A stretch of 64,000 nt of DNA, taken from Candidatus Coatesbacteria bacterium. GTDB taxonomy: Bacteria; RBG-13-66-14; B26-G2; JAUVZD01. Both the position numbers and the translations under genes were made by a program. The notes beneath the pieces were generated by a model. The model was given only the letters and a program-made list of their open reading frames with translations. It ran no database searches and was not told the DNA's origin. The first letter of the stretch is position 1, and the number at the start of each line of letters is the position of its first letter. The stretch spans positions 364,557 to 428,556 of the forward strand of contig JAUVZD010000001.1 in assembly GCA_030602715.1 (NCBI GenBank), written 5' to 3'. Positions 1-64,000 of the stretch are shown here, one piece after another.

Positions 1-921
1 ACCATAGGCAACAGAAAGAATACGGTTAGCGCCTTCATCGCCGTGATGCGGGGCTGTAACAACAAGTGCAGTTACTGCATCGTCCCCTCGGCACGAGGAC
101 CGGAACGCTACCGTCCGGCAGAGGAGATTATTGAGGAAGCCAAGATTCTAGCCGATGCCGGCTATCAGCAGATTACCCTCATCGGACAGAATGTAAACGC
201 CTGGCGGGAGGACGCGATGGACTTCGCCGAACTCCTCCGCCGGGTAGCCCAGAAGAGCGGTATCCCCCACCTGCGCTTCGTAACCTCCCATCCCAAAAAT
301 TTGAGCGACGGAGTAATTAAAGCAATGGCTGAGGAGGAGAACATCTGCCCCGCCCTCCACCTTCCCCTCCAGTCCGGCTCAACCAGGGTGCTTTCCGCTA
401 TGGGGCGGGGTTACACCGCCGAGGAGTATCTGCGCCTGGTGCGCAGATTGCAGAAGGCGCTGCCGGGGATAGCCCTGACCACCGACCTGCTGGTGGGCTT
501 CCCCGGAGAGACGGAGGATGATTTTTCCCGCACCCTGAGGATGGTTGAGGAGGCGCCCTTTGATTCCGCCTTCACCTTCAAATACTCCCCCCGCAAGCAC
601 ACATCGGCAAGCGAGCTGAGCGAGACCCTCACCGAGGAGGAGAAAGTCGCCCGCCTGCAATCCCTCATCACCAGGGTGCAGGAGGTGGGTCGCATCCAGA
701 ACCGCAAGCGACTGGGAAAAAGCTTCACCGCCCTCATTGAAGGTCCCGCCAAACGGGGGGGCTCTTTGGGGAGGCTGGCAAGCGGACATCCAATCATAGT
801 CCCCGAGGAACTTGCAGTCGGCAGTTGGGTGGAGGTGGAGGTCAACGATATCAGTGCCTGGACCCTTCGGGGAAGGGTCCCCTCCTCAGCCCCTGCGAAA
901 AAAGCGACATCAAAGATATAA
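1..921 (+). CDS. miaB: tRNA-2-methylthio-N6-dimethylallyladenosine synthase MiaB (5' part lies outside the window)
   Basis: Frame is open from base 1. Radical SAM motif CNNKCSYC, plus LIGQNVN, RFVTSHP, LPLQSGS and C-terminal TRAM-like region. Lies near miaA. Confidence 0.93.
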   Translation, partial: TIGNRKNTVSAFIAVMRGCNNKCSYCIVPSARGPERYRPAEEIIEEAKILADAGYQQITLIGQNVNAWREDAMDFAELLRRVAQKSGIPHLRFVTSHPKNLSDGVIKAMAEEENICPALHLPLQSGSTRVLSAMGRGYTAEEYLRLVRRLQKALPGIALTTDLLVGFPGETEDDFSRTLRMVEEAPFDSAFTFKYSPRKHTSASELSETLTEEEKVARLQSLITRVQEVGRIQNRKRLGKSFTALIEGPAKRGGSLGRLASGHPIIVPEELAVGSWVEVEVNDISAWTLRGRVPSSAPAKKATSKI

Positions 922-936
922 TATGAAAGGATTCTA

Positions 937-3564
937 ATGGGAAAAAATGAGGATAAGCACACACCGGTAATGGTTCAATACTGGCGCATCAAGAAGCGCT
1001 ATGCGGAGGAGATTCTGCTCTTCCGCATGGGCGACTTCTACGAGTGCTTTGAGGAGGACGCCCGCATCGCCTCCCGGGTGCTGGGCATAGCCCTCACCTC
1101 CCGTCAGAAGCAGAGTGACCACCCCATCCCCATGGCCGGTGTGCCGCACCATGCGGTGGAAGAATACATCCATAAACTGATTTCCGCCGGCTATAAAGTG
1201 GCAATCTGCGAGCAGATGGAGGAGCCCCAGCCGGGCAAGAAGCTGGTGGAGCGTGAGGTGGTGCGGGTCATCACCCCGGGAACGGTGATTGAGGAGGGGG
1301 CGCTCTCCTCGGCAAAAGCCAACCACCTGGTCTCCCTGGCATACGACGGGGAGAGAGCCGCCCTGGCTTGTGCCGAAACCTCCACCGGCGAGCTCTCCCT
1401 GACCTATTTTGAAGGAACCCAGGAGTGGGAGGGGATAAGGAATGAGCTGGGAAGGCTTGAGCCTGCGGAGATATTGCTCTGCGAGGGGGAGAGCCGCCTC
1501 CCCCCCTACATTGAAGACCGAACGCTGGTAAGTAACCTGCCGGAGGAGGACTACTACCCCTCCCGCGCCTACCGCCGGGTGCTGGACGGTCTGGGGGTTA
1601 CCAATCTTGAGGGCTACGGTCTGGAGGAGAACCAGTCAGCGATATGTGCCCTGGGGGCTCTATTCGCCTATCTTGAACGCACCTACATGAAGCAGGCTCT
1701 ACACCTCAGGTCACTTCGCATCTACTCGGTAAGCGAGCAGATGGTCCTGGACAGCCAGACCCGTCTCCATCTGGAGCTTACCGATGCCAGCATCCACAAC
1801 ATCAAAGGGGGAACCCTGCTCAAGGTGTTGGATTACACCATGACCGCTATGGGCAAGCGGAAGTTGCGGGAGTGGATACTGGCTCCGCTTCTGGACCCAT
1901 CCAAAATAGATGAGCGCCTGGATGTTGTGCAGGTATTCTACAAGGACACCCTCCTGCGGGAGAGCGTTCAGGGCTTGCTTACCATGATAAGCGACCTGGA
2001 GCGGCTGGGGGGGCGCATCGCCCTGGGAACGGCAAAGGGGCGAGACCTGGCTAACTTGCGGGATTCCCTGGAGGTAATACCCAACCTGCGCAAACGCATA
2101 GAGGATAGAAAAGCTAAACTTTTCGCCGGAGCGGTTGATGAGCTTTCCGGCGTGGAGAAGGTGGCGGAGATAATCGGCGCCTGTCTGGTAGATGAGCCAC
2201 CGCCCACCCTCACCGAAGGAGGCTTGGTCAAAGCCGGCTTCAATGCCGAGCTTGACGAGATCAAAGAGAATGTGAAGGGCGCTATGGAATGGATAGCCAC
2301 CCTGCAAGGTAAGGAGCGGGAGCGCACCAAGATTCCATCGTTAAAGGTGGGATATAACAGGGTCTTCGGCTACTATATTGAGGTCACCAAGACGCATCTG
2401 GCAAAAGTCCCCGACGATTACATACGCAAGCAGACCACCGTCGGCGGGGAGCGCTTCATCACCCCCGAACTCAAAGAGAAGGAGGCTCAGGTTCTCTCCG
2501 CCGAGGAGCGCACCAACCGCCTGGAATATGAACTATTCTGCCAACTGCGGGAACGGGTAGCCGAACACCTGCCACAGATAAAGCGGGCGGCGGAGGCTAT
2601 CGCCACCCTGGACTGCCTTGCATCTCTTGCCAAATCGGCGGTGGCTGGTCGCTATCGCCGCCCGAAAGTTGACCAGGGTTCCTCCATCCTGATAGTTGAC
2701 GGTCGCCACCCGGTAGTGGAGCGCTTCTATCTGGAGGAGGACTTCGTCCCCAACGACGTCCAGCTGGAGCCGAAAGAGCTCTCCATGATGATCCTGACCG
2801 GTCCCAACATGGCTGGGAAATCCACCTACCTGCGACAGGTAGCCCTCATCTGCCTGATGGCGCAGATGGGCGGTTTCGTCCCCGCCAAGAAAGCGGAAAT
2901 CGGGGTGGTGGACCGCATCTTCACCCGCATCGGCGCCTCCGACGAGCTATCCGCCGGACGAAGCACCTTCCTGGTGGAGATGAACGAGACCGCCCAGATC
3001 CTTTCCCGGGCTTCGGAGCGGAGCCTGGTGCTCCTTGACGAGATCGGCAGGGGCACCTCCACCTACGACGGCGTCTCCCTGGCTTGGGCTATAGCCGAGT
3101 TCATCCACAACCACATACAGGCAAAGACCCTCTTCGCCACCCACTATCACGAACTGGCATATCTGGCAAAGGTCCTGCCCCAGGCGCGCAACTACACCAT
3201 TACGGTGCGGGAAAAGGACGACGATATCATCTTCTTGCGCAAGGTGATGCCCGGGGTAACCGACCGCAGTTACGGCATCTCCGTAGCCCGCCTGGCCGGC
3301 ATTCCCGATGAGGTGCTCAGTCGGGCAAAAAAGGTACTCTCCCTGCTTGAGGGAATCTCCGAGGGCTTCTCCACCCCTCTGGCAAAGCTGTTCCCCGATG
3401 ACCAACAGCTCACCATCTTCCAAACCCCCAAAGAGAGCGGTCCCCCTCCACCTCATCCCCTGCTCGCCGAGCTGGCAAAGATAGACACCGACCAGCTCAG
3501 CCCCCTGCAAGCCCTCACTTTACTGGCTGAGATGGTCGCCAAAGCCCAAAGGGAGGACTCTTGA
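937..3564 (+). CDS. mutS: DNA mismatch repair protein MutS
   Basis: LFRMGDFYE mismatch-binding motif, Walker A TGPNMAGKST, DEIGRGTSTYDG, FATHYHEL. Confidence 0.98.
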   Translation: MGKNEDKHTPVMVQYWRIKKRYAEEILLFRMGDFYECFEEDARIASRVLGIALTSRQKQSDHPIPMAGVPHHAVEEYIHKLISAGYKVAICEQMEEPQPGKKLVEREVVRVITPGTVIEEGALSSAKANHLVSLAYDGERAALACAETSTGELSLTYFEGTQEWEGIRNELGRLEPAEILLCEGESRLPPYIEDRTLVSNLPEEDYYPSRAYRRVLDGLGVTNLEGYGLEENQSAICALGALFAYLERTYMKQALHLRSLRIYSVSEQMVLDSQTRLHLELTDASIHNIKGGTLLKVLDYTMTAMGKRKLREWILAPLLDPSKIDERLDVVQVFYKDTLLRESVQGLLTMISDLERLGGRIALGTAKGRDLANLRDSLEVIPNLRKRIEDRKAKLFAGAVDELSGVEKVAEIIGACLVDEPPPTLTEGGLVKAGFNAELDEIKENVKGAMEWIATLQGKERERTKIPSLKVGYNRVFGYYIEVTKTHLAKVPDDYIRKQTTVGGERFITPELKEKEAQVLSAEERTNRLEYELFCQLRERVAEHLPQIKRAAEAIATLDCLASLAKSAVAGRYRRPKVDQGSSILIVDGRHPVVERFYLEEDFVPNDVQLEPKELSMMILTGPNMAGKSTYLRQVALICLMAQMGGFVPAKKAEIGVVDRIFTRIGASDELSAGRSTFLVEMNETAQILSRASERSLVLLDEIGRGTSTYDGVSLAWAIAEFIHNHIQAKTLFATHYHELAYLAKVLPQARNYTITVREKDDDIIFLRKVMPGVTDRSYGISVARLAGIPDEVLSRAKKVLSLLEGISEGFSTPLAKLFPDDQQLTIFQTPKESGPPPPHPLLAELAKIDTDQLSPLQALTLLAEMVAKAQREDS

Positions 3565-5285
3565 GCATACAACCCCTGCCCAAGGAGATTGCCGAACGCA
3601 TCGCTGCCGGTGAGGTAATAGAGCGTCCCGCCGATGTGGTTAAGGAGCTTTTAGAAAACTCACTGGACGCCGGCGCCACCTCCATCGTCCTGGAGTTTAC
3701 CGACGGCTGGCAGAGGATGGAGGGGCGAATAGTGGTAAGCGACGACGGCGAGGGCATTGTGCCCTCGGATCTGCCCCGCTTATTCCACCGCCACTCCACC
3801 AGCAAGATACGGACCCTGGAGGATTTGCAACGGCTGAACACCTTGGGCTTTCGCGGCGAGGCGCTGGCAAGTATGGGCGTGGTGGCAGAGGTGAGTATAA
3901 CCAGCAAGGTGAGCAAAGAACCCTTAGGTCGGCGCATCTCCTGCATCGGGGGTAGGATAGGTGATATTGAGGAGTGCGGGTGTGCGGACGGCACCCGGGT
4001 GAGCGTCTCCCGGCTCTTCTACAACACCCCGGCCAGGGCAAAATTCCTGAGAAGCGAACTGTCTGAATTTCGCTACGCCAGCAGAATTCTGAGCAGGCTG
4101 GCTTTCTTTCACCTGCCGGTCGGTTTCATCCTCCGCCATAAGGGAAAGGACCTGCTATCCACCCCGCAAAGGGACAGCGACCTGCTGGGGCGGGCGGCTG
4201 ATATATGGGGGGGTCAGCTTGCCGAGCAGTTGCAAAAGGTAAACCACAGCAAGGGACCTGTGGAGATAAGCGGGCTTGCCGCCCTGCCCAGTGTCTTTCG
4301 CTCCAATACCAACACCATTTTTCTTGCGGTAAACTACCGCCCCATTCAGGACCGCAGTCTGGTCTTCACCATCTCCAGGTTGTATAAAGGCATTCTCCCC
4401 AGCGGGCGCTTCCCCATAGCGGGGATAAATATCATCGTCCCCCCCGATTTCATAGATGTCAATGTCCACCCTCGCAAAGAGGAGGTCCGCTTCCAGAAAC
4501 CGGCTCTGGTGAAGGAGGCGATTAGCGAAGCGCTTCTCCCCTTAATCGCCGGCTCCGTCACCGGCGTCGGCTTTAGCCCCCAACAATCGCCCTTAGACCT
4601 TTCCACCATCTCCCCCAGGATGAGTGCGGTGGGGACGGAACTGAAGCCCTTCACCCACCTGAGCCATAAATTAGCTGATGAGGCATTCACCACCGAAAAT
4701 GCCCAGCGAGATTGGCACATAGTCGGGCAATTGGAGAGAACCTACATCCTGGTAAGCTACGGCGGGGGTTTGGTAATCATTGACCAGCACGCCGCCCACG
4801 AACGCCTCCTCTACAACTCCCTCAGGGCAAAGAGAGCCGGCAAGACTGCACACACCCAGCCCCTGCTCATCCCACGCCCGGTGCACATGAGCGCGGAAGA
4901 GGCACGCACCCTGGAGAAGTTCCAGAATTCGCTAACGGAGATAGGCCTGGAGGTGGAGCGATTCGGTGGGGGGGTGTGGCTCATCCGCACTCTGCCGGCA
5001 GGTATCCCTCCCCAGGACGAGGAGGGACTTCTGCGGGACATTCTGGAGGGTCTAATGGAGTTGGGGCGGAGCAGTCGTCTGGAGGAAGCGGAGGAGGATA
5101 TACTCATCCGCACCGCCTGTCATGGTGCGGTGCGAGCGGGCGAGGATATGAACCCGGCGGAGATGGAGGCGCTGGTGGAGAGGATAATGTCCCTTCCGCT
5201 GGGTGAGAGGCGCTGTCCTCACGGGCGACCTCTGGTGGTGGAGATAACCGCCGAGGAACTATCCAAACTCTTCGGGCGCAGTTAA
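3561..5285 (+). CDS. mutL: DNA mismatch repair endonuclease MutL
   Basis: IAAGEVIERP, VKELLENSLDA, GFRGEAL, DVNVHP, endonuclease motif DQHAAHER, ACH and CPHGRP. Overlaps the mutS stop. Confidence 0.97.
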   Translation: MSIQPLPKEIAERIAAGEVIERPADVVKELLENSLDAGATSIVLEFTDGWQRMEGRIVVSDDGEGIVPSDLPRLFHRHSTSKIRTLEDLQRLNTLGFRGEALASMGVVAEVSITSKVSKEPLGRRISCIGGRIGDIEECGCADGTRVSVSRLFYNTPARAKFLRSELSEFRYASRILSRLAFFHLPVGFILRHKGKDLLSTPQRDSDLLGRAADIWGGQLAEQLQKVNHSKGPVEISGLAALPSVFRSNTNTIFLAVNYRPIQDRSLVFTISRLYKGILPSGRFPIAGINIIVPPDFIDVNVHPRKEEVRFQKPALVKEAISEALLPLIAGSVTGVGFSPQQSPLDLSTISPRMSAVGTELKPFTHLSHKLADEAFTTENAQRDWHIVGQLERTYILVSYGGGLVIIDQHAAHERLLYNSLRAKRAGKTAHTQPLLIPRPVHMSAEEARTLEKFQNSLTEIGLEVERFGGGVWLIRTLPAGIPPQDEEGLLRDILEGLMELGRSSRLEEAEEDILIRTACHGAVRAGEDMNPAEMEALVERIMSLPLGERRCPHGRPLVVEITAEELSKLFGRS

Positions 5286-6065
5286 AGTATTCCCCCCGCA
5301 CGTGGGGTGTGAATTAAAAAAAGGAGAAAAGAAATGAAAAAGGCTAATGAAAAGGAAATTGACGGAGAGGAAATCTTAAAGATGCTTGAAAAAGCTTGGA
5401 ACGATTTTATTGGCTATTACGACAAATGGGCGCCCAAATATTACAGCGCCTTAACATCACCAAAGGATTTAAGTGAGAAAAAAGCGAAGAAAAAGCAGAA
5501 GGATGAGCATTGGATATGTTGGACTGAAGATGATTTGATGTTACACCTTGGAAGATTCTTTTATAAGCAATTATATAAGCAATTAGGCAGAAATTCGGGC
5601 ATTGAAGTGCACTTGAACAAAATTTTAAGTTATTCAAGTTTTAAAGGATATACGTTTCAGAGTAAAATAAGAGAACTCAATAACAGCCTTAACCGAAAAA
5701 GAGGAGTAAAACTAGATTTGATAATTACCTATGAAACCAGCAAAGGTCCGTTTTTATTATGTGCTGAAGCAAAATTCTTCCACTACTCACAAGAATCTTT
5801 TAGAAGAACTGTACAACGAGTGATACAAGAGGATATAGACAGGTTAGTAGCTCTTAAAGAGCTAGGAATTGCTGAGAACGTTGTTTTTCTACTATTTGAT
5901 GATTATTATTATCTAAAAGAAAATGTAAAACATAAAGCAATTAAAAAAATTCTAGAAAAAGCCCGGAAACAAGGCATTACTGTATTTTATCACAATTCAA
6001 AAGCAAAAATAGTGAGGACGCCACATACATAATGCTCACATAGCCCTTGAATAATTCGCAGTTAA
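5277..6065 (+). repeat. 9-bp direct repeat CGCAGTTAA (5277-5285 and 6057-6065) flanking an AT-rich insertion
   Basis: The first copy is the last 9 nt of mutL. The second is 2 nt before the miaA ATG at 6068. Both read directly from the sequence. Confidence 0.7.
5334..6032 (+). CDS. AT-rich hypothetical protein, possible PD-(D/E)XK nuclease fold
   Basis: 232 aa with AAGGAG RBS. KLDLII...LCAEAKF resembles D...(D/E)xK catalytic spacing. Composition differs sharply from the flanks. Confidence 0.55.
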   Translation: MKKANEKEIDGEEILKMLEKAWNDFIGYYDKWAPKYYSALTSPKDLSEKKAKKKQKDEHWICWTEDDLMLHLGRFFYKQLYKQLGRNSGIEVHLNKILSYSSFKGYTFQSKIRELNNSLNRKRGVKLDLIITYETSKGPFLLCAEAKFFHYSQESFRRTVQRVIQEDIDRLVALKELGIAENVVFLLFDDYYYLKENVKHKAIKKILEKARKQGITVFYHNSKAKIVRTPHT

Positions 6066-6067
6066 CT

Positions 6068-7030
6068 ATGAATGAAAATCGCACTCCCCTTCTAGCAATT
6101 GTGGGTCCCACCGCAAGCGGAAAGAGCAAGCTAGCGGTAACCCTGGCTGGTAAGCTCACCGCCGAGGGTATTACCGACGGTGCGGAGGTCATCTGCTGTG
6201 ACTCCCGCCAACTGTATAAGGGTGCACCCATCGGCACCGCCACACCCAGGCCCGAAGAACGAGCGGGAATACCCCACCATCTTTATAATTTCCTAGACCC
6301 CGGTAAGGAGCTCTCCGCCGGAGAGTATTCCCGCCTGGGGAGGGAGAAGGTCACCGAGGTCCGGGGGAGAGGGAATCTGCCGATTCTGGTCGGCGGAAGC
6401 GGCTTCTACTTTCAAGCACTGGTGGACGGTCTCTTTGAAGCTCCCGAGGTTGACCAAGCCATTCGTAAAAGGCTCGTCTCCTACTGCAAGCGACGGGGAG
6501 TGGTCCGTCTGTGGCGCATACTCTCCCGCCTGGACGGGGAGAGCGGCTCCCGCATCAAACCAAGAGACCGACAGCGGGTCATCCGGGCTATGGAGGTACG
6601 CCTGCAGACCGGAAAACCCCTCTCCCAGCTTCAGCAAAATATACCCCCACCACCCAACTATGACCTGCTTGCCCTGGGCATCGCACCGCCCCGGGAGATT
6701 CTCTATCGGCTTATAGAGGAGCGGGTGGATAAGATGATAGCCGCCGGTCTGGTGGAGGAGGTTGAGGGGCTTCTCTCGCAGGGATTTAGCAAAGAAAGCC
6801 CGGTCTTCAAAGCCATCGGCTACGGGGAGATTGCCACCCATCTGGAGGGAGAGACTGGTCTGGATGAGGCTGTCAAGCAGATCAAGACCCACAGCAGGCA
6901 GTATGCCAAACGCCAGCTCACCTGGTTTAGGAGGGATAAGCGCATCAGGTGGATTGAATGGAGCGGGGAACAAGCTCCGCAGGAGCGGGCGTTGCAGTTG
7001 GTGCAGGAGTGGCTGAGAGGCGAGCGGTGA
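6068..7030 (+). CDS. miaA: tRNA dimethylallyltransferase MiaA
   Basis: GPTASGKS P-loop, DSRQLY, IGTATP, GGSGFY, AIGY, YAKRQLTWFR. Start placed at ATG 6068. Confidence 0.97.
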   Translation: MNENRTPLLAIVGPTASGKSKLAVTLAGKLTAEGITDGAEVICCDSRQLYKGAPIGTATPRPEERAGIPHHLYNFLDPGKELSAGEYSRLGREKVTEVRGRGNLPILVGGSGFYFQALVDGLFEAPEVDQAIRKRLVSYCKRRGVVRLWRILSRLDGESGSRIKPRDRQRVIRAMEVRLQTGKPLSQLQQNIPPPPNYDLLALGIAPPREILYRLIEERVDKMIAAGLVEEVEGLLSQGFSKESPVFKAIGYGEIATHLEGETGLDEAVKQIKTHSRQYAKRQLTWFRRDKRIRWIEWSGEQAPQERALQLVQEWLRGER

Positions 7031-7073
7031 GCGGGGGAGGGGATTTAGCCCGAAGGGAAATCCACTCTCCCGC
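7031..7073. terminator. GC-rich hairpin between convergent genes
   Basis: GCGGG.GGAG.GGATTT..CCC-GAA-GGG.AAATCC..CTCCCGC imperfect stem between the miaA stop and the convergent 7079 stop. Confidence 0.5.
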
Positions 7074-7078
7074 CTTTG

Positions 7079-7606
7079 CTAATCCAGGGAATATCCTTGA
7101 ACATAAAAATAGAGCAGATTGCGGAAATCCTCGGCAAGCATATTGTCATAGCCCACCACTTCGCCCTGCAGACGGATGGCGCCCTGGGGGCTGACCAGGC
7201 GATAATCGTCCCCGGAATCGTGGGTCAGGAAGAGGAAGTATTCCACGCCGACATCCAGATGAGGCACATCAGTTACTTCCACCGAGTATTTATAGTCGGG
7301 GATGTATCCACCTGGATAAATAATATCTATATAACTGTCCACACGCACATTAATAAGGCTCAGCAACTCCTCCTCCACCTCCACCTCAGCCCGGGTCATC
7401 ACCTGATGTTCCTCCATCACAAAGGGGGTGACCGCAAGCACCTTGCCCAGCACTATCACCTCAGCCATAGCCACCAGGTCGGAAAGCTCCAGTGGTATCT
7501 GCATGGCGGTCGCCGGGGACGCAACCAAGCCCAGCACCAGAACGGCGACGCCGACCTTTAAACATATCTTCCCTGCAAAGGGCATATTCAATCCTTTCTC
7601 CATCAA
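7079..7606 (-). CDS. Hypothetical secreted protein
   Basis: Signal peptide ending SPATA-MQ followed by a beta-rich domain (LSDLVAMAEVIVLGKV...PGG...VGVEYFLFL). Overlaps the rdgB stop. Confidence 0.7.
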   Translation of the reverse strand: MMEKGLNMPFAGKICLKVGVAVLVLGLVASPATAMQIPLELSDLVAMAEVIVLGKVLAVTPFVMEEHQVMTRAEVEVEEELLSLINVRVDSYIDIIYPGGYIPDYKYSVEVTDVPHLDVGVEYFLFLTHDSGDDYRLVSPQGAIRLQGEVVGYDNMLAEDFRNLLYFYVQGYSLD

Positions 7607-8229
7607 ATCTCTCCTTTTTCGGCAAGCTCCCTCAGCTTCTTGGCGGCGGAGCTGAAGGCTTTGAACCGATGACTTATGGCGTTCTTCTCCTGCGGTGAAA
7701 TCTCCGCCAGGGTCTTTCCCGTCTGGGGGAGAAGGAACATAGGGTCGTAACCGAAACCGCTCTCCCCCCTGCTCTCCGTGGCGATAACTCCCTCAAGTGA
7801 GCCCTCAACGGTAAAGAGAACCTCATCCGGAACTGCAGCCACAACAGCGGTGCGGAAGCGAGCCCCTCGCATTCCCTCCGCCACGCCCTCCATCTCCGCG
7901 AGCAGTTTTCTACAGTTATCCGCATAGCTCGCCTCAGGACCCGCATAACGGGAGGAATAGACCCCTGGAGCCCCATCCAGAGCCTCCACCTCCAGGGCGG
8001 TATCATCCGCCAGGGTCAACCTCCCCAGCACCTTCGCTACCGAAAGCGCCTTGATCTGTGCATTCTCCTCAATTGTCGCCCCGGTCTCAGCCACCTCCTC
8101 CCAGGCGGGAAGCTCCTCGGGGCTCAACAGACGAATATCGCCGCCGGGCTCAAGTATTGCCCTTATCTCCCCCACCTTATCCATGTTGTGGGTAGCCAAA
8201 GCCACCTCAATAATCCCCTCGGGGGTCAT
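7603..8229 (-). CDS. rdgB: Non-canonical purine NTP pyrophosphatase RdgB/Ham1
   Basis: LATHNMDK, ETGATIEENA, ADDTALEV, APGVYSSRYAG, GFGYDPMF, KNAISHR. Confidence 0.96.
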   Translation of the reverse strand: MTPEGIIEVALATHNMDKVGEIRAILEPGGDIRLLSPEELPAWEEVAETGATIEENAQIKALSVAKVLGRLTLADDTALEVEALDGAPGVYSSRYAGPEASYADNCRKLLAEMEGVAEGMRGARFRTAVVAAVPDEVLFTVEGSLEGVIATESRGESGFGYDPMFLLPQTGKTLAEISPQEKNAISHRFKAFSSAAKKLRELAEKGEI

Positions 8230-8954
8230 TTAATCTCCAGACCTATCGCTTTCATCTGAACGCTGCTGATCTGCTTAATGCCTGAGAGGGCAAGTTCAAT
8301 AACTTCATCTACCAGCTGTTTGCTAAAAGGGGCTGTCTCTCCGCTTCCCTGAAATTCCACCAGCTCCCCTTTGGATGTTGCCACCACATTGAAGTCCGCC
8401 GATGCGCTACTGTCCTCCTCATAGTCCACATCCAACAACAATATCCCCTCAACCAACGCACAGCTCACCGCACCCACATACTCCTTCAGGGGCCATTCAT
8501 TCAGCCATCCCTCGTCTCGCTTTCCGCTCAGGGCGAGGTTGAGGGCTACAAGTGCGCCGTTAACCGCTGCGGTTCGGGTGCCTCCGTCGGCCTGGATGAC
8601 ATCGCAGTCCACCCACACGGTATTTTCGCCCAGCTTCTTCAGGTCGGTAACCGCCCTCAGTGACCGCCCCACCAGCCGTCCTATCTCCGAACTACGCCCG
8701 CTGACAAAAGCCCTTATGCGGTCCCTTATCTTCCTGCCACCACCGGCAGTGGGGAGCATATCGTATTCGGCTGTTATCCAGCCCCGCCCCTGACCCCTAA
8801 GCCAGTTGGGAACTCCCATCTCCACCACCGCGGTGCACACCACCCAGGTATCGCCCATACGCACCAGGGCACTCCCGTCGGGGTGCATCAGATAGTTAGG
8901 GACAATCTCCAGAGGGCGCAATTCATCTTCCGCCCTTCCATCCTTGCGCTCCAT
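8226..8954 (-). CDS. rph: Ribonuclease PH
   Basis: GRAEDELRP, GWITAEYDMLP, EIGRLVGRSLR, DVIQADGGTRTAA. Canonical rph-rdgB pair. Confidence 0.97.
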   Translation of the reverse strand: MERKDGRAEDELRPLEIVPNYLMHPDGSALVRMGDTWVVCTAVVEMGVPNWLRGQGRGWITAEYDMLPTAGGGRKIRDRIRAFVSGRSSEIGRLVGRSLRAVTDLKKLGENTVWVDCDVIQADGGTRTAAVNGALVALNLALSGKRDEGWLNEWPLKEYVGAVSCALVEGILLLDVDYEEDSSASADFNVVATSKGELVEFQGSGETAPFSKQLVDEVIELALSGIKQISSVQMKAIGLEIK

Positions 8955-9013
8955 ACTCCTCCAATCATGTATGATGATATGCCATTAAATCTTCCTCATC
9001 TTTTCTCGCAGGC

Positions 9014-9829
9014 TCACAGCTCCAGCCCCTCAATCTCCGCCAGCTGGACATCAATGTGCTCCTGGTCCAGGAAGGTGCAGGCAACTTTATTAAAATCGTG
9101 GGGAATATCGGTGACGAAGAAGAGCCGACCGGAGGACTCCTTGCGTTTCGGGGAGAGCTCTCCCTGCTCCTTCAATATTTGCTCCACTTCAACCGCCGCC
9201 TGATAGGCGGAATCTATCAGCTTCACTCCACTCCCCATGACCTCACGGATGACCGGCTTTAGCAGGGGATAATGGGTGCAGCCCAGAACCAGGGTATCTA
9301 TCCCCCTGTCCAGCAGGGGGTCCAGATAGCGTTTGGCTATCAGGTAAGCCACCTCATCTGCATACCAGCCCTCCTCCACCAGGGGGACGAAGAGGGGGCA
9401 GGCACGCTCAAAGACGGTGGCGGAATCATCCAGCCGGTGAATGGCGTCAAAATAAGCCCTGCTGGCGATGGTGGTCTTGGTGCCGATCACCCCCACCTGC
9501 TTGGTCTTGGTGGTCTCCACCGCACCCAGGGCTCCACTATTCACCACCCCGACAATCGGCACCGGGGATTTCTCCTGCAGAACGTCCATAGCCACTGAGG
9601 AGGCGGTGTTGCAAGCCACCACCACCAACTTCAGGTCAAAGCGAGAGAGGAAGCCAAGACATTCCAGGGCGAATCGGCGCACCGTCTCCTCGGATTTGTT
9701 GCCGTAGGGCAGGCGAGCGGTATCCCCCAGATAGACGGTGTCCTCGTAGGGCAGGCGGGAGAAGACCTCCTTTGCCACGGTAAGTCCTCCCACACCGGAA
9801 TCAAATATGCCTATAACCCCCTCCATCAT
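9014..9829 (-). CDS. murI: Glutamate racemase
   Basis: IFDSGVGGLTV, DTARLPYG, VACNTAS, LGCTHYP. Confidence 0.97.
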   Translation of the reverse strand: MMEGVIGIFDSGVGGLTVAKEVFSRLPYEDTVYLGDTARLPYGNKSEETVRRFALECLGFLSRFDLKLVVVACNTASSVAMDVLQEKSPVPIVGVVNSGALGAVETTKTKQVGVIGTKTTIASRAYFDAIHRLDDSATVFERACPLFVPLVEEGWYADEVAYLIAKRYLDPLLDRGIDTLVLGCTHYPLLKPVIREVMGSGVKLIDSAYQAAVEVEQILKEQGELSPKRKESSGRLFFVTDIPHDFNKVACTFLDQEHIDVQLAEIEGLEL

Positions 9830-10437
9830 GGCTGTTCCATCTCCAATGGTTCATGTTTATAGCTCCAGATTTTGCCCACTATGCCGGTTATGGGCTGGGA
9901 GCAGTCCAGATGACCCGCCAGGCTCTCCACCGTATCACCCTGATACAATATCTGATAACCCTCAACCTCCACCAGATTGCTTCTCAGGGTGAGCAGGATG
10001 GCGTTTAAGGCAAGCATCTCCCCGCTGGAGCCGGTGTGCACCTCCAGTTGGGAGAAGTTCAGATAGGCGATGCCCTGCTCCACCTCAACCGATTCCAGGG
10101 TAACGACGCCGGGAAGGACCGGAAAGTGCTCCTCCTCCTGTGGTCCTTCCATTAAGGCGGTGAGCAGTTCCACAACCATCTCCTCTACGGTGTCGTGTCG
10201 GGGAAGGCGCCTCTTCTCCTCCAGTAACCTCAGCTCGTCGCCCTGCGAGGACCCGAAATAGAGCAGTGCGTTCCAGGTCTCCCCCTCCTCAGCCGGCGGC
10301 TTCTTCTCCGGCTCCGCAATCTCCTCCCTCTGCCCGATGATATAGCGTATGCCGAAATACATCCCAGCCACCACCACCAAACCCACCACCGACCATAGCA
10401 CAATCAGGGGCCAAGCCCTCTCCTTTCCCCGATTCAT
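9826..10437 (-). CDS. GerMN domain-containing membrane protein
   Basis: N-terminal TM, LYFG, LTALMEGP, AYLNFS, GSSGEMLAL, SLAGHLDCSQP. Typical amidase-GerMN-murI-rph synteny. Confidence 0.85.
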   Translation of the reverse strand: MNRGKERAWPLIVLWSVVGLVVVAGMYFGIRYIIGQREEIAEPEKKPPAEEGETWNALLYFGSSQGDELRLLEEKRRLPRHDTVEEMVVELLTALMEGPQEEEHFPVLPGVVTLESVEVEQGIAYLNFSQLEVHTGSSGEMLALNAILLTLRSNLVEVEGYQILYQGDTVESLAGHLDCSQPITGIVGKIWSYKHEPLEMEQP

Positions 10438-11627
10438 TTGATGCCCATCCTCTTCTCCTGCCGTTTTTTAAACTCGGCAACGCCCTCATATACCGCCCGG
10501 GCGATCAAATCCTGCCAGTAGGGGTCGTTCAGCTTCTCCTCCTCCTCCGGGTTGCTGATGAACAACCCCTCAACCAGTATGGCCGGCATATAACAGCCCA
10601 CCAGGACGAAGAAAGGCGCCTGCTTCACCCCTCGGTCGGTAGAGCCCAGACGGGCTATGAGCGCCTGCTGAACCAGCTCCGCCAGCTCGCTGGACTCCTC
10701 CAGAAACTCGTTTTGTGCTATGGCGGCAAGGATGAACTCCAGATCGGAGAGCTTGGAGGTGGATAGGTTAGGGTCTTCCATGAGGAAGTCCTCGTTCTCC
10801 CGCACCGCCACCGCCCGCTCATCGTCGGTGCGGGACTCGGAGAGGAAGAAGGTCTCCGTGCCGTTCGCCTTGGAGGAGTAGTAAGCGTTGTTGTGGATGG
10901 AGATGAACAGGTCGGCTTTAACATCGTTTGCCAGACCGGTGCGGTCGGCGAGATAGACCATGCTGTCATCATATCTACAAAGATAGACGGTAACACCCAG
11001 TTCTTTCTCCAGATAGTTCTTCAGCTTCAAAGATATCCGCAGATTGACATCCTTCTCCATAACTCCCGTCGGACCCACGGCTCCGCTAAAGCGCCCGCCA
11101 TGCCCCGGGTCTATGCAGATTGTGTTTATCGCCAGGTCATTGTCGGGGATTATCTCCTTGGGGTCATATTTATAGACATTCTCCTCGGTGCTGATATTAG
11201 AAGGATAGTCACCTGTAAAAGCCTCCTCCTTGGGGAAAATTTTTATCACTATGCGTGCCGGGTCCGAAAGCAGATAGCCCTTATATTTGCCAGCCCCCTC
11301 AATCAGGCTGATGTCCATATACAGCACATCCTGATAGTAACTGACCGAATAGCCGGCTATCAAACCGGCGCCCCCACCCTGTTCGGACACCGAGTCAGCC
11401 AGTGTGCAATCGGCGACCGAGAGGCGAAGTCCCCCGGAGGAGGTGGACCCCAATCCAAACTCGCTCTCCTGGTTCAGGGTGATTATCAAGGCGTCAAAAT
11501 CGTCATAGCTCTTCGCCACCACCTGCGCTATGGTGTAACTCGCCCCAAAGGCACATGTGCAAAGATGCAGGAGGAGAATCAGGGCTATCCCTGAACCTGT
11601 AAAAGACAATCTACCCACGAGTCGCAT
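10434..11627 (-). CDS. N-acetylmuramoyl-L-alanine amidase (Amidase_3, AmiC-like)
   Basis: ICIDPGHGG, EKDVNL, LFISIHNNA, PAILVE. Signal peptide and AMIN-like N-terminal region. Confidence 0.93.
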   Translation of the reverse strand: MRLVGRLSFTGSGIALILLLHLCTCAFGASYTIAQVVAKSYDDFDALIITLNQESEFGLGSTSSGGLRLSVADCTLADSVSEQGGGAGLIAGYSVSYYQDVLYMDISLIEGAGKYKGYLLSDPARIVIKIFPKEEAFTGDYPSNISTEENVYKYDPKEIIPDNDLAINTICIDPGHGGRFSGAVGPTGVMEKDVNLRISLKLKNYLEKELGVTVYLCRYDDSMVYLADRTGLANDVKADLFISIHNNAYYSSKANGTETFFLSESRTDDERAVAVRENEDFLMEDPNLSTSKLSDLEFILAAIAQNEFLEESSELAELVQQALIARLGSTDRGVKQAPFFVLVGCYMPAILVEGLFISNPEEEEKLNDPYWQDLIARAVYEGVAEFKKRQEKRMGIK

Positions 11628-12075
11628 CCTTGAGCTCCCTCTCCACATCACGCTCCATGTCCCTCCTTTTTATGTCCTCCCGACGGTCAATCTTGCTCTT
11701 TCCCCGCACCAGCGCCAACTGCACCTTCACCTTTCCCGCCTTGAAATAGAGCTTGAGGGGAACCAAGGTCAGCCCCCTCTCCTGCACTTTACCGGTGATG
11801 CGCTTAATCTGCCACTTGTGCAGTAGAAGACGCCTGGGTCGTCGGGGGTCCAGATTCTGGTGGCTGGCGGGAGCGTAGGGGGCTATGTGCATGCCATAAA
11901 GGAAGACCTCCCCATGCACCGGTCTGCCGTAAGCTTCCTTAAGGCTCACCCGTCCACTGCGCAGGGACTTTACCTCAGCACCTATCAGAGAAATACCTGC
12001 CTCAAACTCCTCTATCACCTCATAATAGAAGCGTGCCCTGCGGTTCTTTACGATGATTTTTATCTTCTCGTCCAT
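11611..12075 (-). CDS. smpB: SsrA-binding protein SmpB
   Basis: NRRARFYY, EAGISLIGAEVKSLR, RRLLLHK, GLTLVPLKLYFK, GKSKIDRRE. Confidence 0.97.
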   Translation of the reverse strand: MDEKIKIIVKNRRARFYYEVIEEFEAGISLIGAEVKSLRSGRVSLKEAYGRPVHGEVFLYGMHIAPYAPASHQNLDPRRPRRLLLHKWQIKRITGKVQERGLTLVPLKLYFKAGKVKVQLALVRGKSKIDRREDIKRRDMERDVERELKDATRG

Positions 12076-12097
12076 AAGATGATTTTAAGTTTACCCC

Positions 12098-12126
12098 ATT
12101 ATAAAAAAAGCCCTGCACCCTGTCAA
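12098..12126 (-). promoter_or_regulatory. Sigma70-type promoter of smpB
   Basis: Minus strand TTGACA-17 nt-TATAAT, a perfect consensus, 22 nt upstream of the start. Confidence 0.85.
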
Positions 12127-12167
12127 GGGATTAGGATTCTAATTGGATTAAATCTACCCAAATATCC

Positions 12168-15041
12168 CTAATAATTCCACCCCACGAAGAACCGCACCGG
12201 GGTGTCCTTGGAGATGGAATGAAAGTCGGTCTTTTTGGCGACATCCAGCCTGAAGACGAAGACATTGAACAGTCCCCAGCGAAGGCTGAAGCCAAAGTCC
12301 CCCCTCACTCCCCCCAGCTTCTCGTCCCAGGCTTCACCTATATCAAAGAATAAAGCCCCGTGGAAGCTCCCCAGATTTGCTTTCCCAATCGGCGTATCTA
12401 TGACCATTTCTTTCAGAATGGGGAAACGTAGTTCCTGGTTGAATATAAACAACTTGGTGCCCATAAAATCACGATATTTATAGCCCCGCATGGAGAGGCT
12501 CCCCCCCATAGCCAAGGGAAGGACATCAGGGCCTCCACTGGCCCGAAAGATGAGCCTCAGGGCATAACAGCTCTGCTGGCTTATGCGGACATATCGGCGC
12601 AGGTCGCAGGAAAGGAGGTAATACTGGAACTCCTGTCGGGTCAAGTCGCCGGTCTGGCTTACGGTCAGATTATAGCGGGAGCCGTCAATGGGACCCACCG
12701 AGTTCCACAGGGAAGTATCTTTGACAAAGCTGACATAGTGCGAAATTGCCACACCACCCTTCAAAGGCTCATCAAAGAAAGACCGCCTGAAGCCGTAGAG
12801 GTTTACTCCAGATTCAATACGATAGAAACGGGAGAGGGGATAGGAAAGGAGGACGGTTGCACCGTAACGCCTTTCGCTGTAGAGGTAGCCCAGGTTCCAA
12901 TCGTAGTAGTCGTCCAGGTAATGAAAGCCCCCCAAGCCGAAGTTGAGACGGTGGGCGAGATTATAGTAATTGACCCCTATATTCATTCGGCTGAAGAAGT
13001 CGCCTACGGTCTCTGCGGAGTTGGAGAAGCTCAAAGTGATCATATTATCGTTAAGCATGTCGGTAAAACTGAAGATAGCCCCAGCCCCACCTCCGAAGTC
13101 CGGGGAATATGCCACCTCAGCCTGGATGATATCCAGGGAATAGTCGGCGCTATACTTTTCGTGGGGATAATCGTCCGCCATATCCCCCTCCGCTTCCTCC
13201 TGGCCATCTCCTTCCTCTAAAATGACCTCCACCGAGCCGATGAAAGCAGAGCGATAGGGCATGGTCAAAATAGAGATGTTTCCCTCACTATAGCAGTCAA
13301 ATATCAGCTCCTCTCCATCCGTGGTCAGGGTGGGCTCAAATGCTCCGGTGGTGAAGTTGGTATTCTGCCAGAGCTCGCCCGTGGAAAGGTCAAGAGTGTA
13401 AATATTGAACCGCCCACTGCGGTCGGAGGCGAAGAGAACCTTACCACCTTCAAGAGGACGGGGATGGATATCCCGGCAGTGCTCATAGGTCAAACGCTCC
13501 ACCTCCCCAAGCCCACCTTCTTCGGTCAACTTCAACAGATACAGACTGCTCTCGTCCTCCCCCTCATCCGCCGAGCGGTCGGAGGAGAAGAGGACGTTTT
13601 CTCCATCGGGCAGGACGGTTGGGTCCCGGTCTGCATATCGGTCGTCGGTCAGAGCGGTCAGCTCCCCGTTAGCTCTATCCAGCAGATAGATGTCCATCTG
13701 CCCGGAGAGGTCCTGCCCGGCAAAGACCAGTTTATCCCCCCGGGGAAAGAAGGCGGGCGAAAAGATGCCTATCAATTTTTCAAAGCGGTAGGTGGCGACC
13801 ACCTCCCGGCTGTTCAAATCCATTATGTTGAGCACATCGTTTGCCCCGCTCTTGGAGACGAAGGCAAGCTCGCCTGACGGGCTCACCGCCAGGGAACTGC
13901 GGAAGATATGCAGGGACTCAAACTCAGGCGTCCGCTGACCCTTGACGATACACTCCACATCGCTCAAATAGATGCTTCTTACACCATGGTCACTTACCTC
14001 CAGACAACCCATATAGATATTGGTGTAGCCACTGCGATTGGAGACGAAGACCAGGTAATCTCTGCCGCCCAGGGTGAAGGCTTCAGCTGAGACATCAACA
14101 CTCTCGCTCTTCGCCAGGGGGAGAGCGGAGGTGGTCGGCTCATCGTACTCCACCACCAGGGGAAGATACTCCTCCCGCAGTTTCCCCTCCCAGCCCCGAG
14201 AGAGCGTCCCCACATCCACGCCCAGAGTAAACTCCATCACCTTGTTGAAGCTCTCATCCACCCAGATATTGTCCAGCATAGCCGGTATCTTATCCTCCCC
14301 GTAGGTCTCGGCGATGTATCCCACCAGGCTCTGCCCTTCCTTATAAACCAGATATGAGCGGTAAGAATGATGAATATCCTCCAGGGGGGCAAAGTAGCCG
14401 TTAAGAACCGCATCACCAAGCACCATATCCGCTTCGCTGTCCCACCGGGATGAGTAATACTCGGCGATTCCCTCCATATACCACAACGGAGGGATGGGAT
14501 AGTAGAACTTGTCCCGGGAGCGCATCACAAACTTTATCTTGTTGAGGGTGAAGTAGTGGACTACTTCGTGGGTGAGGGTGGCACGGAAGCGGGAAAGGGA
14601 GCCGTCAAAGGGCATCAACACCCGACCCTTGAAGAACTCGGTCACCCCTGCGACGGATTCGGGAAGGATGTAGGGGATGACATTGGTCTCCTGGAAGGGT
14701 TGATGGCTGGAGTAGATGATAAGGGGGATTTTGGATGTAAGGGTGTGGTTGAGATGGACCGAGAGGGTGGGGATTATGGTCTCCAGCATCTCGGCGGCTT
14801 CCAGAGCGAGCCACTTCTCCTGGGGGTAGAAATATATGTCAGCGGAAGGAGTGTGCATGACCTGCCAATCCAGGTCCAGGTATTGCACCTTGTTTTTTCC
14901 GAAATAGTAGTATCCACAAGACACCTCTGGCAACACCAGGAGAGAGAGAGCTACCACGATAAACAAACAAACTCCCAACTTTGCCGTTGCTCTCCCAGTA
15001 TATCGGTGAACAGGAGTTCTATCTTCGGTAAAAATACGCAA
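12168..15041 (-). CDS. Omp85-family outer membrane protein with N-terminal gluzincin (peptidase MA-like) domain and PD40/WD40-like propeller
   Basis: Signal peptide, YFGKNKVQY, HEVVH followed by LWYMEGIAEY, PD40-like repeats, C-terminal barrel with LAMGGSLSMRGY and terminal FFVGWNY. Confidence 0.85.
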   Translation of the reverse strand: MRIFTEDRTPVHRYTGRATAKLGVCLFIVVALSLLVLPEVSCGYYYFGKNKVQYLDLDWQVMHTPSADIYFYPQEKWLALEAAEMLETIIPTLSVHLNHTLTSKIPLIIYSSHQPFQETNVIPYILPESVAGVTEFFKGRVLMPFDGSLSRFRATLTHEVVHYFTLNKIKFVMRSRDKFYYPIPPLWYMEGIAEYYSSRWDSEADMVLGDAVLNGYFAPLEDIHHSYRSYLVYKEGQSLVGYIAETYGEDKIPAMLDNIWVDESFNKVMEFTLGVDVGTLSRGWEGKLREEYLPLVVEYDEPTTSALPLAKSESVDVSAEAFTLGGRDYLVFVSNRSGYTNIYMGCLEVSDHGVRSIYLSDVECIVKGQRTPEFESLHIFRSSLAVSPSGELAFVSKSGANDVLNIMDLNSREVVATYRFEKLIGIFSPAFFPRGDKLVFAGQDLSGQMDIYLLDRANGELTALTDDRYADRDPTVLPDGENVLFSSDRSADEGEDESSLYLLKLTEEGGLGEVERLTYEHCRDIHPRPLEGGKVLFASDRSGRFNIYTLDLSTGELWQNTNFTTGAFEPTLTTDGEELIFDCYSEGNISILTMPYRSAFIGSVEVILEEGDGQEEAEGDMADDYPHEKYSADYSLDIIQAEVAYSPDFGGGAGAIFSFTDMLNDNMITLSFSNSAETVGDFFSRMNIGVNYYNLAHRLNFGLGGFHYLDDYYDWNLGYLYSERRYGATVLLSYPLSRFYRIESGVNLYGFRRSFFDEPLKGGVAISHYVSFVKDTSLWNSVGPIDGSRYNLTVSQTGDLTRQEFQYYLLSCDLRRYVRISQQSCYALRLIFRASGGPDVLPLAMGGSLSMRGYKYRDFMGTKLFIFNQELRFPILKEMVIDTPIGKANLGSFHGALFFDIGEAWDEKLGGVRGDFGFSLRWGLFNVFVFRLDVAKKTDFHSISKDTPVRFFVGWNY

Positions 15042-15052
15042 GGTGGTTTGTG

Positions 15053-15217
15053 CTACTTACTCTTCTTATGCCGCCTGCCAGCCAACCAGGCGTGAATCAG
15101 AATGGTGAGGCTGATGGTGTCCAGAGCTATAAGGATACAGAGAATTGCTAAATCCGGTAGAATATAACACTCCACCACCTTGAATGTTTTCAGAATAAGA
15201 AAAATAATTGAAGCCAT
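15053..15217 (-). CDS. Possible small hydrophobic protein (54 aa)
   Basis: GGAGG RBS ahead of ATG 15217, hydrophobic core, basic tail. Fills an AT-rich gap. No recognisable family. Confidence 0.35.
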   Translation of the reverse strand: MASIIFLILKTFKVVECYILPDLAILCILIALDTISLTILIHAWLAGRRHKKSK

Positions 15218-15246
15218 CCATTCACCTCCTGTTAACAGGGTATCTT

Positions 15247-16026
15247 CTATCCCTTCCTGCCCAGAGCATAGAACCAGGGTAGATATACCATCCATTCGCC
15301 GGCATCAAGCGCTTGACGCTCCTCCCGCTTCAATCGCTGTAGCTTCCCTTGCGACACAATATCCTTCCAAGCTCGCTCTCTGAACCACCAGGAGAGCTCA
15401 AAATCGCCCTCATCGCCCTCCCCCAGCACCTGTCCCTGAACTCCCACCTCGGTCTTCAAGCCAGCCTTTACAAACAACTTGCGCAGTCGCCTTCCCAGAA
15501 ATGGGTCCAGCCCCTCCCGCCGTAAACTCTCCAGGTGTAGTTCTGCTATCTCCTTAAGGGGCCAGCAGATGAATCCACCGTAATCCGGTTCTGCACAGGC
15601 TACCACCCAACCTCCCCGGCGAGTAACCCGAGCCATCTCCTGCACCATATCGTCGGGTGTCTGCGACCAGAAGAGTGTGAGATGGCACACAGCCGCCGAG
15701 AAGGTCTCATCCTCAAAGGGGAGAGCCTCACCCGAAGCTAAGCAGTGCAGAATCCCTTCATCTCCACTGTGTACGGCTTTCGCCCGGCGGAGAAGCTCCT
15801 CATCCCTATCCACCGCCACCAGCGAACCGGAGGAACGATGTGCCAGCTCAGCGCTTATCACTCCGCTTCCCGCACCCACCTCTAGAACAGGCGAAATACG
15901 GGCGATATTTATGCGCCGATACAAAAAATTGCGAGTGGCGTAGCTGAACTCAGCCTGCCTGCGCAGATAATATTCCCATTCCTCAGCACTCAAGCCTGCT
16001 ATACGACGCTCCCCTTCACCCATCAT
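15247..16026 (-). CDS. Class I SAM-dependent methyltransferase
   Basis: VLEVGAGSG, VAVDRD, LPFEDETF, MARVTRRGG, AEPDYGG. Starts 5 nt after the radical SAM stop. Confidence 0.88.
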   Translation of the reverse strand: MMGEGERRIAGLSAEEWEYYLRRQAEFSYATRNFLYRRINIARISPVLEVGAGSGVISAELAHRSSGSLVAVDRDEELLRRAKAVHSGDEGILHCLASGEALPFEDETFSAAVCHLTLFWSQTPDDMVQEMARVTRRGGWVVACAEPDYGGFICWPLKEIAELHLESLRREGLDPFLGRRLRKLFVKAGLKTEVGVQGQVLGEGDEGDFELSWWFRERAWKDIVSQGKLQRLKREERQALDAGEWMVYLPWFYALGRKG

Positions 16027-16031
16027 TGAGC

Positions 16032-17396
16032 CTAAGCGGTTGAGACGCTCTCCATGCAGTATAGAACCTCCTCCTCGGAGACCGCCAGGGGACAGCCCCC
16101 ACCGCAGACCTCCAACTCCGGGCAGTCATGGCACTTCTCCATCAGGAACTTCCGCTCCCGCAAATCCTCCAATAAGGTATGATGCCAGATTTTTTCCCAA
16201 TCATCCTTGAGGATATTACCCACCGATTGATAGTAGCTCTGGCAGGGGAGCACCTCTCCATCCGGCTCTACGCACATATTATACTTCCCCGCAGTGCATT
16301 GCTTTATACCCAGCTCCAGTTCAAGGGGGTTGAAAAGGCAATATTGGGTGGGGGTATACCAGATAAAGCGCAGGTTGTTGCGCTGGCAAGCGGAGAGAAG
16401 CCTCGGCAGAACTTCGCTCAATTCATCCTCGGATATCGCAAAGGGGTAGCCCTTGCCGTGCCCGGAGCAGATGATGCCGTTTGCGGCGATCACCTCCAAC
16501 CCCAGGGAAGCAAGAAAGTCCACCGTCTTTTCAATAGTCGGCGAGTTATGCTTGGTCAGTGTAGTGTTGGTAATAGTATAGACCGGGGTGTTGATGGCGT
16601 TCTTTATGCTGGCTACGGTCTCCCGCCAGGCACCTTTCTCTCCCACCATCAGGTTGTGGATGGACTCATCATGGCTCTCCAGGGTAATCTGAAAATGGTC
16701 TATTCCGGCAAGCACCAGTCCATCAAGATAGTCCTTATCGGCTAGTTTGCGCCCGTTGGTCAGAAGCCCGGTAACCACCCCCAAATCCTCGGCATACTCC
16801 ACAAGCTCCCGCAAATCCTCCCGCACTGTAGCCTCACCGCCGGTAAAGCAGATATGGGGAATTCCCGCCTCCCAGCAACGCTTGATGACCTTCTTCCACT
16901 GCTCGGTAGAGAACTCCTCAACCTGGCGGGGCTTGCCGACATAACAGTGGGGGCACATATTCTGACAGCGGTAGGTCAAAGCCAGGTCCATGCGGTAGGG
17001 GGCTATGGTCTCGGAGGTAAAGGGCTCAATGCGTTCAACATCCAGGAAGGTTATGGGACAGACATCGTCGGTTGTGGTGAGGATATCCATCATCTCCTTA
17101 ATCCTCTCCAAATCATCCACAACCTGCTTTTTGCTCACCCGATAGCGCCGTTTCATGCTCTTGATTATCTCTTCGTCGTCGGCGTCAGCCATAATCATCC
17201 TGGCATACTCCGTGCCGGTGGGATTGAGATGGATAATCTTGCTGGCGTTCAGTATCAGCGTGCCCGCGCCCCCCTCCTCCACCCGCAGGTGGAGCCGAAA
17301 GTTGCCGAACTCGTTATCTATTCGCTTCTCATACAAGCCCGTTTCCAGTGGCTTCTGTATGGTGAAGAATCCCTTTATTTTCCCTTTCACTCCCAT
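16032..17396 (-). CDS. Radical SAM/SPASM peptide-maturase-like protein with N-terminal PqqD/RRE-like domain
   Basis: CQNMCPHC, FTGGEAT, LLTNG. SPASM motifs CTAGKYNMCVEPDGEVLPC and CHDCPELEVCGGGC. N-terminal LNPTG..YARMI..DDEEII..RRYRV..VVDDL resembles PqqD. Confidence 0.9.
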   Translation of the reverse strand: MGVKGKIKGFFTIQKPLETGLYEKRIDNEFGNFRLHLRVEEGGAGTLILNASKIIHLNPTGTEYARMIMADADDEEIIKSMKRRYRVSKKQVVDDLERIKEMMDILTTTDDVCPITFLDVERIEPFTSETIAPYRMDLALTYRCQNMCPHCYVGKPRQVEEFSTEQWKKVIKRCWEAGIPHICFTGGEATVREDLRELVEYAEDLGVVTGLLTNGRKLADKDYLDGLVLAGIDHFQITLESHDESIHNLMVGEKGAWRETVASIKNAINTPVYTITNTTLTKHNSPTIEKTVDFLASLGLEVIAANGIICSGHGKGYPFAISEDELSEVLPRLLSACQRNNLRFIWYTPTQYCLFNPLELELGIKQCTAGKYNMCVEPDGEVLPCQSYYQSVGNILKDDWEKIWHHTLLEDLRERKFLMEKCHDCPELEVCGGGCPLAVSEEEVLYCMESVSTA

Positions 17397-17421
17397 AGTC
17401 CTTACCCCTTGAAGAAACCGG

Positions 17422-17613
17422 TCATACCTGTTGCTGTTCCAGAGCTATCACCACCAACTCGTCATCCTCTTGCAGGTGGAAACCCACCTTCGGGTTCAGA
17501 TAAAGCTTACCCTCCCTTATCACCTCAACCGGTATAGCCCGATGGTTATGCATAAGGATCCCAAAAACCAAACAACATAACTGACGAGAATTACAGTGGT
17601 TATCTTTCTCCAA
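17422..17613 (-). pseudogene. Remnant of a TrkA-C/RCK C-terminal domain
   Basis: AIPVEVIREGKLYLNPKVGFHLQEDDELVVIA matches the RCK-C pattern. No N-terminal domains are present. Confidence 0.45.
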
Positions 17614-17855
17614 TTACGACGCAAAATACAATATATCCAGAATAAAATCCTGGTAGCACTATTCATATCCATCCCTCAAACTATATTCTTATTTATGAAA
17701 AGTATATCACGAATTTAGTCCAACTGTAAAGGGAATAAATGCCCCTTTAATCCCCTCCTATTCCGCAAAAAAGACTGATTTTGCCCTAAAGTTGGATTTT
17801 ATTCCATATCACTTACCGAGTAGCCTGGGGTCAGCTTATGTATATGATAAATTAA

Positions 17856-17881
17856 AGGGTGTCCTTATGCAAGGACACCCT
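17856..17881 (-). terminator. Intrinsic terminator downstream of the Cys-tail membrane protein gene
   Basis: Perfect 11-bp stem AGGGTGTCCTT/AAGGACACCCT with a 4-nt loop, followed by TTAATTT on the minus strand, 15 nt after the stop. Confidence 0.75.
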
Positions 17882-17896
17882 AAAAAATACTCAACC

Positions 17897-19534
17897 CTAT
17901 CTTCCACCACCGGCGCAGGCACAGGCACATCCGGCGCAAGCGCAAGCGCAGGCGCAAGAACTACCCCCACCACTACTTCTTCCACCCCCGCCCTTGTAAG
18001 ATGATACCGGCGGGGGATTGGTCTTGGCGGTAACTCCACCGGTGAAACCGGTTACGCTTCCCACTATGTTCTTTGAGAAATTCTGCATCTTACCGATGAC
18101 CCCGGCGGCGAAGGAAGAACCGGGAAGTGAGGGCACGGTTATCTTCCCCCCGCCCGCACCCCCCCTACCCCCACCAACTGTGCCGGGCCACCAGCCCGGC
18201 GCATAGACCGTTCTGCCGACGAAGATGGTGCGGGTGTTCTCCTCAAAGTCATCGTCCATTATAGTCCACTCTACATTATCCTCCCAACGAGCCATCGCCA
18301 GCTCCGGAGTATCCGCACTCTTCACCGTCTCCCATGCCTTCTTGACGATGGATTGGTAATACTCAATCGTCTCCCTTCGGCTGAAGCCCTTCATCCGCTT
18401 GTTGACATTCTTGATCATATTGATCAGCACCTTGCGCAGTCTGACTTCGCTCAAATTACCTTTTTTGGTAATCGCCTCCATAAATTCCACCTCATACTCA
18501 CGCGGTTTAGCATCCGATGGTATAGATAGCTTCTTCAGCTTCAGGGGGTCCTCCGACTTCACCGAAAGAGAGCGTTTCTTCAACAGTCCGAACAGTATCA
18601 TGGTCAATATCTTATTTAGAGGAAGCTCCAGGACCAGGGCGGCTTCAGGGGCGGTCAAGCCCCGCTTTATGCCCACACCCTCTATTGAGGCTTTGGCGGG
18701 CATGTATTTCATCCTCCTCATCCTATTGCCGACGACGGCGAGGAAGATGATTATGCCGATTGTCCCGAAGGGAATCAGACAGGGCAGGAAGGTGAAGATA
18801 AAACCCAGCAGACCACTTAAGAACTTCTCAAAGCCCGAAGGCGGTGAGCTTATCGGACCGGTCACATAGGCTCTGGGGAAGGAGACTCCAAAAAAATACT
18901 GGGTGTAGGGGTTGGCGGAAGGATTATGCCAGGTATAGACTACTCGGTCATCTAGAAATCCCATAGCGGTGGGTGGGCTCATATCTTCGCCGGTGTGGTA
19001 GCGGGGCTCCTCGGAGTTCAAGCCCGGCGGAAAGTGGATGTGCACGGTCAGGTCGGTGGTGCCGTGGGCGTAATCACTGCCGAACCAGGTGGTGGCGAAG
19101 ACCACGCTGGCGTAGTTCTGGTCGCTTTCGTCGCCGTAGACCATATTGTAGTTGCGCCCCATCACCGTCAGGGTCTTGGTCTCCCCGGGCATTATCTGCT
19201 GGCTACCGCTCAGGTGCACCTCAATGCCGATGTCTATGTATTCCGAGACCCGGATATCGTATAACTGCTCACCGTCAATCCAGGCTTCACAGGAGTCGAG
19301 ATCGTAATCATTTGAGGGAAAGCCGACATCCACCACATCTATGGGGTCGGCGAATGTGTCGTTACTGAATGTAAATTGATACTGGATGACCAGGGAGCAG
19401 TCCGGGTCAATGAATACATCCACCACCTCTTTGGGCATCGCGAAGTAATAATATTGCCCGTAAGCGACGGCACCCGAAAACAACACCGCCAAAAAAGCCA
19501 CCCAGAGGAAATGTCTCATCGCTTTCTCCATCAT
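17897..19534 (-). CDS. Membrane protein with Gly/Ser linker and C-terminal Cys-Ala repeat tail (CACACACAGCACACAGGGR)
   Basis: Signal peptide, DUF2207-like beta ectodomain, TM LLGFIFTFLPCLIPFGTIGIIIFLAVVG, cytoplasmic domain KRGLTAPEAALVL, 7-Cys tail. GGAGG RBS. Confidence 0.9.
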   Translation of the reverse strand: MMEKAMRHFLWVAFLAVLFSGAVAYGQYYYFAMPKEVVDVFIDPDCSLVIQYQFTFSNDTFADPIDVVDVGFPSNDYDLDSCEAWIDGEQLYDIRVSEYIDIGIEVHLSGSQQIMPGETKTLTVMGRNYNMVYGDESDQNYASVVFATTWFGSDYAHGTTDLTVHIHFPPGLNSEEPRYHTGEDMSPPTAMGFLDDRVVYTWHNPSANPYTQYFFGVSFPRAYVTGPISSPPSGFEKFLSGLLGFIFTFLPCLIPFGTIGIIIFLAVVGNRMRRMKYMPAKASIEGVGIKRGLTAPEAALVLELPLNKILTMILFGLLKKRSLSVKSEDPLKLKKLSIPSDAKPREYEVEFMEAITKKGNLSEVRLRKVLINMIKNVNKRMKGFSRRETIEYYQSIVKKAWETVKSADTPELAMARWEDNVEWTIMDDDFEENTRTIFVGRTVYAPGWWPGTVGGGRGGAGGGKITVPSLPGSSFAAGVIGKMQNFSKNIVGSVTGFTGGVTAKTNPPPVSSYKGGGGRSSGGGSSCACACACAGCACACAGGGR

Positions 19535-19562
19535 CTATCCTCCATTTTACGATTTTCCCTCA

Positions 19563-19757
19563 TCATCTGTGGACTATTCTATAGATGCGACCGCAATATG
19601 AACACCTGAATCTATACATGGACACTTGCTCGTTATCCTCCCCAAGCGGCGCACCGCAGGAGTAGCAATGCATCCGCTCCCTCCCCAACCCACGATACCT
19701 CTCCTCCAACCCTCCCCGCAAAAGTTTTAGCTCTCCCCTATGACCGTCTCCCTCCAT
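19563..19757 (-). CDS. Small zinc-ribbon protein
   Basis: CYSCGAPL...CSYCG. Starts 2 nt after the upstream stop. Confidence 0.7.
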   Translation of the reverse strand: MEGDGHRGELKLLRGGLEERYRGLGRERMHCYSCGAPLGEDNEQVSMYRFRCSYCGRIYRIVHR

Positions 19758-19759
19758 CC

Positions 19760-20086
19760 CTAATCCTTCTCATCGTCCACATAGACCTGATAACTAGCCC
19801 CGCAGAAAGGGCAACTGACCAACGCCAGGTTACCCTCTATGACCAGATCATCCCTCTTAATCGGCGCCCCGCACTTTTTGCATTCTATCTCCTCAAGTTT
19901 GATCTTGCCACCAAGCTGTATCTCCTCCCTGGAGCCTGAGGTCGCTGTGGGCTCGCCCCTTCCCTCCTTCCTACCCGAGGCCAAGGACTTGATTATGGCA
20001 ATCACCACGACGACTAAAGCCGCCAAGAAGATAAGCACGAAGATGAAACCAAGCCCCATCATACCACTCATACCCATATGACCCAT
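19760..20086 (-). CDS. Membrane-anchored zinc-ribbon protein
   Basis: One TM, then CKKCGAPI...CPFCGASYQV. Start placed at ATG 20086 after GGAGG; the alternative is GTG 20116. Confidence 0.82.
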   Translation of the reverse strand: MGHMGMSGMMGLGFIFVLIFLAALVVVVIAIIKSLASGRKEGRGEPTATSGSREEIQLGGKIKLEEIECKKCGAPIKRDDLVIEGNLALVSCPFCGASYQVYVDDEKD

Positions 20087-20109
20087 AACCCAATCCCTCC
20101 AAGGAGCAT

Positions 20110-20496
20110 CTACCACTTGGGTTCTTCGGATATCTGATATACCGAACCGCAGTAGGGGCAGTGCACGGTGATAGCCCCGCCTTCAACCGAGATGGATTTC
20201 TTATCTACAGGACCACCGCACTGTTCACACTTCAGCTTCTCCATCTCCAAATCACCGGTAAGTTCAATCTGCTGGGTGATCTCTATCTTCTGTTCCTTTC
20301 GCTTCTGCCACCAAGCGAATCCGATGATTGCTAATCCCACTACGATGAGGGCCACACCCACACCACACCACAATCCCAACTGCCCGCCGGCTTGTGCTTC
20401 CTCACTTGTGGAGGCTATCACAAACAGAACCCCAAAAAGAATCATCAAGATGGCAACGATAATACCGACAATTCTCAGTCCCCGCAAACCGTTCAC
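20110..20496 (-). CDS. Two-TM zinc-ribbon protein
   Basis: Two TMs, then CEQCGGPV...CPYCGSVYQISEEPKW. Its C-terminal domain is paralogous to that of the next gene. Confidence 0.85.
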   Translation of the reverse strand: MNGLRGLRIVGIIVAILMILFGVLFVIASTSEEAQAGGQLGLWCGVGVALIVVGLAIIGFAWWQKRKEQKIEITQQIELTGDLEMEKLKCEQCGGPVDKKSISVEGGAITVHCPYCGSVYQISEEPKW

Positions 20497-20635
20497 CTCC
20501 CCGGTATTTTCTTATAGTATATCTAATTTTGCAATCGGTGGAAAGAAAAATCGTAACCAAAGCACCTGTTACAGACAAACCCACCCTGTATGCGGGTGGG
20601 CAGTCTGCAAGCAATCATCTATTTTCACACAGTTG

Positions 20636-21595
20636 TTATTTTTTGCGATACTTCTCCACAATGATGGAGAGCAAGTCTATTGCGTCGGGCATGGTCAGGT
20701 TCTTGCGCCCAACTTTTACCTTGTTCCCCCGAATCTCAATGACCAGTTGTCGCAACTCCTCCTCAACCTTCTCTACAACAACTTCTTCCGGTCTCTCCTC
20801 AACCGGGGGAGCCTCCTTTGCCGGCGCTTCCTCTGCAACAGGGGGAATACCCTCAATCTTTGGTCCCTCCACCTCTATCGGCGTCGCCTCCTTTGCAGGA
20901 GCCGGTTCCACATGTCGCCCAATACCCACCTCCGCCAGTATCTCCTCCGGTTCGGTTTTTGGTTCCTCAACCTTCGGCTCCACAACCTCTGCCAGCGCTT
21001 TCTCCTCCCAGGCACTCGGTGCCAGCCCCTCCAACCCTAGCTCCTCCAGCGAGGGCAAGCCAAAACCCTCCTCCTCACCCTCGGCTGTAACTGGAACTCC
21101 CTCGGCAGGAACCTCGCCGACAGGCGGTGCAGCGGGTAATTCCTCGGGGAAGACCACAGGAGCCCTCTCCTCAGCGGCAACTCCTGGAGGTGGCGGGGGA
21201 ATCTCAGCCCCAATATCCTCAACCGGAGGCGGTGGAGGAACTTCGCCCACATCCTCCCCCACACCTACTTCCTCAAAGACGGGTATCCCCTCATCCCTAA
21301 TCGGCGGAATTTCCGGCACGACCAACTCCTCCTCCCCTACCGGGGTGGGTTCCACCTCCTCCGGAATATGGTCCACCAGGCTGTCATCCGGGATTGGCAG
21401 CGGAGCGACCTCACTCACCGCAGGCTCCCCCAAAGGAACACCCAAATCCTCAAGAACCGCTTCTCCCTCGCTCTTCTTCTCCTCAGCAAGCCCGAAGTCG
21501 CCGTACCTCAGGCTTTCCCTTAGACGCCTAGCCCTCTCCTCATTACGCCTTTTTATCGCCTCTATGGGGTCCTCTTTATCCAGTTCATCAACCAT
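20636..21595 (-). CDS. Acidic Pro/Glu/Val-rich low-complexity protein
   Basis: Helical-looking N-terminus (DPIEAIKRRNEERARRLRESL), long P/E/V/A-rich middle, compact basic C-terminal domain. RBS ahead of ATG 21595. Confidence 0.75.
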   Translation of the reverse strand: MVDELDKEDPIEAIKRRNEERARRLRESLRYGDFGLAEEKKSEGEAVLEDLGVPLGEPAVSEVAPLPIPDDSLVDHIPEEVEPTPVGEEELVVPEIPPIRDEGIPVFEEVGVGEDVGEVPPPPPVEDIGAEIPPPPPGVAAEERAPVVFPEELPAAPPVGEVPAEGVPVTAEGEEEGFGLPSLEELGLEGLAPSAWEEKALAEVVEPKVEEPKTEPEEILAEVGIGRHVEPAPAKEATPIEVEGPKIEGIPPVAEEAPAKEAPPVEERPEEVVVEKVEEELRQLVIEIRGNKVKVGRKNLTMPDAIDLLSIIVEKYRKK

Positions 21596-21713
21596 AAAAA
21601 CACTTCCCTTGCTGATTATTCCGAAAAGTGCCGAATTGTCAAAAGTCAACCACTTCCCACTATTAACTAATAATAACTTATTTCTTTAAAAATGTCAAGT
21701 GATTTCGGTTATC

Positions 21714-22790
21714 CTATCCCTTTCTGTGTATAAAGTTATATACCAACCCGGAGATGACCACCGCATCGTATATACACATCTCCTGACAGCAGTAGCAGGA
21801 TATACACCTATCCCGGTCTATTCGGGGGGTATCATCTATCGCCTGTAGCGGGCAGGCTTCCACACAACGCATGCACCTGACACACTTTTCTATGTCTATA
21901 CGGGGTCTGGGATGGGTATAGCGAAAGGCAACCGTATTGACCAGCGGAGCGACCAGACGGCGCAGACCGCCAAAAGGCATATTGAAGTCTGGCAGGGGGC
22001 TGGCATCCCCCTCAATCTGCACCCCTCCATACAACCCCCTGGCTCCAGCGTAGCGAATCTGGAAGATATCCGCCTCCCTGCGTCCCATAATCCTGGCTAT
22101 GGCTGAATCTGCGGCTACTGCGCTGTAGGAGGCGATCAGCCGCCCCAGAGGACGCAATTCGCTTGATGAAGGTCCCTCGCCCTCCATAGCGGTCAAACCG
22201 TCAACAATGGTCAGGTCCGGGGGGCGAAACGCAAAGATATCCACCACCAACTCGGAGAATTGTCGGGTTCCTCTGGCTCGAGTATGTAAGCGGGACTTAT
22301 CCCCCCCGGCAATATAACCGTAGGTATTCTTCATCCCTCCGGTCAACTGGGTCAGGCTGTGGGTCTTGAAGCGGGGTAAACTGATAATATAATCCGCCTC
22401 CAGAACAATGCGGGAGAAGCGCACTTTATCTGCATATCTACTCTTTACCCTCTCCTCCACCGCCTGTTGAGCGATGTTGACGAAAAAGCCCTCACTTGCA
22501 GAAGCGATGCCGGAGACCTCGGCGGCTTTCTGGTTGGCTCCATATCCTCCCACCCCGGGATTATCCCCCACCACCACCTTCGCCCCCCGGCGGGCAAGCT
22601 GCCTCACCACCGTTCGCACCAGCGCAGGATGGGTGGTCACCCCTTTCTGGGGAGGAAAGGGACCCAGGATGTTGGGCTTGACCAGGACCAACCTGCCCTC
22701 CCAGGGCAGGGGGAATTCCTCTAAAATTCGCTCAACTTGTGATGGAAAATCGGGAATCTCTGCAGGAAGGATGAGCACCCGTTCGCTCAA
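21714..22790 (-). CDS. DUF362 domain protein with two C-terminal 4Fe-4S motifs
   Basis: VLVKPN, TTHP, GDNPG, FKTH..TGGMKN, DGLTAMEGEGP, CVRCMRCVEACP and CISCYCCQEMC. TTG start 2 nt after the folE2 stop. Confidence 0.9.
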   Translation of the reverse strand: MSERVLILPAEIPDFPSQVERILEEFPLPWEGRLVLVKPNILGPFPPQKGVTTHPALVRTVVRQLARRGAKVVVGDNPGVGGYGANQKAAEVSGIASASEGFFVNIAQQAVEERVKSRYADKVRFSRIVLEADYIISLPRFKTHSLTQLTGGMKNTYGYIAGGDKSRLHTRARGTRQFSELVVDIFAFRPPDLTIVDGLTAMEGEGPSSSELRPLGRLIASYSAVAADSAIARIMGRREADIFQIRYAGARGLYGGVQIEGDASPLPDFNMPFGGLRRLVAPLVNTVAFRYTHPRPRIDIEKCVRCMRCVEACPLQAIDDTPRIDRDRCISCYCCQEMCIYDAVVISGLVYNFIHRKG

Positions 22791-22792
22791 AA

Positions 22793-23587
22793 CTACCCCT
22801 CTTGCTTCTTGGAGGCGCTTCGCTTGTCTTCCTCTATGAAGGCGAAGGCGTCGTGTTTGTGGATTGATTCGTGGGATTGGGAGAGCACGCTGAACCAATC
22901 TATGCGCCGGTCCCGGCGCAGGCAGGTAGCCACCTCACGCACGATGTCCTCCACAAAGCGGGGATTCTCATATGCCCGCTCGGTGACATACTTCTCGTCA
23001 CTGCGCTTGAGGAGGGCGAAGATATCCGAGCTGGCTGAATCCTCCACCACCTTGACAATCTCCTCTATCCACACCAGCTTATTCATACGCACCTGCACGG
23101 TAACATCGTTACGCTGATTGTGGGCTCCATACTTGGATATCTCCTTGGAACAGGGGCAGAGGGTGAGCACCGGCACCTCCACCCTGAGGATGATATCGGT
23201 CTCTCCGCAGTTGCTGGCTATAAAAGCTGCCTTATACTCCAGAAGGCTTCGCTCGGCGGATACTGGAGCCTCCTTCTCAATAAAGTAGGGAAAGACTATC
23301 TCTATGTGGGCACAGTGAGCCTGGAAGCGCTCTCGCATCTGCTGGAGCATATCATCTATGGAACGGACGGTGATCTTTCCCCGATGGTAGTTGAGTGTCT
23401 CTATGAACCGGGACATGTGCGTGCCCCGAAACTGATGGGGTAGGTCAACGGACATAGAGATCTTGGCCACAGTCTCCTGCCAACGGTTGATGCGGTCCAT
23501 CACCGTGATGGGATAGGTTACATTGCGCACCCCCACCTTATCCAGGTGCACGGAGTGATTTGCCGGCTGAGATTGTATATCCCGCAT
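22793..23587 (-). CDS. folE2: GTP cyclohydrolase I, type IB
   Basis: RDIQ, RGTHMSRF, TLCPCSKEIS..GAHNQR, YENPRFVEDIVR, ESIHKHDAFA. Confidence 0.96.
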   Translation of the reverse strand: MRDIQSQPANHSVHLDKVGVRNVTYPITVMDRINRWQETVAKISMSVDLPHQFRGTHMSRFIETLNYHRGKITVRSIDDMLQQMRERFQAHCAHIEIVFPYFIEKEAPVSAERSLLEYKAAFIASNCGETDIILRVEVPVLTLCPCSKEISKYGAHNQRNDVTVQVRMNKLVWIEEIVKVVEDSASSDIFALLKRSDEKYVTERAYENPRFVEDIVREVATCLRRDRRIDWFSVLSQSHESIHKHDAFAFIEEDKRSASKKQEG

Positions 23588-23662
23588 GAGCTTAACTCAA
23601 AGTTTTTCCAAAGCTACCACGAAAGAAAACAAAAGACAAGTCCAATATATGGCAAAGCTTGC

Positions 23663-25060
23663 TCATATCCCCTTCTCCTTCCACCGTCCGGCTCGGAACC
23701 AGAAGAAAATTATTATCCCCTCAACTAACATAGAGGCGGTTATAGCCCACCAGATACCAGAAAGCCCGAAATCTATCCCCGAAAATAAAGCCACTCCTTT
23801 CAAAGAGGTGAAAGCTCTTATGACGAGCCCGGAGCAGATGAAGGCTAGTGGCAGTTTGACAGCCCAGTTGGCGACGATACCGGCAACCATAGGCGGGGTG
23901 TTGTTACCGGCGCCGCGGAAGGCGGCACCATAGACACCGGCAAAGACCCCTAAAATCCAGCCCACAGCCACCGCCCGCAGATAATCCACGCCATATCCAA
24001 TGACCAAACGGTCTGCGCTGAAGATGCGGATGATTAAGAATCCGCAGAAAAAGTAGGCGAAGAACATTATGAAACGCAGACCGCCGGCAAGCATGAGGTT
24101 GGTGTTTGCAGAACGCTCAGCCATCTTCGGCTCCCCCCGCCCCAGAAACTGTCCCACCAGGGTGGAGGTAGCCACCCAGATGCCGCTCAAAAAAGTATAA
24201 GAGAAACTGAGACTGCGCAAACCGACTCCGAAAGCGGCAAGGGCTTGGGTTCCGAAGACGCTGACCATGCGAAACAGTAAAAGACCGGTAATCGGTCGCT
24301 GTATCTGCTGTCCGAAGGCGGGAACGCCTATCTTCAACAAGCGGGGAAGCCAGGAGAGGGAGATCGGCTTCCGCCAACTGCGGGCAAAGGGTCGTATTAT
24401 GCTCCTTTTGCGGGAGATGAACCACAATCCCAACATGGTGGAGCAGAGCATACTAATTACAGTAGCCATCGCCGAGCCGGCGGTCTCCAGGCGGGGGAAG
24501 GGACCGATACCGAAGATGAGAAAGGGATTTATGATGATATTCAGAACATTTCCTACGGCGAAGAATATCAGCGGGGTGCGGGTATCACCGGCGGCGGAGA
24601 GCATCTGGTTGATGATGACAGCGACCATAATAAGAGGATAACCCAGCATCATCACCCGCAGGTAGTCGCTCCCCCTCTGTATTACCTCCTCGCTGGCACC
24701 GAAGAAGGCGATAAACTGCTGGGAGAAGATATATCCCACAACTCCCACAAAAACTGAGCCCACCAAGCCAAACAGCAGGGAGTGAAAGGCAACCTCTCGT
24801 GCCTGTTGGTCCTCCCCCGCTCCGGTGAAGCGGGAGACCAGAGCCAGGGTGCCAGCACCGATGAGCTCGGTGATGATGAACAGTATCCAGACAATAGTCC
24901 CGCACAGTGCCACCGCGGCGATAGCAGGCGAGCCAAGCCTCCCTATCCATATCATATCAACTATGGTCAGGGCGCTTCCCAGCATCTGGCTGAGGGTGGC
25001 GGGCCAGGCAAGCTCCCAGACATTTTGCAGAAGGGATTTCTTTTCCAGGTCTATTGCCAT
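23663..25060 (-). CDS. MATE family efflux transporter
   Basis: LAWPA, VDMIWIGRLG..AIAAV, GDTRTPL, IINPFLIFG, 12-TM hydrophobicity. Confidence 0.93.
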   Translation of the reverse strand: MAIDLEKKSLLQNVWELAWPATLSQMLGSALTIVDMIWIGRLGSPAIAAVALCGTIVWILFIITELIGAGTLALVSRFTGAGEDQQAREVAFHSLLFGLVGSVFVGVVGYIFSQQFIAFFGASEEVIQRGSDYLRVMMLGYPLIMVAVIINQMLSAAGDTRTPLIFFAVGNVLNIIINPFLIFGIGPFPRLETAGSAMATVISMLCSTMLGLWFISRKRSIIRPFARSWRKPISLSWLPRLLKIGVPAFGQQIQRPITGLLLFRMVSVFGTQALAAFGVGLRSLSFSYTFLSGIWVATSTLVGQFLGRGEPKMAERSANTNLMLAGGLRFIMFFAYFFCGFLIIRIFSADRLVIGYGVDYLRAVAVGWILGVFAGVYGAAFRGAGNNTPPMVAGIVANWAVKLPLAFICSGLVIRAFTSLKGVALFSGIDFGLSGIWWAITASMLVEGIIIFFWFRAGRWKEKGI

Positions 25061-25096
25061 GCAAGTTATTGAAAGGTTATGCCTGTCAGCGGATGT

Positions 25097-26089
25097 TCAC
25101 CCGGCAAGCATCTCCAGGAAGGTCTCCAGGCGCAGGATGCTCTTGGCGTCAAGGGGATTGGGGCGGTCCCCCTCCAGGGTGAGGATGGGAAGCTTCAGAT
25201 GTCGGCGCAGGATGATATCCTCCACCTGACGGTAACAGAACCCCTGGACATAATGGATAAGACCGTCCAGTCGCCGCCGCCCCAACTCCAGTTTTATGTC
25301 CTCCAGGCGGGGAAAGATGCCGTAAGGATAGGTATAGTGCCAGTATTGCTCAACCAGATCTTCGCCACCATAAGGCATAGCGAACTGGCGGGGGATCTCC
25401 AGATAGACCACCCGCACCCCCCGGCGTTCCTCAAGCCACTCCAGGAGGTCGTTGAAGATGAAAGGCACCCCGGCTATCCCCAGCCTTATCTCCTTATGCT
25501 CCCTCCTCCCCTCTCCAGCCGGCAATATCTTGGACTCAATAACATCATCCAAGACCCGTCCAAAACCCTCCATATCTCCAGCCATCATATCGCTGGTTGA
25601 TAGAAGCAGTTGGTTGACCTCCGTCGCCTGAAGCCCCCCCGCTTCCATATTCCCCTCATCAACCGCCAGGGCTTTTTCCCTAAACACATCAAGGCGACCC
25701 TTCCACTCCTCGGCGTCGTTCCAGCTCACGCCCAACCGTTCCAGGAAACGCTCCAACTCCCCTCGCAGAGCCCGTCGGTCGCGGTCAAAAGGATAGGCGA
25801 AGGTGATAACCTCCACCCCCTCGTCAGCCAGGGTCTCAATGAGCGCGTGGGTGTTGGAGCAGTCGCCCTGGGTCACCCCCACCATCCGCCGAAAACCCTC
25901 CGTCCGCACCACCGAGTAAATGCCCTTTATCCAGGAGCAAAAAGAGCGGGGATAACCCTCCCGCTCAGCCTCATCTACCAGTTCGCCGGGTTTCCGGTGG
26001 GCTACAAACAAATTATTCAAATCCACCGGCAACAAACCGGCGGCGAAGATGGCTTCAATGGGGACGGTGGTGGTTATACCTATCCGGCG
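25097..26089 (-). CDS. 2-hydroxyacyl-CoA dehydratase family subunit (HgdB/FldB-like)
   Basis: IGITTTVPIEAIFAAG.LPVDLNNLF, CSWIKG, QGDCSNTH, YVQGFCYRQ, LEGD, RLETFLEML. The conserved N-terminus lies upstream of the first canonical start (TTG 26035). Confidence 0.82.
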   Translation of the reverse strand, partial: RRIGITTTVPIEAIFAAGLLPVDLNNLFVAHRKPGELVDEAEREGYPRSFCSWIKGIYSVVRTEGFRRMVGVTQGDCSNTHALIETLADEGVEVITFAYPFDRDRRALRGELERFLERLGVSWNDAEEWKGRLDVFREKALAVDEGNMEAGGLQATEVNQLLLSTSDMMAGDMEGFGRVLDDVIESKILPAGEGRREHKEIRLGIAGVPFIFNDLLEWLEERRGVRVVYLEIPRQFAMPYGGEDLVEQYWHYTYPYGIFPRLEDIKLELGRRRLDGLIHYVQGFCYRQVEDIILRRHLKLPILTLEGDRPNPLDAKSILRLETFLEMLAG

Positions 26090-26105
26090 GTCATTTGCAT
26101 TCCCA

Positions 26106-27197
26106 CTAATAGTTCCTCTCCAGAATGAAGTCGCCCCATATTTCCAACAGTCGTTTATACTCGCTGTCCGGGATACAATTCAGCTCTTGCTTACCCTCTT
26201 CCACCAGAGCGCAAGCCTTATCCTTAGCGGTCTCAACCCCACCCAGCTCCTCAACCAGACCGATGAACTCCTTCATACGGTCCTCGTCGGTGGTATCATC
26301 GCCCAGGGTCCCCCTGATAAACTTACGCTGGGACTTGCTCGCCTGCGACCATGCGTGGAGCACCATAACCGTCCGCTTCCCCTCGTGCACATCACTGCCT
26401 ACCGGCTTTCCCAATATCTCCTCATCCCCCACCAGCCCCAGAATGTCATCAACTATCTGAAAGGCAAGACCACAACAACTGGAATACTGGGAGACCGCCT
26501 TGACCTGTTCGTCTTCTTCGTCCATGCTATCCTTCCCTATCATCGCCCCTGCCATTCCCGCAAAGCGGTAGAGTGCGCCGGTCTTCTTCCACAGCATATC
26601 CAGGACCATCTCCTGGCTGACCGATTCCAGGGGCAGGTGCTCAAACTGCACATCCAACGCCTCCCCTTCAAGAAGCAGGGGCAGGACCACCCCCTCCAAT
26701 TCCATTATGAGTGCCAAAGTCAGTTCGGCGGAGACCCCCCTTTCCAACAACCGTCCAAAAAGGGAGATCGCCCAGCCGTGCTGGATATCGCCGGCAAGTA
26801 TGCCCATAGATGTGCCGTAATGGTTGGCGCTCTCCAAATCACAACCCATCTCCTTAATGGCGGTATCCGAAAAGCGCTTATGGACGGTGAGACCACCCCG
26901 GCGCAGGTCATCCCGGTCTATGATATCGTCGTGCACCAAAGTCCAGGTATGGTATGCCTCCAGACCGGCGGCGGCTGGCAGGGCTTTCATCTCATCTCCG
27001 CCCACCGCACCACAGGAGAACAACAACACCCCCGGACGAAGGGACTTTCCACCCACCTTGAAATAGCTATATACCGCCTCGTTCAGGTGATTGGGGGCGA
27101 ACTTGCGCTGATATTCGGCATCAAAGATCAGCGCCTCCACCTCCTTTGCCCGGCTCTTCAAGGCATCAAGAAAGACCTGGTATCTACTAAGGTCCAT
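26106..27197 (-). CDS. Polyprenyl diphosphate synthase, type I GGPP-synthase-like
   Basis: GGKSLRP, FARM HTWTLVHDDIID...RRG, KTGAL, SARM FQIVDDILG, GKPVGSD..EGK. Follows xseB. Confidence 0.93.
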   Translation of the reverse strand: MDLSRYQVFLDALKSRAKEVEALIFDAEYQRKFAPNHLNEAVYSYFKVGGKSLRPGVLLFSCGAVGGDEMKALPAAAGLEAYHTWTLVHDDIIDRDDLRRGGLTVHKRFSDTAIKEMGCDLESANHYGTSMGILAGDIQHGWAISLFGRLLERGVSAELTLALIMELEGVVLPLLLEGEALDVQFEHLPLESVSQEMVLDMLWKKTGALYRFAGMAGAMIGKDSMDEEDEQVKAVSQYSSCCGLAFQIVDDILGLVGDEEILGKPVGSDVHEGKRTVMVLHAWSQASKSQRKFIRGTLGDDTTDEDRMKEFIGLVEELGGVETAKDKACALVEEGKQELNCIPDSEYKRLLEIWGDFILERNY

Positions 27198-27218
27198 CCG
27201 CCCTTCCTTTGGTTGTGG

Positions 27219-27530
27219 TCAAAACAACGACGCGTCAGGGTCCTCCCCGGAATCATCCTCGGAAACCTCTGCCTCCCCCTCCGCCTCTCCCATACCGAAC
27301 TCGCCGGGTTCGGCGGCAATAGCCTCCATCTGCCCTTCCAGGTCCTTGCGCAGTATCTCAATCCTTCTCTGGGAGTCAGAAAGCTCCTTCCTGCAAAAGC
27401 CCACCAGCTTGACCGACTCCTCATACAACTTCACCGACTCCTTGAGAGTCAGCTTGCCCGCAGATAACTGCTCAATTATCCCCTCCAGACGAGTCATAGC
27501 CTCCTCAAATTCCATCTCAGCCACTCTCAT
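27219..27530 (-). CDS. xseB: Exodeoxyribonuclease VII small subunit
   Basis: FEEAMTRLEGIIEQL..GKLTLKESVKLYEE. Downstream of xseA. Confidence 0.93.
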   Translation of the reverse strand: MRVAEMEFEEAMTRLEGIIEQLSAGKLTLKESVKLYEESVKLVGFCRKELSDSQRRIEILRKDLEGQMEAIAAEPGEFGMGEAEGEAEVSEDDSGEDPDASLF

Positions 27531-28788
27531 CCTCCTCCACTCTTATATCTATCTCCCCATCACTCACCTCAGCCCTAAGAGCCTCCCCTGCCCTAACCTG
27601 TGTGGTGGAGAATACGACCTCCTCGGAAACCCTTCGGCTTATAACGCTGTAACCCCGCTCAAGAACCCCCTGAGGATTGAGTGCGGAAAGCCGACCCTCC
27701 GCCTCCCTCAAATTCCATACATAGCCGTTAAAAAGCTGCTCGCCTGCCCCCAGCAGGTCCCGGCCGGTCCTTATCATCTGCTCGCCTCTTCTCTGACTGC
27801 TGTGGGAATATTGCTCCTCAAATCTCACCTGCAGGCGGTCTATATCCTGGGCGGAGTTATCTAAAAGCTCCTGCACCCGCCTGAGACCCGGATGTCGCAT
27901 CAACCGGGTAAGCTTCTCCCCCGCCTCGGAATATCCCCTGGAGACAAAGTAATCCAGATCGCTCACCGTCCCCGAAAGCCAGTCTCGCAACTCACCGATG
28001 TCCTGGGTTACCAGCTCGCCGGCTGCGGTGGGCGTCGCCGCTCGCTTATCGGCCACAAAATCGCTGATGACGAAATCCACCTCATGACCCACAGCGCTGA
28101 CCACCGGAATTGGCGATTCAAATACCGCCCGGGCTACTGCCTCCTCGTTGAAAGCCCACAAGTCCTCCATTGAACCTCCCCCCCGACCGATGATAATCAC
28201 CTGGGCTCTCCCGTCGGCGCAAAGCATCTCTATACCTTCTACGATGGACTGAGCCGCCCCCTCACCCTGCACTTTGGCGGGAGCAAGTATCACCAGAGCA
28301 GAGGGGTGTCTGCGCCAGATGACCTTGAGCATATCCCTTATCGCCGCCCCGGTCTCGGAGGTCACTATGCCGATGCGCTGGATTAGAAACGGCAGGGCTC
28401 TCTTTCGCTTCTCATCAAACAAGCCCTCATCTCGTAGTCGCTCCTTGAGCTGTTCAAAGGCAAGCGCCAGCTCACCGACCCCCAGGGGCTTGACCTGCTC
28501 GGCTACCAGTTGATACTGTCCCCCCTTGGGATAGACGGAGATGCGTCCCAGGGTGCTCACCGCCAAGCCCTCCTCCAGGCGAAAACGAAGCGAGCCGGCA
28601 TAACGCTTGAAGAGCACCGCCTTCAACACCGCACCCTCATCCTTGAGGGAGAAATAGACATGACCGGAGGAATGATAGGTCAGGTTGGAGACCTCACCCT
28701 CCACCCAAACCGGCTGGGGGAAGGCTTCGTCTATAAGCCCGCTTATCAGGTCGGTAATCTGACTTACTGAATATACCAGAGCTTCCAT
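27517..28788 (-). CDS. xseA: Exodeoxyribonuclease VII large subunit
   Basis: WVEGEVSN, SGHVYFSLKD, TSETGAAIRD, RGGGSMEDLWAFN, SAVGHEVD, AATPTAA. Confidence 0.97.
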   Translation of the reverse strand: MEALVYSVSQITDLISGLIDEAFPQPVWVEGEVSNLTYHSSGHVYFSLKDEGAVLKAVLFKRYAGSLRFRLEEGLAVSTLGRISVYPKGGQYQLVAEQVKPLGVGELALAFEQLKERLRDEGLFDEKRKRALPFLIQRIGIVTSETGAAIRDMLKVIWRRHPSALVILAPAKVQGEGAAQSIVEGIEMLCADGRAQVIIIGRGGGSMEDLWAFNEEAVARAVFESPIPVVSAVGHEVDFVISDFVADKRAATPTAAGELVTQDIGELRDWLSGTVSDLDYFVSRGYSEAGEKLTRLMRHPGLRRVQELLDNSAQDIDRLQVRFEEQYSHSSQRRGEQMIRTGRDLLGAGEQLFNGYVWNLREAEGRLSALNPQGVLERGYSVISRRVSEEVVFSTTQVRAGEALRAEVSDGEIDIRVEEDESG

Positions 28789-28970
28789 CGCCTCGGATGA
28801 ATTTTTCCAAGAATGCCCCAAGGTTAAATTGAGGGGTATGATAGCATAAAGGCATATTAAATGGAAGGGGTAAACAACGCGCCGGGGAAGTCCCGGCGCA
28901 GTATTTACAATTAAAATTACGATTTCAATTACTTTGTGTAATTGAAACCGGGAATCTCCGCTACAATAAT

Positions 28971-29801
28971 TCAGCCAACACCCACCGCCGCCCGGGCGGC
29001 GTGCAGGAGAAGAACCGCGGTGGTAACCGGACCCACCCCGCCGGGAACCGGTGTATATGCACCGGCTACCTCCCCGACCTCCGGGTGGCAGTCGCCCAGG
29101 GGACCGCTACCGTCATCCAGATAGTTATAACCAGCGTCCACAACCACCATCTCCGAAGAGACCATATCCGGGGTGATGAGCCCCGCTTTCCCCGCCGCCA
29201 CGCAGAGAACCTCCGCCCGGGAGACCTCGGCACGCAAGTCCTTGGTTCGTGTATGACACACTGTTATGGTGGCGTGCTCCCTCAAAAGCAGTGCCCACAG
29301 CGGACGCCCCACCGCCAGGCTCCGCCCCACAATCACCACCCTGCTCCCCTTCAAAGGCAGTCGGTGATGCTTCATCAACCTGAGCATTGCGGAGGCGGTT
29401 GCGGGTACATATCTGGGATGATAGGCGAAGAGCCGGCCCAGGTTGGTGAAGGAGATGCCGTCCACATCCTTCTCCTCGGGGACCTTGGCCTGCAAATCCT
29501 CCTCGGCCACATCCTGCGGATAGGGGCGCTGGACGATTATCCCCCCCACCTGGGGGTCTGCTGAGGCTTGAGTGAGGGCGGAAAAGAGCTCCTTTGCATC
29601 ATCTACGACAATGCTCTGGGTAGGAAGACCAATCTTCTCCCCGGACTTGGCGATGAAGGAAGCGTAGTCTGCGGCGGAGGCGTCGCCCCTGGGTAGGATG
29701 ATGGCAAGCGTCTTCGGAGGCTCGTTTGATGTGGAAAGCAGCTTTTTCGCCTCGGCTTTGATACTTCCTGCAAGCTCCTTCCCCTTCCAGAGCTCAGTCA
29801 T
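28971..29801 (-). CDS. folD: Methylenetetrahydrofolate dehydrogenase/cyclohydrolase
   Basis: KDVDG, PATASA, GRSLAVGRP, TVCHTRT, VVDAG, PVPGGVGPVT. Confidence 0.93.
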   Translation of the reverse strand: MTELWKGKELAGSIKAEAKKLLSTSNEPPKTLAIILPRGDASAADYASFIAKSGEKIGLPTQSIVVDDAKELFSALTQASADPQVGGIIVQRPYPQDVAEEDLQAKVPEEKDVDGISFTNLGRLFAYHPRYVPATASAMLRLMKHHRLPLKGSRVVIVGRSLAVGRPLWALLLREHATITVCHTRTKDLRAEVSRAEVLCVAAGKAGLITPDMVSSEMVVVDAGYNYLDDGSGPLGDCHPEVGEVAGAYTPVPGGVGPVTTAVLLLHAARAAVGVG

Positions 29802-30621
29802 CCTCATCACCGTCCTGTAGTGAATACTCTTCTTCTTCCTCCAGAATCTGTATCCGCCGGGGGAGGGAGCACCTCCCCCCCTCCTCCAACTGCAGAAGAA
29901 CCCCCATCAGGACAGCGGGTCCCTTCTGGGGGGTCAGACGAACCGGCATATTGGTGAGCATATACTCAATAGCCTTGTCCCTATCAACACCTATCACCGA
30001 GTTCGCCGCTGCACAACAGCCGGCATCGGTTATGTAAGCGGTGCCTTTTGGCAGTATGGTCTCGTCGGCGGTGGGGACATGGGTGTGGGTGCCGATTACT
30101 GCACTTACCCGCCCGTCCAGATAATGCCCGATAGCCATCTTCTCGGCGGTGGCTTCGGCGTGAAAGTCAACGATTATGGGAACCTCTCCCGCTTTCTCCC
30201 TCAGCTCCTCAATGACCGCATCGGCGGTGCGGAAGGGACAATCAATGGGGTCCATAAACACCCGCCCCTGCAGGTTGATGACCCCGACTTTGGTCCCGTC
30301 CTTTGCCTCAAAGATACCGTAGCCGGAGCCGGGAGCTCTGGGGGGGAAGTTTGCCGGACGCAGAAGGCGGAGTTCCTCGCCAAACACCGGCAGGATGTCC
30401 TTATTTTTAAAGATGTGATTTCCGCCGGTGATAACATCAACGCCCAGGTCAAAGAGTAGGTCCATCACCTTGGGGGTGATGCCTATCCCCCCGGCGGAGT
30501 TCTCCCCGTTGGCTATAACCAGGTCAAGATGGTAGCGACGGCGCAAACCACCCAACTCACGGGCGACTATGCGCCGTCCCACCCTTCCTACTATATCCCC
30601 CAAGAATAGAATGTCGGTCAT
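29794..30621 (-). CDS. YmdB-like metallophosphoesterase (TIGR00282-type)
   Basis: GDIVG, NGENSAGG, TGGNH, VDFHAEATAEK, GTHTHVPTAD. Directly after rny. Confidence 0.95.
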   Translation of the reverse strand: MTDILFLGDIVGRVGRRIVARELGGLRRRYHLDLVIANGENSAGGIGITPKVMDLLFDLGVDVITGGNHIFKNKDILPVFGEELRLLRPANFPPRAPGSGYGIFEAKDGTKVGVINLQGRVFMDPIDCPFRTADAVIEELREKAGEVPIIVDFHAEATAEKMAIGHYLDGRVSAVIGTHTHVPTADETILPKGTAYITDAGCCAAANSVIGVDRDKAIEYMLTNMPVRLTPQKGPAVLMGVLLQLEEGGRCSLPRRIQILEEEEEYSLQDGDEDD

Positions 30622-30624
30622 AAT

Positions 30625-32202
30625 CTACTTGGCGTACTCCACCGCCCGCACCTCACGAATGACGGTGACCTTGATCTTGCCGGGATAATCCTGCTCCTCC
30701 TCAATCTTCCTGGCAATCTGGCGGGCCAGGTTGAAAGCCTCCTCATCGGGAACCTGGTCGTGCTCCACTATGATGCGCACCTCCCGACCTGCCTGAATGG
30801 CATAGGACTTGGACACACCGGCGAATGAGCCGGCAAGTTCCTCCAGCTGCTTGACCCTCTTGATGTAGCTCTCCAGGGTCTCCCGGCGGGCGCCGGGGCG
30901 GGTGGCGGAGATGGTATCACAGGCGGCGATCAGCACCGCCTCCAGAGTCTGGGGCTCGCACTGCTCGTGGTGGGAGGCGATGGCGTTCACCACCTTGGGG
31001 GATTCACCGAAACGTTGAGCAAGATCGGCGCCTATCTGGGCATGGGTGCCCTCCACCTCGTGGTCCACAGCCTTACCCAAGTCGTGCAGTAAGCCCATCC
31101 TGCGGGCGAGGTTGAAGTCCGCTCCCAGCTCGCTTGCCAGCACCCCGGCAAGATAGGCGACCTCCTTGGAGTGCTGGAGTACATTCTGACCGTAGCTGGT
31201 GCGATAAGCCAGCCGACCCAGGGTCTTTATCAGCTCCCGGTGGATTCCGGAGATGCCCAGCTCAAAGATAGCCTGCTCTGCCTCCTCCCGAATCTTATCC
31301 TCCATCTCCTGCTTTACCTTCTCCACCACCTCTTCAATTCGGGCTGGATGGATACGACCGTCCTGTATCAACCGTTCCAGCGATTCCCTGGCTATCTCCC
31401 GGCGAATGGGGTCAAAGGCGGAGACGATCACCGCCTCCGGGGTATCGTCAATTATCAGGTCCACGCCGGTGGCGTTCTCTATGGAGCGAATATTTCGCCC
31501 CTCCCGACCGATGATGCGCCCCTTCATCTCATCTGAGGGCAGATGCACCACCGAGACCGTGGATTCCACCGCATGGTCGGAGGCACAACGCTCCACAGCC
31601 AGGGCGAGGATATTACGAGCCTCTCTTTCGGCGTCCTCCTTGGCCTGCTCAACGATATCCTTCACCATTACCGCCGCCTCGCGCTCGGCATCCTGGCGCA
31701 TATTCTCCTTCAATATCTCCTTCGCCTCATCCCTGGTCAGTCCACCGATTCGTTCCAGCTGGCGGTTCTGCTCCTCCAGCACCTGCTTAACCCGATTCTC
31801 ACTCTCCATCACCTGCTGTTCACGACTCTGCAGTTTCGCCTGGCGTGATTCCAGCTCCGCCTCTTTGCGGTCCACATTATCCGACCTGCGCTCCAAACTG
31901 GCTTCCTTGGAGAGCTGGCGCTGTTCCATCTGCCGAAGTTCCCCGCGCTTATCCCGATTCTCCCGCTCCATTGCCTCCTTGGAGCGGTAGAGCTCATCTT
32001 TTGCCTCCAGCAGGGCGGCGCGCTTCTGGTTGGCTGCTTCCCGCTGAGCCTCCTCCAGGATGCTCTTCACCCGCTGCTCAGCGGTGCCTATCCTGGACTC
32101 CGCAATCCTCCTGCGCAGGATATATCCCAGGAAAAATGCCAGGGCGGAAAACCCCAACACCCCCACGACGGTCAGTAGAAAAGCGTATATGGGCACATTC
32201 AT
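30625..32202 (-). CDS. rny: Ribonuclease Y
   Basis: N-terminal TM, coiled coil, KH motif MKGRIIGREGRNIR, RTSYGQN, HD motif LLHDLGK, SYAIQAGRE. Confidence 0.98.
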   Translation of the reverse strand: MNVPIYAFLLTVVGVLGFSALAFFLGYILRRRIAESRIGTAEQRVKSILEEAQREAANQKRAALLEAKDELYRSKEAMERENRDKRGELRQMEQRQLSKEASLERRSDNVDRKEAELESRQAKLQSREQQVMESENRVKQVLEEQNRQLERIGGLTRDEAKEILKENMRQDAEREAAVMVKDIVEQAKEDAEREARNILALAVERCASDHAVESTVSVVHLPSDEMKGRIIGREGRNIRSIENATGVDLIIDDTPEAVIVSAFDPIRREIARESLERLIQDGRIHPARIEEVVEKVKQEMEDKIREEAEQAIFELGISGIHRELIKTLGRLAYRTSYGQNVLQHSKEVAYLAGVLASELGADFNLARRMGLLHDLGKAVDHEVEGTHAQIGADLAQRFGESPKVVNAIASHHEQCEPQTLEAVLIAACDTISATRPGARRETLESYIKRVKQLEELAGSFAGVSKSYAIQAGREVRIIVEHDQVPDEEAFNLARQIARKIEEEQDYPGKIKVTVIREVRAVEYAK

Positions 32203-32253
32203 AATCTCACACCTCTCGGTATCTATTCCCCGAGTGGTAGAGGATTTTTATGG

Positions 32254-32395
32254 AATTTTCTGGGAGGAACCCTCCGAGTTGAGGGTCGGCAGGAACTCAA
32301 CGGAAAGGCAAACCATCAATGCCAAGATGGTCTTATGATGAGACATCCCTTCTACATATAGCAGGGCTGATATGTTCAGGTCGGTACCTAGAATT
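32254..32395 (-). ncRNA. ssrS: Probable 6S RNA (ends approximate)
   Basis: Lies upstream of rny, a common ssrS position. The minus strand folds as a rod: TTCTAGG/CCCAGAA, CCGA/TCGG, TGA/TCA, an internal ACATAT/ATATGT hairpin, and a GAAGGG/CCTTTC plus ACCATC/GATGGT terminal stem. No covariance search was run. Confidence 0.45.
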
Positions 32396-32607
32396 TTGTG
32401 TTGCGGTCCTCAAATTCGCCTTCTATCTCTATCTCTTGGGTCATGAAGCCCTATTTGAACTTTCTGCCTTTGCCCTTCCTTCAAAACCGGCGCTAAAACC
32501 GGTCCTCTAATGCCTTCCACCCAATCCTTCTACCCGCAAGGGAAGTTTTAGTTCTTCTCTAAACGCTCCAAAAAAGAGCCGATAATTGCAAATTAAAGCG
32601 ATTCCAT

Positions 32608-33561
32608 CTACATAAAATATGTAATTCCTATCCTGTGGGATAAGCCGAACTGTTCGGGGAAGGAGACCGCATAGTCCACCCCCACCATCTTCAGCCGAAC
32701 TCCCACCCCGGCAAAGGGCTCGTCGGTTGCGGTGCGATAACCCCCACGCACGCTCAGTAGCTCCATCAAGGTAAACTCCCCCCCGAAGCGACCGCTCAAT
32801 CTTCCCTCCAGGTCCACTTCCATCTCCCCGCTGGCGGTGAAGCCGTAAAGGGAGCCGAATGCGGTTCCCAGACGAAAATGCTGGAGGGGAATGTCCGACT
32901 GCTCCTTCAGACGAATATTGGGGGATACCAGGTTCTCAACGGTAAAAGCGATGCGGAAGAGGGAGTGGAAATAGCGCATAAAGCCGATATCAATCCCGAA
33001 GCCGGAATCGGAATACTTATCCAACTTGCTATAAAATATCTTGAAATTGAATCCGATGTAGGTTGAGGGAGGAATCTCCTCCTCAAAATCTCCGCCGAAA
33101 CCCTTCCCCCAAGCCAGGGCAATCAGCGTCTCGGTGGGGATGAAGGTGCGTCCGGTGGGACCGAAGTCAACCTCTTCCATCTCCCCGAACTGCATATGGA
33201 CAAAACCCGCCCCCAAGGTGCCCAGAGTTCCGAAGCCGATGGTCAGTGGTTTTGCCAGACCGAGATAGGAGATGGTGTAGCCGGGAAGCTCCGTAAAGGG
33301 GCGAGAGAAACTAAGGGAAAGCTCGCCCTCCTCCAACTGCCCCAGTCCGGCGGGATTGTAGAGGAAAGCCGAGGCGTCGTCAGCCACGGCGGTGAAGGCT
33401 CCGCCAAAGCCCACTGCCCGGGCGGATATGCCCTGGTCAAGAAAAGCAAACGGCTCTCCCCCTGCAGGTCCGTCCACTGCCGGGACTTGAGAGACGAAAA
33501 GTAAAAATATAAATGTTAAAACGCCGAAAAGGATAAAGTATCTATAAGACATTAAGTTCAC
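32608..33561 (-). CDS. PorV/PorQ-like (UPF0164) outer-membrane beta-barrel protein
   Basis: Signal peptide, FLDQGISARAVGFGGAFTAVADDASAFLYNPAGL, DIG, SVRGGY, SHRIGITYF. Confidence 0.87.
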   Translation of the reverse strand: MNLMSYRYFILFGVLTFIFLLFVSQVPAVDGPAGGEPFAFLDQGISARAVGFGGAFTAVADDASAFLYNPAGLGQLEEGELSLSFSRPFTELPGYTISYLGLAKPLTIGFGTLGTLGAGFVHMQFGEMEEVDFGPTGRTFIPTETLIALAWGKGFGGDFEEEIPPSTYIGFNFKIFYSKLDKYSDSGFGIDIGFMRYFHSLFRIAFTVENLVSPNIRLKEQSDIPLQHFRLGTAFGSLYGFTASGEMEVDLEGRLSGRFGGEFTLMELLSVRGGYRTATDEPFAGVGVRLKMVGVDYAVSFPEQFGLSHRIGITYFM

Positions 33562-33674
33562 CTTTCAAAACCACTTGCACAGATGTATAGTTCAAGAGGT
33601 AATACTAAGAATAACACTATTAAAGTTTTTATGCAAGGGATATTTTACCCTTTATCGGTGGCTTTCTCCGCCAG

Positions 33675-34138
33675 TCCGGGCGTATGTAATGTACGCGGTG
33701 AACGCGGTCGTAATCGTCGCGGCGGCCAGCTTCCTTCCGGGTCTGGGCGCGCGCATCGCCGAGATGACGGGCCTGGGGCAGACCTTCGTCGGGAGCCTGT
33801 TTATCGCGATGTCCACGTCGCTGCCGGAGCTGGTCGTAACGATGGCGACGGTACGCATCGGCGCGATTGACTTGGCCCTGGGGAACCTCTTCGGGAGCAA
33901 CCTATTCAACGTCGCGATTCTGGCGGCCGACGACATCATCTACACAAAAGGCCCTATTCTGGCCGACGTCTCGAGCAACCACCTGATAACCGCCGCGTCG
34001 GCGATTGCGATGACGGCGGCGGTGGTCGTAGGCCTGACCTACCGAACTATAAAGCAACCGTTCCTCCTGGCCTGGGATTCAATGGGCATCCTCGCGATCT
34101 ACTTCGTCAGCACCGTGATGTTGTATACGTTGAGGTGA
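33675..34138 (+). pseudogene. 3' half of a Na+/Ca2+ (CaCA) antiporter
   Basis: Alpha-repeat STSLPELVV...GNLFGSNLFN. Only about 5 TMs and no credible start. Abrupt switch to CpG-rich codons near 33675. Confidence 0.75.
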
Positions 34139-34256
34139 ATATATTTAAAGAAGCACATCCATCATTTATGTTGACTTGTAGTTAGTAATATGCTAAATTA
34201 GTAAAAAATCTAGGTTTGAATTTAGAATAACTCATTATTACTTAGGGGGCTAAGAT

Positions 34257-35795
34257 ATGCCAGAATGGGTTGTGGAGCTATTAAGCATTTTAAAATGGCC
34301 CGCCTGTGTGGCGTTCATTGTAATAATCGCCCTCCTATTATTCAAGAAGGGGATACTCAAACGTTTAAATTCGATTAAGCAAGTTAAGTTTAAAAAAGGA
34401 GACTCTGAGGCTAAAGTAGATTTAGGAAAAGACGAACTCGAAACGGAACAACTAACCGAATCTAAACCTAAACTAATAAACGAAGAAGCCCCGGCGAAAG
34501 AAGAAATACCAAAGAAGCCGAAACCGGAAAAGCCGAAAGATTGGTTTTCCGAAATGATTATAGCCTTTATTAATAGGGATACCGATAAAGCTAAAGAAGC
34601 ATATGGAAAATTGCAAAAATCGGAGAAAGAAGAAATACCGAAATTGAAGAACGAAGTTATTTACCAATCTAATCTATATATGTACGGCATAGATTCCGCC
34701 GGTCTAGAAAATTTATACGAATTAGCTAAAAACGAAAAAGTATCCGCGTTTGCTTGGTATAGGATAGGTATGTGCTACGAGAAAAACGGCGAATTAGAAA
34801 AAGCTTGCTCTGCTTACGAAAACGCCGTCGAAAAAACCGATAATGACGATCAATACATCCGATATATTATAGAATTGGCCAACTGCTTATACTTAAACGG
34901 TAATAAACTAGAAGCTTTTAATAGATTAGCGGATTCCAGCCTATTGACTTCAGATTCGGATAATGTTTATAAAGTATACGAAGCATTAGGGAAACTATAC
35001 GGAAAAGAAAACGACCCGCTATCACGTGCTCTCGCTCTTGAATTAGCGTTAGAAAATAACCCTTCTAAATCCGGCGTAAAATTTGATACCGCATATTCAT
35101 ATAGCGATGCCGATTTACCATTACTCTCTATGTTACATTATAAAAACCTATTAAATATTAAACCTGAAAATCGTATTGCTACTAATAACTTAGGAGTATT
35201 TTACGACAAATTGGGCCTAAATATAAAATCCGTCGATTGTTTCAGGAAAGCCGCTGATAACGAATTACCGCTCGCTTTAGGTAATCTTTCTAAAATATAC
35301 TCAAGTTCCGGCTTTAAAAGAGAAGCTATGGAGTTAAATGAAAAGGCTAAAAAACTGGAGAATATCCCCGGCCCAATAGCCGAAGCCATTACCGCTTTAT
35401 CTAATAAGGAGGAGAAAGAGGAAGAAACGGAAACTAAATTATTATCAACAGCGTTGGAAGAACAACGGTTTTTGCGGCAATTCGCGAAAGCGTATATACA
35501 GAAAACCGATACTATCCCTAAAATAAAAGGTATTTGGCAAATACCGGAAAAAGGGGAATTAACTATTGAACAAAACGATAATATCATAAATGGTTTATCA
35601 GAATGGGATAATAAGAAATTCGAAATCGAAGGTAAGCTAAAAAACCGTGGTCTATTATTTAAGACCTCAGAATATAGTTACAGTTGGAAATTCGGTAAAG
35701 GATTCGGTATCGTTTCGGATAATCAACAAGTAATCAACGCCATGTTAGTATCCGGTAACGAAGTCGACTTCTTGAAGCTAACTAAGTCCGATTAA
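34257..35795 (+). CDS. AT-rich membrane-anchored TPR-like protein
   Basis: N-terminal TM, TPR-like repeats (AWYRIGMCYEKNG, ATNNLGVFY). Upstream TTGACT-17-TAAATT promoter and GGGG RBS. Confidence 0.75.
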   Translation: MPEWVVELLSILKWPACVAFIVIIALLLFKKGILKRLNSIKQVKFKKGDSEAKVDLGKDELETEQLTESKPKLINEEAPAKEEIPKKPKPEKPKDWFSEMIIAFINRDTDKAKEAYGKLQKSEKEEIPKLKNEVIYQSNLYMYGIDSAGLENLYELAKNEKVSAFAWYRIGMCYEKNGELEKACSAYENAVEKTDNDDQYIRYIIELANCLYLNGNKLEAFNRLADSSLLTSDSDNVYKVYEALGKLYGKENDPLSRALALELALENNPSKSGVKFDTAYSYSDADLPLLSMLHYKNLLNIKPENRIATNNLGVFYDKLGLNIKSVDCFRKAADNELPLALGNLSKIYSSSGFKREAMELNEKAKKLENIPGPIAEAITALSNKEEKEEETETKLLSTALEEQRFLRQFAKAYIQKTDTIPKIKGIWQIPEKGELTIEQNDNIINGLSEWDNKKFEIEGKLKNRGLLFKTSEYSYSWKFGKGFGIVSDNQQVINAMLVSGNEVDFLKLTKSD

Positions 35796-35853
35796 CTATG
35801 ATACGACATATTAAAGCCCTCTTTCTATAACAATATACTCTCTCTTCATAAGG

Positions 35854-35910
35854 TTGCGTACTCTCGCGATAGACTGGGGCGAAGCCCGCGTGGGCCTCGC
35901 GATGACCGCG
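35854..35910 (+). pseudogene. 5' fragment of Holliday junction resolvase-like RuvX/YqgF
   Basis: LRTLAIDWGEARVGLAMT matches the YqgF N-terminus. Similarity stops after about 18 codons, at the duplicated block. Confidence 0.65.
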
Positions 35911-35916
35911 GCGCCC

Positions 35917-36421
35917 GCTTCGACTGGGGAGACAAGAACGTATCCGCCGCTTCGATGGAGTATTATCTGGTCGGCGGTAAATCTCTGTCCGGACCTTTCG
36001 AGGGCGAAGATTGTATCCCCTTCAAACAGTCCTCTTATCCACAAACACACTGTTATCAAAGGGATTCTCCGAAGTGTAGCCCATCTTTCTAAAGTGCTCC
36101 CGACGGTGCTCTATCAGCTTCCTGCGCCCCATCTTCATCAGGGGCTTGAGATGCCCCAGGATTGCTTCCTTCAGCGCCTTTGCTGAAGCCTCATAGTCGG
36201 TATGAGCTCCGCCCAGCGGCTCCTGAACCACCTCATCCACCACCCCCAGCTTGAACAGGTCCCGGGCGGTAATCCTGAGTATTCGCGAGCTCTCCGGGGC
36301 TTCCGCCCTATCCCGCCACAGTATGGCGGCGCAACCCTCAGGGGATATGACCGAATAGTAGGCGTTTGAAAGTATCAGCACCACATTGCCGACGCCGATG
36401 CCCAAAGCCCCCCCACTTCCC
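35917..36421 (-). repeat. Diverged second copy of the accA 3' end plus about 100 bp of downstream DNA
   Basis: Aligns to 38286-38790 at an offset of 2369 nt. 16 substitutions counted by eye; 9 of the 11 in the coding part are synonymous. Confidence 0.95.
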
Positions 36422-36512
36422 GGACGGTCTTCGCCGGCGGGTTGAACTTGTTGCGGAGCGAAAAGAAGACGGCGGAAAGCCAAAAACCGACCTTGCCGTC
36501 TCTTTTGGCCAT
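36411..36512 (-). pseudogene. 5' fragment of a class I methyltransferase fused to the accA copy
   Basis: MAKRDGKVGFWLSAVFFSLRNKFNPPAKTVREVG resembles small MTase N-termini. It breaks off in GGGAAGTGGG, which also reads as the accA copy. Confidence 0.5.
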
Positions 36513-36541
36513 AAGCAACCCGGGGATTCAGTTGTTAATTT

Positions 36542-38002
36542 TTATTCGCCGTTCGTTCCTTCCAAATCCGCCAGACCCTCCCGGGCAAAATCCAAAGACC
36601 CGGTAAAATCTATGCCTGATTCGAGAACCGTTTCGAACTCGGCCCGGGCTTCGTCGGTCCTCCCCGTTTCCGAATAGCATTTGCCGAGGTAGTTACGCGC
36701 CAAGACTTCAATAATGGGTTTTACGCTGCCGCCTTTACCCTGCAGGCAATTATTCAACGCCCCTATGGCTTCGTCGAACTTACCCTGTTCCAGATAGGTC
36801 TGTCCCAGGTACAGCCACGCCCACGCGTTATCGGGCTCGGCCTCGGTTTTCTTCAGGAATCCGGCCTCGGCTTCCTCGTAACGGCCGATCTGTAAATACC
36901 CGACGGCCATCTCGGTCGACGCCTTTTCTCGGGCAGTCCCGAGGTCGTCGCAGCCGTCGCCGAACAAAAAGAACCCGGCCGCAACCGGCGGTTCCGACAG
37001 CCCTTCCCACTCGAACGCCGGCGGATAAGAGACCAGGCCGCCCGGCTGTAGAAACCTGAACTCCCGCTCCAACCCGAGGTCCGGGTGCTCGACCTTAATG
37101 TTGTTGCCGACCGAGACGATAAGCCGGTTGGGGTATAGATTGCCGAACAGGTAATCCCCGCTCTTTTCCGGGATACCCGTTTTTTCCATAAAGCGTTCAA
37201 TCTGCTCCTCGTCGTTAAAATTCGGGTCATGCCCTTCCACCAATTCAGCGACGGTCGCATCCGCTGGTATCCAACCGTACGGCGGTACGTAGAACTCCGC
37301 CCACTGGTGCCCCTCCTTGTCGAACCAGACGCAGGTCACGGTTCTGGCGGGAATACCCTGGGCCCGACACAAAGCGCAAAAGACTACGCTGTACTCGCCG
37401 CAGTCGCCCTTCAGGCGCACGAACGAGTTAGCGGCGCCCCGAAGGCTCAAGTCCGGGTATTCGTACGTCATGTTGTCGACGACCCAATCGAATATTAAAT
37501 GGGCTTTAACGTACGGGTTTTTCTCGTCGCCCACTATCTCTTCGGACTTGGCGATTATCGCGTTCGTTACGTCAATCCAGTACTCCGATTTGGTGTAACG
37601 GACGTACTTCTCGGATTCCACGTCGTACGGTTCAACGCCGGCGGGGTCGGCGTCCACGTTTACTTCATAGACCGCGTAATCGAAATCGTAATAGAACAAC
37701 AATCCGCCGCTCTCGTCGAAATCCGTAACGCGCCAGAAGATTATCCGGTTCCCGCCCAGGTCGTCCTCGACCACGTCGTAAGGCTCGGGGTATATCTCGC
37801 CCATCTCGACGTCCTGCCCCCGATGGTTTACCGGCTGAGCCACCCAGAGCCGGAGTTCGCCGTCATCGCCTTCTGCGGATACGTTTTCGACGAAAAACCA
37901 GAACCTTCCCTTGCTCGTTTCCCGAGCGCCCTCCTCCGAAGCGACGGCGAACGCCCCCAGAGCCAATATTACCGTTAACGTCATAACCGATAAATAGCGC
38001 AC
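36542..38002 (-). CDS. Secreted transglutaminase-like cysteine enzyme with C-terminal TPRs
   Basis: GGAGG RBS and GTG start at 38002, signal peptide, triad GDCGEYS / GHQWAEFY / WIPADAT, TPRs. CpG-rich. Confidence 0.9.
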   Translation of the reverse strand: MRYLSVMTLTVILALGAFAVASEEGARETSKGRFWFFVENVSAEGDDGELRLWVAQPVNHRGQDVEMGEIYPEPYDVVEDDLGGNRIIFWRVTDFDESGGLLFYYDFDYAVYEVNVDADPAGVEPYDVESEKYVRYTKSEYWIDVTNAIIAKSEEIVGDEKNPYVKAHLIFDWVVDNMTYEYPDLSLRGAANSFVRLKGDCGEYSVVFCALCRAQGIPARTVTCVWFDKEGHQWAEFYVPPYGWIPADATVAELVEGHDPNFNDEEQIERFMEKTGIPEKSGDYLFGNLYPNRLIVSVGNNIKVEHPDLGLEREFRFLQPGGLVSYPPAFEWEGLSEPPVAAGFFLFGDGCDDLGTAREKASTEMAVGYLQIGRYEEAEAGFLKKTEAEPDNAWAWLYLGQTYLEQGKFDEAIGALNNCLQGKGGSVKPIIEVLARNYLGKCYSETGRTDEARAEFETVLESGIDFTGSLDFAREGLADLEGTNGE

Positions 38003-38084
38003 TTCTTTACCTCCTGTTTGTATTTGATAACTCTTACACCGATAGACTTCTCCCACGTATGAGGGCGACCAATTAAACGTGAAG

Positions 38085-38280
38085 CTACAGACCCTCCATT
38101 TCTGCCCACAAGTCCGCGCCCCGGGCCCAATCGGCGAGCCACGCCTCGAAGGTCGCCTTGTGCGCGACGAGCTGAGCCGGCGGCGCCAGCGCGCCCGGGT
38201 TCGGTTCCGATAAACTCCGCCGGGTCAAACCGGTAGCGGCGGTTGAAACCCCAGGTGCTTAACCCGCCGAAGGCCGCGAA
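38085..38280 (-). pseudogene. Degenerate 3' fragment of an unidentified donor gene
   Basis: GC3-rich codons in two frames (GFAAFGGLSTWGFNRRYRFDPAEF, then LAPPAQLVAHKATFEAWLADW...EGL-stop). No start. Confidence 0.35.
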
Positions 38281-38285
38281 TCCCG

Positions 38286-38790
38286 GCTTCAACCGGGGAG
38301 ACAAGAACGTATCCGCCGCTTCGATTGAGTATTATCTGGTCGGCGGTAAATCTCTGTCCGGACCTTTCAAGGCCGAAGATTGTATCCCCTTCAAACAGTC
38401 CTCGTATCCACAAACACACTGTTATCAAAGGGATTCTCCGAGGTGTATCCCATCTTTCTAAAGTGTTCCCGGCGGTGCTCTATCAGCTTCCTGCGCCCCA
38501 TCTTCATCAGGGGCTTGAGATGCCCCAGGATTGCTTCCTTCAGCGCCTTTGCTGAAGCCTCATAGTCGGTATGAGCTCCGCCCAGCGGCTCCTGCACCAC
38601 CTCATCCACCACCCCCAGCTTTAACAGGTCCCGGGCGGTAATCCTGAGTATTCGCGAGCTTTCCGGGGCTTCCGCCCTATCCCGCCACAGTATGGCGGCG
38701 CAACCCTCAGGGGATATGACCGAATAGTAGGCGTTTGAAAGTATCAGCACCACATTGCCGACGCCGATTCCCAAAGCTCCCCCGCTTCCC
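38286..38790 (-). repeat. Resident copy of the 505-bp accA 3' duplication
   Basis: Partner of 35917-36421. Confidence 0.95.
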
Positions 38791-39392
38791 CCCTCACCGA
38801 TGACATTGATGATTATGGGCACGCCCAGATTGTGCATCTCCTTGATGTTTTTGGCTATTGCCTCCGCCTGACCCCGCTCCTCAGCCTCTATGCCGGGATA
38901 TGCGCCGGCGCTGTCCAGGAAGGTGAGTATGGGGATGTTGAACTTGTCGGCGATGCGCATAATCCGAAGCGCCTTGCGAAATCCCTCGGGATGGGGAGAG
39001 CCGAAGTTACGCATCAGGTTCTCCTTGGTGGTGCGCCCCTTCTGATGACCGACGACGCACACCGTTTGCCCGTCCAGCCGCCCGAAACCGGCGAGGATTG
39101 CCTTATCGTCGGCGAAGAGCCTGTCGCCGTGCACCTCAACGAAGTCAGTTATCATCAGCTTGACGAAGTCGTAGGTGTAGGGGCGCCGAGGATGGCGCGC
39201 CACCTGCACCCTCTGCCAGGGATCAAGATTGGAGAAAATTTCCCGGCGCAACTCGTCGGCTCTGTTCTCCAGCTCCTCTATCTTCTGGGAGAGATCCAGC
39301 CCCTCCTCCTCCATCATCTTCTTAAGCTCGGCGACCTTCTGCTCCACTTCATATATCGGTCGCTCAAAATCCAGCACCCCGAATTCCGCCAT
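38391..39392 (-). CDS. accA: Acetyl-CoA carboxylase carboxyltransferase alpha subunit
   Basis: LDFERPI, ARHPRRP, HGDRLFADD, GHQKG, GAYPGIEAEERGQ, GEGGSGGAL, YSVISPEGCA. Confidence 0.98.
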   Translation of the reverse strand: MAEFGVLDFERPIYEVEQKVAELKKMMEEEGLDLSQKIEELENRADELRREIFSNLDPWQRVQVARHPRRPYTYDFVKLMITDFVEVHGDRLFADDKAILAGFGRLDGQTVCVVGHQKGRTTKENLMRNFGSPHPEGFRKALRIMRIADKFNIPILTFLDSAGAYPGIEAEERGQAEAIAKNIKEMHNLGVPIIINVIGEGGSGGALGIGVGNVVLILSNAYYSVISPEGCAAILWRDRAEAPESSRILRITARDLLKLGVVDEVVQEPLGGAHTDYEASAKALKEAILGHLKPLMKMGRRKLIEHRREHFRKMGYTSENPFDNSVFVDTRTV

Positions 39393-39426
39393 CTATGAAT
39401 ACCTCCGATTGAGGGGCGGGGGTTGG

Positions 39427-40332
39427 TCAGTCGAACAGTCTTCCTTGTTTTTGAAAATCGGCGATACGCTTATCTGCCAATTGACAATATTTTTTATCTA
39501 TCTCATACCCGACAAATTTTCTTTCTAATCCCAAAGCGGCAATAGCCGAAGCCCCACTGCCCATAAAAGGGTCAAGGACAACATCGCCATTGAAAGTATA
39601 TAGTTGGGTCAATCTATATGGTAGCTCTATCGGAAAAGGAGCAGGATGACCAACTTTTTTCGCCGACTCCGGCTTGAAACTCCAAATGCTTTTGGTGAAC
39701 TCTAGAAATTCGTCTCGGGAGATAGTATCTTTACGATCACCCATCTTCTTCCTGGAAAAAGAACCTTTGGAGAATACCAAGATATATTCGTGGATATCTC
39801 GCAGAGTGGGATTTGAAGCCGAAAGCCAACTTCCCCACGCAGTAGAGGGACTTGAGCTCTCCGCCTTGTTCCAAATTATCTCACCCCGCATAAGAAAGCC
39901 TAAATCAAGCATATCTCGGATTATAAAAATATGGAGGGGGATATAAGGTTTTCTCCCCAGGTTAGCTATGTTAATACACGCCCTTCCGCCGGGTACCAAA
40001 AGGCGATATACTTCCTCCCAAACCCGCTTGAGAAATTCCAGGTATTCCTCCAAGGTCAAATCTTGGTCGTAGTCCTTTCCCACATTGTATGGGGGTGAGG
40101 TCACCATAAGATGTATACAGGAGTCTGGTAACTCATCAATTCTTTCCGATGATTTACAAAGGATTTGGTTCAGGTATTGCTGAGGGACTGGGTTTTCTAC
40201 ATATTCTAATTTCGTTTCTTGAGGCAATCCCTCATACAAACGGCTGGAATAAAAGGAAGAAGAGTCGTGACCTATTCTTCCCGGTGAGCCGAAAGACGAA
40301 GTGCGAGTGTTTCTTTTTTTAGACGAGGACAT
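39427..40332 (-). CDS. Amino (N4-C/N6-A) DNA methyltransferase, beta class; partner of the ThaI-like REase
   Basis: VTSPPY precedes LDPFMGSG; HPAPFP. Start overlaps the REase stop region. Confidence 0.93.
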   Translation of the reverse strand: MSSSKKRNTRTSSFGSPGRIGHDSSSFYSSRLYEGLPQETKLEYVENPVPQQYLNQILCKSSERIDELPDSCIHLMVTSPPYNVGKDYDQDLTLEEYLEFLKRVWEEVYRLLVPGGRACINIANLGRKPYIPLHIFIIRDMLDLGFLMRGEIIWNKAESSSPSTAWGSWLSASNPTLRDIHEYILVFSKGSFSRKKMGDRKDTISRDEFLEFTKSIWSFKPESAKKVGHPAPFPIELPYRLTQLYTFNGDVVLDPFMGSGASAIAALGLERKFVGYEIDKKYCQLADKRIADFQKQGRLFD

Positions 40333-40969
40333 TGCTGTCACCCTCCTTCCAATAGTCAACCCATCTCTTATAAGGATTATATTCTATCTTTGACCTCTGC
40401 CATTGTATATAAATAGCAATGGTCTCTTTGTCTTCTGCTAATGTTTTAAGGGCTTCTCCATCGATCTCCACGCCCCTAGGATTAGTTCCCGGTTTAGGCA
40501 ATTTAATATAGACATCCCTACCTATCCTGTTAAAAAGCTTCCTCTGAACTTTAAGTGGGATATAATAAAATCCCCCGCAATCATTCCAGTTGATTTGAAT
40601 GAAAAGCATATCATAACTAGGGCGGTAATTCTCCCGAAAATCACTTGCTTTCTGGATGTCAACTGTCCAAATTAACTTTACCCCGCTAAACCTAGTACTA
40701 GTAATAGTTTTTATTGCAATCGGACTACCAAACAGTCTTACATCCACCTCTGGCTCGGTTATAGGTATTTCTATATCTACATTTTCCTCGCCGAACTTAT
40801 AAATTAAAAGAGCCACAACTATCCTCTCCCTTAGTGACCCAACCTCCATCCCAATCCTTCCCGCCCTTGAACTCTCAATTTCCGCCAATTGAAATAGAAA
40901 GGGCAAACGTTGTTTGATTCTATAAACAAGTTTTTCATCCTCAAACAATTCTTTAAATTGACCTAGCAT
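40319..40969 (-). CDS. ThaI-family type II restriction endonuclease
   Basis: LPFLFQLAEIESSRAGRIGMEVGSLRERI, EPEVDV, AIKT, KLIWTVD and PGTNPRGVE recalled as ThaI-family motifs. Adjacent to an MTase. Confidence 0.8.
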   Translation of the reverse strand: MLGQFKELFEDEKLVYRIKQRLPFLFQLAEIESSRAGRIGMEVGSLRERIVVALLIYKFGEENVDIEIPITEPEVDVRLFGSPIAIKTITSTRFSGVKLIWTVDIQKASDFRENYRPSYDMLFIQINWNDCGGFYYIPLKVQRKLFNRIGRDVYIKLPKPGTNPRGVEIDGEALKTLAEDKETIAIYIQWQRSKIEYNPYKRWVDYWKEGDSNVLV

Positions 40970-41050
40970 TCTTCACCTCAAAAAATACGGTCAAACCTTC
41001 TCTACTCCAAAAAAAACCCTCCAAAACTTAAAAATAAACATTAGGTTGCA

Positions 41051-41150
41051 CTACCATCTTAACATTACTGCCTTCCCCACATTCCTCTCCCAGAACACAC
41101 CGTCCTCATATCCCTGAATACGCCCATCACCCTCCATCTTCGCCATCCCC
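41051..41150 (-). pseudogene. Diverged 3' stub of the 42701-43660 DNA methyltransferase
   Basis: Reads MEGDGRIQGYEDGVFWERNVGK versus AEEDGRIQGYEDGLFWERNVVGK. 41079 aligns to 42741. Confidence 0.85.
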
Positions 41151-41239
41151 TCATCCTTAAACCAAAAAACATTATCATTGGGGCTTGGAAGAAGCAGGAT
41201 AATCAAACTGCTCTACCCTATATTATACCAAATCCCGAC

Positions 41240-41960
41240 TCACTTCAGACAGTAGAGATACCCGTCCCAGCTCCCGAAATAGACCCTGCCCCCCACCACA
41301 CAAGGGGATGAAAACACGTCGTCCCCGGTCTCAAACTCCCAGATTAGCTTGCCGCTGTCAGCAGAGAGACAGTAGAGGCGGTCGTCCTCACTGCCCACAT
41401 AGACCCGCTCATCAACCACACAGGGGGAGGAGAGCACATCATCCCCGGTCTTAAACTTCCAGATAAGCTCGCCGTCAGCAGAGGACAAGCAGTAAATATG
41501 GTCGTCCCTGCTCCCCACATAAACCCGGTCAGCGACCACACAGGGGGAGGAGACCACTTCACCCCCGGTCTCAAACTTCCAGATTAAACTACCGTCCTCA
41601 ATTGAGAGACAGTAAATATTACCGTCGTCACTCCCCACATAGACCATCTCATCATAAAAACAGGGGGAGGAGCGGACCCAGTCCTCCGCCTTGAACCTCC
41701 ATGCAAAACCGCCGTCATCGGCGAAAAGACAGAAGATGTCACCTGCAAAATTTCCAATGAAAACCCTGCTCTTCACAACCAGGGGGGAAGAGAGGTCCCA
41801 CTCTCCTATCCCAAATCTCCAAATCAGTTCGCCGTCGGCGGCAGAGAGACAGTAGAGACGGTCATCCCAACTCCCGGCATAGACCCTGCCCTCCACCACA
41901 GAGGTAGAGGATATCACCATATCGCCGGTCTTAAACTCCCAGATTAATCTGCCGTCGCCA
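41240..41960 (-). repeat. About six tandem 120-nt (40-aa) coding repeats
   Basis: The CCCCGGTCT(C/T)AAACT(T/C)CCAGAT-like motif recurs with an exact 120-nt period near 41322, 41443, 41563, 41683, 41803 and 41923. Confidence 0.85.
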
Positions 41961-42694
41961 GCCGAGACACAATAAACATAACCGTCGTCACAGCCGAAGT
42001 AACACCTCCCGTCCACCACCGCAACTCCAGAATGACAATCGCTATCACCCCGTCCCTCCTGATAGGTGGAGAACTGCCAGATGACATTACCGGTCCGGGA
42101 ATCCACACAGTAGAGCCCATCCCCCTCATCGTCATAACCCGCATCCCCTTCCGAGGTAACATATAATCTCCCGTCAACCAGGGCGAAACGATTGCCCAAA
42201 CCCATGTCCCCCATCGGCGTCTTCCAGGCTAACTCGCCCTCCGGCAATATTCCCGAATCAACACCGCCCTTGTGAGAGGGCTCAAGCCCAAACATATACC
42301 AGTTCGGGGGCGAACCCCCATAAACCGAACTCAAACAGACATCGCCCTTATAAACCGCCTTCAGCCAGCCCTCAAATCCCTCCACCGTCCTGCACTTCAC
42401 CCACACTCCATTGCGCTCCATAACCTCTATTCTATCTCCTTTATCAAATATGTATTCTCCGTTCACCATCTTGGAATCTAAAGAGCGGGAAACTCTCAAG
42501 GACAACCCATCGGCTAAGATATAGAAGAAGGCACTCTTTCCCCCTTGGTCCTCCCTCCCCTTCCCCTCACAACTCCCCTGCACCACATCGCCGATCTCTC
42601 CGTCTGCTTCCTCTCTCTCATATGACACAAACGCCAACATTAGAAGCAGAACGAACATAACCGGAAATAGACCGTATTTCATAAACCTTGACAA
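41240..42694 (-). CDS. Membrane-anchored SH3-like plus PQQ-type beta-propeller repeat protein
   Basis: N-terminal TM, GDRIEV...WVKC...EGWL (SH3b-like), repeated SSPCVV.RVYVGS.D..LYCLSA.DG.LIWKF.TG units. Confidence 0.88.
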   Translation of the reverse strand: MSRFMKYGLFPVMFVLLLMLAFVSYEREEADGEIGDVVQGSCEGKGREDQGGKSAFFYILADGLSLRVSRSLDSKMVNGEYIFDKGDRIEVMERNGVWVKCRTVEGFEGWLKAVYKGDVCLSSVYGGSPPNWYMFGLEPSHKGGVDSGILPEGELAWKTPMGDMGLGNRFALVDGRLYVTSEGDAGYDDEGDGLYCVDSRTGNVIWQFSTYQEGRGDSDCHSGVAVVDGRCYFGCDDGYVYCVSAGDGRLIWEFKTGDMVISSTSVVEGRVYAGSWDDRLYCLSAADGELIWRFGIGEWDLSSPLVVKSRVFIGNFAGDIFCLFADDGGFAWRFKAEDWVRSSPCFYDEMVYVGSDDGNIYCLSIEDGSLIWKFETGGEVVSSPCVVADRVYVGSRDDHIYCLSSADGELIWKFKTGDDVLSSPCVVDERVYVGSEDDRLYCLSADSGKLIWEFETGDDVFSSPCVVGGRVYFGSWDGYLYCLK

Positions 42695-42700
42695 CTCTCA

Positions 42701-43660
42701 TCACCCCTCACATCCACCCCCGACCCTCATCTTTCCAACGACATTCCTCTCCCAGAACAAACCGTCCTCGTAACCCTGAATACGCCCATCCTCCTCCGCC
42801 ATCGCCAGCCGCTTCTCCGCCAGAAGACAGTATTCCAGCTCACGCTCTATGCCCACATAACGGCGACCCAGCTTCTTGGCGGTAACCGAGGTGGTGCCAC
42901 TGCCCAGAAACGGGTCCAGGACCACATCGCCGGGGTTGGAGGAGGCGAGTATCACCCGGGCGAGCAATTTCTCCGGCTTCTGGGTGGGATGGTCGGTGTT
43001 CTCCGCCATTGACCAGAAGGGGACGGTCAGGTCGGTCCAGATGTTGGATGGATGGGTCAGGCGAAAGCCGCCGTCCTTCTCCCTCCGCCAGTCCTTGGGC
43101 TCACCCTCTTCGGTGGTATAGGGGGCAATCACCCTCCGCTTCAACTTCACGTCCCGAACATTGAAAGTATAATCGTCCGAGACCGTCCCGAACCAGATGT
43201 CCTCGCAATTGTTCTTCCAGTTACTGCGAGCCCCCCTTCCCTTCTCCCGCTCCCAGGTGATGCGATTGCGGACGATGAAGTGTTTTTCCATCACCCCATA
43301 GACCGATGTGGAGGTGAACCACTCACTGCAGATATAGACCGAGGCGGTGGGCTTGAGCAAGCGAAGCATCCGGGAGAGCCAGCCCTCCATCCAGGCGGAA
43401 TACTCCTCCCCGCCAAGGCGGGGTGAAAAACCGCCTCCGCCGAATTTTTTGCTAATGTTATAGGGGGGGTCAATGAAGAGCAGGTCCACACAGGAGGAGG
43501 GCAAGAACTCCAGGGCGGAGATAGTATCCTGATGGATGGTGCGGTCTAAAATTTCTCCGAGTTCGGCTCTTTCCTTCAGGGTCAAGAGATGCCGATTAAG
43601 TTCCTCCCGCTCCTCATCGGTCAGGACGATGGTTCGGTTCCTGGGCGCCCGAGGACCCAA
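42701..43660 (-). CDS. Orphan amino DNA methyltransferase, beta class
   Basis: FIDPPY, TWEREKGRG, HPTQKPEKL, LDPFLGSGTT. Confidence 0.93.
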   Translation of the reverse strand: MGPRAPRNRTIVLTDEEREELNRHLLTLKERAELGEILDRTIHQDTISALEFLPSSCVDLLFIDPPYNISKKFGGGGFSPRLGGEEYSAWMEGWLSRMLRLLKPTASVYICSEWFTSTSVYGVMEKHFIVRNRITWEREKGRGARSNWKNNCEDIWFGTVSDDYTFNVRDVKLKRRVIAPYTTEEGEPKDWRREKDGGFRLTHPSNIWTDLTVPFWSMAENTDHPTQKPEKLLARVILASSNPGDVVLDPFLGSGTTSVTAKKLGRRYVGIERELEYCLLAEKRLAMAEEDGRIQGYEDGLFWERNVVGKMRVGGGCEG

Positions 43661-43682
43661 AGCGTCTCTCCCCGCAATAGAA

Positions 43683-44537
43683 CTAGAAATAGGTTTTAAA
43701 GGTCATCGCCAGGGCCCGATACCACTTGCCGGCGTCTTCGCGGTCCAGAAGTTTGGTCTTATCCTTCTGGTTCTCCAGCAGGTTCATCAGATAGAACTCC
43801 ACATTGAACTCCGGAGCCACCCGCCAACGGATGCCCAGGTCCAGAAATCCCCGCTTACCGCCCAGAGAGTAGTCGCTGTTGTCGTTCAAACCCAGGTCAT
43901 AGTCCAACAGTATCCAGAAGTCCGGGTTGATGGACTTCTCCAGAGCCGCATAGGCGGTGATACCCCCCTCATCACTGCGCTCGGTAATTGCATAATTGAC
44001 GCCAATGTGAAAAGCGGTCACCCCCAAAAGAGAGAACTCCTGGCTGGCTACCAGGAAGAAGCCCTTGGATTTTACCTGATAGCGGCTGAAGTCCTCACTG
44101 ACCCCCTCCCCCTTCAGTTTAAAGGGATTGACCCCGTCCAACCAGGGACCGAAACCCTGGTCATCGTAGCCGAAGCAGACCGCCGGGACGATACTGTTCC
44201 CCTGGGTGATGGATATCTTCACCAGAAAGCCCGGTCGGGGATTCCAGTCCGGTGGACCATAGCCGATGACATTTGAACCGCCGTAGGAGATACCCAGGGT
44301 CAGATGATTGGTCAGCCCCAGCTCCCCACGGAAGAGGAAGGGCAAAAGACGGAGCCCCAGCTCCCAACTCCCTTTCTCCTTGGTCCAGGCGGTGGGGCTG
44401 TTGATGACCCTCCCCTCGCCGTAGGGAATGTAGCGTCCGCCCAGGGTGGTTCCGCTCTCCACCTGAGCCGGGGCTTCCAGTGATGAAATGGATATCACAA
44501 AAATTGCCAGAAGTAACCCGCCTAAAATTCTCTGCAT
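43683..44537 (-). CDS. YjbH-like outer-membrane protein
   Basis: Signal peptide, INSPTAW, GISYGGSNVIG..PPDWNPRPG, beta-strand pattern, terminal aromatic residue (KTYF). Confidence 0.7.
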   Translation of the reverse strand: MQRILGGLLLAIFVISISSLEAPAQVESGTTLGGRYIPYGEGRVINSPTAWTKEKGSWELGLRLLPFLFRGELGLTNHLTLGISYGGSNVIGYGPPDWNPRPGFLVKISITQGNSIVPAVCFGYDDQGFGPWLDGVNPFKLKGEGVSEDFSRYQVKSKGFFLVASQEFSLLGVTAFHIGVNYAITERSDEGGITAYAALEKSINPDFWILLDYDLGLNDNSDYSLGGKRGFLDLGIRWRVAPEFNVEFYLMNLLENQKDKTKLLDREDAGKWYRALAMTFKTYF

Positions 44538-44570
44538 CTCACACTCCCCCGTTTTTTTGTGGTTTTAGGA

Positions 44571-44599
44571 ATTATATTGATTTTACACCTGAAAGTCAA
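44571..44599 (-). promoter_or_regulatory. Sigma70-type promoter of the 43683-44537 gene
   Basis: TTGACT-17 nt-TATAAT on the minus strand. Confidence 0.75.
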
Positions 44600-44681
44600 G
44601 CCATTATAATTTGGGCGGTAAAAGGAAAGGCGGTTCTATACCGCCATATGTGCCTCATTACATATCCGCCCTGGAATGTGC

Positions 44682-45950
44682 TTACTTCCCCTCACCTGCC
44701 TCCTTATTCCGTCCTCGTCCCCTCTCCTCTTCCTCTGTGGTGGCAATTATCGCCCATCTCACCCGGCGCTCATCGGCATCCTTAATCTCAATGGAGACGT
44801 TATCCTCCTGGATAACCTCCCCCGGCAGAGGAACCCTCTCCAGTTGTTGGAGGATGTAACCCCCAAGCGACTCAAAATCCTCGCTGGGAAGGTCTATGCC
44901 CAAAGCCTCGTTCAGCTCTTCAATATCTATCTTGGCGTTGACCAGATAACGACCGTCGCCCAACCTCTTCACCAACGGCTCCTCAAAGTCATACTCGTCC
45001 TGAATCTCCCCCACAATCTCCTCCATTATGTCCTCAATAGTTACAATACCGGCGGTTCCACCGTATTCATCTACCACGATAGCCATCTGTATCTTATCCC
45101 TCTGGAACTCACTGAGCAGTTGGTTTACCCGCTTGGTTTTGGGGACGAAATACGGCTGGCGAAGATAGTCCCCCAGCTTTCCCCCCTGCTTCTTGATCCG
45201 CAAGAGCAGGTCTTTGGCGTGGATGATGCCGATGATGTTATCTATAGTCTCCTCATAAATGGGAATGCGAGAGTGTCCGCTCTCTATGATCAAATCCTCA
45301 ATCTCCTCCACCGGGGTCTCAATATCCGCCGCCACTAAGTCAATGCGGGGGACCATAATCTCCTTGGTCTGGGTGTCACGGAAATCTACGATACCCCGAA
45401 TCATCTCCTTCTCCTGCTCTGCCAGGGGCTGTTGGTCATCGGCGTAATCCAGAAACTCGGAGAGGTCCTCCCGGCTATCAATCAAGTCGGGACGATAGTC
45501 CTCTCGTAAAAAGAAAGCCTCAAGAGAACTGCCCAATACCCGTGCCAGCCAAGCCAGGGGAAATATGAGGAAGGATAACAGGAAGAAGGGATATACCAAA
45601 ATTTCCAGCAATCTGAAATTCTGGAACATCCGTCCCAATTGGTGGGCAAGATGGCGGACGACGACCAGAACGCCAGCCAGAGCGGAAGCGAGCGCCAATC
45701 CGCTGAACAGCCAGTCAAGTCTGAATAAAGGAAGGAATAGCGAAATCAAAAAGAGGGCGGCGACCGTCTCCAGCAAACGCATAAAGAATACCACCTGGAA
45801 ACGAAAGCGTCCCCAAATTGATTTTATCTTACCGTTCTTTTTGGAGGAATTTTCCCGAAAGAGGACATACGGCTCAAGGAATGAAGCCAGGAAGAAGAGC
45901 AAGAACCAGGCTATAATCTGAATATATATGGGCAACTCATCTAAGCCCAA
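44682..45950 (-). CDS. Hemolysin-family/CorC protein (CNNM TM, CBS pair, CorC_HlyC domain)
   Basis: EIMVPR, GHSRIP, PYFVP, AIVVDEYGGTAGIVTIEDIMEEIVGEIQDEYD, SLGGY. Confidence 0.93.
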   Translation of the reverse strand: MGLDELPIYIQIIAWFLLFFLASFLEPYVLFRENSSKKNGKIKSIWGRFRFQVVFFMRLLETVAALFLISLFLPLFRLDWLFSGLALASALAGVLVVVRHLAHQLGRMFQNFRLLEILVYPFFLLSFLIFPLAWLARVLGSSLEAFFLREDYRPDLIDSREDLSEFLDYADDQQPLAEQEKEMIRGIVDFRDTQTKEIMVPRIDLVAADIETPVEEIEDLIIESGHSRIPIYEETIDNIIGIIHAKDLLLRIKKQGGKLGDYLRQPYFVPKTKRVNQLLSEFQRDKIQMAIVVDEYGGTAGIVTIEDIMEEIVGEIQDEYDFEEPLVKRLGDGRYLVNAKIDIEELNEALGIDLPSEDFESLGGYILQQLERVPLPGEVIQEDNVSIEIKDADERRVRWAIIATTEEEERGRGRNKEAGEGK

Positions 45951-45985
45951 AAGTTAAGGCACCTCCTTTAGCATTTTAGCCAATA

Positions 45986-46360
45986 TCAGTCCAGGTAGAG
46001 GTATTTTCCCGCCAGTTCCTCATCAAAGTCAAAGACATCTGTGAAATCCTCAACGCTGTCCTGCTCGGTCTTGCCCATCAGTCCGTTCTCAACCAGGGTG
46101 AAAACGATATTTCCAAAGTCAACGGTCTCCTTTATACCCCAATTGCGCAGAACATCAGCAGCCAAAGGACCGAAGAGCTCCTTAGCATAACGACTGATAC
46201 CTGAGAGAAACTCCCTTCCGCTAATATGCCGTTTCTCATCAAGTAAATTCAAGGTGTAAGATAAAGCTGCCAGGACAAACCCGTATGCTTCTATCCTATA
46301 ACGGCCGTCCTCTCTTAGAATCTTGTTCAAGACAAGCTTTATCTTCAAGCTATTGAACAT
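45986..46360 (-). CDS. Minf_1886-like conserved hypothetical protein
   Basis: DGRY..EAY.FV..AL, RHISGRE, FGPLA..VL..WGI..T.DFG.IVF.LVE.GLM....DS..DF. Confidence 0.8.
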   Translation of the reverse strand: MFNSLKIKLVLNKILREDGRYRIEAYGFVLAALSYTLNLLDEKRHISGREFLSGISRYAKELFGPLAADVLRNWGIKETVDFGNIVFTLVENGLMGKTEQDSVEDFTDVFDFDEELAGKYLYLD

Positions 46361-46557
46361 CTCTCCCTCACTGTGTATCCAAACCCAAGATTATCATAAC
46401 ACCAAAACAATGAAAAATCAAGCAAGAAAAGACATCCCTCAAAGCACTTCCCCCAAAACCAGGGCAAACTCCATACCGGCACTCAAAATCAACCATACCA
46501 CAATTTCAGCCCCTTTACGATTTTCCAAGACACAATCTTCACGCTTCCAGCCCCGGC

Positions 46558-47838
46558 TCAGTCCCTCTCCCTCAATCCTCGCACCTCCTTCAGCTCACGG
46601 CTCATGGAGCCCAAGGGGTTCCGCGACGGGGGCACATGGTATAACCTCAGAGGTGCGGAAAGCGAGCTCGCCCAGCAGACGGTGAACTCACCAAAGCGGT
46701 CGTTCAGCTTATCTATCGCCGAAATCAGCGCCTTGCGTTTGCGCTCTCTGGCGAAGAGGGGGCGACTCTCCCCGCCGACCGCCAACAGGCTCACGCTCAC
46801 CCCCACCAGCCGCACCGCCCGATGCCTGATGCTTATGCGGGAGAGAACCCGAAGCGCAGTCCGGTATATCTCCCCTCCCTCGTCCACATAGTACTTCATG
46901 GTGGTGAAGCGGGTGACGGTCTCAAAGTCCTTGAAGCGCAGGGTCAGCGCCACCCGCCGTCCCCGGTAGCCCTTCATGCGCAGGCGCCGTCCCACCTGCT
47001 CGGAGAGACCCAGCATCACCCCCCGCACCACCGCCGGGTCATAAGTGTCTGCCCGCAGGGTGATGGAATGACCCACGCTCTTGGCGTCCTCGGGGCGATA
47101 GTAGGGCACCAGCGGAGTGTCGTCCCGCCCCTGCCCCATCAGCTTCAGCCGCTCACCGTTTATGCCGAAAATTCCCCTCAGCACCCGCACCGGGAACCGC
47201 CCCAGCTCCCCGCAGGTGTGGACGCCCCGGGCGCCGAGATGGACGCCCAGCCTCCTGCCGATACCGGGCATCTCCTCAACTGGAAGCTCCTCCAATACCT
47301 TAGGCAAATCCTGGCGGGAAAAGACGGTGCGCCCCCTCGGCTTGACCCAGCCGGAGGCAAGCTTTGCCATCAGCTTGTTGGGAGCCAAGCCCACCGAGCA
47401 AGGCAGTTCCAGCTCCCTGCTCACCGCAGAGAAGACCTCCTCCGCCAGTGCGGTTGCGCCCTTCCTCCCCCCGCCCCGCTCCGCCACCGCCCGGCTCGCC
47501 TCCAGATAGAGCTCGTCTATGGAGGCGACCTCCACCTCCGGTCCGAAGCGCTCCAGCAGCGCCAGCAGGCGGGAGAGGGTGGAGATGTAGCGGGCCGGGT
47601 TTCCGCAGACCACCACCAGATGGGGGCAGAGCCTCCTGGCGTCGCCTACGGGCATCCCCGCCTTGATGCCGTATTCCCGCGCCGGATAGCTGGCGGTAGC
47701 CACCACCGAGCGCCCCTTGGGGTCGCCGGTCACCACCAGGGGCTTCCCTTTCAGCGCGGGATTGACCTTCTCCTCAATGGAGGCGAAGCAGGCGTTCATA
47801 TCCAGATGAAGAATCCAGCGTGGCGGTTGCTCAGACAT
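46558..47838 (-). CDS. dinB: DNA polymerase IV (Y family)
   Basis: HLDMNACFASIE, SYPAREYGI, ASIDE, SVG.APNKLMAKLAS..KP, GIG, SVGHS.T. Confidence 0.96.
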   Translation of the reverse strand: MSEQPPRWILHLDMNACFASIEEKVNPALKGKPLVVTGDPKGRSVVATASYPAREYGIKAGMPVGDARRLCPHLVVVCGNPARYISTLSRLLALLERFGPEVEVASIDELYLEASRAVAERGGGRKGATALAEEVFSAVSRELELPCSVGLAPNKLMAKLASGWVKPRGRTVFSRQDLPKVLEELPVEEMPGIGRRLGVHLGARGVHTCGELGRFPVRVLRGIFGINGERLKLMGQGRDDTPLVPYYRPEDAKSVGHSITLRADTYDPAVVRGVMLGLSEQVGRRLRMKGYRGRRVALTLRFKDFETVTRFTTMKYYVDEGGEIYRTALRVLSRISIRHRAVRLVGVSVSLLAVGGESRPLFARERKRKALISAIDKLNDRFGEFTVCWASSLSAPLRLYHVPPSRNPLGSMSRELKEVRGLRERD

Positions 47839-47879
47839 AAGAACCCCCTCCCCCCCGCCAGAGGCGGGGGAGAGAGGAT

Positions 47880-47908
47880 ATTATACTCTACATTTGTTGA
47901 GCTGTCAA
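47880..47908 (-). promoter_or_regulatory. dinB promoter with candidate LexA operator CAACAAATGTAG (47888-47899)
   Basis: TTGACA-gct-CAACAAATGTAG-ag-TATAAT, the same layout as the lexA promoter. Confidence 0.8.
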
Positions 47909-47952
47909 GGGGGAAAATGGGGGACAAGGTATAGTAGACTATTGAAGAAAAC

Positions 47953-47981
47953 TTGACTAGTATGGAGGATTGTGTTATCTT
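47953..47981 (+). promoter_or_regulatory. Promoter of the AT-rich three-gene island
   Basis: TTGACT-17 nt-TATCTT with TG at the extended -10 position. Confidence 0.55.
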
Positions 47982-48048
47982 TGTTAAAAATATTTGAAGA
48001 TTTATCTAAAGAACATGATAGAATTGCTAATTGTAACTTTAGGAGAAA

Positions 48049-48459
48049 ATGATGATTAAAAAACTCTCAACTTCAGATCCATATAAGTCTATGTGTAGCG
48101 ATTTATATTCGTTAGGAATATTTGACAAAGTTATCAATGGACTACTATCAATAACGGAAAAGAATGACACAGATCAAACGATAATAATTGAGAGGAAATT
48201 TACAAATAACTCTGGAATTGATATAAGTTTTGGATATTACTTCATTCAATGCCTAAATTCCCCCTGTGAGGAAGAACATCTAAAGCATTTCCGAGGTTCT
48301 TTGGAAACCTTTGTAAAACGAAAAACAAAATGTAACTATATGGAGGTAGAACCAATTGTTATTGCTCCGGAATATAGCGATGTTGTTATTAATTTTATTG
48401 ACCAATATAACAGGATACAAAGGAGAAAACCAATAAAACTATTTAGATATGGAGAATAA
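48049..48459 (+). CDS. Hypothetical protein (AT-rich island gene 1)
   Basis: 136 aa with AGGAG RBS. C-terminal IVIAPEYS...IKLFRY resembles the tail of NucS/Mrr-like folds; no clear catalytic motif. Confidence 0.7.
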   Translation: MMIKKLSTSDPYKSMCSDLYSLGIFDKVINGLLSITEKNDTDQTIIIERKFTNNSGIDISFGYYFIQCLNSPCEEEHLKHFRGSLETFVKRKTKCNYMEVEPIVIAPEYSDVVINFIDQYNRIQRRKPIKLFRYGE

Positions 48460-48461
48460 CT

Positions 48462-49499
48462 ATGGGTTCCTTCATTTGTGCCATTTCAGAAAGAGACTGG
48501 AAAATATCAAGAATTAAAGGTATTTATGGCAATAAAATGGGTAAACTTAGTAGAGATGGGTCATACCGTGAATTTCCACTTACAACAAAATACTCTATTA
48601 TAAGGGACCTTGTTGGAATGCAAAAAGGAGACAAGATCTTTTTTCATGTTATAGGCGATAGCAGCGTCCATGGTATCTACATTGTTCGTGAGGAACCCTT
48701 TTATGACACTTCAAAAATTTGGAAGGATGACCACGAAATATTTCCATATCGATTTCTCTTCAAGCCTCACCCTAAATACAAACATCTTTGCAAACAAGAT
48801 GCGAGTATTTCAGTTATTGATTTCTATGAAGTAATCGAACAGCGTATTATTTGGTCTTTGGCCACTCTTGAAAACGAAAGGAATATTGAAGCGCGTAGCG
48901 TTCGTAAAATTGAAGACGGGAAAGAGACAAAGGAGATCCTGAAGCTTCTTCATAGAGATTTCATCATTAACCGAATTAGCACTAATATCAAATTTTTTCC
49001 TATTAAATTACCCACCAATGCTAAACCCCTCAGAGATTGCATTCAAGATATTGGTCGATTTGAGAATTCCATCAAAGCATTGTTTATGTATAAAATTGGG
49101 CAAAATGAACCATCTATTGTCAATATTTTTGGAGCAGTATCTGACTTTATGAATGAAGTATTTATTGCCCAAACTACTAGAAAAAGCATCGACATCCTTT
49201 GCATTCAAAATAATAAACCTAATTCAAGAAGATATATCATTTGCGAGTTTAAAACTGACAAATGCGATATAAAAAGCCTTAGTCAGCTCCTTTATTATAC
49301 GGATCTGTTTAAAAGAAGGGATTTTGTAGACATAGCTAATGATGTAATATTTGGGTGCCTGATCGGTAAGCGTTTTGATCCTGAAGTCATAGAATTTTCC
49401 AAGAAAAGAAATTCTTATGGCATAAACGGTAGTATTTTCCTAATTGAATATACACCAATTGAAAAAGGAACGGATGCAGCTTTCAGGAGGATAGCCTAA
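48462..49499 (+). CDS. EVE/PUA-like domain fused to a PD-(D/E)XK (NucS-like) nuclease
   Basis: N-terminal DW..S...G.YG...GDKIFFH...GIY.V...PFYD...IW....FPYR. C-terminal E...SIDILC...ICEFK...QL..Y. Confidence 0.65.
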   Translation: MGSFICAISERDWKISRIKGIYGNKMGKLSRDGSYREFPLTTKYSIIRDLVGMQKGDKIFFHVIGDSSVHGIYIVREEPFYDTSKIWKDDHEIFPYRFLFKPHPKYKHLCKQDASISVIDFYEVIEQRIIWSLATLENERNIEARSVRKIEDGKETKEILKLLHRDFIINRISTNIKFFPIKLPTNAKPLRDCIQDIGRFENSIKALFMYKIGQNEPSIVNIFGAVSDFMNEVFIAQTTRKSIDILCIQNNKPNSRRYIICEFKTDKCDIKSLSQLLYYTDLFKRRDFVDIANDVIFGCLIGKRFDPEVIEFSKKRNSYGINGSIFLIEYTPIEKGTDAAFRRIA

Positions 49500-50305
49500 T
49501 GCAGAGATTAGGACCTGATAAGGTTTATTTCAAAGAAGGTTCAATCGTAATTTACAACGATGACTTTCTAAGTACAAAGTGCATAGATAAAGGTTGCATT
49601 GATTTGATTGTAACTTCCCCTCCTTACAATGTAGATATAAAGTATGGTTCATATAGCGATGAAATTCCCTATAAAGATTATTTAAAATTTACTTCAGATT
49701 GGCTTACCAAATGCTTTCAATTGTCAAAGGATGACGGAAGGTTTTGCCTAAACATACCATTAGATAAAAACAAAGGAGGACAGCAAAGTGTATGCGCTGA
49801 TATAACAACAATAGCAAAAAAGGTTGGATGGAAATATCACTCTACAATAATTTGGAATGAACAAAACATCTCAAGGAGGACTGCATGGGGTTCTTGGCTT
49901 AGTGCCTCAGCTCCCTATGTAATAGCCCCCGTTGAAGTAATCGTAATACTATATAAAAAGAACTGGAAAAAAACCAGTGGGACCAAACTGTCTGATATCA
50001 CAAAAGAGGAATTTGTTGAGTATACAAATGGAGTTTGGAATTTTAGTGGAGAGAGTAGGAAAAAAATAGGACATCCAGCACCATATCCCATAGAATTACC
50101 AAGAAGATGTATAAAGTTATTCAGCTACACCGGTGATACAATTCTTGATCCCTTTCTTGGAAGTGGAACAACTCTTATTGCTTGTTTGAACACAAAAAGA
50201 AAAGGAATTGGTATAGAAATAGATAAAAAATATTGTGAACTGGCTAAACAAAGACTTATCGCAGAAGGAAAAGTTTTTCAGTTAAGACTTGAATCTACCA
50301 AATAG
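49499..50305 (+). CDS. Amino DNA methyltransferase, beta class
   Basis: VTSPPYN, RTAWGSWLSAS, GHPAPYP, LDPFLGSGTT. Start overlaps the upstream stop. Confidence 0.93.
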   Translation: MQRLGPDKVYFKEGSIVIYNDDFLSTKCIDKGCIDLIVTSPPYNVDIKYGSYSDEIPYKDYLKFTSDWLTKCFQLSKDDGRFCLNIPLDKNKGGQQSVCADITTIAKKVGWKYHSTIIWNEQNISRRTAWGSWLSASAPYVIAPVEVIVILYKKNWKKTSGTKLSDITKEEFVEYTNGVWNFSGESRKKIGHPAPYPIELPRRCIKLFSYTGDTILDPFLGSGTTLIACLNTKRKGIGIEIDKKYCELAKQRLIAEGKVFQLRLESTK

Positions 50306-50320
50306 TCTAATACCCCCCCC

Positions 50321-51514
50321 TCACTCCCCCACCACTGACATAAAGTCGGCGTCCTTCCACAAGCTCACGAAGGCTAAGTCCACACTCGCGTTCGCCAAAA
50401 ACCCGGGGTCTAGCGCACCGGCTTGTTCAAGATACCACAGGGCGGTCTCCTTGCAATCCTGCACCGCACATATCTGCGCCGCCCAGTAATAGACCTGGGG
50501 GATGTCGTCCTTCAGCTCAATAATCCGCTCCATAGTGGTGAGCGCCTGGTCGTATTTTCGCAGGTTGATGAGCGACGCCGCCAGATTATAATGGGCCTCC
50601 ACATTGCCCGGCTCCTCCTCTATCGCCCGCTGGAAATAACCCTCCGCCTCTCCGTCCCTGCCCAACCGGGCAAGGGCAAAGCCCAAAGCCACCCACAAGT
50701 CTATGTCCTCATAGCCCTCAACGGATGCCCGCTCAAAGGCTTCCAACGCCTCATCATACCGCCCGGCCTGGGTGAGGGACCAGCCCTCCCAGAATAGCTC
50801 CTGCGGTCCCCCTTCGCCGAATGTCTTTGCGGTCTCCAGAGCGGACATCCCCCCGTAGGTATCCCCCAGGTTCATACGAGCCCGAGCCAGACCGAACCAG
50901 CCGTCGCCGTCGTGGGGCTCAAAGACCAGATAGCGCTCAAATGCCGATTCTGCTTCCTCGTCCAAGCCGGCGGAGAGCGCCGTCTCCGCCTTCAGCTTCC
51001 AGGCGTCGGGGTTGTCCCCCTCAATGGAGAGAAGCGCCGCCAGGTCGTCAAAGCAATCCTGGTAATATCCCAACTTACTGTTGAAGAACGCCCGATAGTA
51101 GAGCCCCAGAGGATAATCCGGCACCAGGTTCAGGGCGATATCCAGCTCATCCAGAGCCTCACTCACCTCTCCCAGGTGGAAGAGGGCAAAAGCTATATGG
51201 GCGTGGATCTCCGCCATCTTGCCCTCGGGGGCATAGATGACCGCTGTATCCAGACTGTCCAGAGCCTCCTGGAACCGTTTCAGGGAGTTCAGGGCGGCGC
51301 CCTTGTTAAAATACGGCGCCCAGTAGTCCGGGGCGATGTGGATTGCATGGTCGTAGGCTTCAATTGCGGTCTCAAAGCCACCGCTGGAAGCCATGAAGAG
51401 CCCGTAGCGATTGAACTCCTCGGCGTCCCTGTTGACCGCAAAGGAGACGGTCGCCGAAAGCAGAACTAAAAACATAAAGGCGACAACTCTCACATTACCC
51501 TCCATTATAAGCAA
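50321..51514 (-). CDS. Secreted multi-TPR protein
   Basis: Signal peptide and about 9 TPR repeats (YFNKGAAL, AHYNLAASL, YYWAAQICA). Confidence 0.87.
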   Translation of the reverse strand: MLIMEGNVRVVAFMFLVLLSATVSFAVNRDAEEFNRYGLFMASSGGFETAIEAYDHAIHIAPDYWAPYFNKGAALNSLKRFQEALDSLDTAVIYAPEGKMAEIHAHIAFALFHLGEVSEALDELDIALNLVPDYPLGLYYRAFFNSKLGYYQDCFDDLAALLSIEGDNPDAWKLKAETALSAGLDEEAESAFERYLVFEPHDGDGWFGLARARMNLGDTYGGMSALETAKTFGEGGPQELFWEGWSLTQAGRYDEALEAFERASVEGYEDIDLWVALGFALARLGRDGEAEGYFQRAIEEEPGNVEAHYNLAASLINLRKYDQALTTMERIIELKDDIPQVYYWAAQICAVQDCKETALWYLEQAGALDPGFLANASVDLAFVSLWKDADFMSVVGE

Positions 51515-51546
51515 TGATTATACCATATTCAATTGCACAGTATTAT

Positions 51547-51574
51547 AAAAAAACCGCCGGCAGGCGCCAGCGGT
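51547..51574 (-). terminator. Intrinsic terminator of the lexA operon
   Basis: ACCGCTGGC-GCCT-GCCGGCGGT followed by a T run on the minus strand. Confidence 0.7.
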
Positions 51575-51698
51575 CCCTCCACTATCATTCACCCCGACCA
51601 TTCTCAGTCCCCGGGGCTAATCTCTTAGACCAGCTTGAAAAATCTCCCCGACCGACCCGCCGGGCTCAGGCGCTCCTGCTCGCCTTCATGCGCCCGTC

Positions 51699-51950
51699 TC
51701 AGCCCGAGGAGTAACTGCCCTTGATGCGCCACTCCGAGAACTGGGCATCAAAGCATATCTCAAAGATATTGACCCCGTCGCTCACCGCAAAACAGCGCAG
51801 GGGGCGCATCCCCTGCCGGTCCTCCCAGGAATAGGTTACCCTGACGATGTTGTAGCGGATACCGCGCCACTCAAACCAGACCGGACGAATGTTCCCGCCG
51901 TAAAATACAGCCCCCACCCGGATGGGGTCGTTCCAACGTTCCTGCTCCAA
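51699..51950 (-). CDS. Small conserved protein co-transcribed with lexA
   Basis: 83 aa, PVWFEWRGIRY...W...F.VSDG.NIFEICFD...WR. Starts 4 nt after the lexA stop. Confidence 0.8.
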   Translation of the reverse strand: MEQERWNDPIRVGAVFYGGNIRPVWFEWRGIRYNIVRVTYSWEDRQGMRPLRCFAVSDGVNIFEICFDAQFSEWRIKGSYSSG

Positions 51951-51954
51951 CTCT

Positions 51955-52578
51955 TTATCCTCCTACCCCCTCCCTTATGAGACTTACCACTCTGCCGATT
52001 ATGCGCACCTCGTCCTCCACCCCCTCCATCACTATGGGCTTATATCTGGGGTTGGAGGGGATGAGGGTGGGGCGTCCGCCCTTGCGGGAGAAGCGTTTGA
52101 CCGTAGCCTCCTCGCCCAACAGAGCCACCACGATCTGACCCTCCTCGGCGGTCTCGGCACGGCGCACCACCACCAGATCGCCGTCCAGGATGTGGTCGCC
52201 TATCATGCTGTCCCCACTAATCCGCAAGAGAAAGATATCCCCCTGGGGAAGCAGACTGCGGTCTATGGATAGCACTCCCTCCCAGTTCTCCTCCGCCAGC
52301 AGGGGCACCCCGGCAGCCACCCGACCGATGATGGGAAGAGCCCTGGCGCTTACCGCCGGTCCCTTTCCCTCACCTATCACCGAAAGCCCCCGGGAGAGCC
52401 CCGGCTTACTGCGCAGGTAGCCCTTCCTGATCAGGGCCTGCAGATGGTCAAAGACCGCCCGAGGACCGATGCCCAGCACCCCGGCCATCTCCCGCACCGT
52501 GGGGGGCTGACCGTTAGCCTCTATCCACTCCACCACCACCCGATAGACCTCTCCCTGTCTGTGGGTCAAGCCTTCCAT
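51955..52578 (-). CDS. lexA: SOS repressor LexA
   Basis: LT.RQ, PPTVREM, GRVAAG.P cleavage site, GDSMIG (Ser), EEATVKR (Lys). Confidence 0.96.
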   Translation of the reverse strand: MEGLTHRQGEVYRVVVEWIEANGQPPTVREMAGVLGIGPRAVFDHLQALIRKGYLRSKPGLSRGLSVIGEGKGPAVSARALPIIGRVAAGVPLLAEENWEGVLSIDRSLLPQGDIFLLRISGDSMIGDHILDGDLVVVRRAETAEEGQIVVALLGEEATVKRFSRKGGRPTLIPSNPRYKPIVMEGVEDEVRIIGRVVSLIREGVGG

Positions 52579-52618
52579 GGCTACACCTCCATGATAGCTA
52601 AAGAGTGCACATCAGCCG

Positions 52619-52665
52619 AAACATCCGCTCAACAAAAGTATACACAACATCCGTTGCGATGTCAA
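52619..52665 (-). promoter_or_regulatory. lexA promoter with two candidate operators (52645-52656 and 52619-52630)
   Basis: TTGACA-tcg-CAACGGATGTTG-tg-TATACT, plus a downstream GAGCGGATGTTT. AACATCCG is repeated 26 nt apart. Confidence 0.8.
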
Positions 52666-52711
52666 GTAAAATTTTCGCTCCAGGAGCGTTTTTTTGCATT
52701 TTTGGGGCGTT

Positions 52712-52739
52712 AAAAAATCCCTCCCTTGTGGAGGGATTT
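52712..52739 (-). terminator. Intrinsic terminator after the nadB-guaA unit
   Basis: Perfect 10-bp stem AAATCCCTCC/GGAGGGATTT with a T tract on the minus strand. Confidence 0.8.
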
Positions 52740-52767
52740 CTCTTCACCGGCGGGGTAAAAAGCCAGT

Positions 52768-53060
52768 TTAAGTGAGGATGTAGCTTTTAAGCTCGGCGAG
52801 ATATTCAATGTCCTCAAAGGGGTCGGGCAGATCAACCTGTATATACATTTTCATCCGCCCCACACCCGGTTTGAACCATACATATATCGGCAGGACCAGG
52901 GGGAAATCCCCCCAGCTGGAGAGGTGGACGACCATAATGCTGTTATAGATAATCTTATAGCAGTCGGCAAAGGTCCCGGCGGTAACCACGACATCCTCCT
53001 GGGAATCAACGCTGGCGGCGATGGTGATATCAATAGTATCATCTATGGGGAATGAGTTCT
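52768..53060 (-). pseudogene. 3' fragment of a DUF3108/TapB-like secreted protein
   Basis: EDVVVTAGTFADCYKI...VWFKPGVG..KM motif. No signal peptide or N-terminal domain; abuts the guaA stop. Confidence 0.55.
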
Positions 53061-53096
53061 TTTTGCAAAGAGACCCCCCTTCACCCCCCTCAGCCC

Positions 53097-54659
53097 CTAC
53101 TCCCATTCTATGGTCGCCGGGGGCTTGGAGCTGATGTCATAGACAACCCGATTTATACCCCTGACCTCATTTATAATCCTGGTGGAGATGGAGGAAAGTA
53201 AGCTCTCCGGCAGGTGGATCCAGTCGGCGGTCATGCCGTCGGTTGAGGTTACACAGCGCAGGGCGACCACATTCTCGTAGGTGCGGGCGTCGCCCATCAC
53301 CCCCACCGTGCGCACCGGCAGAAGCACCACCAGAGCCTGCCACACTTTATCATAGTAGTCTGCTTTCTTCAACTCCTCTATGGCGATGGCGTCAGCCCGA
53401 CGGACCAGCTCCAACCTCTGTGGGGTCACCTCCCCCAGTATACGTACCGCAAGTCCCGGTCCCGGGAAGGGATGTCTGCCGACTATCTCCTCCGGCAAAT
53501 CCAGTTCCCGCCCCACCTCCCGCACCTCGTCCTTGAAGAGATACTTCAAGGGCTCCACCAGCTCAAGTTCCATCCCCTCCGGCAGTCCGCCCACATTGTG
53601 ATGGCTCTTGATGATGGCGCTGGGACCCTTGACCGAGACCGATTCTATATAATCGGGATAGAGCGTCCCCTGGGCTAGGAAGCGCAAGCCCTGCTCCTTT
53701 CGGGCTCGCTCCTCAAAAACCTCAATGAAGGTATGACCGATGATGCGCCGTTTCTCCTCCGGTTCCTCCACCCCGCTAAGGTTCTTGATGAAGAGCTGGC
53801 CGGCGTCAACGACCTCAAGGGGAAGGATGGCGGATAGATAGCCCTGAACCTGCTCCACCTCCCCCTGGCGCATTAAACCGTTGTCCACCAGAACGCAGAG
53901 CAGTTGTTCGCCAATCGCCCGGCGAATGAGGGTAGCCATCACCGTGGAATCCACCCCGCCGGAGAGGGCGCAGAGCACTTTCTCGGCACCCACCTGCTCC
54001 TTTATCTTCAGAATCGCCATCTCCACAAAGGATTTGACGGTCCAGTCGGGGGAGAGGTTGCAGATTTTGAACAGGAAGTTGGCAAGCATCTGCTTTCCCT
54101 TCTCCGTATGATGCACCTCCGGATGGAACTGCACCCCCAGGATAGTGTCGTCTGCGTTGGCGACAGCCGCATAAGGGGCGTTCTCGGTGTGGGCGATGGC
54201 GTGAAAATCAGGGGGGATAGTCTCAAGCGCATCGCCGTGGCTCATCCACACCCGCTCCACCTCATCCAGACCGGAGAAGAGGGGATGGGCGGTATCCACA
54301 TTGAGGTCGGCAAAACCATACTCCCTTCTCCCGGCGCCTGCCACCTTCCCTCCCAGCTTATGGGATATATACTGCAGACCGTAGCAGATGCCCAGCAGAG
54401 GAATCCCCATCCGCAGGATAAAATCCCCCGGCAGGGGGGCATCCTCATCGGTGACCGAGCTGGGACCCCCGGAGAGGATAATCCCCCCGATGGTGGAGAG
54501 TGGCGCCAGTTCCCCTTTAGTCACCCAATAGGGAAATATCTCCGAATAGATGCCCAACTCCCTGACTTTGCGGGCGATGAGCTGGGTATATTGGGACCCG
54601 AAATCAAGGATAGCCACTCTCTTCGCACCAGCTTCGGATTTACCCTTCAATTCTGCCAT
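53097..54659 (-). CDS. guaA: GMP synthase (glutamine-hydrolysing)
   Basis: LDFGSQYTQLIAR, GICYG, QFHPEV, SGGVDS, LAQGTLYPD, IKSHHNVGGLP, SKPPATIEWE. Confidence 0.98.
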   Translation of the reverse strand: MAELKGKSEAGAKRVAILDFGSQYTQLIARKVRELGIYSEIFPYWVTKGELAPLSTIGGIILSGGPSSVTDEDAPLPGDFILRMGIPLLGICYGLQYISHKLGGKVAGAGRREYGFADLNVDTAHPLFSGLDEVERVWMSHGDALETIPPDFHAIAHTENAPYAAVANADDTILGVQFHPEVHHTEKGKQMLANFLFKICNLSPDWTVKSFVEMAILKIKEQVGAEKVLCALSGGVDSTVMATLIRRAIGEQLLCVLVDNGLMRQGEVEQVQGYLSAILPLEVVDAGQLFIKNLSGVEEPEEKRRIIGHTFIEVFEERARKEQGLRFLAQGTLYPDYIESVSVKGPSAIIKSHHNVGGLPEGMELELVEPLKYLFKDEVREVGRELDLPEEIVGRHPFPGPGLAVRILGEVTPQRLELVRRADAIAIEELKKADYYDKVWQALVVLLPVRTVGVMGDARTYENVVALRCVTSTDGMTADWIHLPESLLSSISTRIINEVRGINRVVYDISSKPPATIEWE

Positions 54660-54662
54660 CGT

Positions 54663-56282
54663 TTACACCTCACCAAAATCCTCAATCGGCGGGTCTATAA
54701 AATTATCCCTCCGCCAATTCTCATCATCCCTTTCGGGGTGATCTATATTATAATGCAAACCACGGGACTCCTTTCTGCGCATAGCCCCATAGATGACCAG
54801 ACCGGCGACCACGGCGATATTTTTGGTCTCCAGGCTGTCCACTGTGGGGAAATATTTCCCGCAGAACTCATCCACCACCCGGCGAATTTGAGCTATCTTG
54901 CCGGCGGCGATGGCAAGCCTTTCATCGGAGCGCACCACCCCCACATAATTGTGCATCAACCGTCTGACCGCGGCCCACTCGTGGGAGACCACCACCGACT
55001 CCTTCGCCTGAGGAAGCCCCTCCAAAACAGTGGATTTGACCTCATTATCCTTCAGGTTGACCTCTTGCATCAACTCCGGGGCGATGGTAGCCGCCCGATG
55101 AGCCATCACCAGCGCCTCCAGCAGGGAATTGGAGGCTAAGCGGTTGGCTCCGTGCATCCCGGTGCAGGCTACCTCCCCCACCGCCTGAAGCCCCAGGAGA
55201 CTGGTCTTGCCGTAAGTATCCGTCCACACCCCGCCACAGAAATAATGCGCCGCCGGAACCACCGGAATGGGTTCCTTGGTCACATCTATGCCCAACAGCT
55301 TACAGTTCTCATAGATGTAGGGGAAGCGCTCCCTGACCTGGGCGGAGCCGATGGGGCGCATATCCAGATAGACGCAGTCATCGCCCCGCTTCTTTATGGT
55401 GGCGTCTATCGCCCTGGCGACGATATCCCGTGGTGCCAGCTCACCACGGGGGTCAAACTTTTGGGCGAAGCGCTCTCCGTCCCTGGTAATCAGTATACCC
55501 CCCTCACCCCGCACCGCTTCGGTGATGAGGAAAGAGCGCTCCAGGATAGTTTTTGCCCCGGGATAGTAAAGGCAGGTGGGGTGGAACTGGACGAACTCCA
55601 TATTGGCAAGCCTCACGCCAGCTCTATAAGCCATAGCCATACCGTCGCCGGTGGCCACATTGGGGTTGCTGGTCACCAGATAGACCTTTCCCGCACCGCC
55701 CGAAGCCAGAAGGGTCAATCGGGAGAGAAAGAGCTCCACTCTCCCCTCGTCGGTCAACACCCAACATCCCAGACAGCGCCTTGAGGGACCCTCGCCGGCT
55801 GTAGCAATATCTATAACCATAGAATTCTCCAGCAGGGTGATATTCTCATGCTCCCGCACATTTTGGAGCAGGGCTGATTCCACCTTCTGACCGGTGAAGT
55901 CCTTGGCGTGGACGATGCGCCTGCGGGAATGCCCCCCTTCCTTGCCCAAATCCAGTCGGTTCCCATCGCCCTTCTTCTTGGTGAAATCCACCCCCAACTC
56001 CATCAACGCCTCTATCCGGGACGGTCCTTCTCGCACCACCAACTCCACCACCTCCCGGTGGCAGAGTCCCGCTCCCGCATTCACGGTGTCTTCCAGATGG
56101 GTCTTAAAGCTGTCCTCCGGGTCCAGCACCGCAGCAATCCCCCCCTGGGCGAAGTTGGTAGCCGAATCGGAGTCCTCCTTCTTGGTAACTATTACCACCT
56201 TGCCGTAGTCAGCCACCTGCAAAGCGTAGGAAAGCCCGGCGATTCCCGAACCTATGATTAGAAAATCACTCCGCTCCATCAC
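54663..56282 (-). CDS. nadB: L-aspartate oxidase
   Basis: GSGIAG, AQGGIAA, EGGHSRRRI.H, QFHPT, TEAVRGEG, PAAHYFCGG, HGANRLASNSLLE, ESRGLHY. Confidence 0.97.
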   Translation of the reverse strand: MMERSDFLIIGSGIAGLSYALQVADYGKVVIVTKKEDSDSATNFAQGGIAAVLDPEDSFKTHLEDTVNAGAGLCHREVVELVVREGPSRIEALMELGVDFTKKKGDGNRLDLGKEGGHSRRRIVHAKDFTGQKVESALLQNVREHENITLLENSMVIDIATAGEGPSRRCLGCWVLTDEGRVELFLSRLTLLASGGAGKVYLVTSNPNVATGDGMAMAYRAGVRLANMEFVQFHPTCLYYPGAKTILERSFLITEAVRGEGGILITRDGERFAQKFDPRGELAPRDIVARAIDATIKKRGDDCVYLDMRPIGSAQVRERFPYIYENCKLLGIDVTKEPIPVVPAAHYFCGGVWTDTYGKTSLLGLQAVGEVACTGMHGANRLASNSLLEALVMAHRAATIAPELMQEVNLKDNEVKSTVLEGLPQAKESVVVSHEWAAVRRLMHNYVGVVRSDERLAIAAGKIAQIRRVVDEFCGKYFPTVDSLETKNIAVVAGLVIYGAMRRKESRGLHYNIDHPERDDENWRRDNFIDPPIEDFGEV

Positions 56283-56294
56283 TTTCCCTCATCT

Positions 56295-57353
56295 TTACCC
56301 TTGACCCTCCATAAGAACGATGGGATTGGAGAATACCCACGGAAGAGAGCGGTTTTTTCCGGACTCCGACGGCAGATAGACCTCCGCCCGATAGACCCCC
56401 GGTGAGCCTGCTTCATACTCCAGCCGACTACCTACCGCTTCCTTGACCACAATACCACTGCACAATAGCCTTATCTTCGCCTCCCTGGGGCTCTCAATCC
56501 GAAAAGCCACTCCCTCAGAGAATTCCACCCTATCACCCATAGAAAGACTCTTCCCATCTGAAAGCTCCCCCCAAAAGCGAAATCCCTTTGCCGACCCAAA
56601 AGCCTCCATGGAAATATACAGGCGACCCAACCTGAGAGCATCCAGAAGTGCCCGCTTATCCCGCTTGAAATCACCGCTCAGGGGCTTTTCCAGCAGGAGA
56701 TGATTGTGCACCGTGCCCATAGCGAAGCGGTAAGGGAATATGGTCAGGCGGATGAAAAGAAACCCGTGGTGCTTCCCGTGATTGTCTATCTCTCCGATTC
56801 CCACCACCCGCCGTTTCAGGTTCATCTCATCCCACCGCTTCAGGGTAACTGTCCTGGGTCCGCGAATATGTCCCAGGGGATTGAGCACCCCTTTTATTCC
56901 CTGCCAGATGCCGGTCACCCGCTCCTGCCAGTCGGTCATCAGGTCCCAGATACCGATACCGGTGAAGCCATCCACCTCCCAGTGGGTCCAGTTATAACAC
57001 CCCACACCGAAGCGAGGAACCCCCACATGGTCCGGGTGAGCGATGAAGCCCAGACCGCCGGCATACCTCACCGCTGTTACAAAAACCTGTGGACCTCCAT
57101 CGCTGTTGATGAGTTTATCGGTGCCTAAAACCAGATAGTGGTCCTTTTCCGGGGTGATCTCATATCCACACAGAAGCATTATCCTATCATGATACCCCTC
57201 GTAACCAAACTCAAGCGCCCGCAGAGTGTCGTGGTCGGTCAAAACCACAAAATCCAGGTGATTCTGTGAAGCCGCAGTCATAATCTCTCCGATATCTGCG
57301 GTGCCGTCGGAGAAAGTGGAATGGAGATGTATCACCCCTACAGCTTCATACAT
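56295..57353 (-). CDS. PHP-domain (CehA/McbA-like) metallohydrolase
   Basis: IHLHSTFSDG, LTDHD, AHP, GEIDNHG, WVFSNPI. Start placed at ATG 57353. Confidence 0.87.
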   Translation of the reverse strand: MYEAVGVIHLHSTFSDGTADIGEIMTAASQNHLDFVVLTDHDTLRALEFGYEGYHDRIMLLCGYEITPEKDHYLVLGTDKLINSDGGPQVFVTAVRYAGGLGFIAHPDHVGVPRFGVGCYNWTHWEVDGFTGIGIWDLMTDWQERVTGIWQGIKGVLNPLGHIRGPRTVTLKRWDEMNLKRRVVGIGEIDNHGKHHGFLFIRLTIFPYRFAMGTVHNHLLLEKPLSGDFKRDKRALLDALRLGRLYISMEAFGSAKGFRFWGELSDGKSLSMGDRVEFSEGVAFRIESPREAKIRLLCSGIVVKEAVGSRLEYEAGSPGVYRAEVYLPSESGKNRSLPWVFSNPIVLMEGQG

Positions 57354-57384
57354 GGAGACTCCCAACCATCGGACTAAACATCCC

Positions 57385-58275
57385 TTACTGCGAGCCCAGC
57401 AACTCCATAATCTCCGCATCTTCCAGATAGGGCTCAAAGTTGGGCTCGGCGAGGATGTAGTAGTAAAAGTCCGGATACAGTTCAGTCAACTCCTGCAAGA
57501 TGGCAACCAGCTCGTCCTTTCTCCCCTGCAAGGCAAAGATGCACGCCTTCACATACAGTGCGTCAAAATACTGGGGATAGATTGCCAGCGCTTCCTCCAC
57601 AGCTTGCATCGCCTCATCCAGCCGACCCATCTCCTTCAAGACATACCCCTCAAGCTGATAGACGGATGGGTCCACATATTCCAACTCCTCAGCTTCCTCC
57701 AGTGCGGCAAACGCCCCCTCCAACTGTCCCTCCCCAGCCAGAATTACCGCTTTGGCGCAGTAAGACCGATAATCATCCGGAGCAAGGGCTATCATCTCAT
57801 CCACCAGCTGCAGGGCTTCGTCAGTGCGACCCAGGTTGTTCAAGGTTATGGCCTTGTTGTTCATAACATCTACATTTCCTGACTCTATCTCCAGAGCCCG
57901 GTCAAAGCAGTAAAGCGCTTCATAGAGGGAATCATAGGCAAGATAGATGCTCCCTTTGTAATTATATGCCTCCATGTTCTCCTCATCCAGAAGAAGAGCC
58001 TTGTCCGCCGCTCGCATGGCGCTTTCAAAGTCACCGGTCTGGATGGCGACAAAGGCAAACACCAACCAGGGGGCGGCATAATCGGGATAATCCTCCATAG
58101 CCTGAAATGCTATCTCCAACGCCGGCTCAAAATCCCAGTTTGCCAGATACTGTGCCGCCTCCTCCATCCTGGTCTGCAACTGTGGAGGCATTTCCTGCGC
58201 CGCTTGGGCGAGAAATGGGGACAGGCAGATGAGTGAGAACACAAGAACCGCAGAAACTACCACTCTTTCGGTCAT
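57385..58275 (-). CDS. Secreted TPR protein
   Basis: Signal peptide from ATG 58275, about 7 TPRs. C-terminal motif similar to that of 50321-51514. Confidence 0.85.
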   Translation of the reverse strand: MTERVVVSAVLVFSLICLSPFLAQAAQEMPPQLQTRMEEAAQYLANWDFEPALEIAFQAMEDYPDYAAPWLVFAFVAIQTGDFESAMRAADKALLLDEENMEAYNYKGSIYLAYDSLYEALYCFDRALEIESGNVDVMNNKAITLNNLGRTDEALQLVDEMIALAPDDYRSYCAKAVILAGEGQLEGAFAALEEAEELEYVDPSVYQLEGYVLKEMGRLDEAMQAVEEALAIYPQYFDALYVKACIFALQGRKDELVAILQELTELYPDFYYYILAEPNFEPYLEDAEIMELLGSQ

Positions 58276-58421
58276 AGACTTCTCCAGCTTCCTCCGATTG
58301 GAGTTGTCCCTGGATTTTACCAATAATAGATTGCCCTTCAAGGCTTGCTATGATAGCATCTCTAAGGTTAGAGTTAAAGACAAATAGATAATTTTAAGGA
58401 TTTTTTTAGCCCAAAACTACA

Positions 58422-59396
58422 TTGTCCACTATCTGCATAAAGAATATCCATCACACCTACATCTCCAAAAGCGGCATATTCGGTCGCAAGCGCAAGGAGG
58501 TGGAGGCGCTCAAGGGCATCTCCTTCACGGTGAATGAAGGGGAAATCTTCGGCTTGCTGGGACCAAACGGAGCGGGGAAGACCACTATGGTCAAGATTCT
58601 CATCACCCTGCTCATCCCCAGCTCAGGTTCCGCCACCGTCCTGGGCTACAATGTGGTCAGCGATGCGGCGAAACTCCGTCCGCTGATCGGCTTCGTGCTC
58701 GGCGGGGAGCGAGGGGTTTACTGGCGGCTCTCCGGTCGGGAAAACCTGCGCTACTTCGCCGACCTCTACGGCATCCCCCCTGCCGAAAGCTCTAAGCGCA
58801 TATCGCAGCTGCTGGAACTTGTGGGACTATCAAAACGGGGCGATGACAAGGTGGAGGGTTATAGCCGGGGGATGAAACAGAGACTACACATCGCCCGCTG
58901 CCTGTTGCACAACCCACGCATTCTCTTTCTGGATGAGCCAACTTTAGGTCTGGACCCGGTGGGAGCCAGGGAGATGCGCTCCCTCATAAAGCAGTTCCAG
59001 GAGGAGGGACGGACCATCTTCCTCACCACCCACTATATGTTTGAAGCCGACGAGCTATGCGACCGGGTGGCGGTCATCAGCAAGGGAACCGTCGCCGCCC
59101 TGGACAGCCCCAGAGAATTGAAGCGCTTCGTCGCCGATTTGCATGTGATAGAATGTGAGGTTTATGGAATTCTGCCCCGGCAGATTGAGCGCATCAAGAC
59201 CATAGCCTCGGTAACCGATGTAGCCATCCGGGACGAGGACGGCACCCAGAGGGTCTTCATCCACACCAAGGAGGGTGGCGCGGCAATGCCCAGAGTCATC
59301 TCCATTTTAGAGGACACCCGCGTGGGAAATATAAACTTAAGGGAGCCGACCCTGGAAGACGCCTACGTGCGTCTGGTTGGAGGGGAGATAGATTAA
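58422..59396 (+). CDS. ABC-2 type exporter, ATP-binding subunit
   Basis: GPNGAGKTT, YSRGMKQR, LFLDEPT.GLD, LTTHYM.EA..LCDR, PTLEDAY. Confidence 0.96.
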   Translation: MSTICIKNIHHTYISKSGIFGRKRKEVEALKGISFTVNEGEIFGLLGPNGAGKTTMVKILITLLIPSSGSATVLGYNVVSDAAKLRPLIGFVLGGERGVYWRLSGRENLRYFADLYGIPPAESSKRISQLLELVGLSKRGDDKVEGYSRGMKQRLHIARCLLHNPRILFLDEPTLGLDPVGAREMRSLIKQFQEEGRTIFLTTHYMFEADELCDRVAVISKGTVAALDSPRELKRFVADLHVIECEVYGILPRQIERIKTIASVTDVAIRDEDGTQRVFIHTKEGGAAMPRVISILEDTRVGNINLREPTLEDAYVRLVGGEID

Positions 59397-59397
59397 T

Positions 59398-60516
59398 ATG
59401 AATCGCAACTTTAACATCCTACGGTTTATATTTGCAGTCGTCCTGATATTCACCACCTTCCTCTCCTGCCTGGGCAGAGTGATGTGGAATGAGGTCTGGC
59501 GCACCCCGATAGGTCAGGTGGAGCCCGGTAATATCGCCAAACTGGGCAATCTGGTGGCGGTGGTCACCAACGATGAGACCACTCTGGCGGTCTTTGATGC
59601 CGGGAGCGGGGAGGCGCTCTGGGAATATTACACGGAAGCCTACTTCTACGCCCCTCCCACCATGCTCGCCGGCAATATCTACATCGGCGACTCCGAGGGC
59701 TCCATCCACTCCTTAACTTCCCAAGGTGAACTCCGCTTCACCTTTGACGGCGGTGATAGTATCCTCACTCCCCTCATCCCCTGGGGGAACAAACTATATT
59801 TCAGCGATGGCCCCCATCTGCGCTGCTTTAACCCCAAAGGTAAAGACATAGAGTGGAGTTTCACCGCCCACACAGGCGAAGGGGAGCGCCTCATCTGGTC
59901 CCCTCCGGCAATTGAGGACGGTCGTCTCTATTTCACTTGCGATGAATTCTTCTACTGCCTGGATGCTAGGTCGGGCGTTGAGCTGTGGCGCTACCAGACC
60001 ACCGACTACGCCGTCCTCGGCGTGCACCACCCCCCGGTCTTTCGTGAGGATAAAGTCATCGTTCCCAACCCCGGCGATAGACTGATCGCCCTCTACACAG
60101 CCGACGGCTCACTTGCCTGGGAGGCTCACATTCCGGGTAGTTTCTGGGAACAGCCCATGGATGTAGCCCTCATCTGCCAGCGGGGAAAGGTGTTTTACGG
60201 AGTCATGGGGGTAAGCACCTACTTCCAAGCCGAGGAGGAAACCCCCAAGCTGTTGGAGGGGATAATCATCGCTCAGTCCGCGGATGGAGGAGACATCCTT
60301 TGGCGCAAGAAGGTGGATACCTTCTCCGGACTCTTTTGGGACCACAACCGCCTGTTCGCCGTCTGCGGAAACAAGCTCTACTGGCTCAACCTAAACGATG
60401 GCTCTGCGCGGGCTTCCTTTGAGATAACCTCCAACATGGAAAGCCCCACCATCCGGGACGGCTATCTCTTCTACTACGACCCTCAGACCAGTGAGCTGGT
60501 GGGGGTAAGGCTGTGA
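59398..60516 (+). CDS. PQQ-like beta-propeller lipoprotein
   Basis: Lipobox FLSC, repeats AVFDAGSGEALWEY and YCLDARSGVELWRY. Confidence 0.8.
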   Translation: MNRNFNILRFIFAVVLIFTTFLSCLGRVMWNEVWRTPIGQVEPGNIAKLGNLVAVVTNDETTLAVFDAGSGEALWEYYTEAYFYAPPTMLAGNIYIGDSEGSIHSLTSQGELRFTFDGGDSILTPLIPWGNKLYFSDGPHLRCFNPKGKDIEWSFTAHTGEGERLIWSPPAIEDGRLYFTCDEFFYCLDARSGVELWRYQTTDYAVLGVHHPPVFREDKVIVPNPGDRLIALYTADGSLAWEAHIPGSFWEQPMDVALICQRGKVFYGVMGVSTYFQAEEETPKLLEGIIIAQSADGGDILWRKKVDTFSGLFWDHNRLFAVCGNKLYWLNLNDGSARASFEITSNMESPTIRDGYLFYYDPQTSELVGVRL

Positions 60517-61364
60517 GCCAAATACAAACATCAGACACCCTGATTCTAGAGATTACCTCCTCCGGTAAGGTAGGTTTGGGGGCACTCTTGCGGGCTATGT
60601 TCACCGCCGGTTGGTATAACCTCAAGATGATGGCAATAGACTGGTTCGTCATCTTCACCGTCATCGTTCAGCCTCTGCTGTTCGCCTTCCTGGCGGTTTT
60701 CCTTCTAAAGGGCAAGGGGGCGGAATTTCCCCTCATCTCCATCGTGGTGGGAAGCGGGATGGTGGGAATCTGGGGGGGCTTGCTCTTCAGCTCAGCCTTC
60801 AACTTAGAGGGGGAGCGCTGGATAGGTTCACTGGAGTATATCGTAGCCAGCCCCACCCCGCTAGGACCGGTCATCACCGCCAAGACCGCCTCCAACGTGC
60901 TCACAAGCTTCGTCTCCATGAGCGCCTGCTACGCACTGGCAGCCGCCCTCCTGCGGGTGCCCATCACCATAGCCAACATTCCCGCCTTCCTCCTGGCGGT
61001 TCTGGTCGCATTAGCCAGCCTACTCTGTTTCGGGATGCTCCTGGCTCCCCTCTTCGCGGTCAACCTGATGATGACTAGCTGGGCTAATGCACTTGAATTC
61101 CCCGTCTATATTCTGGGCGGATTCCTCTTCCCCATATCCCTCCTGCCCGGCTGGACCAACCCCCTCTCCTACATCCTGGCGCCGTATTGGGCATGCCGGG
61201 CTATGCGCGCCGCCGCCACTGGAGGTGAGGGGATGTGGGCTGAGATAAGTCTCTCCATCGCAGTCATGGCAATCCTCTCGGCGGTCTATGTCATACTCTC
61301 CTTCTGGCTCTTCAGGGTGGTCCTGCGCAGACTGCGAGAGAGGGCGCTTTTAGGGATGCAATAA
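60513..61364 (+). CDS. ABC-2 type permease
   Basis: Six TMs, ERWIGSLEY..ASP, LGGFLFPISLLPGW. Confidence 0.92.
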   Translation: MSQIQTSDTLILEITSSGKVGLGALLRAMFTAGWYNLKMMAIDWFVIFTVIVQPLLFAFLAVFLLKGKGAEFPLISIVVGSGMVGIWGGLLFSSAFNLEGERWIGSLEYIVASPTPLGPVITAKTASNVLTSFVSMSACYALAAALLRVPITIANIPAFLLAVLVALASLLCFGMLLAPLFAVNLMMTSWANALEFPVYILGGFLFPISLLPGWTNPLSYILAPYWACRAMRAAATGGEGMWAEISLSIAVMAILSAVYVILSFWLFRVVLRRLRERALLGMQ

Positions 61365-61408
61365 ACTCCATCAAAAAAGTTCACAGCAAAACAACAGGGA
61401 GAACTGAG

Positions 61409-62596
61409 ATGCCCAAGCAAAAGAGCGGAATCATCTATCTAATTGACATTGTGCAGGACCCGGCAAAGGTCTTCCTGGCCCTGCTCACCCTGATAGTGGC
61501 TCTGGCTTTAGTCTTCATCACCTACAACCTGACCCCCTTATTCGGTAATAGCTTGACCGGTTTTCTAAGCGGGCAATTCCAGGGGGAGATGAGCGAGCCG
61601 TTTGAGAATGCGGCCGCTGCCCTCAATCTGGCGCTTATGCTCTTCGGTGTGCTTTTGGCTTCGGTGGTGCTGATTCTGGGAAACGGGGCAATAAGCAAAA
61701 TGGTGCAGGAAGAGATCAGAGGCGGGCAAAAGGTATCCCCGGCGGAGGCTTTCCATTTCATCAAACGCCACTTCGCCTCCATGATATTTCTGCCCATCAT
61801 CCAGATTCTGGTCGGTTTCTGCGTGCTGGCGGTGGTCTTTACAGCATTGAGTCTGATCTATTCATTAAACTACATAGGACCGATAATCTCCGCCCTGCTC
61901 TACTTACCCCTTTCCCTCATCGCCCTCTTCACCCTCATCTATCTTGCGGTGAGTATGAGCATGATTCCCCCCATCGTGGTCAGCCGGGAGAGTGGATTCG
62001 CCGACACCTTCGCCCATGTCTTTCGGGTCTTCACCAAACAGATGGGGCGCTTCGTCTTCCTGGAGTTCGCCGCTCTGGTCTCCCTGCCCTTCATGGTGCT
62101 CTATATGTTGATTCTCTCCATCCACAACATCTGCACCTACGGTCTGGCGCGCATCGGACTGGTGGACCGGGAGGGGAGCCAGGATTCGCCGGAGCTATCC
62201 ATCAGGAAACTGCACCAAACCGCAGCTATCCCCGCACAGCCCACCAACGCCTACTTGATACCTCTTATATTCGTAGTAACTTTATTGATACTAATCATCA
62301 CCCTCCCCTTCCTGCCCTTCCTGTTCCTGCTGGTGGCGCTCTACGGCTACATCACCTACATCGCCATGCAGGTCATCATCTACAACAAGTTCTACGACTC
62401 CGACTACAGCCAGTTCAACCTGGACTTCCTGCGTGCCATCTTCAAGCGCCAGGCGCCCACCCGCCCGGTGGTGGCGGTCTGCCCCCACTGCGACGCCGCC
62501 ATCGTTGACAAGAAGCCCAGATACTGCCCCCGCTGTGGGAAGGAGCTGGGGAAGGCTCCGAAGCCGAAAGGGAAAGAAGAGACGAAAAAAATGTAA
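61409..62596 (+). CDS. Polytopic membrane protein with C-terminal zinc ribbon
   Basis: Multiple TMs, CPHCDAAIVDKKPRYCPRCG, Lys-rich tail. Confidence 0.8.
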   Translation: MPKQKSGIIYLIDIVQDPAKVFLALLTLIVALALVFITYNLTPLFGNSLTGFLSGQFQGEMSEPFENAAAALNLALMLFGVLLASVVLILGNGAISKMVQEEIRGGQKVSPAEAFHFIKRHFASMIFLPIIQILVGFCVLAVVFTALSLIYSLNYIGPIISALLYLPLSLIALFTLIYLAVSMSMIPPIVVSRESGFADTFAHVFRVFTKQMGRFVFLEFAALVSLPFMVLYMLILSIHNICTYGLARIGLVDREGSQDSPELSIRKLHQTAAIPAQPTNAYLIPLIFVVTLLILIITLPFLPFLFLLVALYGYITYIAMQVIIYNKFYDSDYSQFNLDFLRAIFKRQAPTRPVVAVCPHCDAAIVDKKPRYCPRCGKELGKAPKPKGKEETKKM

Positions 62597-62629
62597 GCGA
62601 GGATGCAAATCCTCGCCTAAAACAAACCC

Positions 62630-63430
62630 ATGGCAACCCCCTTCACTAATTTCCGCATATTCTGGCAGAGCGCCTATCTCTCCTACAAGGCGCTCTTCCG
62701 CTGGTTCTCGCCCATCTCTTACGCCTCCAGCAAGGTGATAATGCCCCTCTTCCAGCTCATCTTCTTCACCTTTCTGGGCACCTTCGCCACCGGCGCCGAG
62801 AACGCCCCCTTCTTCCTCATCGGCAATTCGGTGCTGGCGGTGGCGATCAACGGCATCTACGGCGTCTCCATGACCGTGGGGATGGAACGCAGGCAGGGCA
62901 CCCTGCCCTACCTCTTCGGCACCCCGGCAAACAGGCTCTTCCTTTTCAGCGGGCGGGCGGTGGTGCACATCTTTGACGGCATGGTGGGTGCGGGAATAAG
63001 CCTGCTCGCCGCGGTGCTCATCTTCCGCCTGGACCTCTCGGCCACAAATCCCCTCGCCTTCGCCCTGACCATCCTCATCACCTCCGCCTCCACGGCGGCT
63101 ATGGGACTTCTCCTGGGCTCCCTCTCTCTGGTCACCCTCAATGTGATGTTTTTTAACAATACTATCTATTTCCTCCTGCTGGTCTTAGCCGGGGTCAACC
63201 TCCCCCTGGAGATGCTCCCCGGCTGGGCGCGGATAATCTCTCAGGGACTTCCCCTGACCCGGGGGCTTGCCGCGGCGCGGATGATAGTCGCCGGTTCGGG
63301 CTTAGGCGACATCTGGTGGCTGCTGGTGCAGGAACTCGGCATCGGGGCGATATACTTCACCATCGGCTATATTGCCTTCAGCCTATTTGAGAGGGAAGCG
63401 AAGAAGCGAGGGACGTTGGAGGCGTATTAA
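62630..63430 (+). CDS. ABC-2 type permease
   Basis: ERRQGTLPYLFGTP, LAGVNLPLEMLPGW, PLTRG, six TMs. Confidence 0.92.
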   Translation: MATPFTNFRIFWQSAYLSYKALFRWFSPISYASSKVIMPLFQLIFFTFLGTFATGAENAPFFLIGNSVLAVAINGIYGVSMTVGMERRQGTLPYLFGTPANRLFLFSGRAVVHIFDGMVGAGISLLAAVLIFRLDLSATNPLAFALTILITSASTAAMGLLLGSLSLVTLNVMFFNNTIYFLLLVLAGVNLPLEMLPGWARIISQGLPLTRGLAAARMIVAGSGLGDIWWLLVQELGIGAIYFTIGYIAFSLFEREAKKRGTLEAY

Positions 63431-63510
63431 ATATTATGTGGTCAAGGCATACATTTATCAATCGTTCTTTTGAAAACTCTCTTATATAGAATTGGGCTTA
63501 AAAAAATGCC

Positions 63511-63539
63511 TTGACATAAACCAAGAAAAAGGATTTAAT
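63511..63539 (+). promoter_or_regulatory. Promoter of the hicB-like gene
   Basis: TTGACA-17 nt-TTTAAT, then GGAGG RBS and ATG 63576. Confidence 0.65.
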
Positions 63540-63575
63540 ATTCTACAAAGAATCATTAAATTGGAGGAAATTCCT

Positions 63576-63758
63576 ATGAAGTTCAACATACCAATAATAG
63601 TTGAAAAGGACGAGGATGGATACTTCGCCTACGCGCCCGACCTGCAGGGATGTTACACACAAGGCGATACCTATGAGGAGACTTTGGCGAATATTAAAGA
63701 TGTGGTCATCCTGCATATAGAGGACCGTTTGGAGTCGGGTGATAAAATTACAGTATAA
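63576..63758 (+). CDS. Short HicB-family antitoxin, no HicA partner nearby
   Basis: IIVEKDEDGYFAYAPDLQGCYTQGDTYEETLANIKD, 60 aa. Confidence 0.85.
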   Translation: MKFNIPIIVEKDEDGYFAYAPDLQGCYTQGDTYEETLANIKDVVILHIEDRLESGDKITV

Positions 63759-63770
63759 AATTACTAAAAT

Positions 63771-63803
63771 GCAAAGAGAAGGGGAACGCTGGAGGCGTAT
63801 TAG
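63771..63803 (+). repeat. Diverged 33-nt stub of the 62630-63430 permease 3' end
   Basis: GCA AAG AGA AGG GGA ACG CTG GAG GCG TAT TAG (AKRRGTLEAY*) versus 63398-63430 GCG AAG AAG CGA GGG ACG TTG GAG GCG TAT TAA (AKKRGTLEAY*). Confidence 0.8.
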
Positions 63804-63828
63804 GCGGTCATCATACTCACAATAAAAC

Positions 63829-63854
63829 ACCCCCATCCAAAATCGGGTGGGGGT
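63829..63854 (-). terminator. Hairpin terminator between convergent genes
   Basis: ACCCCCATCC/GGGTGGGGGT stem with an A run upstream, which is a U tract on the minus strand. Confidence 0.6.
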
Positions 63855-63885
63855 TATCTTTGCAGATAAAGCTCTATCTTAATTC

Positions 63886-64000
63886 CTACTCCTCCCACCC
63901 CATAGCCCTATAAAGCTCATAGACCGCCAATAGATAGTCGTGCAGAGCCTGCATGTAGCCAATCTCCGCTTGGCGCAGGGTCAGCTGGGAATCGGTAACA
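63886..64000 (-). CDS. C-terminus of a TolC-family outer-membrane efflux protein (partial)
   Basis: VTDSQLTLRQAEIGYMQALHDYLLAVYELYRAMG matches the OEP C-terminal helix. Confidence 0.75.
   Translation of the reverse strand, partial: VTDSQLTLRQAEIGYMQALHDYLLAVYELYRAMGWEE

Follow-up and report, generated by a model that had tools for sequence, protein, structure and literature searches.

The window, by which we mean the whole 64-kb stretch of DNA analysed here, holds four genes (mutL, accA, a DNA methyltransferase gene and an ABC permease gene) whose 3' ends recur, in part, on the far side of a block of cargo DNA. The original prediction had placed repeats at these four genes, and all four were found where they had been claimed; a fifth stub, the original tail of accA at 33645-33677, had been missed. 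The repeats form two classes: short exact ones (9 nt, CGCAGTTAA; 6 nt, GGACTG) flank primary insertions, and long ones (33, about 78-105 and 509 nt) consist of diverged versions of a gene tail. A flanking direct repeat of more than 30 bp is present for the 509-, about 78- and 33-nt cases and absent for the 9-nt and 6-nt ones. When the window was scanned throughout, matches of a C-terminus to same-strand downstream DNA rose above noise only for accA, the methyltransferase and the ABC permease, and N-termini or upstream regions gave nothing comparable except true paralogues.

At mutL (3561-5285, plus strand), the left repeat consists of the last 9 nt of the gene (5277-5285, stop codon included), and CGCAGTTAA occurs in the 64 kb in two copies only, over these last codons and at 6057. 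Between the copies lies an insert of 771 nt and 33% GC (5286-6056, plus strand) with a single gene (5334-6032, plus strand), whose 232-aa product belongs to a small unannotated family. Because a D128...E145-x-K147 motif is invariant in this family, the protein is probably a PD-(D/E)XK-type nuclease. The right copy, the mutL stub (6057-6065, plus strand), is followed by CT and then by the start of miaA at 6068. The empty site survives in two relatives, L164 and L165, and in the outgroup L171: mutL ends in TGA or TAA, 2 nt follow, then comes the ATG of miaA, and the repeat is single-copy; the L171 junction is of the CGCAGCTAACTATGAATG type, the same as in the window. The repeat is only 9 nt long, yet it is backed by empty sites in three relatives.

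The accA locus is a nested, tandem array. The functional gene (38391-39392, minus strand, ending in VDTRTV*, the asterisk marking the stop) carries in its 3' part the repeat copy H1 (38391-38790), and the 109 nt after its stop, T1 (38282-38390, minus strand), also belong to the repeat. The cargo C1 follows (36422-38281, minus strand), comprising a 3'-end fragment of a gene with 65% GC (38057-38281) and an intact gene for a secreted transglutaminase-TPR protein (36542-38002). Beyond it lies the accA stub (35914-36421, minus strand), composed of H2 (36022-36421; 133 codons and the stop) and T2 (35914-36021), and 96.7% identical to H1 plus T1. The repeat (38282-38790 versus 35914-36421), which had been put at 505 nt, is real but measures 509 nt, with 400 nt of the accA 3' end and 109 nt downstream, and the T segment is cut off at the same point in both copies. 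A second cargo, C2 (33678-35913), contains a low-GC TPR gene (34257-35795, plus strand) and an Na/Ca-exchanger gene (to 34138, plus strand) that is 5'-truncated exactly at the junction. The array closes with the third accA stub (33645-33677, minus strand; GGACTG GCG GAG AAA GCC ACC GAT AAA GGG TAA), an ancestral tail that matches the functional accA end of the relative L081. Its GGACTG (33672-33677) is repeated at 38396-38401 and 36027-36032. In L081, accA leads directly to a TraF-like gene, whereas in the window another 4,718 nt, bordered by GGACTG, intervene; the L081 genome lacks the whole 4.7-kb insert complex, and no relative with C2 but without C1 was found.

The exact 9- and 6-nt repeats at mutL and at the outer accA junctions could also be target-site duplications that arose when nonautonomous elements were mobilized by a transposase supplied in trans. 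Several transposase families also make 9-nt target duplications, the repeats surround compositionally foreign DNA, and the sequence is single-copy at the empty site of the relatives. We nevertheless regard this origin as improbable: the two repeats differ in length, the right end of the accA insert falls inside the truncated Na/Ca-exchanger gene, and no ORF scanned in the window has a Pfam transposase match. Searches also revealed no terminal inverted repeats of the cargo and no second copy of the inserts within the window, on which grounds a DNA transposon or MITE was rejected as well.

The two long accA copies differ in a telling way. Over 399 nt, H1 and H2 have 11 differing sites, 10 of them at third codon positions; at the codon level, nine differences are synonymous and two nonsynonymous, against a neutral expectation of 75% nonsynonymous (P about 1e-4). 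With L081 as the outgroup, all seven changes assigned to the stub are at third positions (7/7, P about 5e-4). Because 10/11 of the differences fall at third positions, the accA stub is, as judged from this codon pattern, an allele that once worked in another lineage and not a decaying local duplicate. The original prediction had envisaged DNA exchange between relatives at fixed slots, and this part is supported: the long repeats behave as alleles of different lineages with nearly all differences synonymous, and the slot on the 3' flank of accA is variably occupied, with different occupants in four relatives.

The third anchor, the N6/N4 DNA methyltransferase gene M1 (42701-43660, minus strand), is of native-like composition and contains the repeat at 42741-42818. 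Its cargo is a gene for a PQQ-like beta-propeller protein whose N-terminus has a hydrophobic segment (41240-42694, minus strand), and the M1 stub (KDEGMAKMEGDGRIQGYEDGVFWERNVGKAVMLRW*) follows at 41051-41158 on the minus strand. Bases 41079-41156 of the stub align with M1 at 85-88% nucleotide identity, with 18/26 residues identical. The stop codon had been predicted to lie within every stub, which is true of mutL, accA and the ABC permease; the M1 stub, in contrast, has beyond the matched stretch its own different tail with a stop at 41051, and the stop region of the gene is not copied. The stub shows neutral decay and is present in L081 too. Adjoining it, outside the repeats, a low-GC type II restriction-modification pair of the ThaI family (39427-40969, minus strand; R 40319-40969, M 39427-40359) sits tightly between the M1 stub and the start of accA. 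The window has two restriction-modification islands; besides the ThaI pair, there is a low-GC one whose end lies 15 nt from a stop codon.

The fourth case starts from an ABC-2 permease gene (62630-63430, plus strand), the tip of which (63398-63430, AKKRGTLEAY*) matches the stub at 63771-63803 (plus strand, AKRRGTLEAY*). The AT-rich cargo of 340 nt (63431-63770, plus strand) has its own promoter-like site and a gene for a 60-aa HicB-like antitoxin (63576-63758); hicA is absent from it. A hairpin after the stub (63828-63855) is presumed to be the original terminator. Tip and stub differ in six codons, of which five are synonymous (the stop included) and one exchanges K and R, so that here, too, the copies look like donor and recipient alleles. 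Against the whole window, the match alone is weak; its position and codon pattern make it convincing. The functional permease tip of the relative L166 is a mosaic that has the variants of the window's stub, a further sign of slot exchange, and the crossover point therefore varies between strains. At about 80% identity, 33 nt are short for a RecA-mediated crossover; the repeat may have arisen in some other way, or from an arm that was originally longer. Empty sites had been proposed as a check, and for this and the methyltransferase case none was found among the relatives, the successes being confined to mutL-miaA (L164, L165, L171) and accA (L081).

As the source is a metagenome, contigs chaining the haplotypes of coexisting strains could in principle have created the stubs; the 509-nt copies differ by about 3%, near the between-strain divergence. 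We compared the window with an independent assembly, the Logan contigs from SRR14872667, made by another assembler. These contigs break within both long repeats; they are 100% identical to the window at 38324-36370, 42803-38739 and 42774-64004 and reproduce the accA-stub and hicB junctions, and one of them spans both the T1-C1 and the C1-H2 junction while carrying H2-specific variants. The methyltransferase stub recurs in L081, from another sample, the left junction of the permease case is present in L166, another assembly, and L083 reproduces that case in full. With these junctions recovered independently, an assembly artefact is the least credible of the explanations considered, and we give it hardly any weight.

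The original prediction had seen no recombinase in the window, and our scans agree: Pfam searches covering most ORFs, some of which lack any hit, revealed no integrase or transposase, and Pfam and PADLOC scans found no mobility gene in or beside the inserts. The junctions share no motif, and the cargo ends cut through genes, as in the 5'-truncated Na/Ca exchanger and the foreign gene 3' fragment in C1. An integron gene cassette was rejected, there being no integrase among the ORFs scanned and no imperfect palindromes at the cargo ends in a plain palindrome search.

Integrative elements that reside in the 3' ends of protein genes, and integrase-less derivatives of them, are well known: phage 21 and e14 at icd, and ICESt1 and CIMEs at fda. 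The cargo could accordingly consist of decayed or trans-mobilized, CIME-like site-specific elements whose integrase acts on the 3' ends of protein genes; the replacement tip would keep the gene whole, the displaced host tip would end up at the far end, and repeated integration would give the tandem array at accA. The likeness is considerable, as the repeats include the gene tip and stop codon, the tips have diverged synonymously as they have at icd beside phage 21 and e14, the accA locus is nested and accreted in tandem, and the cargo (a restriction-modification pair, an antitoxin and a nuclease) is typical of islands. Such elements differ, however, in having an integrase, a fixed core and defined ends. 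Here, no ORF scanned in the window matches a Pfam integrase, the repeats vary from 6 to 509 nt with no core common to the junctions, genes are cut at the cargo ends, and the cargo units measure only 0.34-2.2 kb. Moreover, the 509-nt repeat includes 109 nt of an earlier insert, which is expected for general homology and not for a fixed att site, and the crossover point differs between the window and L166. We thus find this origin unlikely, though less so than the other alternatives. A recognizable ICE, IME, CIME or prophage remnant was rejected, as neither a recombinase domain in the window ORFs scanned nor defined ends and a fixed core were found.

A more radical possibility, raised by the original prediction, is a novel trans-acting system that inserts genes directly after resident stop codons. 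In its favour, the 64 kb contain five events, each at the 3' end of a gene, a low-GC restriction-modification island besides the ThaI pair ends very near a stop codon, and the density exceeds that in control loci. So high a density is not obviously predicted by a purely passive process, although the window was picked for showing the pattern. The idea is not supported, however: the junctions have no common sequence or structure, the cargo lacks inverted repeats, the repeat lengths are as heterogeneous as 6 to 509 nt, genes are truncated at the cargo ends, and the position is explained by the end of homology together with selection. We consider such a system very improbable. Only slightly better are the chances of a related proposal, that this lineage, related to the candidate phyla Coatesbacteria/Omnitrophota, might have an unusually active 3'-tip recombination route that loads single accessory genes, possibly with a dedicated trans factor, and uses gene tails as reusable docking sites.

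We favour, with a probability of roughly 0.6, a simpler explanation: the stubs would be gene-gain scars of general recombination with the DNA of relatives, through Campbell-type single-crossover or one-ended homologous plus illegitimate integration, filtered by selection. A fragment of DNA from a related strain, or for some cargo from an unrelated source, would enter the cell. The circularized fragment could then undergo a single reciprocal crossover with the chromosome (Campbell-type), or a homologous crossover at one end could be combined with an illegitimate joint upstream of the end of homology (HFIR-like); the two routes are topologically equivalent. Chance microhomology would leave a short exact repeat, 9 nt at mutL and 6 nt at accA. 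Where the donor brings the 3' part of the gene beside its own accessory gene, two tail alleles would come to flank the cargo, over 33 nt at the ABC permease, about 78-105 nt at the methyltransferase and 509 nt at accA; one tail would remain on the gene and keep it intact, and the other would become a dead stub. The repeats would end at stop codons for two reasons: donor and recipient are no longer homologous beyond the shared gene, and in so packed a genome (the mutL-miaA spacer measures 2 nt) an insertion persists only if it restores the end of the gene. The observed basis for this explanation consists of the repeats, the empty sites, the allele-like accA and ABC stubs, the neutral decay of the methyltransferase stub, the truncated genes at cargo ends and the lack of inverted repeats and, in the ORFs scanned, of recombinase domains. 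The pattern also extends beyond the window: in 1.86 Mb of unrelated control loci, orphan C-terminus to downstream matches numbered 10, versus 3, 3 and 1 in the three other orientations, and one of the 10, in L084, concerns a mazEF-like gene pair enclosed by a tail stub of miaA. No donor sequence was found for any cargo, and we therefore infer, and do not see, the homologous arm and the illegitimate joint; the same applies to the circular or one-ended intermediate, the DNA entry route and the RecA dependence.

The stubs look like a pattern already described in other bacteria and not like a new integration machine. By analogy, our preferred explanation matches insertion with long target duplication as well as HFIR and C-terminal displacement. 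In the former (Nobusato et al. 2000; Furuta, Abe and Kobayashi 2010, PMC2853133), restriction-modification genes are inserted with a long target duplication and, as small units, without mobility genes, mostly in naturally competent species; the direct repeats are tens to hundreds of bp long and single-copy in an empty-site relative, and some overlap the 3' end of a neighbouring gene. That class is defined on restriction-modification cargo, however, whereas the long-repeat cargo here is a transglutaminase, a beta-propeller protein and a HicB-like antitoxin, and "target duplication" is misleading for accA, the copies being alleles of different lineages. HFIR and recircularized one-armed DNA (de Vries and Wackernagel 2002; Prudhomme et al. 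2002; PMC3240628) likewise join one homologous arm to nonhomologous cargo with joints at 3-10 nt of microhomology, the size range of GGACTG at the outer accA junctions and of CGCAGTTAA at mutL. With one-armed DNA in Escherichia coli, the commonest outcome, in 56/60 recombinants, was an arm duplication of 109-950 bp by a single crossover of the recircularized molecule (PMC3240628). Classical HFIR usually deletes recipient DNA, in contrast to the duplication seen here in the sequence. In Rhs, CDI and T6SS arrays (Jackson et al. 2009; PMC5361080), a module brings its own 3' part, the resident 3' end is shifted downstream, and repetition of this produces rows of orphan 3' ends; HFIR has been proposed for the displaced ends at T6SS and Rhs loci (PMC5361080). 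The genes concerned there encode polymorphic toxins, the variable 3' end being the payload and the orphans being reusable; here, the anchors are ordinary or housekeeping genes, and decay is evident in the methyltransferase stub at least. Displacement of the Rhs/T6SS type itself was rejected, as mutL, accA, a DNA methyltransferase and an ABC-2 permease are not polymorphic toxins with an immunity gene.

Overall, the findings suggest that a compact genome, here that of a deeply branching uncultivated bacterium, can acquire single accessory genes without mobile-element machinery; among the genes acquired are those for a restriction-modification pair, an antitoxin, a nuclease-like protein and secreted proteins. 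The accA codon pattern indicates that "long target duplications" include at least some that consist of two alleles brought together by between-strain recombination and are not duplications, which bears on the way restriction-modification units and other small units of this kind move. A gene-tail stub on the far side of cargo also provides a simple genomic marker with which gene gains in metagenome-assembled genomes can be dated and put in order.

The four cases in which cargo is bracketed by a tail stub, a leftover copy of the resident gene's 3′ end lying behind it, are probably a known kind of recombination scar, seen here in a new lineage and with cargo other than restriction-modification genes. 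All four repeats named in the original prediction are present. Of CGCAGTTAA there are exactly two copies in the 64 kb, one at the stop codon of mutL (5277) and the other at 6057, separated from the miaA start by 2 nt; the accA repeat runs for 509 nt at 96.7% identity and consists of 400 nt of coding sequence and 109 nt past the stop; the DNA methyltransferase repeat covers 26 codons (18/26 identical); and that of the ABC permease is 33 nt long, reading AKKRGTLEAY and stop in the gene and AKRRGTLEAY and stop in the stub. The claim that each stub includes the stop codon holds for mutL, accA and the ABC permease, whereas the methyltransferase stub has a different tail and stop of its own.

We searched the window for further stubs by tiling at the DNA level and, at the protein level, by comparing the first and last 40 residues of every gene with 6 kb on each side. 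Above-noise matches of a C terminus to the same strand downstream were limited to three genes, those for the methyltransferase and the ABC permease as well as accA, and the remaining strong matches were real paralogues, namely three methyltransferases and three zinc-ribbon genes (19.6–20.5 kb). The latter (19563–20496) are small tandem genes with a common C-terminal CxxC...CxxC zinc-ribbon motif, intact yet stub-like in the scan. The same scan on a control of 160 unrelated loci (1.86 Mb, 1,608 ORFs) gave 10 orphan matches from a C terminus to downstream against 3, 3 and 1 in the other three orientations. By eye, several of the 10 resemble tandem repeats or members of small paralogue families more than stubs. 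The window holds two long stubs over the same score threshold per 64 kb, about 10 times the control rate, but it was picked for the pattern and the difference therefore carries no weight. Another of the 10 is a clear parallel, on an unrelated metagenome contig (Ga0210377_10013791, locus L084), where a two-gene cassette (2514–4267; ORFs of 69 and 117 aa, MazE/MazF-like by eye) follows miaA and has the final 32 codons of miaA behind it in degraded form, arranged just as the window's stubs are.

The GC content of the window is about 57%, with sharp-edged low-GC islands at 5.3–6.05, 34.2–35.9, 40.3–41.0 and 48.0–50.3 kb. Queried with accA, the species-representative genome collection held no close genome, the best matches being 59–61% identical and mostly from Omnitrophota MAGs; the nearest named accA in a large protein collection is from Candidatus Coatesbacteria (72%), and exact look-ups of the window accA and of the case 1 (mutL) cargo protein gave no match. 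A metagenome scan with a concatenated mutL/miaA/ABC query returned distant loci only, since the mutL motif IDQHAAHE is universal and dominated the matches; it did show the mutL–miaA adjacency to be widespread. Close strains are represented by the metagenome loci L081 (JGI 3300009529; 96% nucleotide identity across 24.5–44.3 kb), L164 and L165 (NCBI GCA_013282475.1 and JGI 3300029813; both 96–97% across 0–9.6 kb) and L166 (NCBI GCA_030629625.1; 96% across 61.2–63.6 kb), a more distant lineage by L082 and L171 (ENA ERZ27247725; accA 81% and MiaA 61% identical), and a far relative by L169 (ENA ERZ27247709 k141_836139; accA 73%, genome GC about 35%).

Between mutL and miaA, L164, L165 and L171 have the mutL stop, 2 nt and then the miaA start, with no insert, and since the junction of L171, TCGCAGCTAACTATGAATGAAAAG, is of the same type as the window's, the window flanks at this spot are ancestral. 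On this comparison, the insert of 771 nt and 33% GC came in with a 9-nt duplication. With a spacer of only 2 nt, both genes stay intact only if the insertion rebuilds the stop codon. L164 and L165 diverge sharply from the window over 43 nt at the junction, and case 1 might have been read as the import of a block from a divergent donor; we dropped this reading because the outgroup L171 has the same junction type as the window, which assigns the divergent block to the L164/L165 lineage. The block, of very high divergence (L164 9992–10034; same junction in L165), extends across the stop of mutL and 12 codons at the start of miaA (MDEGKIPLLAIL versus MNENRTPLLAIV), while the window's junction type is that of the more distant L171; small "homeologous" blocks of such kind have been described (PMC2884548), and it may be the scar of an earlier event at this spot. 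The family of the cargo protein is small (67 clusters among 1.8 billion representatives) and has the invariant residues E65, D67, D128, E145 and K147. A structure model from the single sequence was uninformative (pLDDT 48); the alignment-built model was confident (pLDDT 91), and its best fold matches were McrC, SgrAI and other PD-(D/E)XK nucleases, all of them weak. Together with the invariant residues, these matches make the earlier description of the protein as nuclease-like a reasonable, though not proven, prediction.

Compared with L081, the accA locus has 4,718 extra bases (33678–38395), starting 3 nt ahead of the accA stop and with GGACTG at both flanks, and a third accA tail, absent from the original list, still holds the L081-type end (..TGGKSHR and stop) at 33645–33677. 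In minus-strand reading order, accA is followed by a 109-nt segment, T1, and by the cargo C1, a 65% GC fragment of a gene's 3′ end and then an intact transglutaminase-TPR gene; next come the accA stub H2, the segment T2 and the cargo C2, a low-GC TPR gene on the opposite strand and a Na/Ca-exchanger gene without its first half, cut exactly at the junction, and finally the ancestral accA tail and a TraF-like gene. The T segments (35914–36021 and 38282–38390) stand after both accA copies and have the same end point, where C1 and C2 part; an open frame (..LFEGDTIFALERSGQRFTADQIILHRSGGYVLVSPVEAG) crosses T and has no match to anything tested, including the 4HBT gene behind accA in relatives. Comparison ruled out that T is a remnant of this thioesterase gene, which follows accA in L082 and L169. 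In L082 the order is accA-4HBT-TraF-like, and in L169 two N6/N4 methyltransferases and a 376-aa gene (11021–14500) lie directly behind accA, with a conserved run of 4HBT-EamA-TraF-like-RNase Y after this restriction-modification island and no accA stub behind it. With the flank filled so differently among relatives, it represents a spot of repeated insertion throughout the clade, and what it holds is pieces of genes in a patchwork rather than a tidy cassette.

Three Logan contigs from SRR14872667, made with another assembler but possibly from the same reads, match the window at 100%: one (42774–64004) covers all of case 4, the hicB insertion, another spans 42803–38739, and the third (38324–36370) crosses T1|C1 and C1|H2 and bears H2-specific variants. 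As is usual for de Bruijn graphs, the contigs stop within the long repeats, and the phase of H1-T1 versus H2-T2, H1 being the tail of the functional accA copy, thus rests on the window's own assembly. Two of them overlap by 30 nt and both end there (42774–42803), inside the methyltransferase repeat, which has no exact 31-mer in common with its stub; this graph branch may reflect a co-existing variant, for example one without the PQQ gene.

A second low-GC island (48049–50305; 33–35%) has three plus-strand genes, coding for a 136-aa protein with no function assigned, a 345-aa protein that weakly matches NucS_C/PD-(D/E)XK-like sequences and a type II methyltransferase of the N6/N4 kind. Its neighbours are dinB (46558–47838) and a TPR gene (50321–51514), the island ending 15 nt from the stop of the latter, with lexA (51955–52578) nearby, and no stub or flanking repeat was found at it. 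Elsewhere, the gene for a radical SAM/SPASM protein (16032–17396), PqqD-like in its N-terminal region, has small lower-GC ORFs on both sides (15053–15295 and 17422–17613), and the region 15053–17613 is a possible peptide-modification (RiPP) cluster. The stop of the ABC permease gene is immediately followed by a near-perfect inverted repeat (GTCAAGGCAT ... ATGCCTTGAC; 63441–63515), which overlaps the TTGACA of a promoter-like site upstream of hicB and might serve the antitoxin as an operator; a hicA partner is absent.

The cargo has no terminal inverted repeats, the window contains no tRNA, tmRNA or Rfam RNA as a possible integration target, and none of the ORFs scanned with Pfam gave an integrase or transposase domain, in agreement with the statement that the window lacks a recombinase. 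The junctions have no common motif, and what the cases have in common is that direct repeats, of any length between 6 and 509 nt, enclose foreign or allelic DNA. Such repeats would be left if a circular molecule and the chromosome underwent one reciprocal crossover, and an equivalent route would be one homologous crossover with an illegitimate joint upstream of the end of homology. In E. coli receiving one-armed DNA, 56 of 60 recombinants had arm duplications of 109–950 bp, formed via recircularisation and a single crossover, and classical homology-facilitated illegitimate recombination (HFIR) with deletion was a minority outcome (PMC3240628). For restriction-modification genes that have no mobility genes with them, "insertion with long target duplication" has been described, chiefly from competent species, and some of the repeats overlap gene 3′ ends (PMC2853133); in Rhs and T6SS loci, old 3′ ends pushed downstream have been attributed to HFIR (PMC5361080). 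A system targeting stop codons, one of two routes originally proposed, is unneeded and lacks positive support, the junctions being motif-free.

The other route, by which relatives swap the contents of slots, is broadly right where the long repeats are concerned, their codon pattern being allele-like. H1 and H2 differ at 11 sites in 399 coding bases, 10 of them third codon positions, and the codon changes are synonymous in nine cases and non-synonymous in two, where random change would be non-synonymous in 75% (P about 1e-4); taking L081 as the outgroup, all seven changes of the stub lineage are at the third position (P about 5e-4). This bias implies that the stub evolved as a working gene until recently and, to judge by their codons, H1 and H2 are alleles of different lineages brought together in one genome. 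The ABC permease follows the same pattern, its tip and stub differing in six codons, five of them synonymous, counting the stop, and one a K/R change; the functional tip in L166 bears the variants found in the window's stub, and the last ~60 nt of the gene form a patch about 20% divergent against a background of 4%, a pattern that fits crossovers at variable points rather than a fixed recombinase site. The methyltransferase stub, common to the window and L081, differs by 12–14% between them versus 3–4% in neighbouring genes and appears more degraded in L081, which marks it as an older relic; a short call of the M2 gene in L081 proved an annotation quirk, its reading frame being intact. The useful addition of our analysis lies in the codons, which show the copies of the repeat to be alleles and not duplicates.

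Follow-up and report, generated by a model that had tools for sequence, protein, structure and literature searches.

What does a bacterium do with a membrane protein that ends in alternating cysteine and alanine residues, and what does the radical SAM enzyme encoded next to it modify? This question is raised by a locus of Candidatus Coatesbacteria bacterium (feature 15247-20496) lying in the 64,000-nt stretch of DNA that was analysed here (GCA_030602715.1 JAUVZD010000001.1:364557-428556; hereafter, the window). In hundreds of anaerobic bacterial genomes the tail protein adjoins a peptide-modifying radical SAM enzyme, and this linkage suggests an undescribed protein modification performed by machinery that usually builds small peptide natural products. 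We estimate at about 0.6 the probability that the locus represents a conserved, undescribed module of anaerobes in which the Cys-Ala tail of the membrane protein is most likely treated as a RiPP-type core by the adjacent radical SAM/SPASM enzyme. Neither Pfam nor NCBIfam models describe such a module, and no paper on it was found.

The ORF scan revealed seven open reading frames at 15247-20496, all on the minus strand, and the genes, motifs and coordinates named in a preliminary description of this locus were all recovered. Listed from the higher coordinates downwards, with the type of evidence in brackets, the features are the following:

20636-21649, minus strand: acidic Pro/Glu-rich protein, 337 aa (ORF, homologues in relatives)
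20110-20496, minus strand: Zn-ribbon protein with two TM helices, 128 aa (ORF, Pfam, hydropathy, alignment)
19760-20116, minus strand: Zn-ribbon paralogue with one TM helix, 118 aa (ORF, Pfam, hydropathy, alignment)
19563-19757, minus strand: small soluble Zn-ribbon paralogue, 64 aa (ORF, Pfam)
17897-19534, minus strand: tail protein, 545 aa, C-terminus GGGSSCACACACAGCACACAGGGR (ORF)
18008-18046, minus strand: linear motif FTGGVTAKTNPPP, aa 497-509 of the tail protein (alignment)
17900-17956, minus strand: core CACACACAGCACACAGGGR, aa 527-545 of the tail protein (stop codon at 17897-17899)
17856-17881, minus strand: terminator-like hairpin downstream of the tail gene (terminator scan)
17422-17613, minus strand: 63-aa ORF, remnant of an RCK-domain K+ channel (Pfam, relatives)
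16032-17396, minus strand: radical SAM/SPASM enzyme, 454 aa (ORF, Pfam, alignment, AlphaFold)
15247-16026, minus strand: class I SAM-dependent methyltransferase, 259 aa (ORF, Pfam, NCBIfam)

The Cys-Ala tail is far beyond chance. The homologue search returned thousands of relatives of the tail protein, and the 120 matches listed, 35-94% identical overall, share without exception their last 17 residues, CACACAGCACACAGGGR; the 19-residue core CACACACAGCACACAGGGR is the commonest form. Across the family, the core follows the pattern (CA)3-5-G-(CA)3-GGGR, with seven invariant Cys in i, i+2 spacing and only tiny residues between them. Among the 81 distinct DNA versions of the tail, each synonymous codon and each of the three stop codons occurs, so that selection acts on the tail peptide. 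The distant tail proteins (28-35% identical) have variant CA tails and are still located directly upstream of the same radical SAM family. Linker length statistics place the motif FTGGVTAKTNPPP 11-28 residues before the first core Cys; its F497, T505, N506, P507 and P509 are invariant in the tail-protein alignment, and related versions occur in the variant-tail proteins. We propose this motif as a candidate docking site, i.e., a leader-like recognition sequence, for the RRE domain.

The tail protein matches no Pfam or NCBIfam family. In its AlphaFold model (mean pLDDT 81), a signal peptide precedes an extracytoplasmic beta-sandwich (aa 31-220), the fold of which is similar to ribophorin I and to the M1 peptidase N-domain. 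The TM helix (aa ~237-272) leads to a helical domain in the cytoplasm (aa ~290-440), which is followed by amphipathic helices, a disordered Gly/Ser linker and the Cys-Ala tail. The sequence NRMRRMK after the TM helix is a positive-inside signal in the hydropathy analysis, and by this topology model the tail is predicted to be cytoplasmic, within reach of a radical SAM enzyme. The extracytoplasmic beta-sandwich, single TM helix, cytoplasmic helical region and Gly-rich end are also typical of DUF2207/ribophorin-I-like single-pass proteins; however, neither a Cys-Ala tail nor linkage to a radical SAM enzyme characterises DUF2207. Membership in DUF2207 (PF09972) was rejected for the window protein, which gives no match even at E <= 10, and one of 29 tail-family members touches the Pfam DUF2207 N-domain (E = 0.0086).

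Gene linkage was followed from the tail protein in 80 species genomes of several phyla (Chloroflexota, Zixibacteria, Cloacimonadota and "delta proteobacteria", including the cultured Leptolinea, Bellilinea and Anaerolinea). The 2-TM zinc-ribbon gene is located directly upstream of the tail gene in 77/80 and the RRE-radical SAM/SPASM gene is present at 72/80 tail-protein loci, nearly always directly 3' of the tail gene. The order Zn-ribbon, tail protein, radical SAM is kept in 72-77 of the 80; it is the same in a complete Coatesbacteria genome. A few tail-protein loci in the 80 genomes lack the radical SAM enzyme nearby. The distance from the tail stop codon to the radical SAM start has a median of 31 bp and does not exceed 300 bp in 69 of 71 loci. 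The methyltransferase gene was detected at 52/80 loci (23/35 in another locus count). In the reverse direction, 39 of the 50 radical-SAM loci with enough upstream sequence have the tail gene, 34 of them directly upstream, and the other 11 have none in the 2.4-6 kb upstream. In an Edwardsbacteria MAG, the tail gene is found on one contig and the radical SAM cluster, together with the zinc-ribbon gene, on another contig of the same assembly.

The co-occurrence of tail proteins with this radical SAM family, on which the preliminary description had made its proposal depend, is therefore seen in both directions. Its set of neighbours stands for the radical SAM enzyme and one Zn-ribbon protein, but the other two Zn-ribbon proteins are not conserved partners, and the methyltransferase accompanies the tail gene in only about 65% of loci. 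The families conserved across loci are restricted to the Zn-ribbon protein, the tail protein, the radical SAM enzyme, a pseudo-radical SAM paralogue and the methyltransferase. A separate small precursor gene, previously reported as not visible, was also missing from the 160 loci, where every complete ORF with a CA tail encodes a tail-family protein of 517-774 aa; no leader protease, exporter or transporter is conserved among these loci.

In the window, the tail and radical SAM genes are separated by a hairpin, a promoter-like site and the 63-aa ORF, and this interval of about 500 bp with a terminator was initially given as a caveat. The "terminator" was found by the scan as a hairpin (17881-17856; an 11-bp stem with 6 G-C pairs followed by a T-rich tail), but shuffled sequence contains at least as many terminator-like sites as the region does. 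The 63-aa ORF matches Pfam Castor_Poll_mid (1e-5) and TrkA_C (0.003), and its interpretation as an RCK remnant proved correct: in the 70%-identical relative L165 an intact 354-aa RCK/TrkA_N channel gene occupies this position, which is why we consider the spacer a lineage-specific scar of an inserted channel gene. In the 98.5%-identical strain L164, an extra 800-bp insertion is found at the same place. The RCK remnant is outside the system.

The 454-aa enzyme has the features expected of RRE-dependent radical SAM/SPASM maturases, as had been suggested from its PqqD-like N-terminus and full SPASM motifs. Pfam detects Radical_SAM (5.7e-22), SPASM (1.8e-11) and PqqD, the last marginally (23.7 bits vs. 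a 23.4 cut-off); many of the listed homologues carry a precomputed PF05402 annotation. The AlphaFold model (pTM 0.81) places the PqqD-like RRE at aa ~20-108, with strands followed by three helices. In the alignment, C144, C148 and C151 of the CxxxCxxC motif (aa 144-151) are invariant, as are C367, C385, C422, C425, C431 and C435 of the SPASM region (Cys at aa 353-448), and C353 is nearly so; this agrees with the about seven SPASM Cys expected for two auxiliary clusters, and 62 orthologues have a median of 8 Cys in the last 110 aa. Of the other features of this class, a small dedicated precursor was not found in the 160 loci, and a leader protease or exporter is not conserved there. The closest folds are SkfB, SuiB (the second) and PqqE, with the SkfB and SuiB alignments spanning 395-450 columns.

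The enzyme falls below every curated NCBIfam cut-off. Its best scores are with the PqqE, NirJ/NirJ2 and AhbD-type models, not with sactipeptide synthases, and since all of them are far under the cut-offs, the reaction type is not predictable from sequence. Membership was rejected for the curated sactisynthases (AlbA, 70 vs. 850 bits; SkfB, 90 vs. 300; StsB, 70 vs. 625), for PqqE (TIGR02109, 123 vs. 381; no pqq genes in the window or the loci), for MftC (TIGR03962, 83 vs. 265) and for the ACGX-repeat enzyme (TIGR04340, 72 vs. 400). The methyltransferase, which indeed starts 5 nt past the radical SAM stop codon and is a class I enzyme (Pfam Methyltransf_11, 1.7e-17; generic PDB matches), has the DVU_1556 family as its best NCBIfam match, below the cut-off; the DVU_1556/TrsS system was rejected for both proteins (47 vs. 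155 bits in NF045667 for the methyltransferase; 52 vs. 490 against TrsS for the radical SAM enzyme).

Among the known systems, the sactipeptide/ranthipeptide-type maturases SkfB, AlbA and CteB share with our module the order of RRE, radical SAM and Cys-rich auxiliary-cluster domains, a Cys-rich core and the position of the enzyme gene right after the substrate gene, and SkfB is the best sequence and fold match of the window enzyme. However, their substrates are peptides of 30-60 aa, whereas the candidate here is the C-terminal end of a membrane protein of 545 aa, with a core that does not vary between phyla; leader protease and exporter are lacking, and a thioether is only proposed. The PqqE/PqqD/PqqA and MftC/MftB/MftA pathways, the highest NCBIfam and PDB neighbours of the enzyme, similarly use an RRE-dependent radical SAM/SPASM protein near the C-terminus of a ribosomal product with an invariant core; they differ in having PqqB/C/F or Mft accessory genes, a substrate that is not a membrane protein, and a Glu…Tyr or Val-Tyr core in place of Cys/Ala/Gly. 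The ACGX-repeat system (TIGR04340) couples a radical SAM/SPASM enzyme to a short Cys-repeat peptide; it resembles our module in the short repeated Cys-containing unit but differs in the repeat itself and in the small size of the peptides. Borosins (OphMA type) undergo autocatalytic N-methylation, with the core belonging to a larger protein. MNIO-modified bufferins, as far as the cited account goes, are Cys-modified, metal-binding and exported (PMC12452194). Both are similar to our module in placing RiPP-style chemistry on a core within a larger protein or protein-sized precursor, but their enzyme families are unrelated to those considered here.

Taking these data together, we infer that the Cys-Ala tail is probably the substrate of the radical SAM enzyme. 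Against this reading stand the 11 radical-SAM loci with no tail gene in the upstream sequence, the few tail-protein loci lacking the enzyme, its low NCBIfam scores, its marginal PqqD match and, in the window, the hairpin and the promoter-like site between the two genes. We suppose that its PqqD-like RRE would dock on FTxxVTxxTNPxP, some 15 residues before the core, and that the radical SAM site would take a hydrogen from the backbone carbon of an Ala or Gly in the tail. A Cys thiolate held at a SPASM auxiliary cluster could then attack this carbon, yielding sactionine-type thioether bridges, by which the two CA blocks would be held together as a hairpin. Thioether formation on the tail is our best guess at the chemistry, and a tentative one. 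The class I methyltransferase may subsequently cap the leftover thiols or the terminal carboxylate, and in many genomes the cluster-less radical-SAM paralogue that keeps its RRE may act as a chaperone or scaffold. The product would remain bound to the membrane protein and might cooperate with the 2-TM zinc-ribbon protein, serving as a prosthetic group with a structural, redox or metal-binding role.

In its full form, i.e., a (Cys-Ala)n tail converted by RiPP-type machinery (RRE-radical SAM/SPASM, pseudo-radical-SAM chaperone and methyltransferase) into a prosthetic group that is covalently cross-linked or carries a metal and is kept on the membrane protein at the cytoplasmic face, the scheme has in our opinion slightly less than an even chance. 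If it is true, anaerobic bacteria would widely possess a protein-derived cofactor or structural element of a new class, and radical-SAM RiPP chemistry would for the first time be seen to mature a full-length membrane protein.

The strongest alternative is that the tail binds a metal or an Fe-S cluster (being metallothionein-like or a cluster ligand) as a scaffold without covalent modification, and that the radical SAM enzyme and the methyltransferase build, insert or tailor the cluster or small-molecule cofactor which it carries. A row of seven invariant Cys (i, i+2, with tiny residues between them) along the same face of a beta-strand would also be suited to the plain binding of a metal or Fe-S cluster; the hosts are anaerobes, the top NCBIfam scores include the cofactor-type PqqE, NirJ2 and AhbD, and the cluster-less paralogue, a possible scaffold, is common. 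However, the enzyme contains an RRE, which has until now been associated with the recognition of peptides, and its closest structures are peptide maturases. Simple metal-binding tails usually vary, whereas here even the Ala and Gly are invariant across phyla, and the conserved genes of the module include no metal transporter or chaperone. We regard this explanation as unlikely.

The enzyme may also act elsewhere, either on a non-peptide or on the zinc-ribbon protein, the role of the tail being independent. The three small Zn-ribbon proteins, present on the same strand as first described, show weak Pfam Zn-ribbon matches and are mutually paralogous (the 118-aa protein is 36% identical to the 128-aa one), and of the three, only the one that ends in EEPKW accompanies the tail protein as a conserved partner. 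This 128-aa protein has two TM helices and a cytoplasmic CxxC…CxxC ribbon, and the alignment of its homologues reveals invariant Cys pairs and a terminal EEPxW; the 118-aa paralogue has one TM helix and lacks this end, and the 64-aa protein is lineage-specific, since no counterpart was found in the 80 genome loci. A Trp-centred cross-link at EEPxW, as in streptide, would agree with the linkage of the zinc-ribbon gene, as tight as that of the tail protein (77/80), with its own conserved C-terminal motif, with the second-best fold match of the enzyme being the Lys-Trp cross-linking SuiB, and with the two RRE-bearing proteins encoded in many loci. Nevertheless, the Lys of EEPKW is not conserved (other lineages have Q or T), and it is the tail gene, not the zinc-ribbon gene, that the radical SAM gene immediately follows; the clustering of zinc-ribbon and enzyme genes in the Edwardsbacteria MAG is compatible with either reading. 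We consider such a substrate very unlikely.

Finally, the membrane protein could be a giant leader from which the modified core of 17-21 residues is cleaved and released as a small RiPP product or signal, as the extreme C-terminal position behind a flexible Gly/Ser linker, general RiPP logic and the existence of large "leader" proteins in borosins and nitrile-hydratase-like systems would permit, but we give this the least credence, since neither a protease nor an exporter is conserved in the 160 loci, the tail is predicted to be cytoplasmic, the core is invariant across phyla unlike those of secreted RiPPs, and the alignment shows good conservation of the large ectodomain and of the cytosolic domain too, which are hence not a mere carrier.

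Returning to the module as we prefer to read it, with the tail as the modified core, its composition varies at the periphery. Many genomes have an additional, catalytically dead radical-SAM paralogue, common among the loci, which lacks the clusters and keeps the RRE; the window has none. Upstream of the Zn-ribbon gene, the 337-aa acidic protein, with conserved N- and C-termini, has homologues at the equivalent position in L001, L002 and L161; the remaining 78 genome loci, almost all of them from Anaerolineae, yielded none. It may represent a lineage-specific accessory gene, and in L165 its position is occupied by an unnamed 299-aa gene.

The genes between positions 15247 and 20496 represent a module composed of a two-TM zinc-ribbon protein, a single-pass membrane protein with a cytoplasmic Cys-Ala tail (the tail protein) and a radical SAM/SPASM enzyme carrying a PqqD-like RiPP recognition element (RRE), often accompanied by a cluster-less RRE paralogue of this enzyme and by a methyltransferase. 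The comparative evidence for this module is strong, and the most economical reading of the sequences is that the tail would be the substrate of the radical SAM enzyme. RRE-bearing radical SAM/SPASM enzymes are known for making small peptide natural products and cofactors derived from peptides; here such machinery appears to be devoted to the C-terminal end of a membrane protein that is large and conserved. The module belongs with RRE-dependent radical SAM peptide maturation and is set apart within that class by its candidate substrate, a full-length membrane protein, by its frozen core and by the absence of release machinery. Every element named in the preliminary description (ORFs, domains, hairpin) was found in the window.

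Genes and sites of the module in the window
20110-20496, minus strand: Zn-ribbon protein, 128 aa; paired CxxC, weak zinc-ribbon matches, two predicted TM helices
19760-20116, minus strand: Zn-ribbon paralogue, 118 aa; paired CxxC, weak zinc-ribbon matches, one predicted TM helix
19563-19757, minus strand: Zn-ribbon paralogue, 64 aa; paired CxxC, weak zinc-ribbon matches
17897-19534, minus strand: tail protein, 545 aa; C-terminus …GGGGRSSGGGSSCACACACAGCACACAGGGR
17881-17856: terminator-like hairpin, found by site scan
17730-17701: promoter-like site, found by site scan
17422-17613, minus strand: 63-aa ORF; 3' remnant of an RCK/TrkA_N K+ channel gene
16032-17396, minus strand: radical SAM enzyme, 454 aa; Pfam Radical_SAM 5.7e-22, SPASM 1.8e-11, PqqD 23.7 bits vs a cut-off of 23.4
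15247-16026, minus strand: class I methyltransferase, 259 aa; Methyltransf_11 1.7e-17; starts 5 nt past the radical SAM stop codon

The pairing of tail and enzyme proposed in the preliminary description is conserved across genomes. When one genome for each GTDB species was scanned with the tail-protein alignment, over 600 pattern matches were obtained, 314 of them confirmed relatives; at least 314 species-level genomes, cultured Anaerolineae among them, carry the module. The best 80 loci, which were kept for comparison, come mostly from Chloroflexota/Anaerolineae, including the cultured Leptolinea sp. HRD-7, Bellilinea caldifistulae and Anaerolinea thermophila, and also take in Zixibacteria, Edwardsbacteria, Cloacimonadota and “delta proteobacterium” MAGs. 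By tblastn, 77 of the 80 loci have the two-TM zinc-ribbon gene immediately upstream of the tail gene, 72 have the radical SAM gene and 52 the methyltransferase, several of the misses being contigs that end just past the tail gene. The gap between the tail stop codon and the projected start of the radical SAM gene (median 31 bp; at most 300 bp in 69/71 loci) is too short for a further gene. Clustering of ORFs across the loci returned only four conserved families, namely the tail protein, the radical SAM family, the zinc-ribbon protein and the methyltransferase; the commonest order in Anaerolineae is zinc-ribbon, tail protein, radical SAM, pseudo-radical SAM and methyltransferase. The three Zn-ribbon proteins of the window are mutual paralogues, and the 128-aa partner ends in …EEPKW-COOH (window 20110-20127), an end conserved among its orthologues (L001-L161), with EEPQW in Coatesbacteria and EEPTW in the variant-tail lineages. 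This EEPxW end is a second invariant cytoplasmic C-terminal motif in the module.

The reverse comparison, a metagenome scan with the radical SAM alignment, yielded 80 loci, of which the 50 with at least 2 kb of upstream sequence were used. A tail-protein homologue is present in 39 of these, directly upstream of the enzyme in 34, and several short radical SAM contigs start within a CA tail. The enzyme lacks a nearby tail gene in 11 of the 50 loci, the methyltransferase usually being present; radical SAM loci without a tail gene contain no Cys-repeat ORF of at least 20 aa except tails cut by contig ends. One Edwardsbacteria MAG, GCA_040755715.1, carries the tail gene on contig JBFLXN010000022 and the radical SAM, a 381-aa protein, the zinc-ribbon and the methyltransferase on contig JBFLXN010000119, so the two families co-occur even when they are unlinked. 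The complete Coatesbacteria genome CP070633.1 (locus L161) shows the window order: acidic protein, zinc-ribbon (ending EEEPQW), tail protein, radical SAM and methyltransferase. Its full-length tail gene (L161:8416-9990; 546 aa with the CA tail) is missing from the called genes of the record, and the family may be under-annotated in high-GC genomes. The failure to see a separate small precursor gene in the window extends to the examined loci, which contain no stand-alone one; all complete CA-tail ORFs with intact contig context are tail-family members of 517-774 aa, tandemly duplicated at L009, L137 and L165.

The AlphaFold model of the tail protein (mean pLDDT 81) consists of an N-terminal signal helix, a confident beta-sandwich ectodomain (aa 31-220), a TM helix (aa ~234-275), a confident helical cytoplasmic domain (aa ~290-440), two amphipathic helices (aa 472-505) and, from aa 511, a disordered end that includes the core (pLDDT below 50). 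The signal peptide and the NRMRRMK stretch directly after the TM segment put the ectodomain on the outer side and the tail on the cytoplasmic side of the membrane. In Foldseek, the ectodomain matches ribophorin I of oligosaccharyltransferase and the N-domain of M1 aminopeptidases; no Pfam model fits the protein, the DUF2207 N-domain being touched by only 1 of 29 relatives (E = 0.0086).

The homologue search returned 2957 proteins at E <= 0.001, and in the 120 listed, whose C-termini were compared (35-94% identical to the query, from several phyla), CACACAGCACACAGGGR forms the C-terminal end without exception, the full CACACACAGCACACAGGGR being present in nearly all. The core, 17-21 residues made solely of Cys, Ala, Gly and Arg, is frozen across phyla. 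Among 238 distinct tails, it reads (CA)4-G-(CA)3-GGGR in 169, (CA)5-G-(CA)3-GGGR in 49, (CA)3-G-(CA)3-GGGR in 11 and (CA)6-GGGR in 2, with an uninterrupted (CA)6 at L138 and L146. A few have three blocks, e.g. CVCACAHCACACACVSCACACAHGGAR (L119, L125, L136, L140 and L148), and are borne by tail proteins that share only 28-35% identity with that of the window. These natural three-block and (CA)6 variants could reveal the positions needed by the enzyme. A rare exception to the invariant core is the tandem second tail protein at L165:9826-11331, which ends in CDCACACAGCACACAGGGR, with Asp for the first Ala. The Gly/Ser linker before the core is variable (11-28 residues, median 15), and upstream of it lies a conserved FTxxVTxxTNPxP motif, in which F497, T505, N506, P507 and P509 are invariant; the candidate peptide for RRE binding is FTGGVTAKTNPPP-linker-core.

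Scans of the tail alone against Pfam and NCBIfam gave no family, a degenerate DNA pattern for the tail had no match in viral contigs, and phmmer with the 31-aa tail, run to detect other scaffolds bearing it, gave 0 matches among 1.8 billion representative proteins, presumably because of low-complexity correction, and is uninformative. In Pfam and NCBIfam (release of June 2026), the tail protein is covered by no model and the radical SAM enzyme is assigned to none; in the searchable literature, we found no description of the motif or of the tail/radical SAM pairing, the broader RiPP, membrane and Cys-rich topics included.

The model of the radical SAM enzyme (pTM 0.81) contains RRE-like strands and three helices at aa 20-108, followed by the barrel and then the SPASM region. 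By sequence as well as by fold, its best matches in the PDB are SkfB (fold E = 3e-19), SuiB and PqqE, followed by BlsE, GDGT-MAS and anSME. SkfB, the nearest characterised enzyme, is a thioether-forming RiPP maturase, while SuiB is a Lys-Trp cross-linker. The nearest families do not decide the reaction type: every NCBIfam score lies far below its curated cut-off (best PqqE, 123 vs 381, and NirJ2, 120 vs 500). Across the loci, active enzymes (62 ORFs with CxxxCxxC, median 8 Cys in the last 110 residues) stand beside a pseudo-radical SAM group (46 ORFs of ~385 aa), which keeps the PqqD-like N-terminus and has lost CxxxCxxC and all SPASM cysteines. This paralogue, exemplified by L051:13104-14264 of Leptolinea sp. 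HRD-7, occurs at 45 further loci among L001-L080. It is located between the active enzyme and the methyltransferase and is probably a pseudo-enzyme serving as chaperone or scaffold; in the window its gene is absent. The methyltransferase is of a generic kind, with the DVU_1556 family as its best NCBIfam match (47 vs 155) and with PDB neighbours, including METTL27 and the RiPP methyltransferase LahSB, that match over the Rossmann core only.

We suggest the tail as the substrate because a putative recognition motif, a flexible linker and a C-terminal Cys-rich core are followed immediately downstream by the gene of an RRE enzyme, as in RiPP precursors. No protease or transporter/exporter is conserved across the examined loci; together with the cytoplasmic location of the tail and its invariant core, this argues that the product would remain attached to the protein, in a conserved role within the cell like that of the PQQ and mycofactocin precursors, and would not be a secreted antibiotic. 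For the chemistry, thioether cross-linking is our tentative choice (probability about 0.3), made by analogy with SkfB and because Cys is the only reactive side chain: Cys sulfur may be joined to an Ala or Gly backbone carbon, so that the two CA blocks would be stapled as a hairpin. Another reaction centred on Cys, or the assembly of a cluster or metal on the tail, may take place instead. The methyltransferase could act by methylation of a thiol or of the C-terminal carboxyl.

The hairpin and ~500 bp that separate the tail and enzyme genes were offered as a caveat, and they are indeed present, although hairpin-type and promoter-like sites are no commoner here than in shuffled sequence. In the relative L165 (~70% DNA identity), the order is zinc-ribbon, tail protein, second tail protein, an intact 354-aa RCK/TrkA_N K+ channel gene, radical SAM and methyltransferase, and the suspected RCK remnant of the window is the 3' end of this channel gene. 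In a 98.5%-identical strain (L164), a further 800 bp that include a CBM96-like gene are inserted at window position 17650. The spacer (window 17400-17900; L164:455-1252; L165:9826-12551) exists in the lineage as an intact channel with a second tail gene, as a 63-aa remnant or with an extra CBM96-like gene. These states mark a lineage-specific indel hotspot, missing from almost all other genomes, which is why we reject the view that the spacer divides unrelated genes and no longer count it against a functional link.

The 81 distinct DNA versions of the tail (the window and 80 genome loci) use both TGC and TGT at every Cys, all four codons at every Ala and Gly, six codons for Arg and all three stop codons. 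The constraint therefore acts on the amino-acid sequence and on its ending exactly after Arg and not on a DNA or RNA repeat, and we reject a microsatellite artefact. Such a constraint suggests a precise chemical product, for example a thioether ladder, a thiolate platform or a cofactor, whose role in anaerobes would be that of a housekeeping element and not that of an antibiotic. For enzymologists, the module offers a clean, testable candidate substrate-enzyme pair, and for microbiologists, a handle on an uncharacterised membrane complex.

Some neighbouring genes deserve mention. Upstream of the Zn-ribbon genes, window 20636-21649 encodes a 337-aa protein that is acidic, rich in Pro and Glu and conserved at both its N-terminus (…EDPIEAIKRRNEERARRL…) and its C-terminus; its homologues occupy the equivalent position in Zixibacteria (L001, L002) and Coatesbacteria (L161) and not in Anaerolineae, and an unnamed 299-aa gene stands there in L165. 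Downstream of the methyltransferase lies a 957-aa protein (window 12168-15041), an unusual domain fusion of Peptidase_MA_2, PD40 repeats and a C-terminal Omp85 barrel, which also follows the methyltransferase at L089, L164 and L165. Farther away, a low-GC island (48462-50305; GC 0.34 vs ~0.55 elsewhere) with an N6/N4 DNA methylase and a 345-aa protein without a Pfam family is likely an acquired restriction-modification unit, and a second low-GC stretch at 34-36 kb codes for a TPR protein.

Follow-up and report, generated by a model that had tools for sequence, protein, structure and literature searches.

A (Cys-Ala)n tail on a widespread bacterial membrane protein family is a candidate substrate of an adjacent radical SAM/SPASM enzyme

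INTRODUCTION

Why would a bacterial membrane protein end in cysteines that alternate with alanines? The question is raised by a minus-strand open reading frame (17897..19534, 545 aa) in the window, the 64-kb stretch of DNA analysed here, whose C-terminal end reads ...YKGGGGRSSGGGSSCACACACAGCACACAGGGR*. The original prediction took the last 19 residues for a tail maintained at the protein level and offered two roles for it, a modification substrate or a multi-metal, Fe-S or redox module. We found that the tail is conserved more strongly than any other part of its protein, a member of a widespread and as yet unnamed bacterial membrane protein family, and we consider it reasonably likely that it acts as the core-peptide-like substrate of a modification cassette that is conserved but has not been described before. 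The features on which this reading draws are collected in Table 1.

Table 1. Features of the tail gene and its surroundings in the window
Feature	Position	Strand	Remarks
Small hydrophobic two-helix protein, 54 aa, after the methyltransferase gene	15053..15217	-	conserved in this lineage
Class I SAM-dependent methyltransferase, 259 aa, cassette member	15247..16026	-	Pfam Methyltransf_11/25
Radical SAM/SPASM enzyme, 454 aa, with N-terminal PqqD-like RRE; proposed tail-modifying maturase	16032..17396	-	Pfam
Terminator-like hairpin, 11-bp stem then T-rich run, right after the tail gene	17856..17881	-	
Whole tail gene, bitopic membrane protein, 545 aa	17897..19534	-	AF2 mean pLDDT 88.7
Core-like tail CACACACAGCACACAGGGR	17900..17956	-	residues 527-545; stop codon TAG at 17897..17899
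Gly/Ser-rich flexible spacer GGGGRSSGGGSS	17957..17992	-	residues 515-526; low pLDDT
Leader-like segment LPGxxFAxxV...FTxxVTxxTNPxP, two predicted helices	17993..18130	-	residues ~469-514
Third Zn-ribbon protein, soluble, 64 aa, directly upstream of the tail gene	19563..19757	-	
Second Zn-ribbon paralogue, 1 TM + ribbon, 118 aa	19760..20116	-	37 bits to the cassette member
Membrane protein, 2 TM + cytoplasmic C4 Zn-ribbon, 128 aa, conserved cassette member	20110..20496	-	upstream homologues

RESULTS

The tail is maintained at the protein level

The interval 17897-17956 holds exactly the 19 tail codons and the stop, as had been predicted. In order, the codons are TGC GCC TGC GCT TGC GCT TGC GCC GGA TGT GCC TGT GCC TGC GCC GGT GGT GGA AGA TAG, with Cys encoded by TGC five times and by TGT twice, and Ala by GCC five times and by GCT twice. 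The mixture of TGC with TGT and of GCC with GCT is therefore as originally described, but the GCG codons in that description were mistaken, since in-frame GCG is absent. The pattern (TGY GCN)x3 has a single site in the 64-kb window, against an expectation of 0.00 (100 shuffles). Tandem Repeats Finder reported only two weak imperfect hexamer arrays, whose scores of 30 and 43 fall below its default threshold of 50, and an Rfam search of the window gave zero matches. These weak arrays, together with the randomised third codon positions described below, agree with the earlier view that the tail is not a slippage microsatellite. Two other open reading frames at the tail, one on the opposite strand (17792..18004, plus) and one overlapping on the same strand (17836..18039, minus), were taken as spurious by-products of the GC-rich repeat.

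The coding DNA of homologues tells how the repeat is kept. Canonical tails from different loci (n=130) are encoded by 130 distinct DNA sequences; compared in pairs, these agree to 0.989 at the first two codon positions and to 0.42 at the third. All six Arg codons and all three stop codons are in use, and the synonymous sites of the tail are nearly saturated. The tail is under protein-level selection; this part of the original prediction is strongly confirmed.

The (CA)n tail was present in all 120 homologues retrieved by word search (120/120). As a control for ascertainment bias from the tail words, an exhaustive search was run with residues 1-500 only as the query, and the result was unchanged. 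The original prediction had counted a usual lack of the tail in homologues, or high variability, as evidence against itself. Instead, 123 of the best 150 representatives found with the tail-less query end in a (CA)n...CACACAGGGR-type tail, the remainder being mostly fragments, and in an alignment of 30 homologues, where mean column identity is 43%, the tail is invariant in 30/30 and makes up 17 consecutive invariant columns. The protein bodies of homologues are 30-50% identical while the tail stays invariant.

Across the family, 316 of 345 sequences carry the tail and 310 of these 316 end in GGGR. The residue after each tail Cys is Ala in 2211 of 2230 cases (99.1%), the modal number of tail Cys is 7-8, and the CA copy number differs among homologues by single-CA units. 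Species-representative genomes contain at least 314 loci of the family, which forms about 780 clusters at 50% identity, and the tail is conserved across several phyla. We did not see the tail attached to proteins of other families in the manner of a portable module: every complete tail ORF beside the radical SAM clade is a full-length family member.

Architecture and predicted topology of the tail-bearing protein

The tail protein consists of a signal/anchor helix (residues 1-26), a beta-sandwich ectodomain (~31-220), a transmembrane helix (234-274) and a helical cytoplasmic domain (295-438), followed by a linker, the leader-like segment, the spacer and the tail. A signal-peptide-like N-terminus, one transmembrane helix with the positive stretch NRMRRMK after it, and the AlphaFold model all place the tail in the cytoplasm, a predicted location that matches the one first proposed. 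The tail itself has pLDDT below 50 in the AF2 model, indicating disorder. The two helices of the leader-like segment (472-490 and 494-505) have pLDDT above 90, and the alignment of homologues shows conserved columns at T502, T505, N506, P507 and P509. We infer that this segment is a candidate docking site for the RRE domain of the neighbouring enzyme. The spacer varies in sequence and length among homologues, with 11-55 residues (median 17) between the TNP motif and the first Cys.

Pfam and NCBIfam searches with the window protein gave no family match (NCBIfam, 0 at E<=1). Foldseek matched the ectodomain to ribophorin-I and to the beta-sandwich N-domain of M1 aminopeptidases, a generic fold that gives no functional lead. 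Among 30 family members, six gave weak matches to DUF2207_C (best E 1.2e-4) and one to the DUF2207 N-domain (E 0.19), and one UniRef relative bears the name 'DUF2207 domain-containing protein'. Judged from these matches, the tail protein is a distant DUF2207 relative at best. The two share an extracytoplasmic beta-rich N-domain, a transmembrane helix, a cytoplasmic helical region and a Gly-rich C-terminus, but the window protein matches neither DUF2207 model (PF09972 / PF20990). The Gly-rich tails of DUF2207 proteins are not known to carry the (CA)n motif.

A radical SAM/SPASM enzyme adjoins the tail gene

At 61 of 68 loci the tail gene is directly followed by a radical SAM/SPASM gene, counting those in which the latter starts between -500 and +700 nt from the tail stop on the same strand; two more loci have it within 2 kb. 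Five tail-bearing loci are without such a gene within 3-10 kb, and no alternative maturase is evident in these five. Reciprocally, metagenome loci anchored on the radical SAM gene have a tail ORF just upstream in 62 of 80 cases, at a median distance of 68 nt, every complete one of them encoding a full-length family member, and about 10 radical SAM loci lack a tail gene within 6 kb. An RRE-bearing radical SAM/SPASM enzyme thus adjoins the tail gene at about 90% of loci, a context that the original prediction had not seen and that strongly supports its option of a modification substrate. The tail-protein body and the adjacent enzyme co-diverge (r=0.84, Mantel 0/999), which shows co-inheritance only and is expected for any vertically inherited neighbours.

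Unbiased clustering of neighbours at about 80 loci yielded only four conserved same-strand families, among them the radical SAM, methyltransferase and Zn-ribbon families; no protease, peptidase, exporter, transporter or MNIO (DUF692) enzyme was among them. Of the 54 loci whose flank extends for 4.5 kb or more, 39 have the methyltransferase downstream, and in 70 of 73 loci the gene immediately before the tail gene encodes a homologue of the Zn-ribbon membrane protein. The 128-aa Zn-ribbon protein of the window matches the Bellilinea cassette member with 91 bits. In the window, the tail gene is followed by a 500-nt gap containing a gene remnant before the radical SAM gene, and the two appear to be separate transcripts because the terminator-like hairpin lies between them. 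The 54-aa protein, which has homologues at loci L001, L003 and L098, was ruled out as a real precursor, since it is hydrophobic, has two helices and lacks any conserved pattern of Cys. A peptidase_MA/PD40/Omp85 protein is lineage-specific, and its predicted location is the envelope.

The window enzyme has Pfam scores of 79 bits for Radical_SAM and 44.6 bits for SPASM. Its PqqD match (PF05402, residues 49-98) exceeds the cut-off of 23.4 bits only marginally, with 23.7 bits; the corresponding scores in Bellilinea are 21.2 bits for the active enzyme and 29.2 bits for a pseudo-enzyme paralogue. All 57 orthologues keep the CxxxCxxC motif (C144/148/151 in the window enzyme), and the aligned copies retain the SPASM cysteines, which lie at 353, 367, 375, 385, 422, 425, 431, 435 and 447 in the window enzyme. 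The nearest PDB sequences are the thioether synthase SkfB (3.6e-20), PqqE as second-best, and CteB, also a thioether synthase, a similarity that is generic to SPASM enzymes. Comparison with named maturase equivalogs in NCBIfam (PqqE, SkfB, AlbA, MftC, GeoRSP, ACGX, ScmE/F, HxsC and others) gave none above its cut-off: the best was PqqE, with 123 bits against 381, and the 25 top matches listed are all far under their cut-offs. The pseudo-enzyme paralogue, found in Anaerolineae, is without CxxxCxxC in 45 of 46 copies. A second radical SAM enzyme as co-catalyst was ruled out, as this paralogue is a pseudo-enzyme and is absent from the window.

DISCUSSION

A proposed modification of the tail and its alternatives

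The tail is probably modified by the adjacent radical SAM enzyme in a RiPP-like but protein-tethered manner that, by analogy with maturases of this type, would yield thioether cross-links. The cassette consists of the Zn-ribbon membrane protein, the tail protein, the RRE-bearing radical SAM/SPASM enzyme and the methyltransferase, to which Anaerolineae add the Cys-less pseudo-enzyme. The tail is predicted to lie in the cytoplasm, the compartment where such enzymes act. The RRE domain may dock onto the conserved segment FTxxVTxxTNPxP, and the flexible spacer would then deliver the (Cys-Ala)n core to the active site. There, the 5'-deoxyadenosyl radical could take a hydrogen from Ala (C-alpha or C-beta) or Gly, and Cys thiolates at an auxiliary cluster would form thioether cross-links, at most one per Cys, as in sactipeptide and ranthipeptide synthases and QhpD. 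The methyltransferase may contribute a further modification. Because the cassette conserves no protease or exporter, the modified tail would remain tethered at the cytoplasmic face as a rigid, cross-linked and possibly metal- or redox-active module.

In the strongest competing reading the tail is left unmodified and itself forms, at the cytoplasmic face, a multi-thiolate module of metal, Fe-S or redox type, for instance a metallothionein-like Zn/Cu/Cd cluster or two Fe-S clusters on the 7-8 Cys, with the radical SAM enzyme acting elsewhere or helping to load the cofactor. CxC motifs are classic metal-thiolate ligands, as in metallothioneins, and the spacing of the 7-8 tail Cys is typical of metal-thiolate clusters; a tail that is disordered in the apo model and the conserved cytoplasmic Zn-ribbon partners suit this reading as well. 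Yet metal-binding CxC usually tolerates a variable x, whereas here x is almost always Ala and GGGR is near-invariant. The neighbouring enzyme, moreover, has a PqqD/RRE peptide-recognition domain typical of peptide maturases, and no other conserved candidate substrate was found in the cassette. Judged from the sequences, the invariance of Ala and the terminal GGGR fit enzyme recognition or chemistry better than simple metal chelation, and we regard an unmodified metal module as unlikely.

Considerably less probable is an excised product, in which the tail, once modified, would be cut off as a free peptide or a small PQQ- or mycofactocin-like cofactor, the membrane protein being no more than its oversized leader or scaffold. 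The order of conserved segment, spacer and C-terminal core does mirror a RiPP leader and core, and PqqE is both the best NCBIfam and the second-best PDB match of the enzyme. A structured membrane protein of 500 aa with a conserved ectodomain is, however, unlikely to be a mere leader; no protease, peptidase or exporter belongs to the conserved cassette families, and the lineage-specific peptidase_MA/PD40/Omp85 protein is predicted to reside in the envelope.

We give slightly less credence still to a tail that works in docking or regulation, or that donates or carries sulfur, for example as a persulfide relay or by ligating the open cluster site of the radical SAM enzyme, and that does not itself become covalently cross-linked. 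Such a role would suit a Cys-rich, cytoplasmic and flexible tail tightly associated with an Fe-S enzyme, but it leaves the invariant Ala and GGGR unexplained, and we know of no precedent for it among RRE-bearing SPASM maturases. Finally, a DNA-level accident without protein function (hexamer slippage or a nucleic-acid element), to which the weak hexamer arrays and shifts by one CA might point, is refuted by the 130 independent sequences, in which third positions are randomised and the peptide stays invariant, by the blank Rfam result in the window and by conservation of the tail across phyla.

Comparison with known systems

Maturases of sactipeptides and ranthipeptides are RRE-bearing radical SAM/SPASM enzymes that link a Cys sulfur to a carbon of another residue. 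The proposed tail-modifying enzyme shares with AlbA, SkfB, CteB and the SCIFF maturases a CxxxCxxC radical SAM core, a SPASM domain and an N-terminal PqqD-like RRE, and the systems are also alike in an adjacent substrate gene and a Cys-rich C-terminal core after a conserved recognition segment. They differ in that the substrate there is a short secreted peptide, but here the tail of a 545-aa bitopic membrane protein with an invariant (Cys-Ala)n core. A cleavable leader with a protease and/or exporter belongs to those systems, whereas no protease or exporter is conserved here, and a Cys-less pseudo-enzyme, a methyltransferase and a Zn-ribbon membrane protein accompany the tail, for which the thioether chemistry is proposed by analogy.

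QhpD is a radical SAM/SPASM enzyme that places several Cys thioethers in QhpC, the gamma subunit of quinohaemoprotein amine dehydrogenase. It offers a precedent for a thioethered protein that is kept in a functional complex and not released as a natural product. QhpC is, however, small and periplasmic, with Cys-to-Asp/Glu links and a quinone cofactor, while the tail here is predicted to be cytoplasmic and offers only Cys, Ala and Gly. No QhpD-type model is among the top 25 NCBIfam matches listed for the window enzyme. Substrates of anaerobic sulfatase-maturating enzymes have (C/S)-x-(P/A)-x-R around the target Cys; in the tail, CxPxR and CxAxR are absent, and the context of the last Cys is C-A-G-G-G-R.

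The original prediction also drew a parallel with TIGR04222-type proteins. Membership in that family was ruled out by the NCBIfam search, which leaves the parallel as an analogy. TIGR04222 proteins carry C-terminal Gly/Ser/Cys tails that are putative MNIO substrates, and they are frequently associated with MNIO (DUF692) enzymes (PMC12452194). Their tails are diverse and predicted to be periplasmic, and more than a quarter of these multi-pass, mostly actinobacterial proteins are without C-proximal Cys (PMC12452194). In both cases a membrane protein has a low-complexity, Cys-bearing C-terminal tail that is likely the target of a nearby RiPP-type enzyme. A Gly/Ser-rich low-complexity C-terminal region with Cys, as in TIGR04222, is present here as the spacer followed by the (CA)n tail. 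The partner enzyme, however, is MNIO/DUF692 there and radical SAM here, and the tail of the present family is invariant and predicted to be cytoplasmic.

Implications

Radical SAM/SPASM maturases are mostly known to act on short peptides that are later cleaved and exported. The evidence presented here suggests that one of them has for its substrate the tail of a membrane protein that is both large and widespread, with a core sequence stricter in its conservation than almost any RiPP core. We found no description of the tail motif in the literature on it and on related topics, and no paper mentioning both DUF2207 and radical SAM in the literature searched. The tail is most likely enzyme-modified and of a kind not yet described.

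A further-reaching version, possible but doubtful at present, is a new class of post-translational modification: a radical SAM/SPASM enzyme would give the invariant poly(Cys-Ala) tail of a bitopic membrane protein several cross-links, and the resulting tethered structure would act on the cytoplasmic side of the membrane in many anaerobic Chloroflexota, Zixibacteria and members of other phyla, with the Cys-less pseudo-enzyme as a dedicated chaperone. The resulting structure could be a ladder of Cys-to-Ala thioethers, that is, a radical route to lanthionine- or sactionine-like links, or else a protein-derived metal or redox cofactor.

The tail family has cultured carriers, Bellilinea caldifistulae GOMI-1 (NZ_LGHJ01000016.1, region 122267-143892) and Leptolinea sp. 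HRD-7 (AP024710.1, region 3026571-3048217), and is directly testable in them. If confirmed, modification of the tail would extend RiPP-type chemistry to bona fide proteins, in parallel to the recent MNIO/TIGR04222 proposal but with a different enzyme class. (Cys-Ala)n would then be a simple repetitive substrate on which iterative radical SAM catalysis and the roles of pseudo-radical SAM paralogues can be approached, and DUF2207-like membrane proteins would gain a first functional handle.

Conservation of the tail

The protein ends in ...TNPPPVSSYKGGGGRSSGGGSSCACACACAGCACACAGGGR* (545 aa), and the span of the original prediction covers the 19 codons of the tail together with the stop. These codons are mixed as described, with TGC/TGT for Cys and GCC/GCT for Ala, but the GCG codon also named is absent in frame. 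The pattern (TGY GCN)x3 has a single site in the whole window, at the tail (0.00 expected from shuffles), and Tandem Repeats Finder detected only two hexamer arrays, both weak and imperfect (scores 30 and 43). The tail is real and highly non-random.

A first homologue search gave 2,957 matches, and all 120 of the 120 listed proteins (35-94% identical) terminate in ...CACACA(CA)GCACACAGGGR. Because this search picks candidates via shared 5-residue words, the tail itself could bias the outcome. As a control, an exhaustive search was performed with residues 1-500, lacking the tail, which yielded, at E<=1e-3, 780 representative clusters. The top 150 comprise 97 with the canonical tail, 26 with close variants (for example, CACACACVSCACACAGGGR and CACACACACAGGGR) and 27 with none. 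The last are mostly short fragments stopping mid-domain or apparent frameshifts; one or two of the 150 at most could be complete proteins that truly lack a tail. When 30 sequences were aligned (mean column identity 43%), the final 17 columns proved invariant and form the sole contiguous invariant block. The tail is present in 316 of 345 family sequences, 310 of which end in GGGR. Ala follows Cys in 2,211 of 2,230 cases in these 345 sequences, and the commonest Cys counts are seven (216 sequences) and eight (55 sequences). Taken over the searches, the alignment and the family counts, homologues clearly neither usually lack the tail nor vary highly in it.

No two of the 130 canonical tails share a DNA sequence, and between them they use each of the six Arg codons and each of the three stop codons. 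In pairwise comparison, identity falls to 0.42 for third codon positions, against 0.989 for first and second positions. Thus, the tail is under purifying selection at the amino-acid level, and the claim that it is maintained as protein holds. Family-wide, tail length differs by whole Cys-Ala units, (CA)2-5 G (CA)3-4 GGGR, as would be expected if hexamer indels arise now and then and are tolerated while the Cys count stays within 5-10. In one divergent clade the tails are longer and have V/S/H spacers, as in CVCACHACACACACVSCACACAGGGAR.

The tail-bearing protein

Searches of Pfam and NCBIfam gave no model for the window protein. Weak matches to DUF2207_C in 6 of 30 homologues suggest a distant DUF2207 relative. 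An AlphaFold2 model was built from 141 sequences (mean pLDDT 88.7; see the table). The ectodomain resembles ribophorin I/OST1 and the M1-aminopeptidase N-domain sandwich, a generic fold. The single modelled transmembrane (TM) helix, the NRMRRMK motif and the domain layout predict an N-out, C-in topology, in agreement with the cytoplasmic tail proposed originally. The spacer from TNP to the first Cys ranges from 11 to 55 residues (median 17) in family sequences. Some genomes have two tandem tail-bearing paralogues (relatives' loci L007, 6252..7916 and 8001..10331; P0012, P0017, P0075, P0119 and others). Members of a ~770-aa subfamily bear the same tail and are extended at the N-terminus by an extracytoplasmic domain of ~220 aa (PF06439 in P0075).

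Features of the window locus (nucleotide positions) and of the tail protein (residues, AlphaFold2 model)
Feature	Position	Strand	Remark
Peptidase_MA, PD40/TolB-like beta-propeller, C-terminal Omp85-type barrel fusion	12168..15041	-	957 aa
Two-helix hydrophobic protein, MASIIFLILK...RRHKKSK	15053..15217	-	54 aa; after methyltransferase
SAM methyltransferase	15247..16026	-	downstream of tail gene
Radical SAM/SPASM protein, N-terminal PqqD-like (RRE) domain	16032..17396	-	454 aa; downstream of tail gene
ORF matching only C-terminal part of TrkA_C/Castor_Poll_mid	17422..17613	-	63 aa; within 500-nt gap
Promoter-like site	17701..17730	-	ahead of radical SAM gene
Strong terminator-like hairpin	17856..17881	-	11-bp stem; directly 3' of tail gene
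Tail protein ORF	17897..19534	-	545 aa
Three tandem Zn-ribbon paralogues	19563..20496	-	2 TM + ribbon; 1 TM + ribbon; soluble ribbon; upstream
Highly acidic Pro/Glu/Val-rich low-complexity protein	20636..21649	-	337 aa; no family match
Signal/anchor helix	N-terminal		
Beta-sandwich ectodomain	residues 31-220		
Single long TM helix, then NRMRRMK	residues 234-274		
Helical cytoplasmic domain	residues 295-438		
Disordered linker			after cytoplasmic domain, before helices 472-505
Two confident helices	residues 472-505		span conserved LPGxxFA...FTxxVTxxTNPxP
Disordered tail	residues 521-545		

Gene neighbourhood

The window's neighbours recur around homologues (36-68% identity) in five independent contexts. 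Neighbours were counted at 80 loci of species-representative genomes, with denominators differing by available flank. In 61 of the 68 loci whose flank was long enough, a same-strand radical SAM (rSAM) homologue begins -500 to +700 nt from the tail-gene stop; two more have it inside 2 kb. A Zn-ribbon membrane protein is encoded immediately upstream in 70 of 73 loci, and the methyltransferase downstream in 39 of 54. Unbiased all-against-all clustering gave exactly four families of conserved same-strand neighbours, matching the cassette, and no further one. The window has three Zn-ribbon genes, two of them membrane-anchored, versus one ~120-aa copy in most other loci.

Reciprocally, starting from the rSAM alignment, a (CA)n-tail ORF lies just upstream in 62 of 80 metagenome loci (median gap 68 nt). 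Every complete tail ORF beside rSAM is a full-length member of the tail-protein family; therefore, the tail is family-specific, and the idea of a portable module was rejected. No rSAM was found within 3-10 kb of five tail loci, and no tail gene within 6 kb of about ten rSAM loci, several of which begin an rSAM-methyltransferase(-peptidase) unit resembling the window's. Pairwise identities of the tail-protein body and the adjacent rSAM are correlated (r=0.84, Mantel 0/999), which shows co-inheritance and is not proof of interaction. At an Edwardsbacteria locus without adjacent rSAM (L027, 11636..12674 (+)), the ORFs after the tail gene resemble CysK (cysteine synthase) and CysE (serine acetyltransferase), a likeness judged by eye from N-terminal sequences that may be coincidental.

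In the window, the tail gene and rSAM are set apart by a 500-nt gap and by a hairpin that resembles a terminator, and these genes are probably transcribed separately in this genome. At the equivalent position, L001, a relative with 68% identity, encodes a complete K+ channel (354 aa) and also carries a 501-aa ORF, so the 63-aa ORF looks like a remnant of a deleted K+-channel gene. The 54-aa protein is conserved, with homologues in L001 (14764..14931), L003 (11854..12018) and L098. The 957-aa fusion gene also follows rSAM-methyltransferase in L001, L098 and L108 and is not conserved in Anaerolineae loci. Where the window encodes the acidic protein, L001 has a 299-aa unannotated ORF.

Enzymes of the cassette

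The CxxxCxxC motif is intact in 57 of 57 rSAM orthologues, and the window rSAM and aligned orthologues have the full SPASM cysteine set. The window enzyme falls under every NCBIfam equivalog cut-off (best, PqqE, 123 bits vs 381); the nearest solved sequences are sactisynthase SkfB (3.6e-20), PqqE (1e-15) and CteB (3.6e-10). In Anaerolineae, a second paralogue next after the active rSAM retains the RRE (peptide-recognition) domain and barrel. It lacks a SPASM domain, usually has one or two Cys, and CxxxCxxC is absent in 45 of 46 copies; it is a pseudo-rSAM. Copies occur in L073 (13080..14270 (+)) and 45 other loci (for example, L083, 12644..13798), and in Anaerolineae the gene has a conserved place after the active rSAM and ahead of the methyltransferase; the window lacks it. 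The methyltransferase belongs to class I and is of a generic type.

Possible modification of the tail

A conserved recognition-like segment, a variable, flexible spacer and an invariant Cys-rich core at the C-terminus beside an RRE-bearing rSAM/SPASM enzyme is the grammar of rSAM-modified RiPP precursors. However, a structured membrane protein of 500 aa takes the place of the 'leader' here, and neither a protease nor an exporter is conserved in the cassette. From this layout, we propose that the tail is probably a core peptide that stays attached to its protein and is modified by rSAM in the cytoplasm, with the methyltransferase possibly adding a further modification. By analogy with SkfB, AlbA, CteB and QhpD, the products would most likely be Cys thioether cross-links to Ala or Gly carbons, which the near-absolute Ala conservation fits. 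The main rival, an unmodified metal-thiolate or Fe-S module, accounts for the Cys residues but leaves the invariant Ala, the GGGR terminus and the dedicated RRE enzyme unexplained. The two readings are compatible, as modification could create a metal site. Of the two roles in the original prediction, that of modification substrate is substantially strengthened by the adjacent RRE-bearing enzyme.

TIGR04222 proteins are membrane proteins whose Cys-bearing tails, diverse and predicted to be periplasmic, are putative MNIO substrates (PMC12452194). The comparison with them drawn originally did not hold up beyond a conceptual likeness: the TIGR04222 HMM does not match the window tail protein, and the partner enzyme here is rSAM instead of MNIO. 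In the literature searched, we found neither the tail motif nor a paper with both DUF2207 and radical SAM.

The family is widely distributed: species-representative genomes contain at least 314 confirmed loci. Of the 80 that matched best, the majority belong to Chloroflexota/Anaerolineae (cultured Bellilinea caldifistulae and Leptolinea among them); the others include Zixibacteria, Edwardsbacteria, Cloacimonadota, deltaproteobacterial MAGs and Bacteroidales. With the tail of a large membrane protein as its putative target, the system is a variant of rSAM/SPASM peptide maturation not described before.
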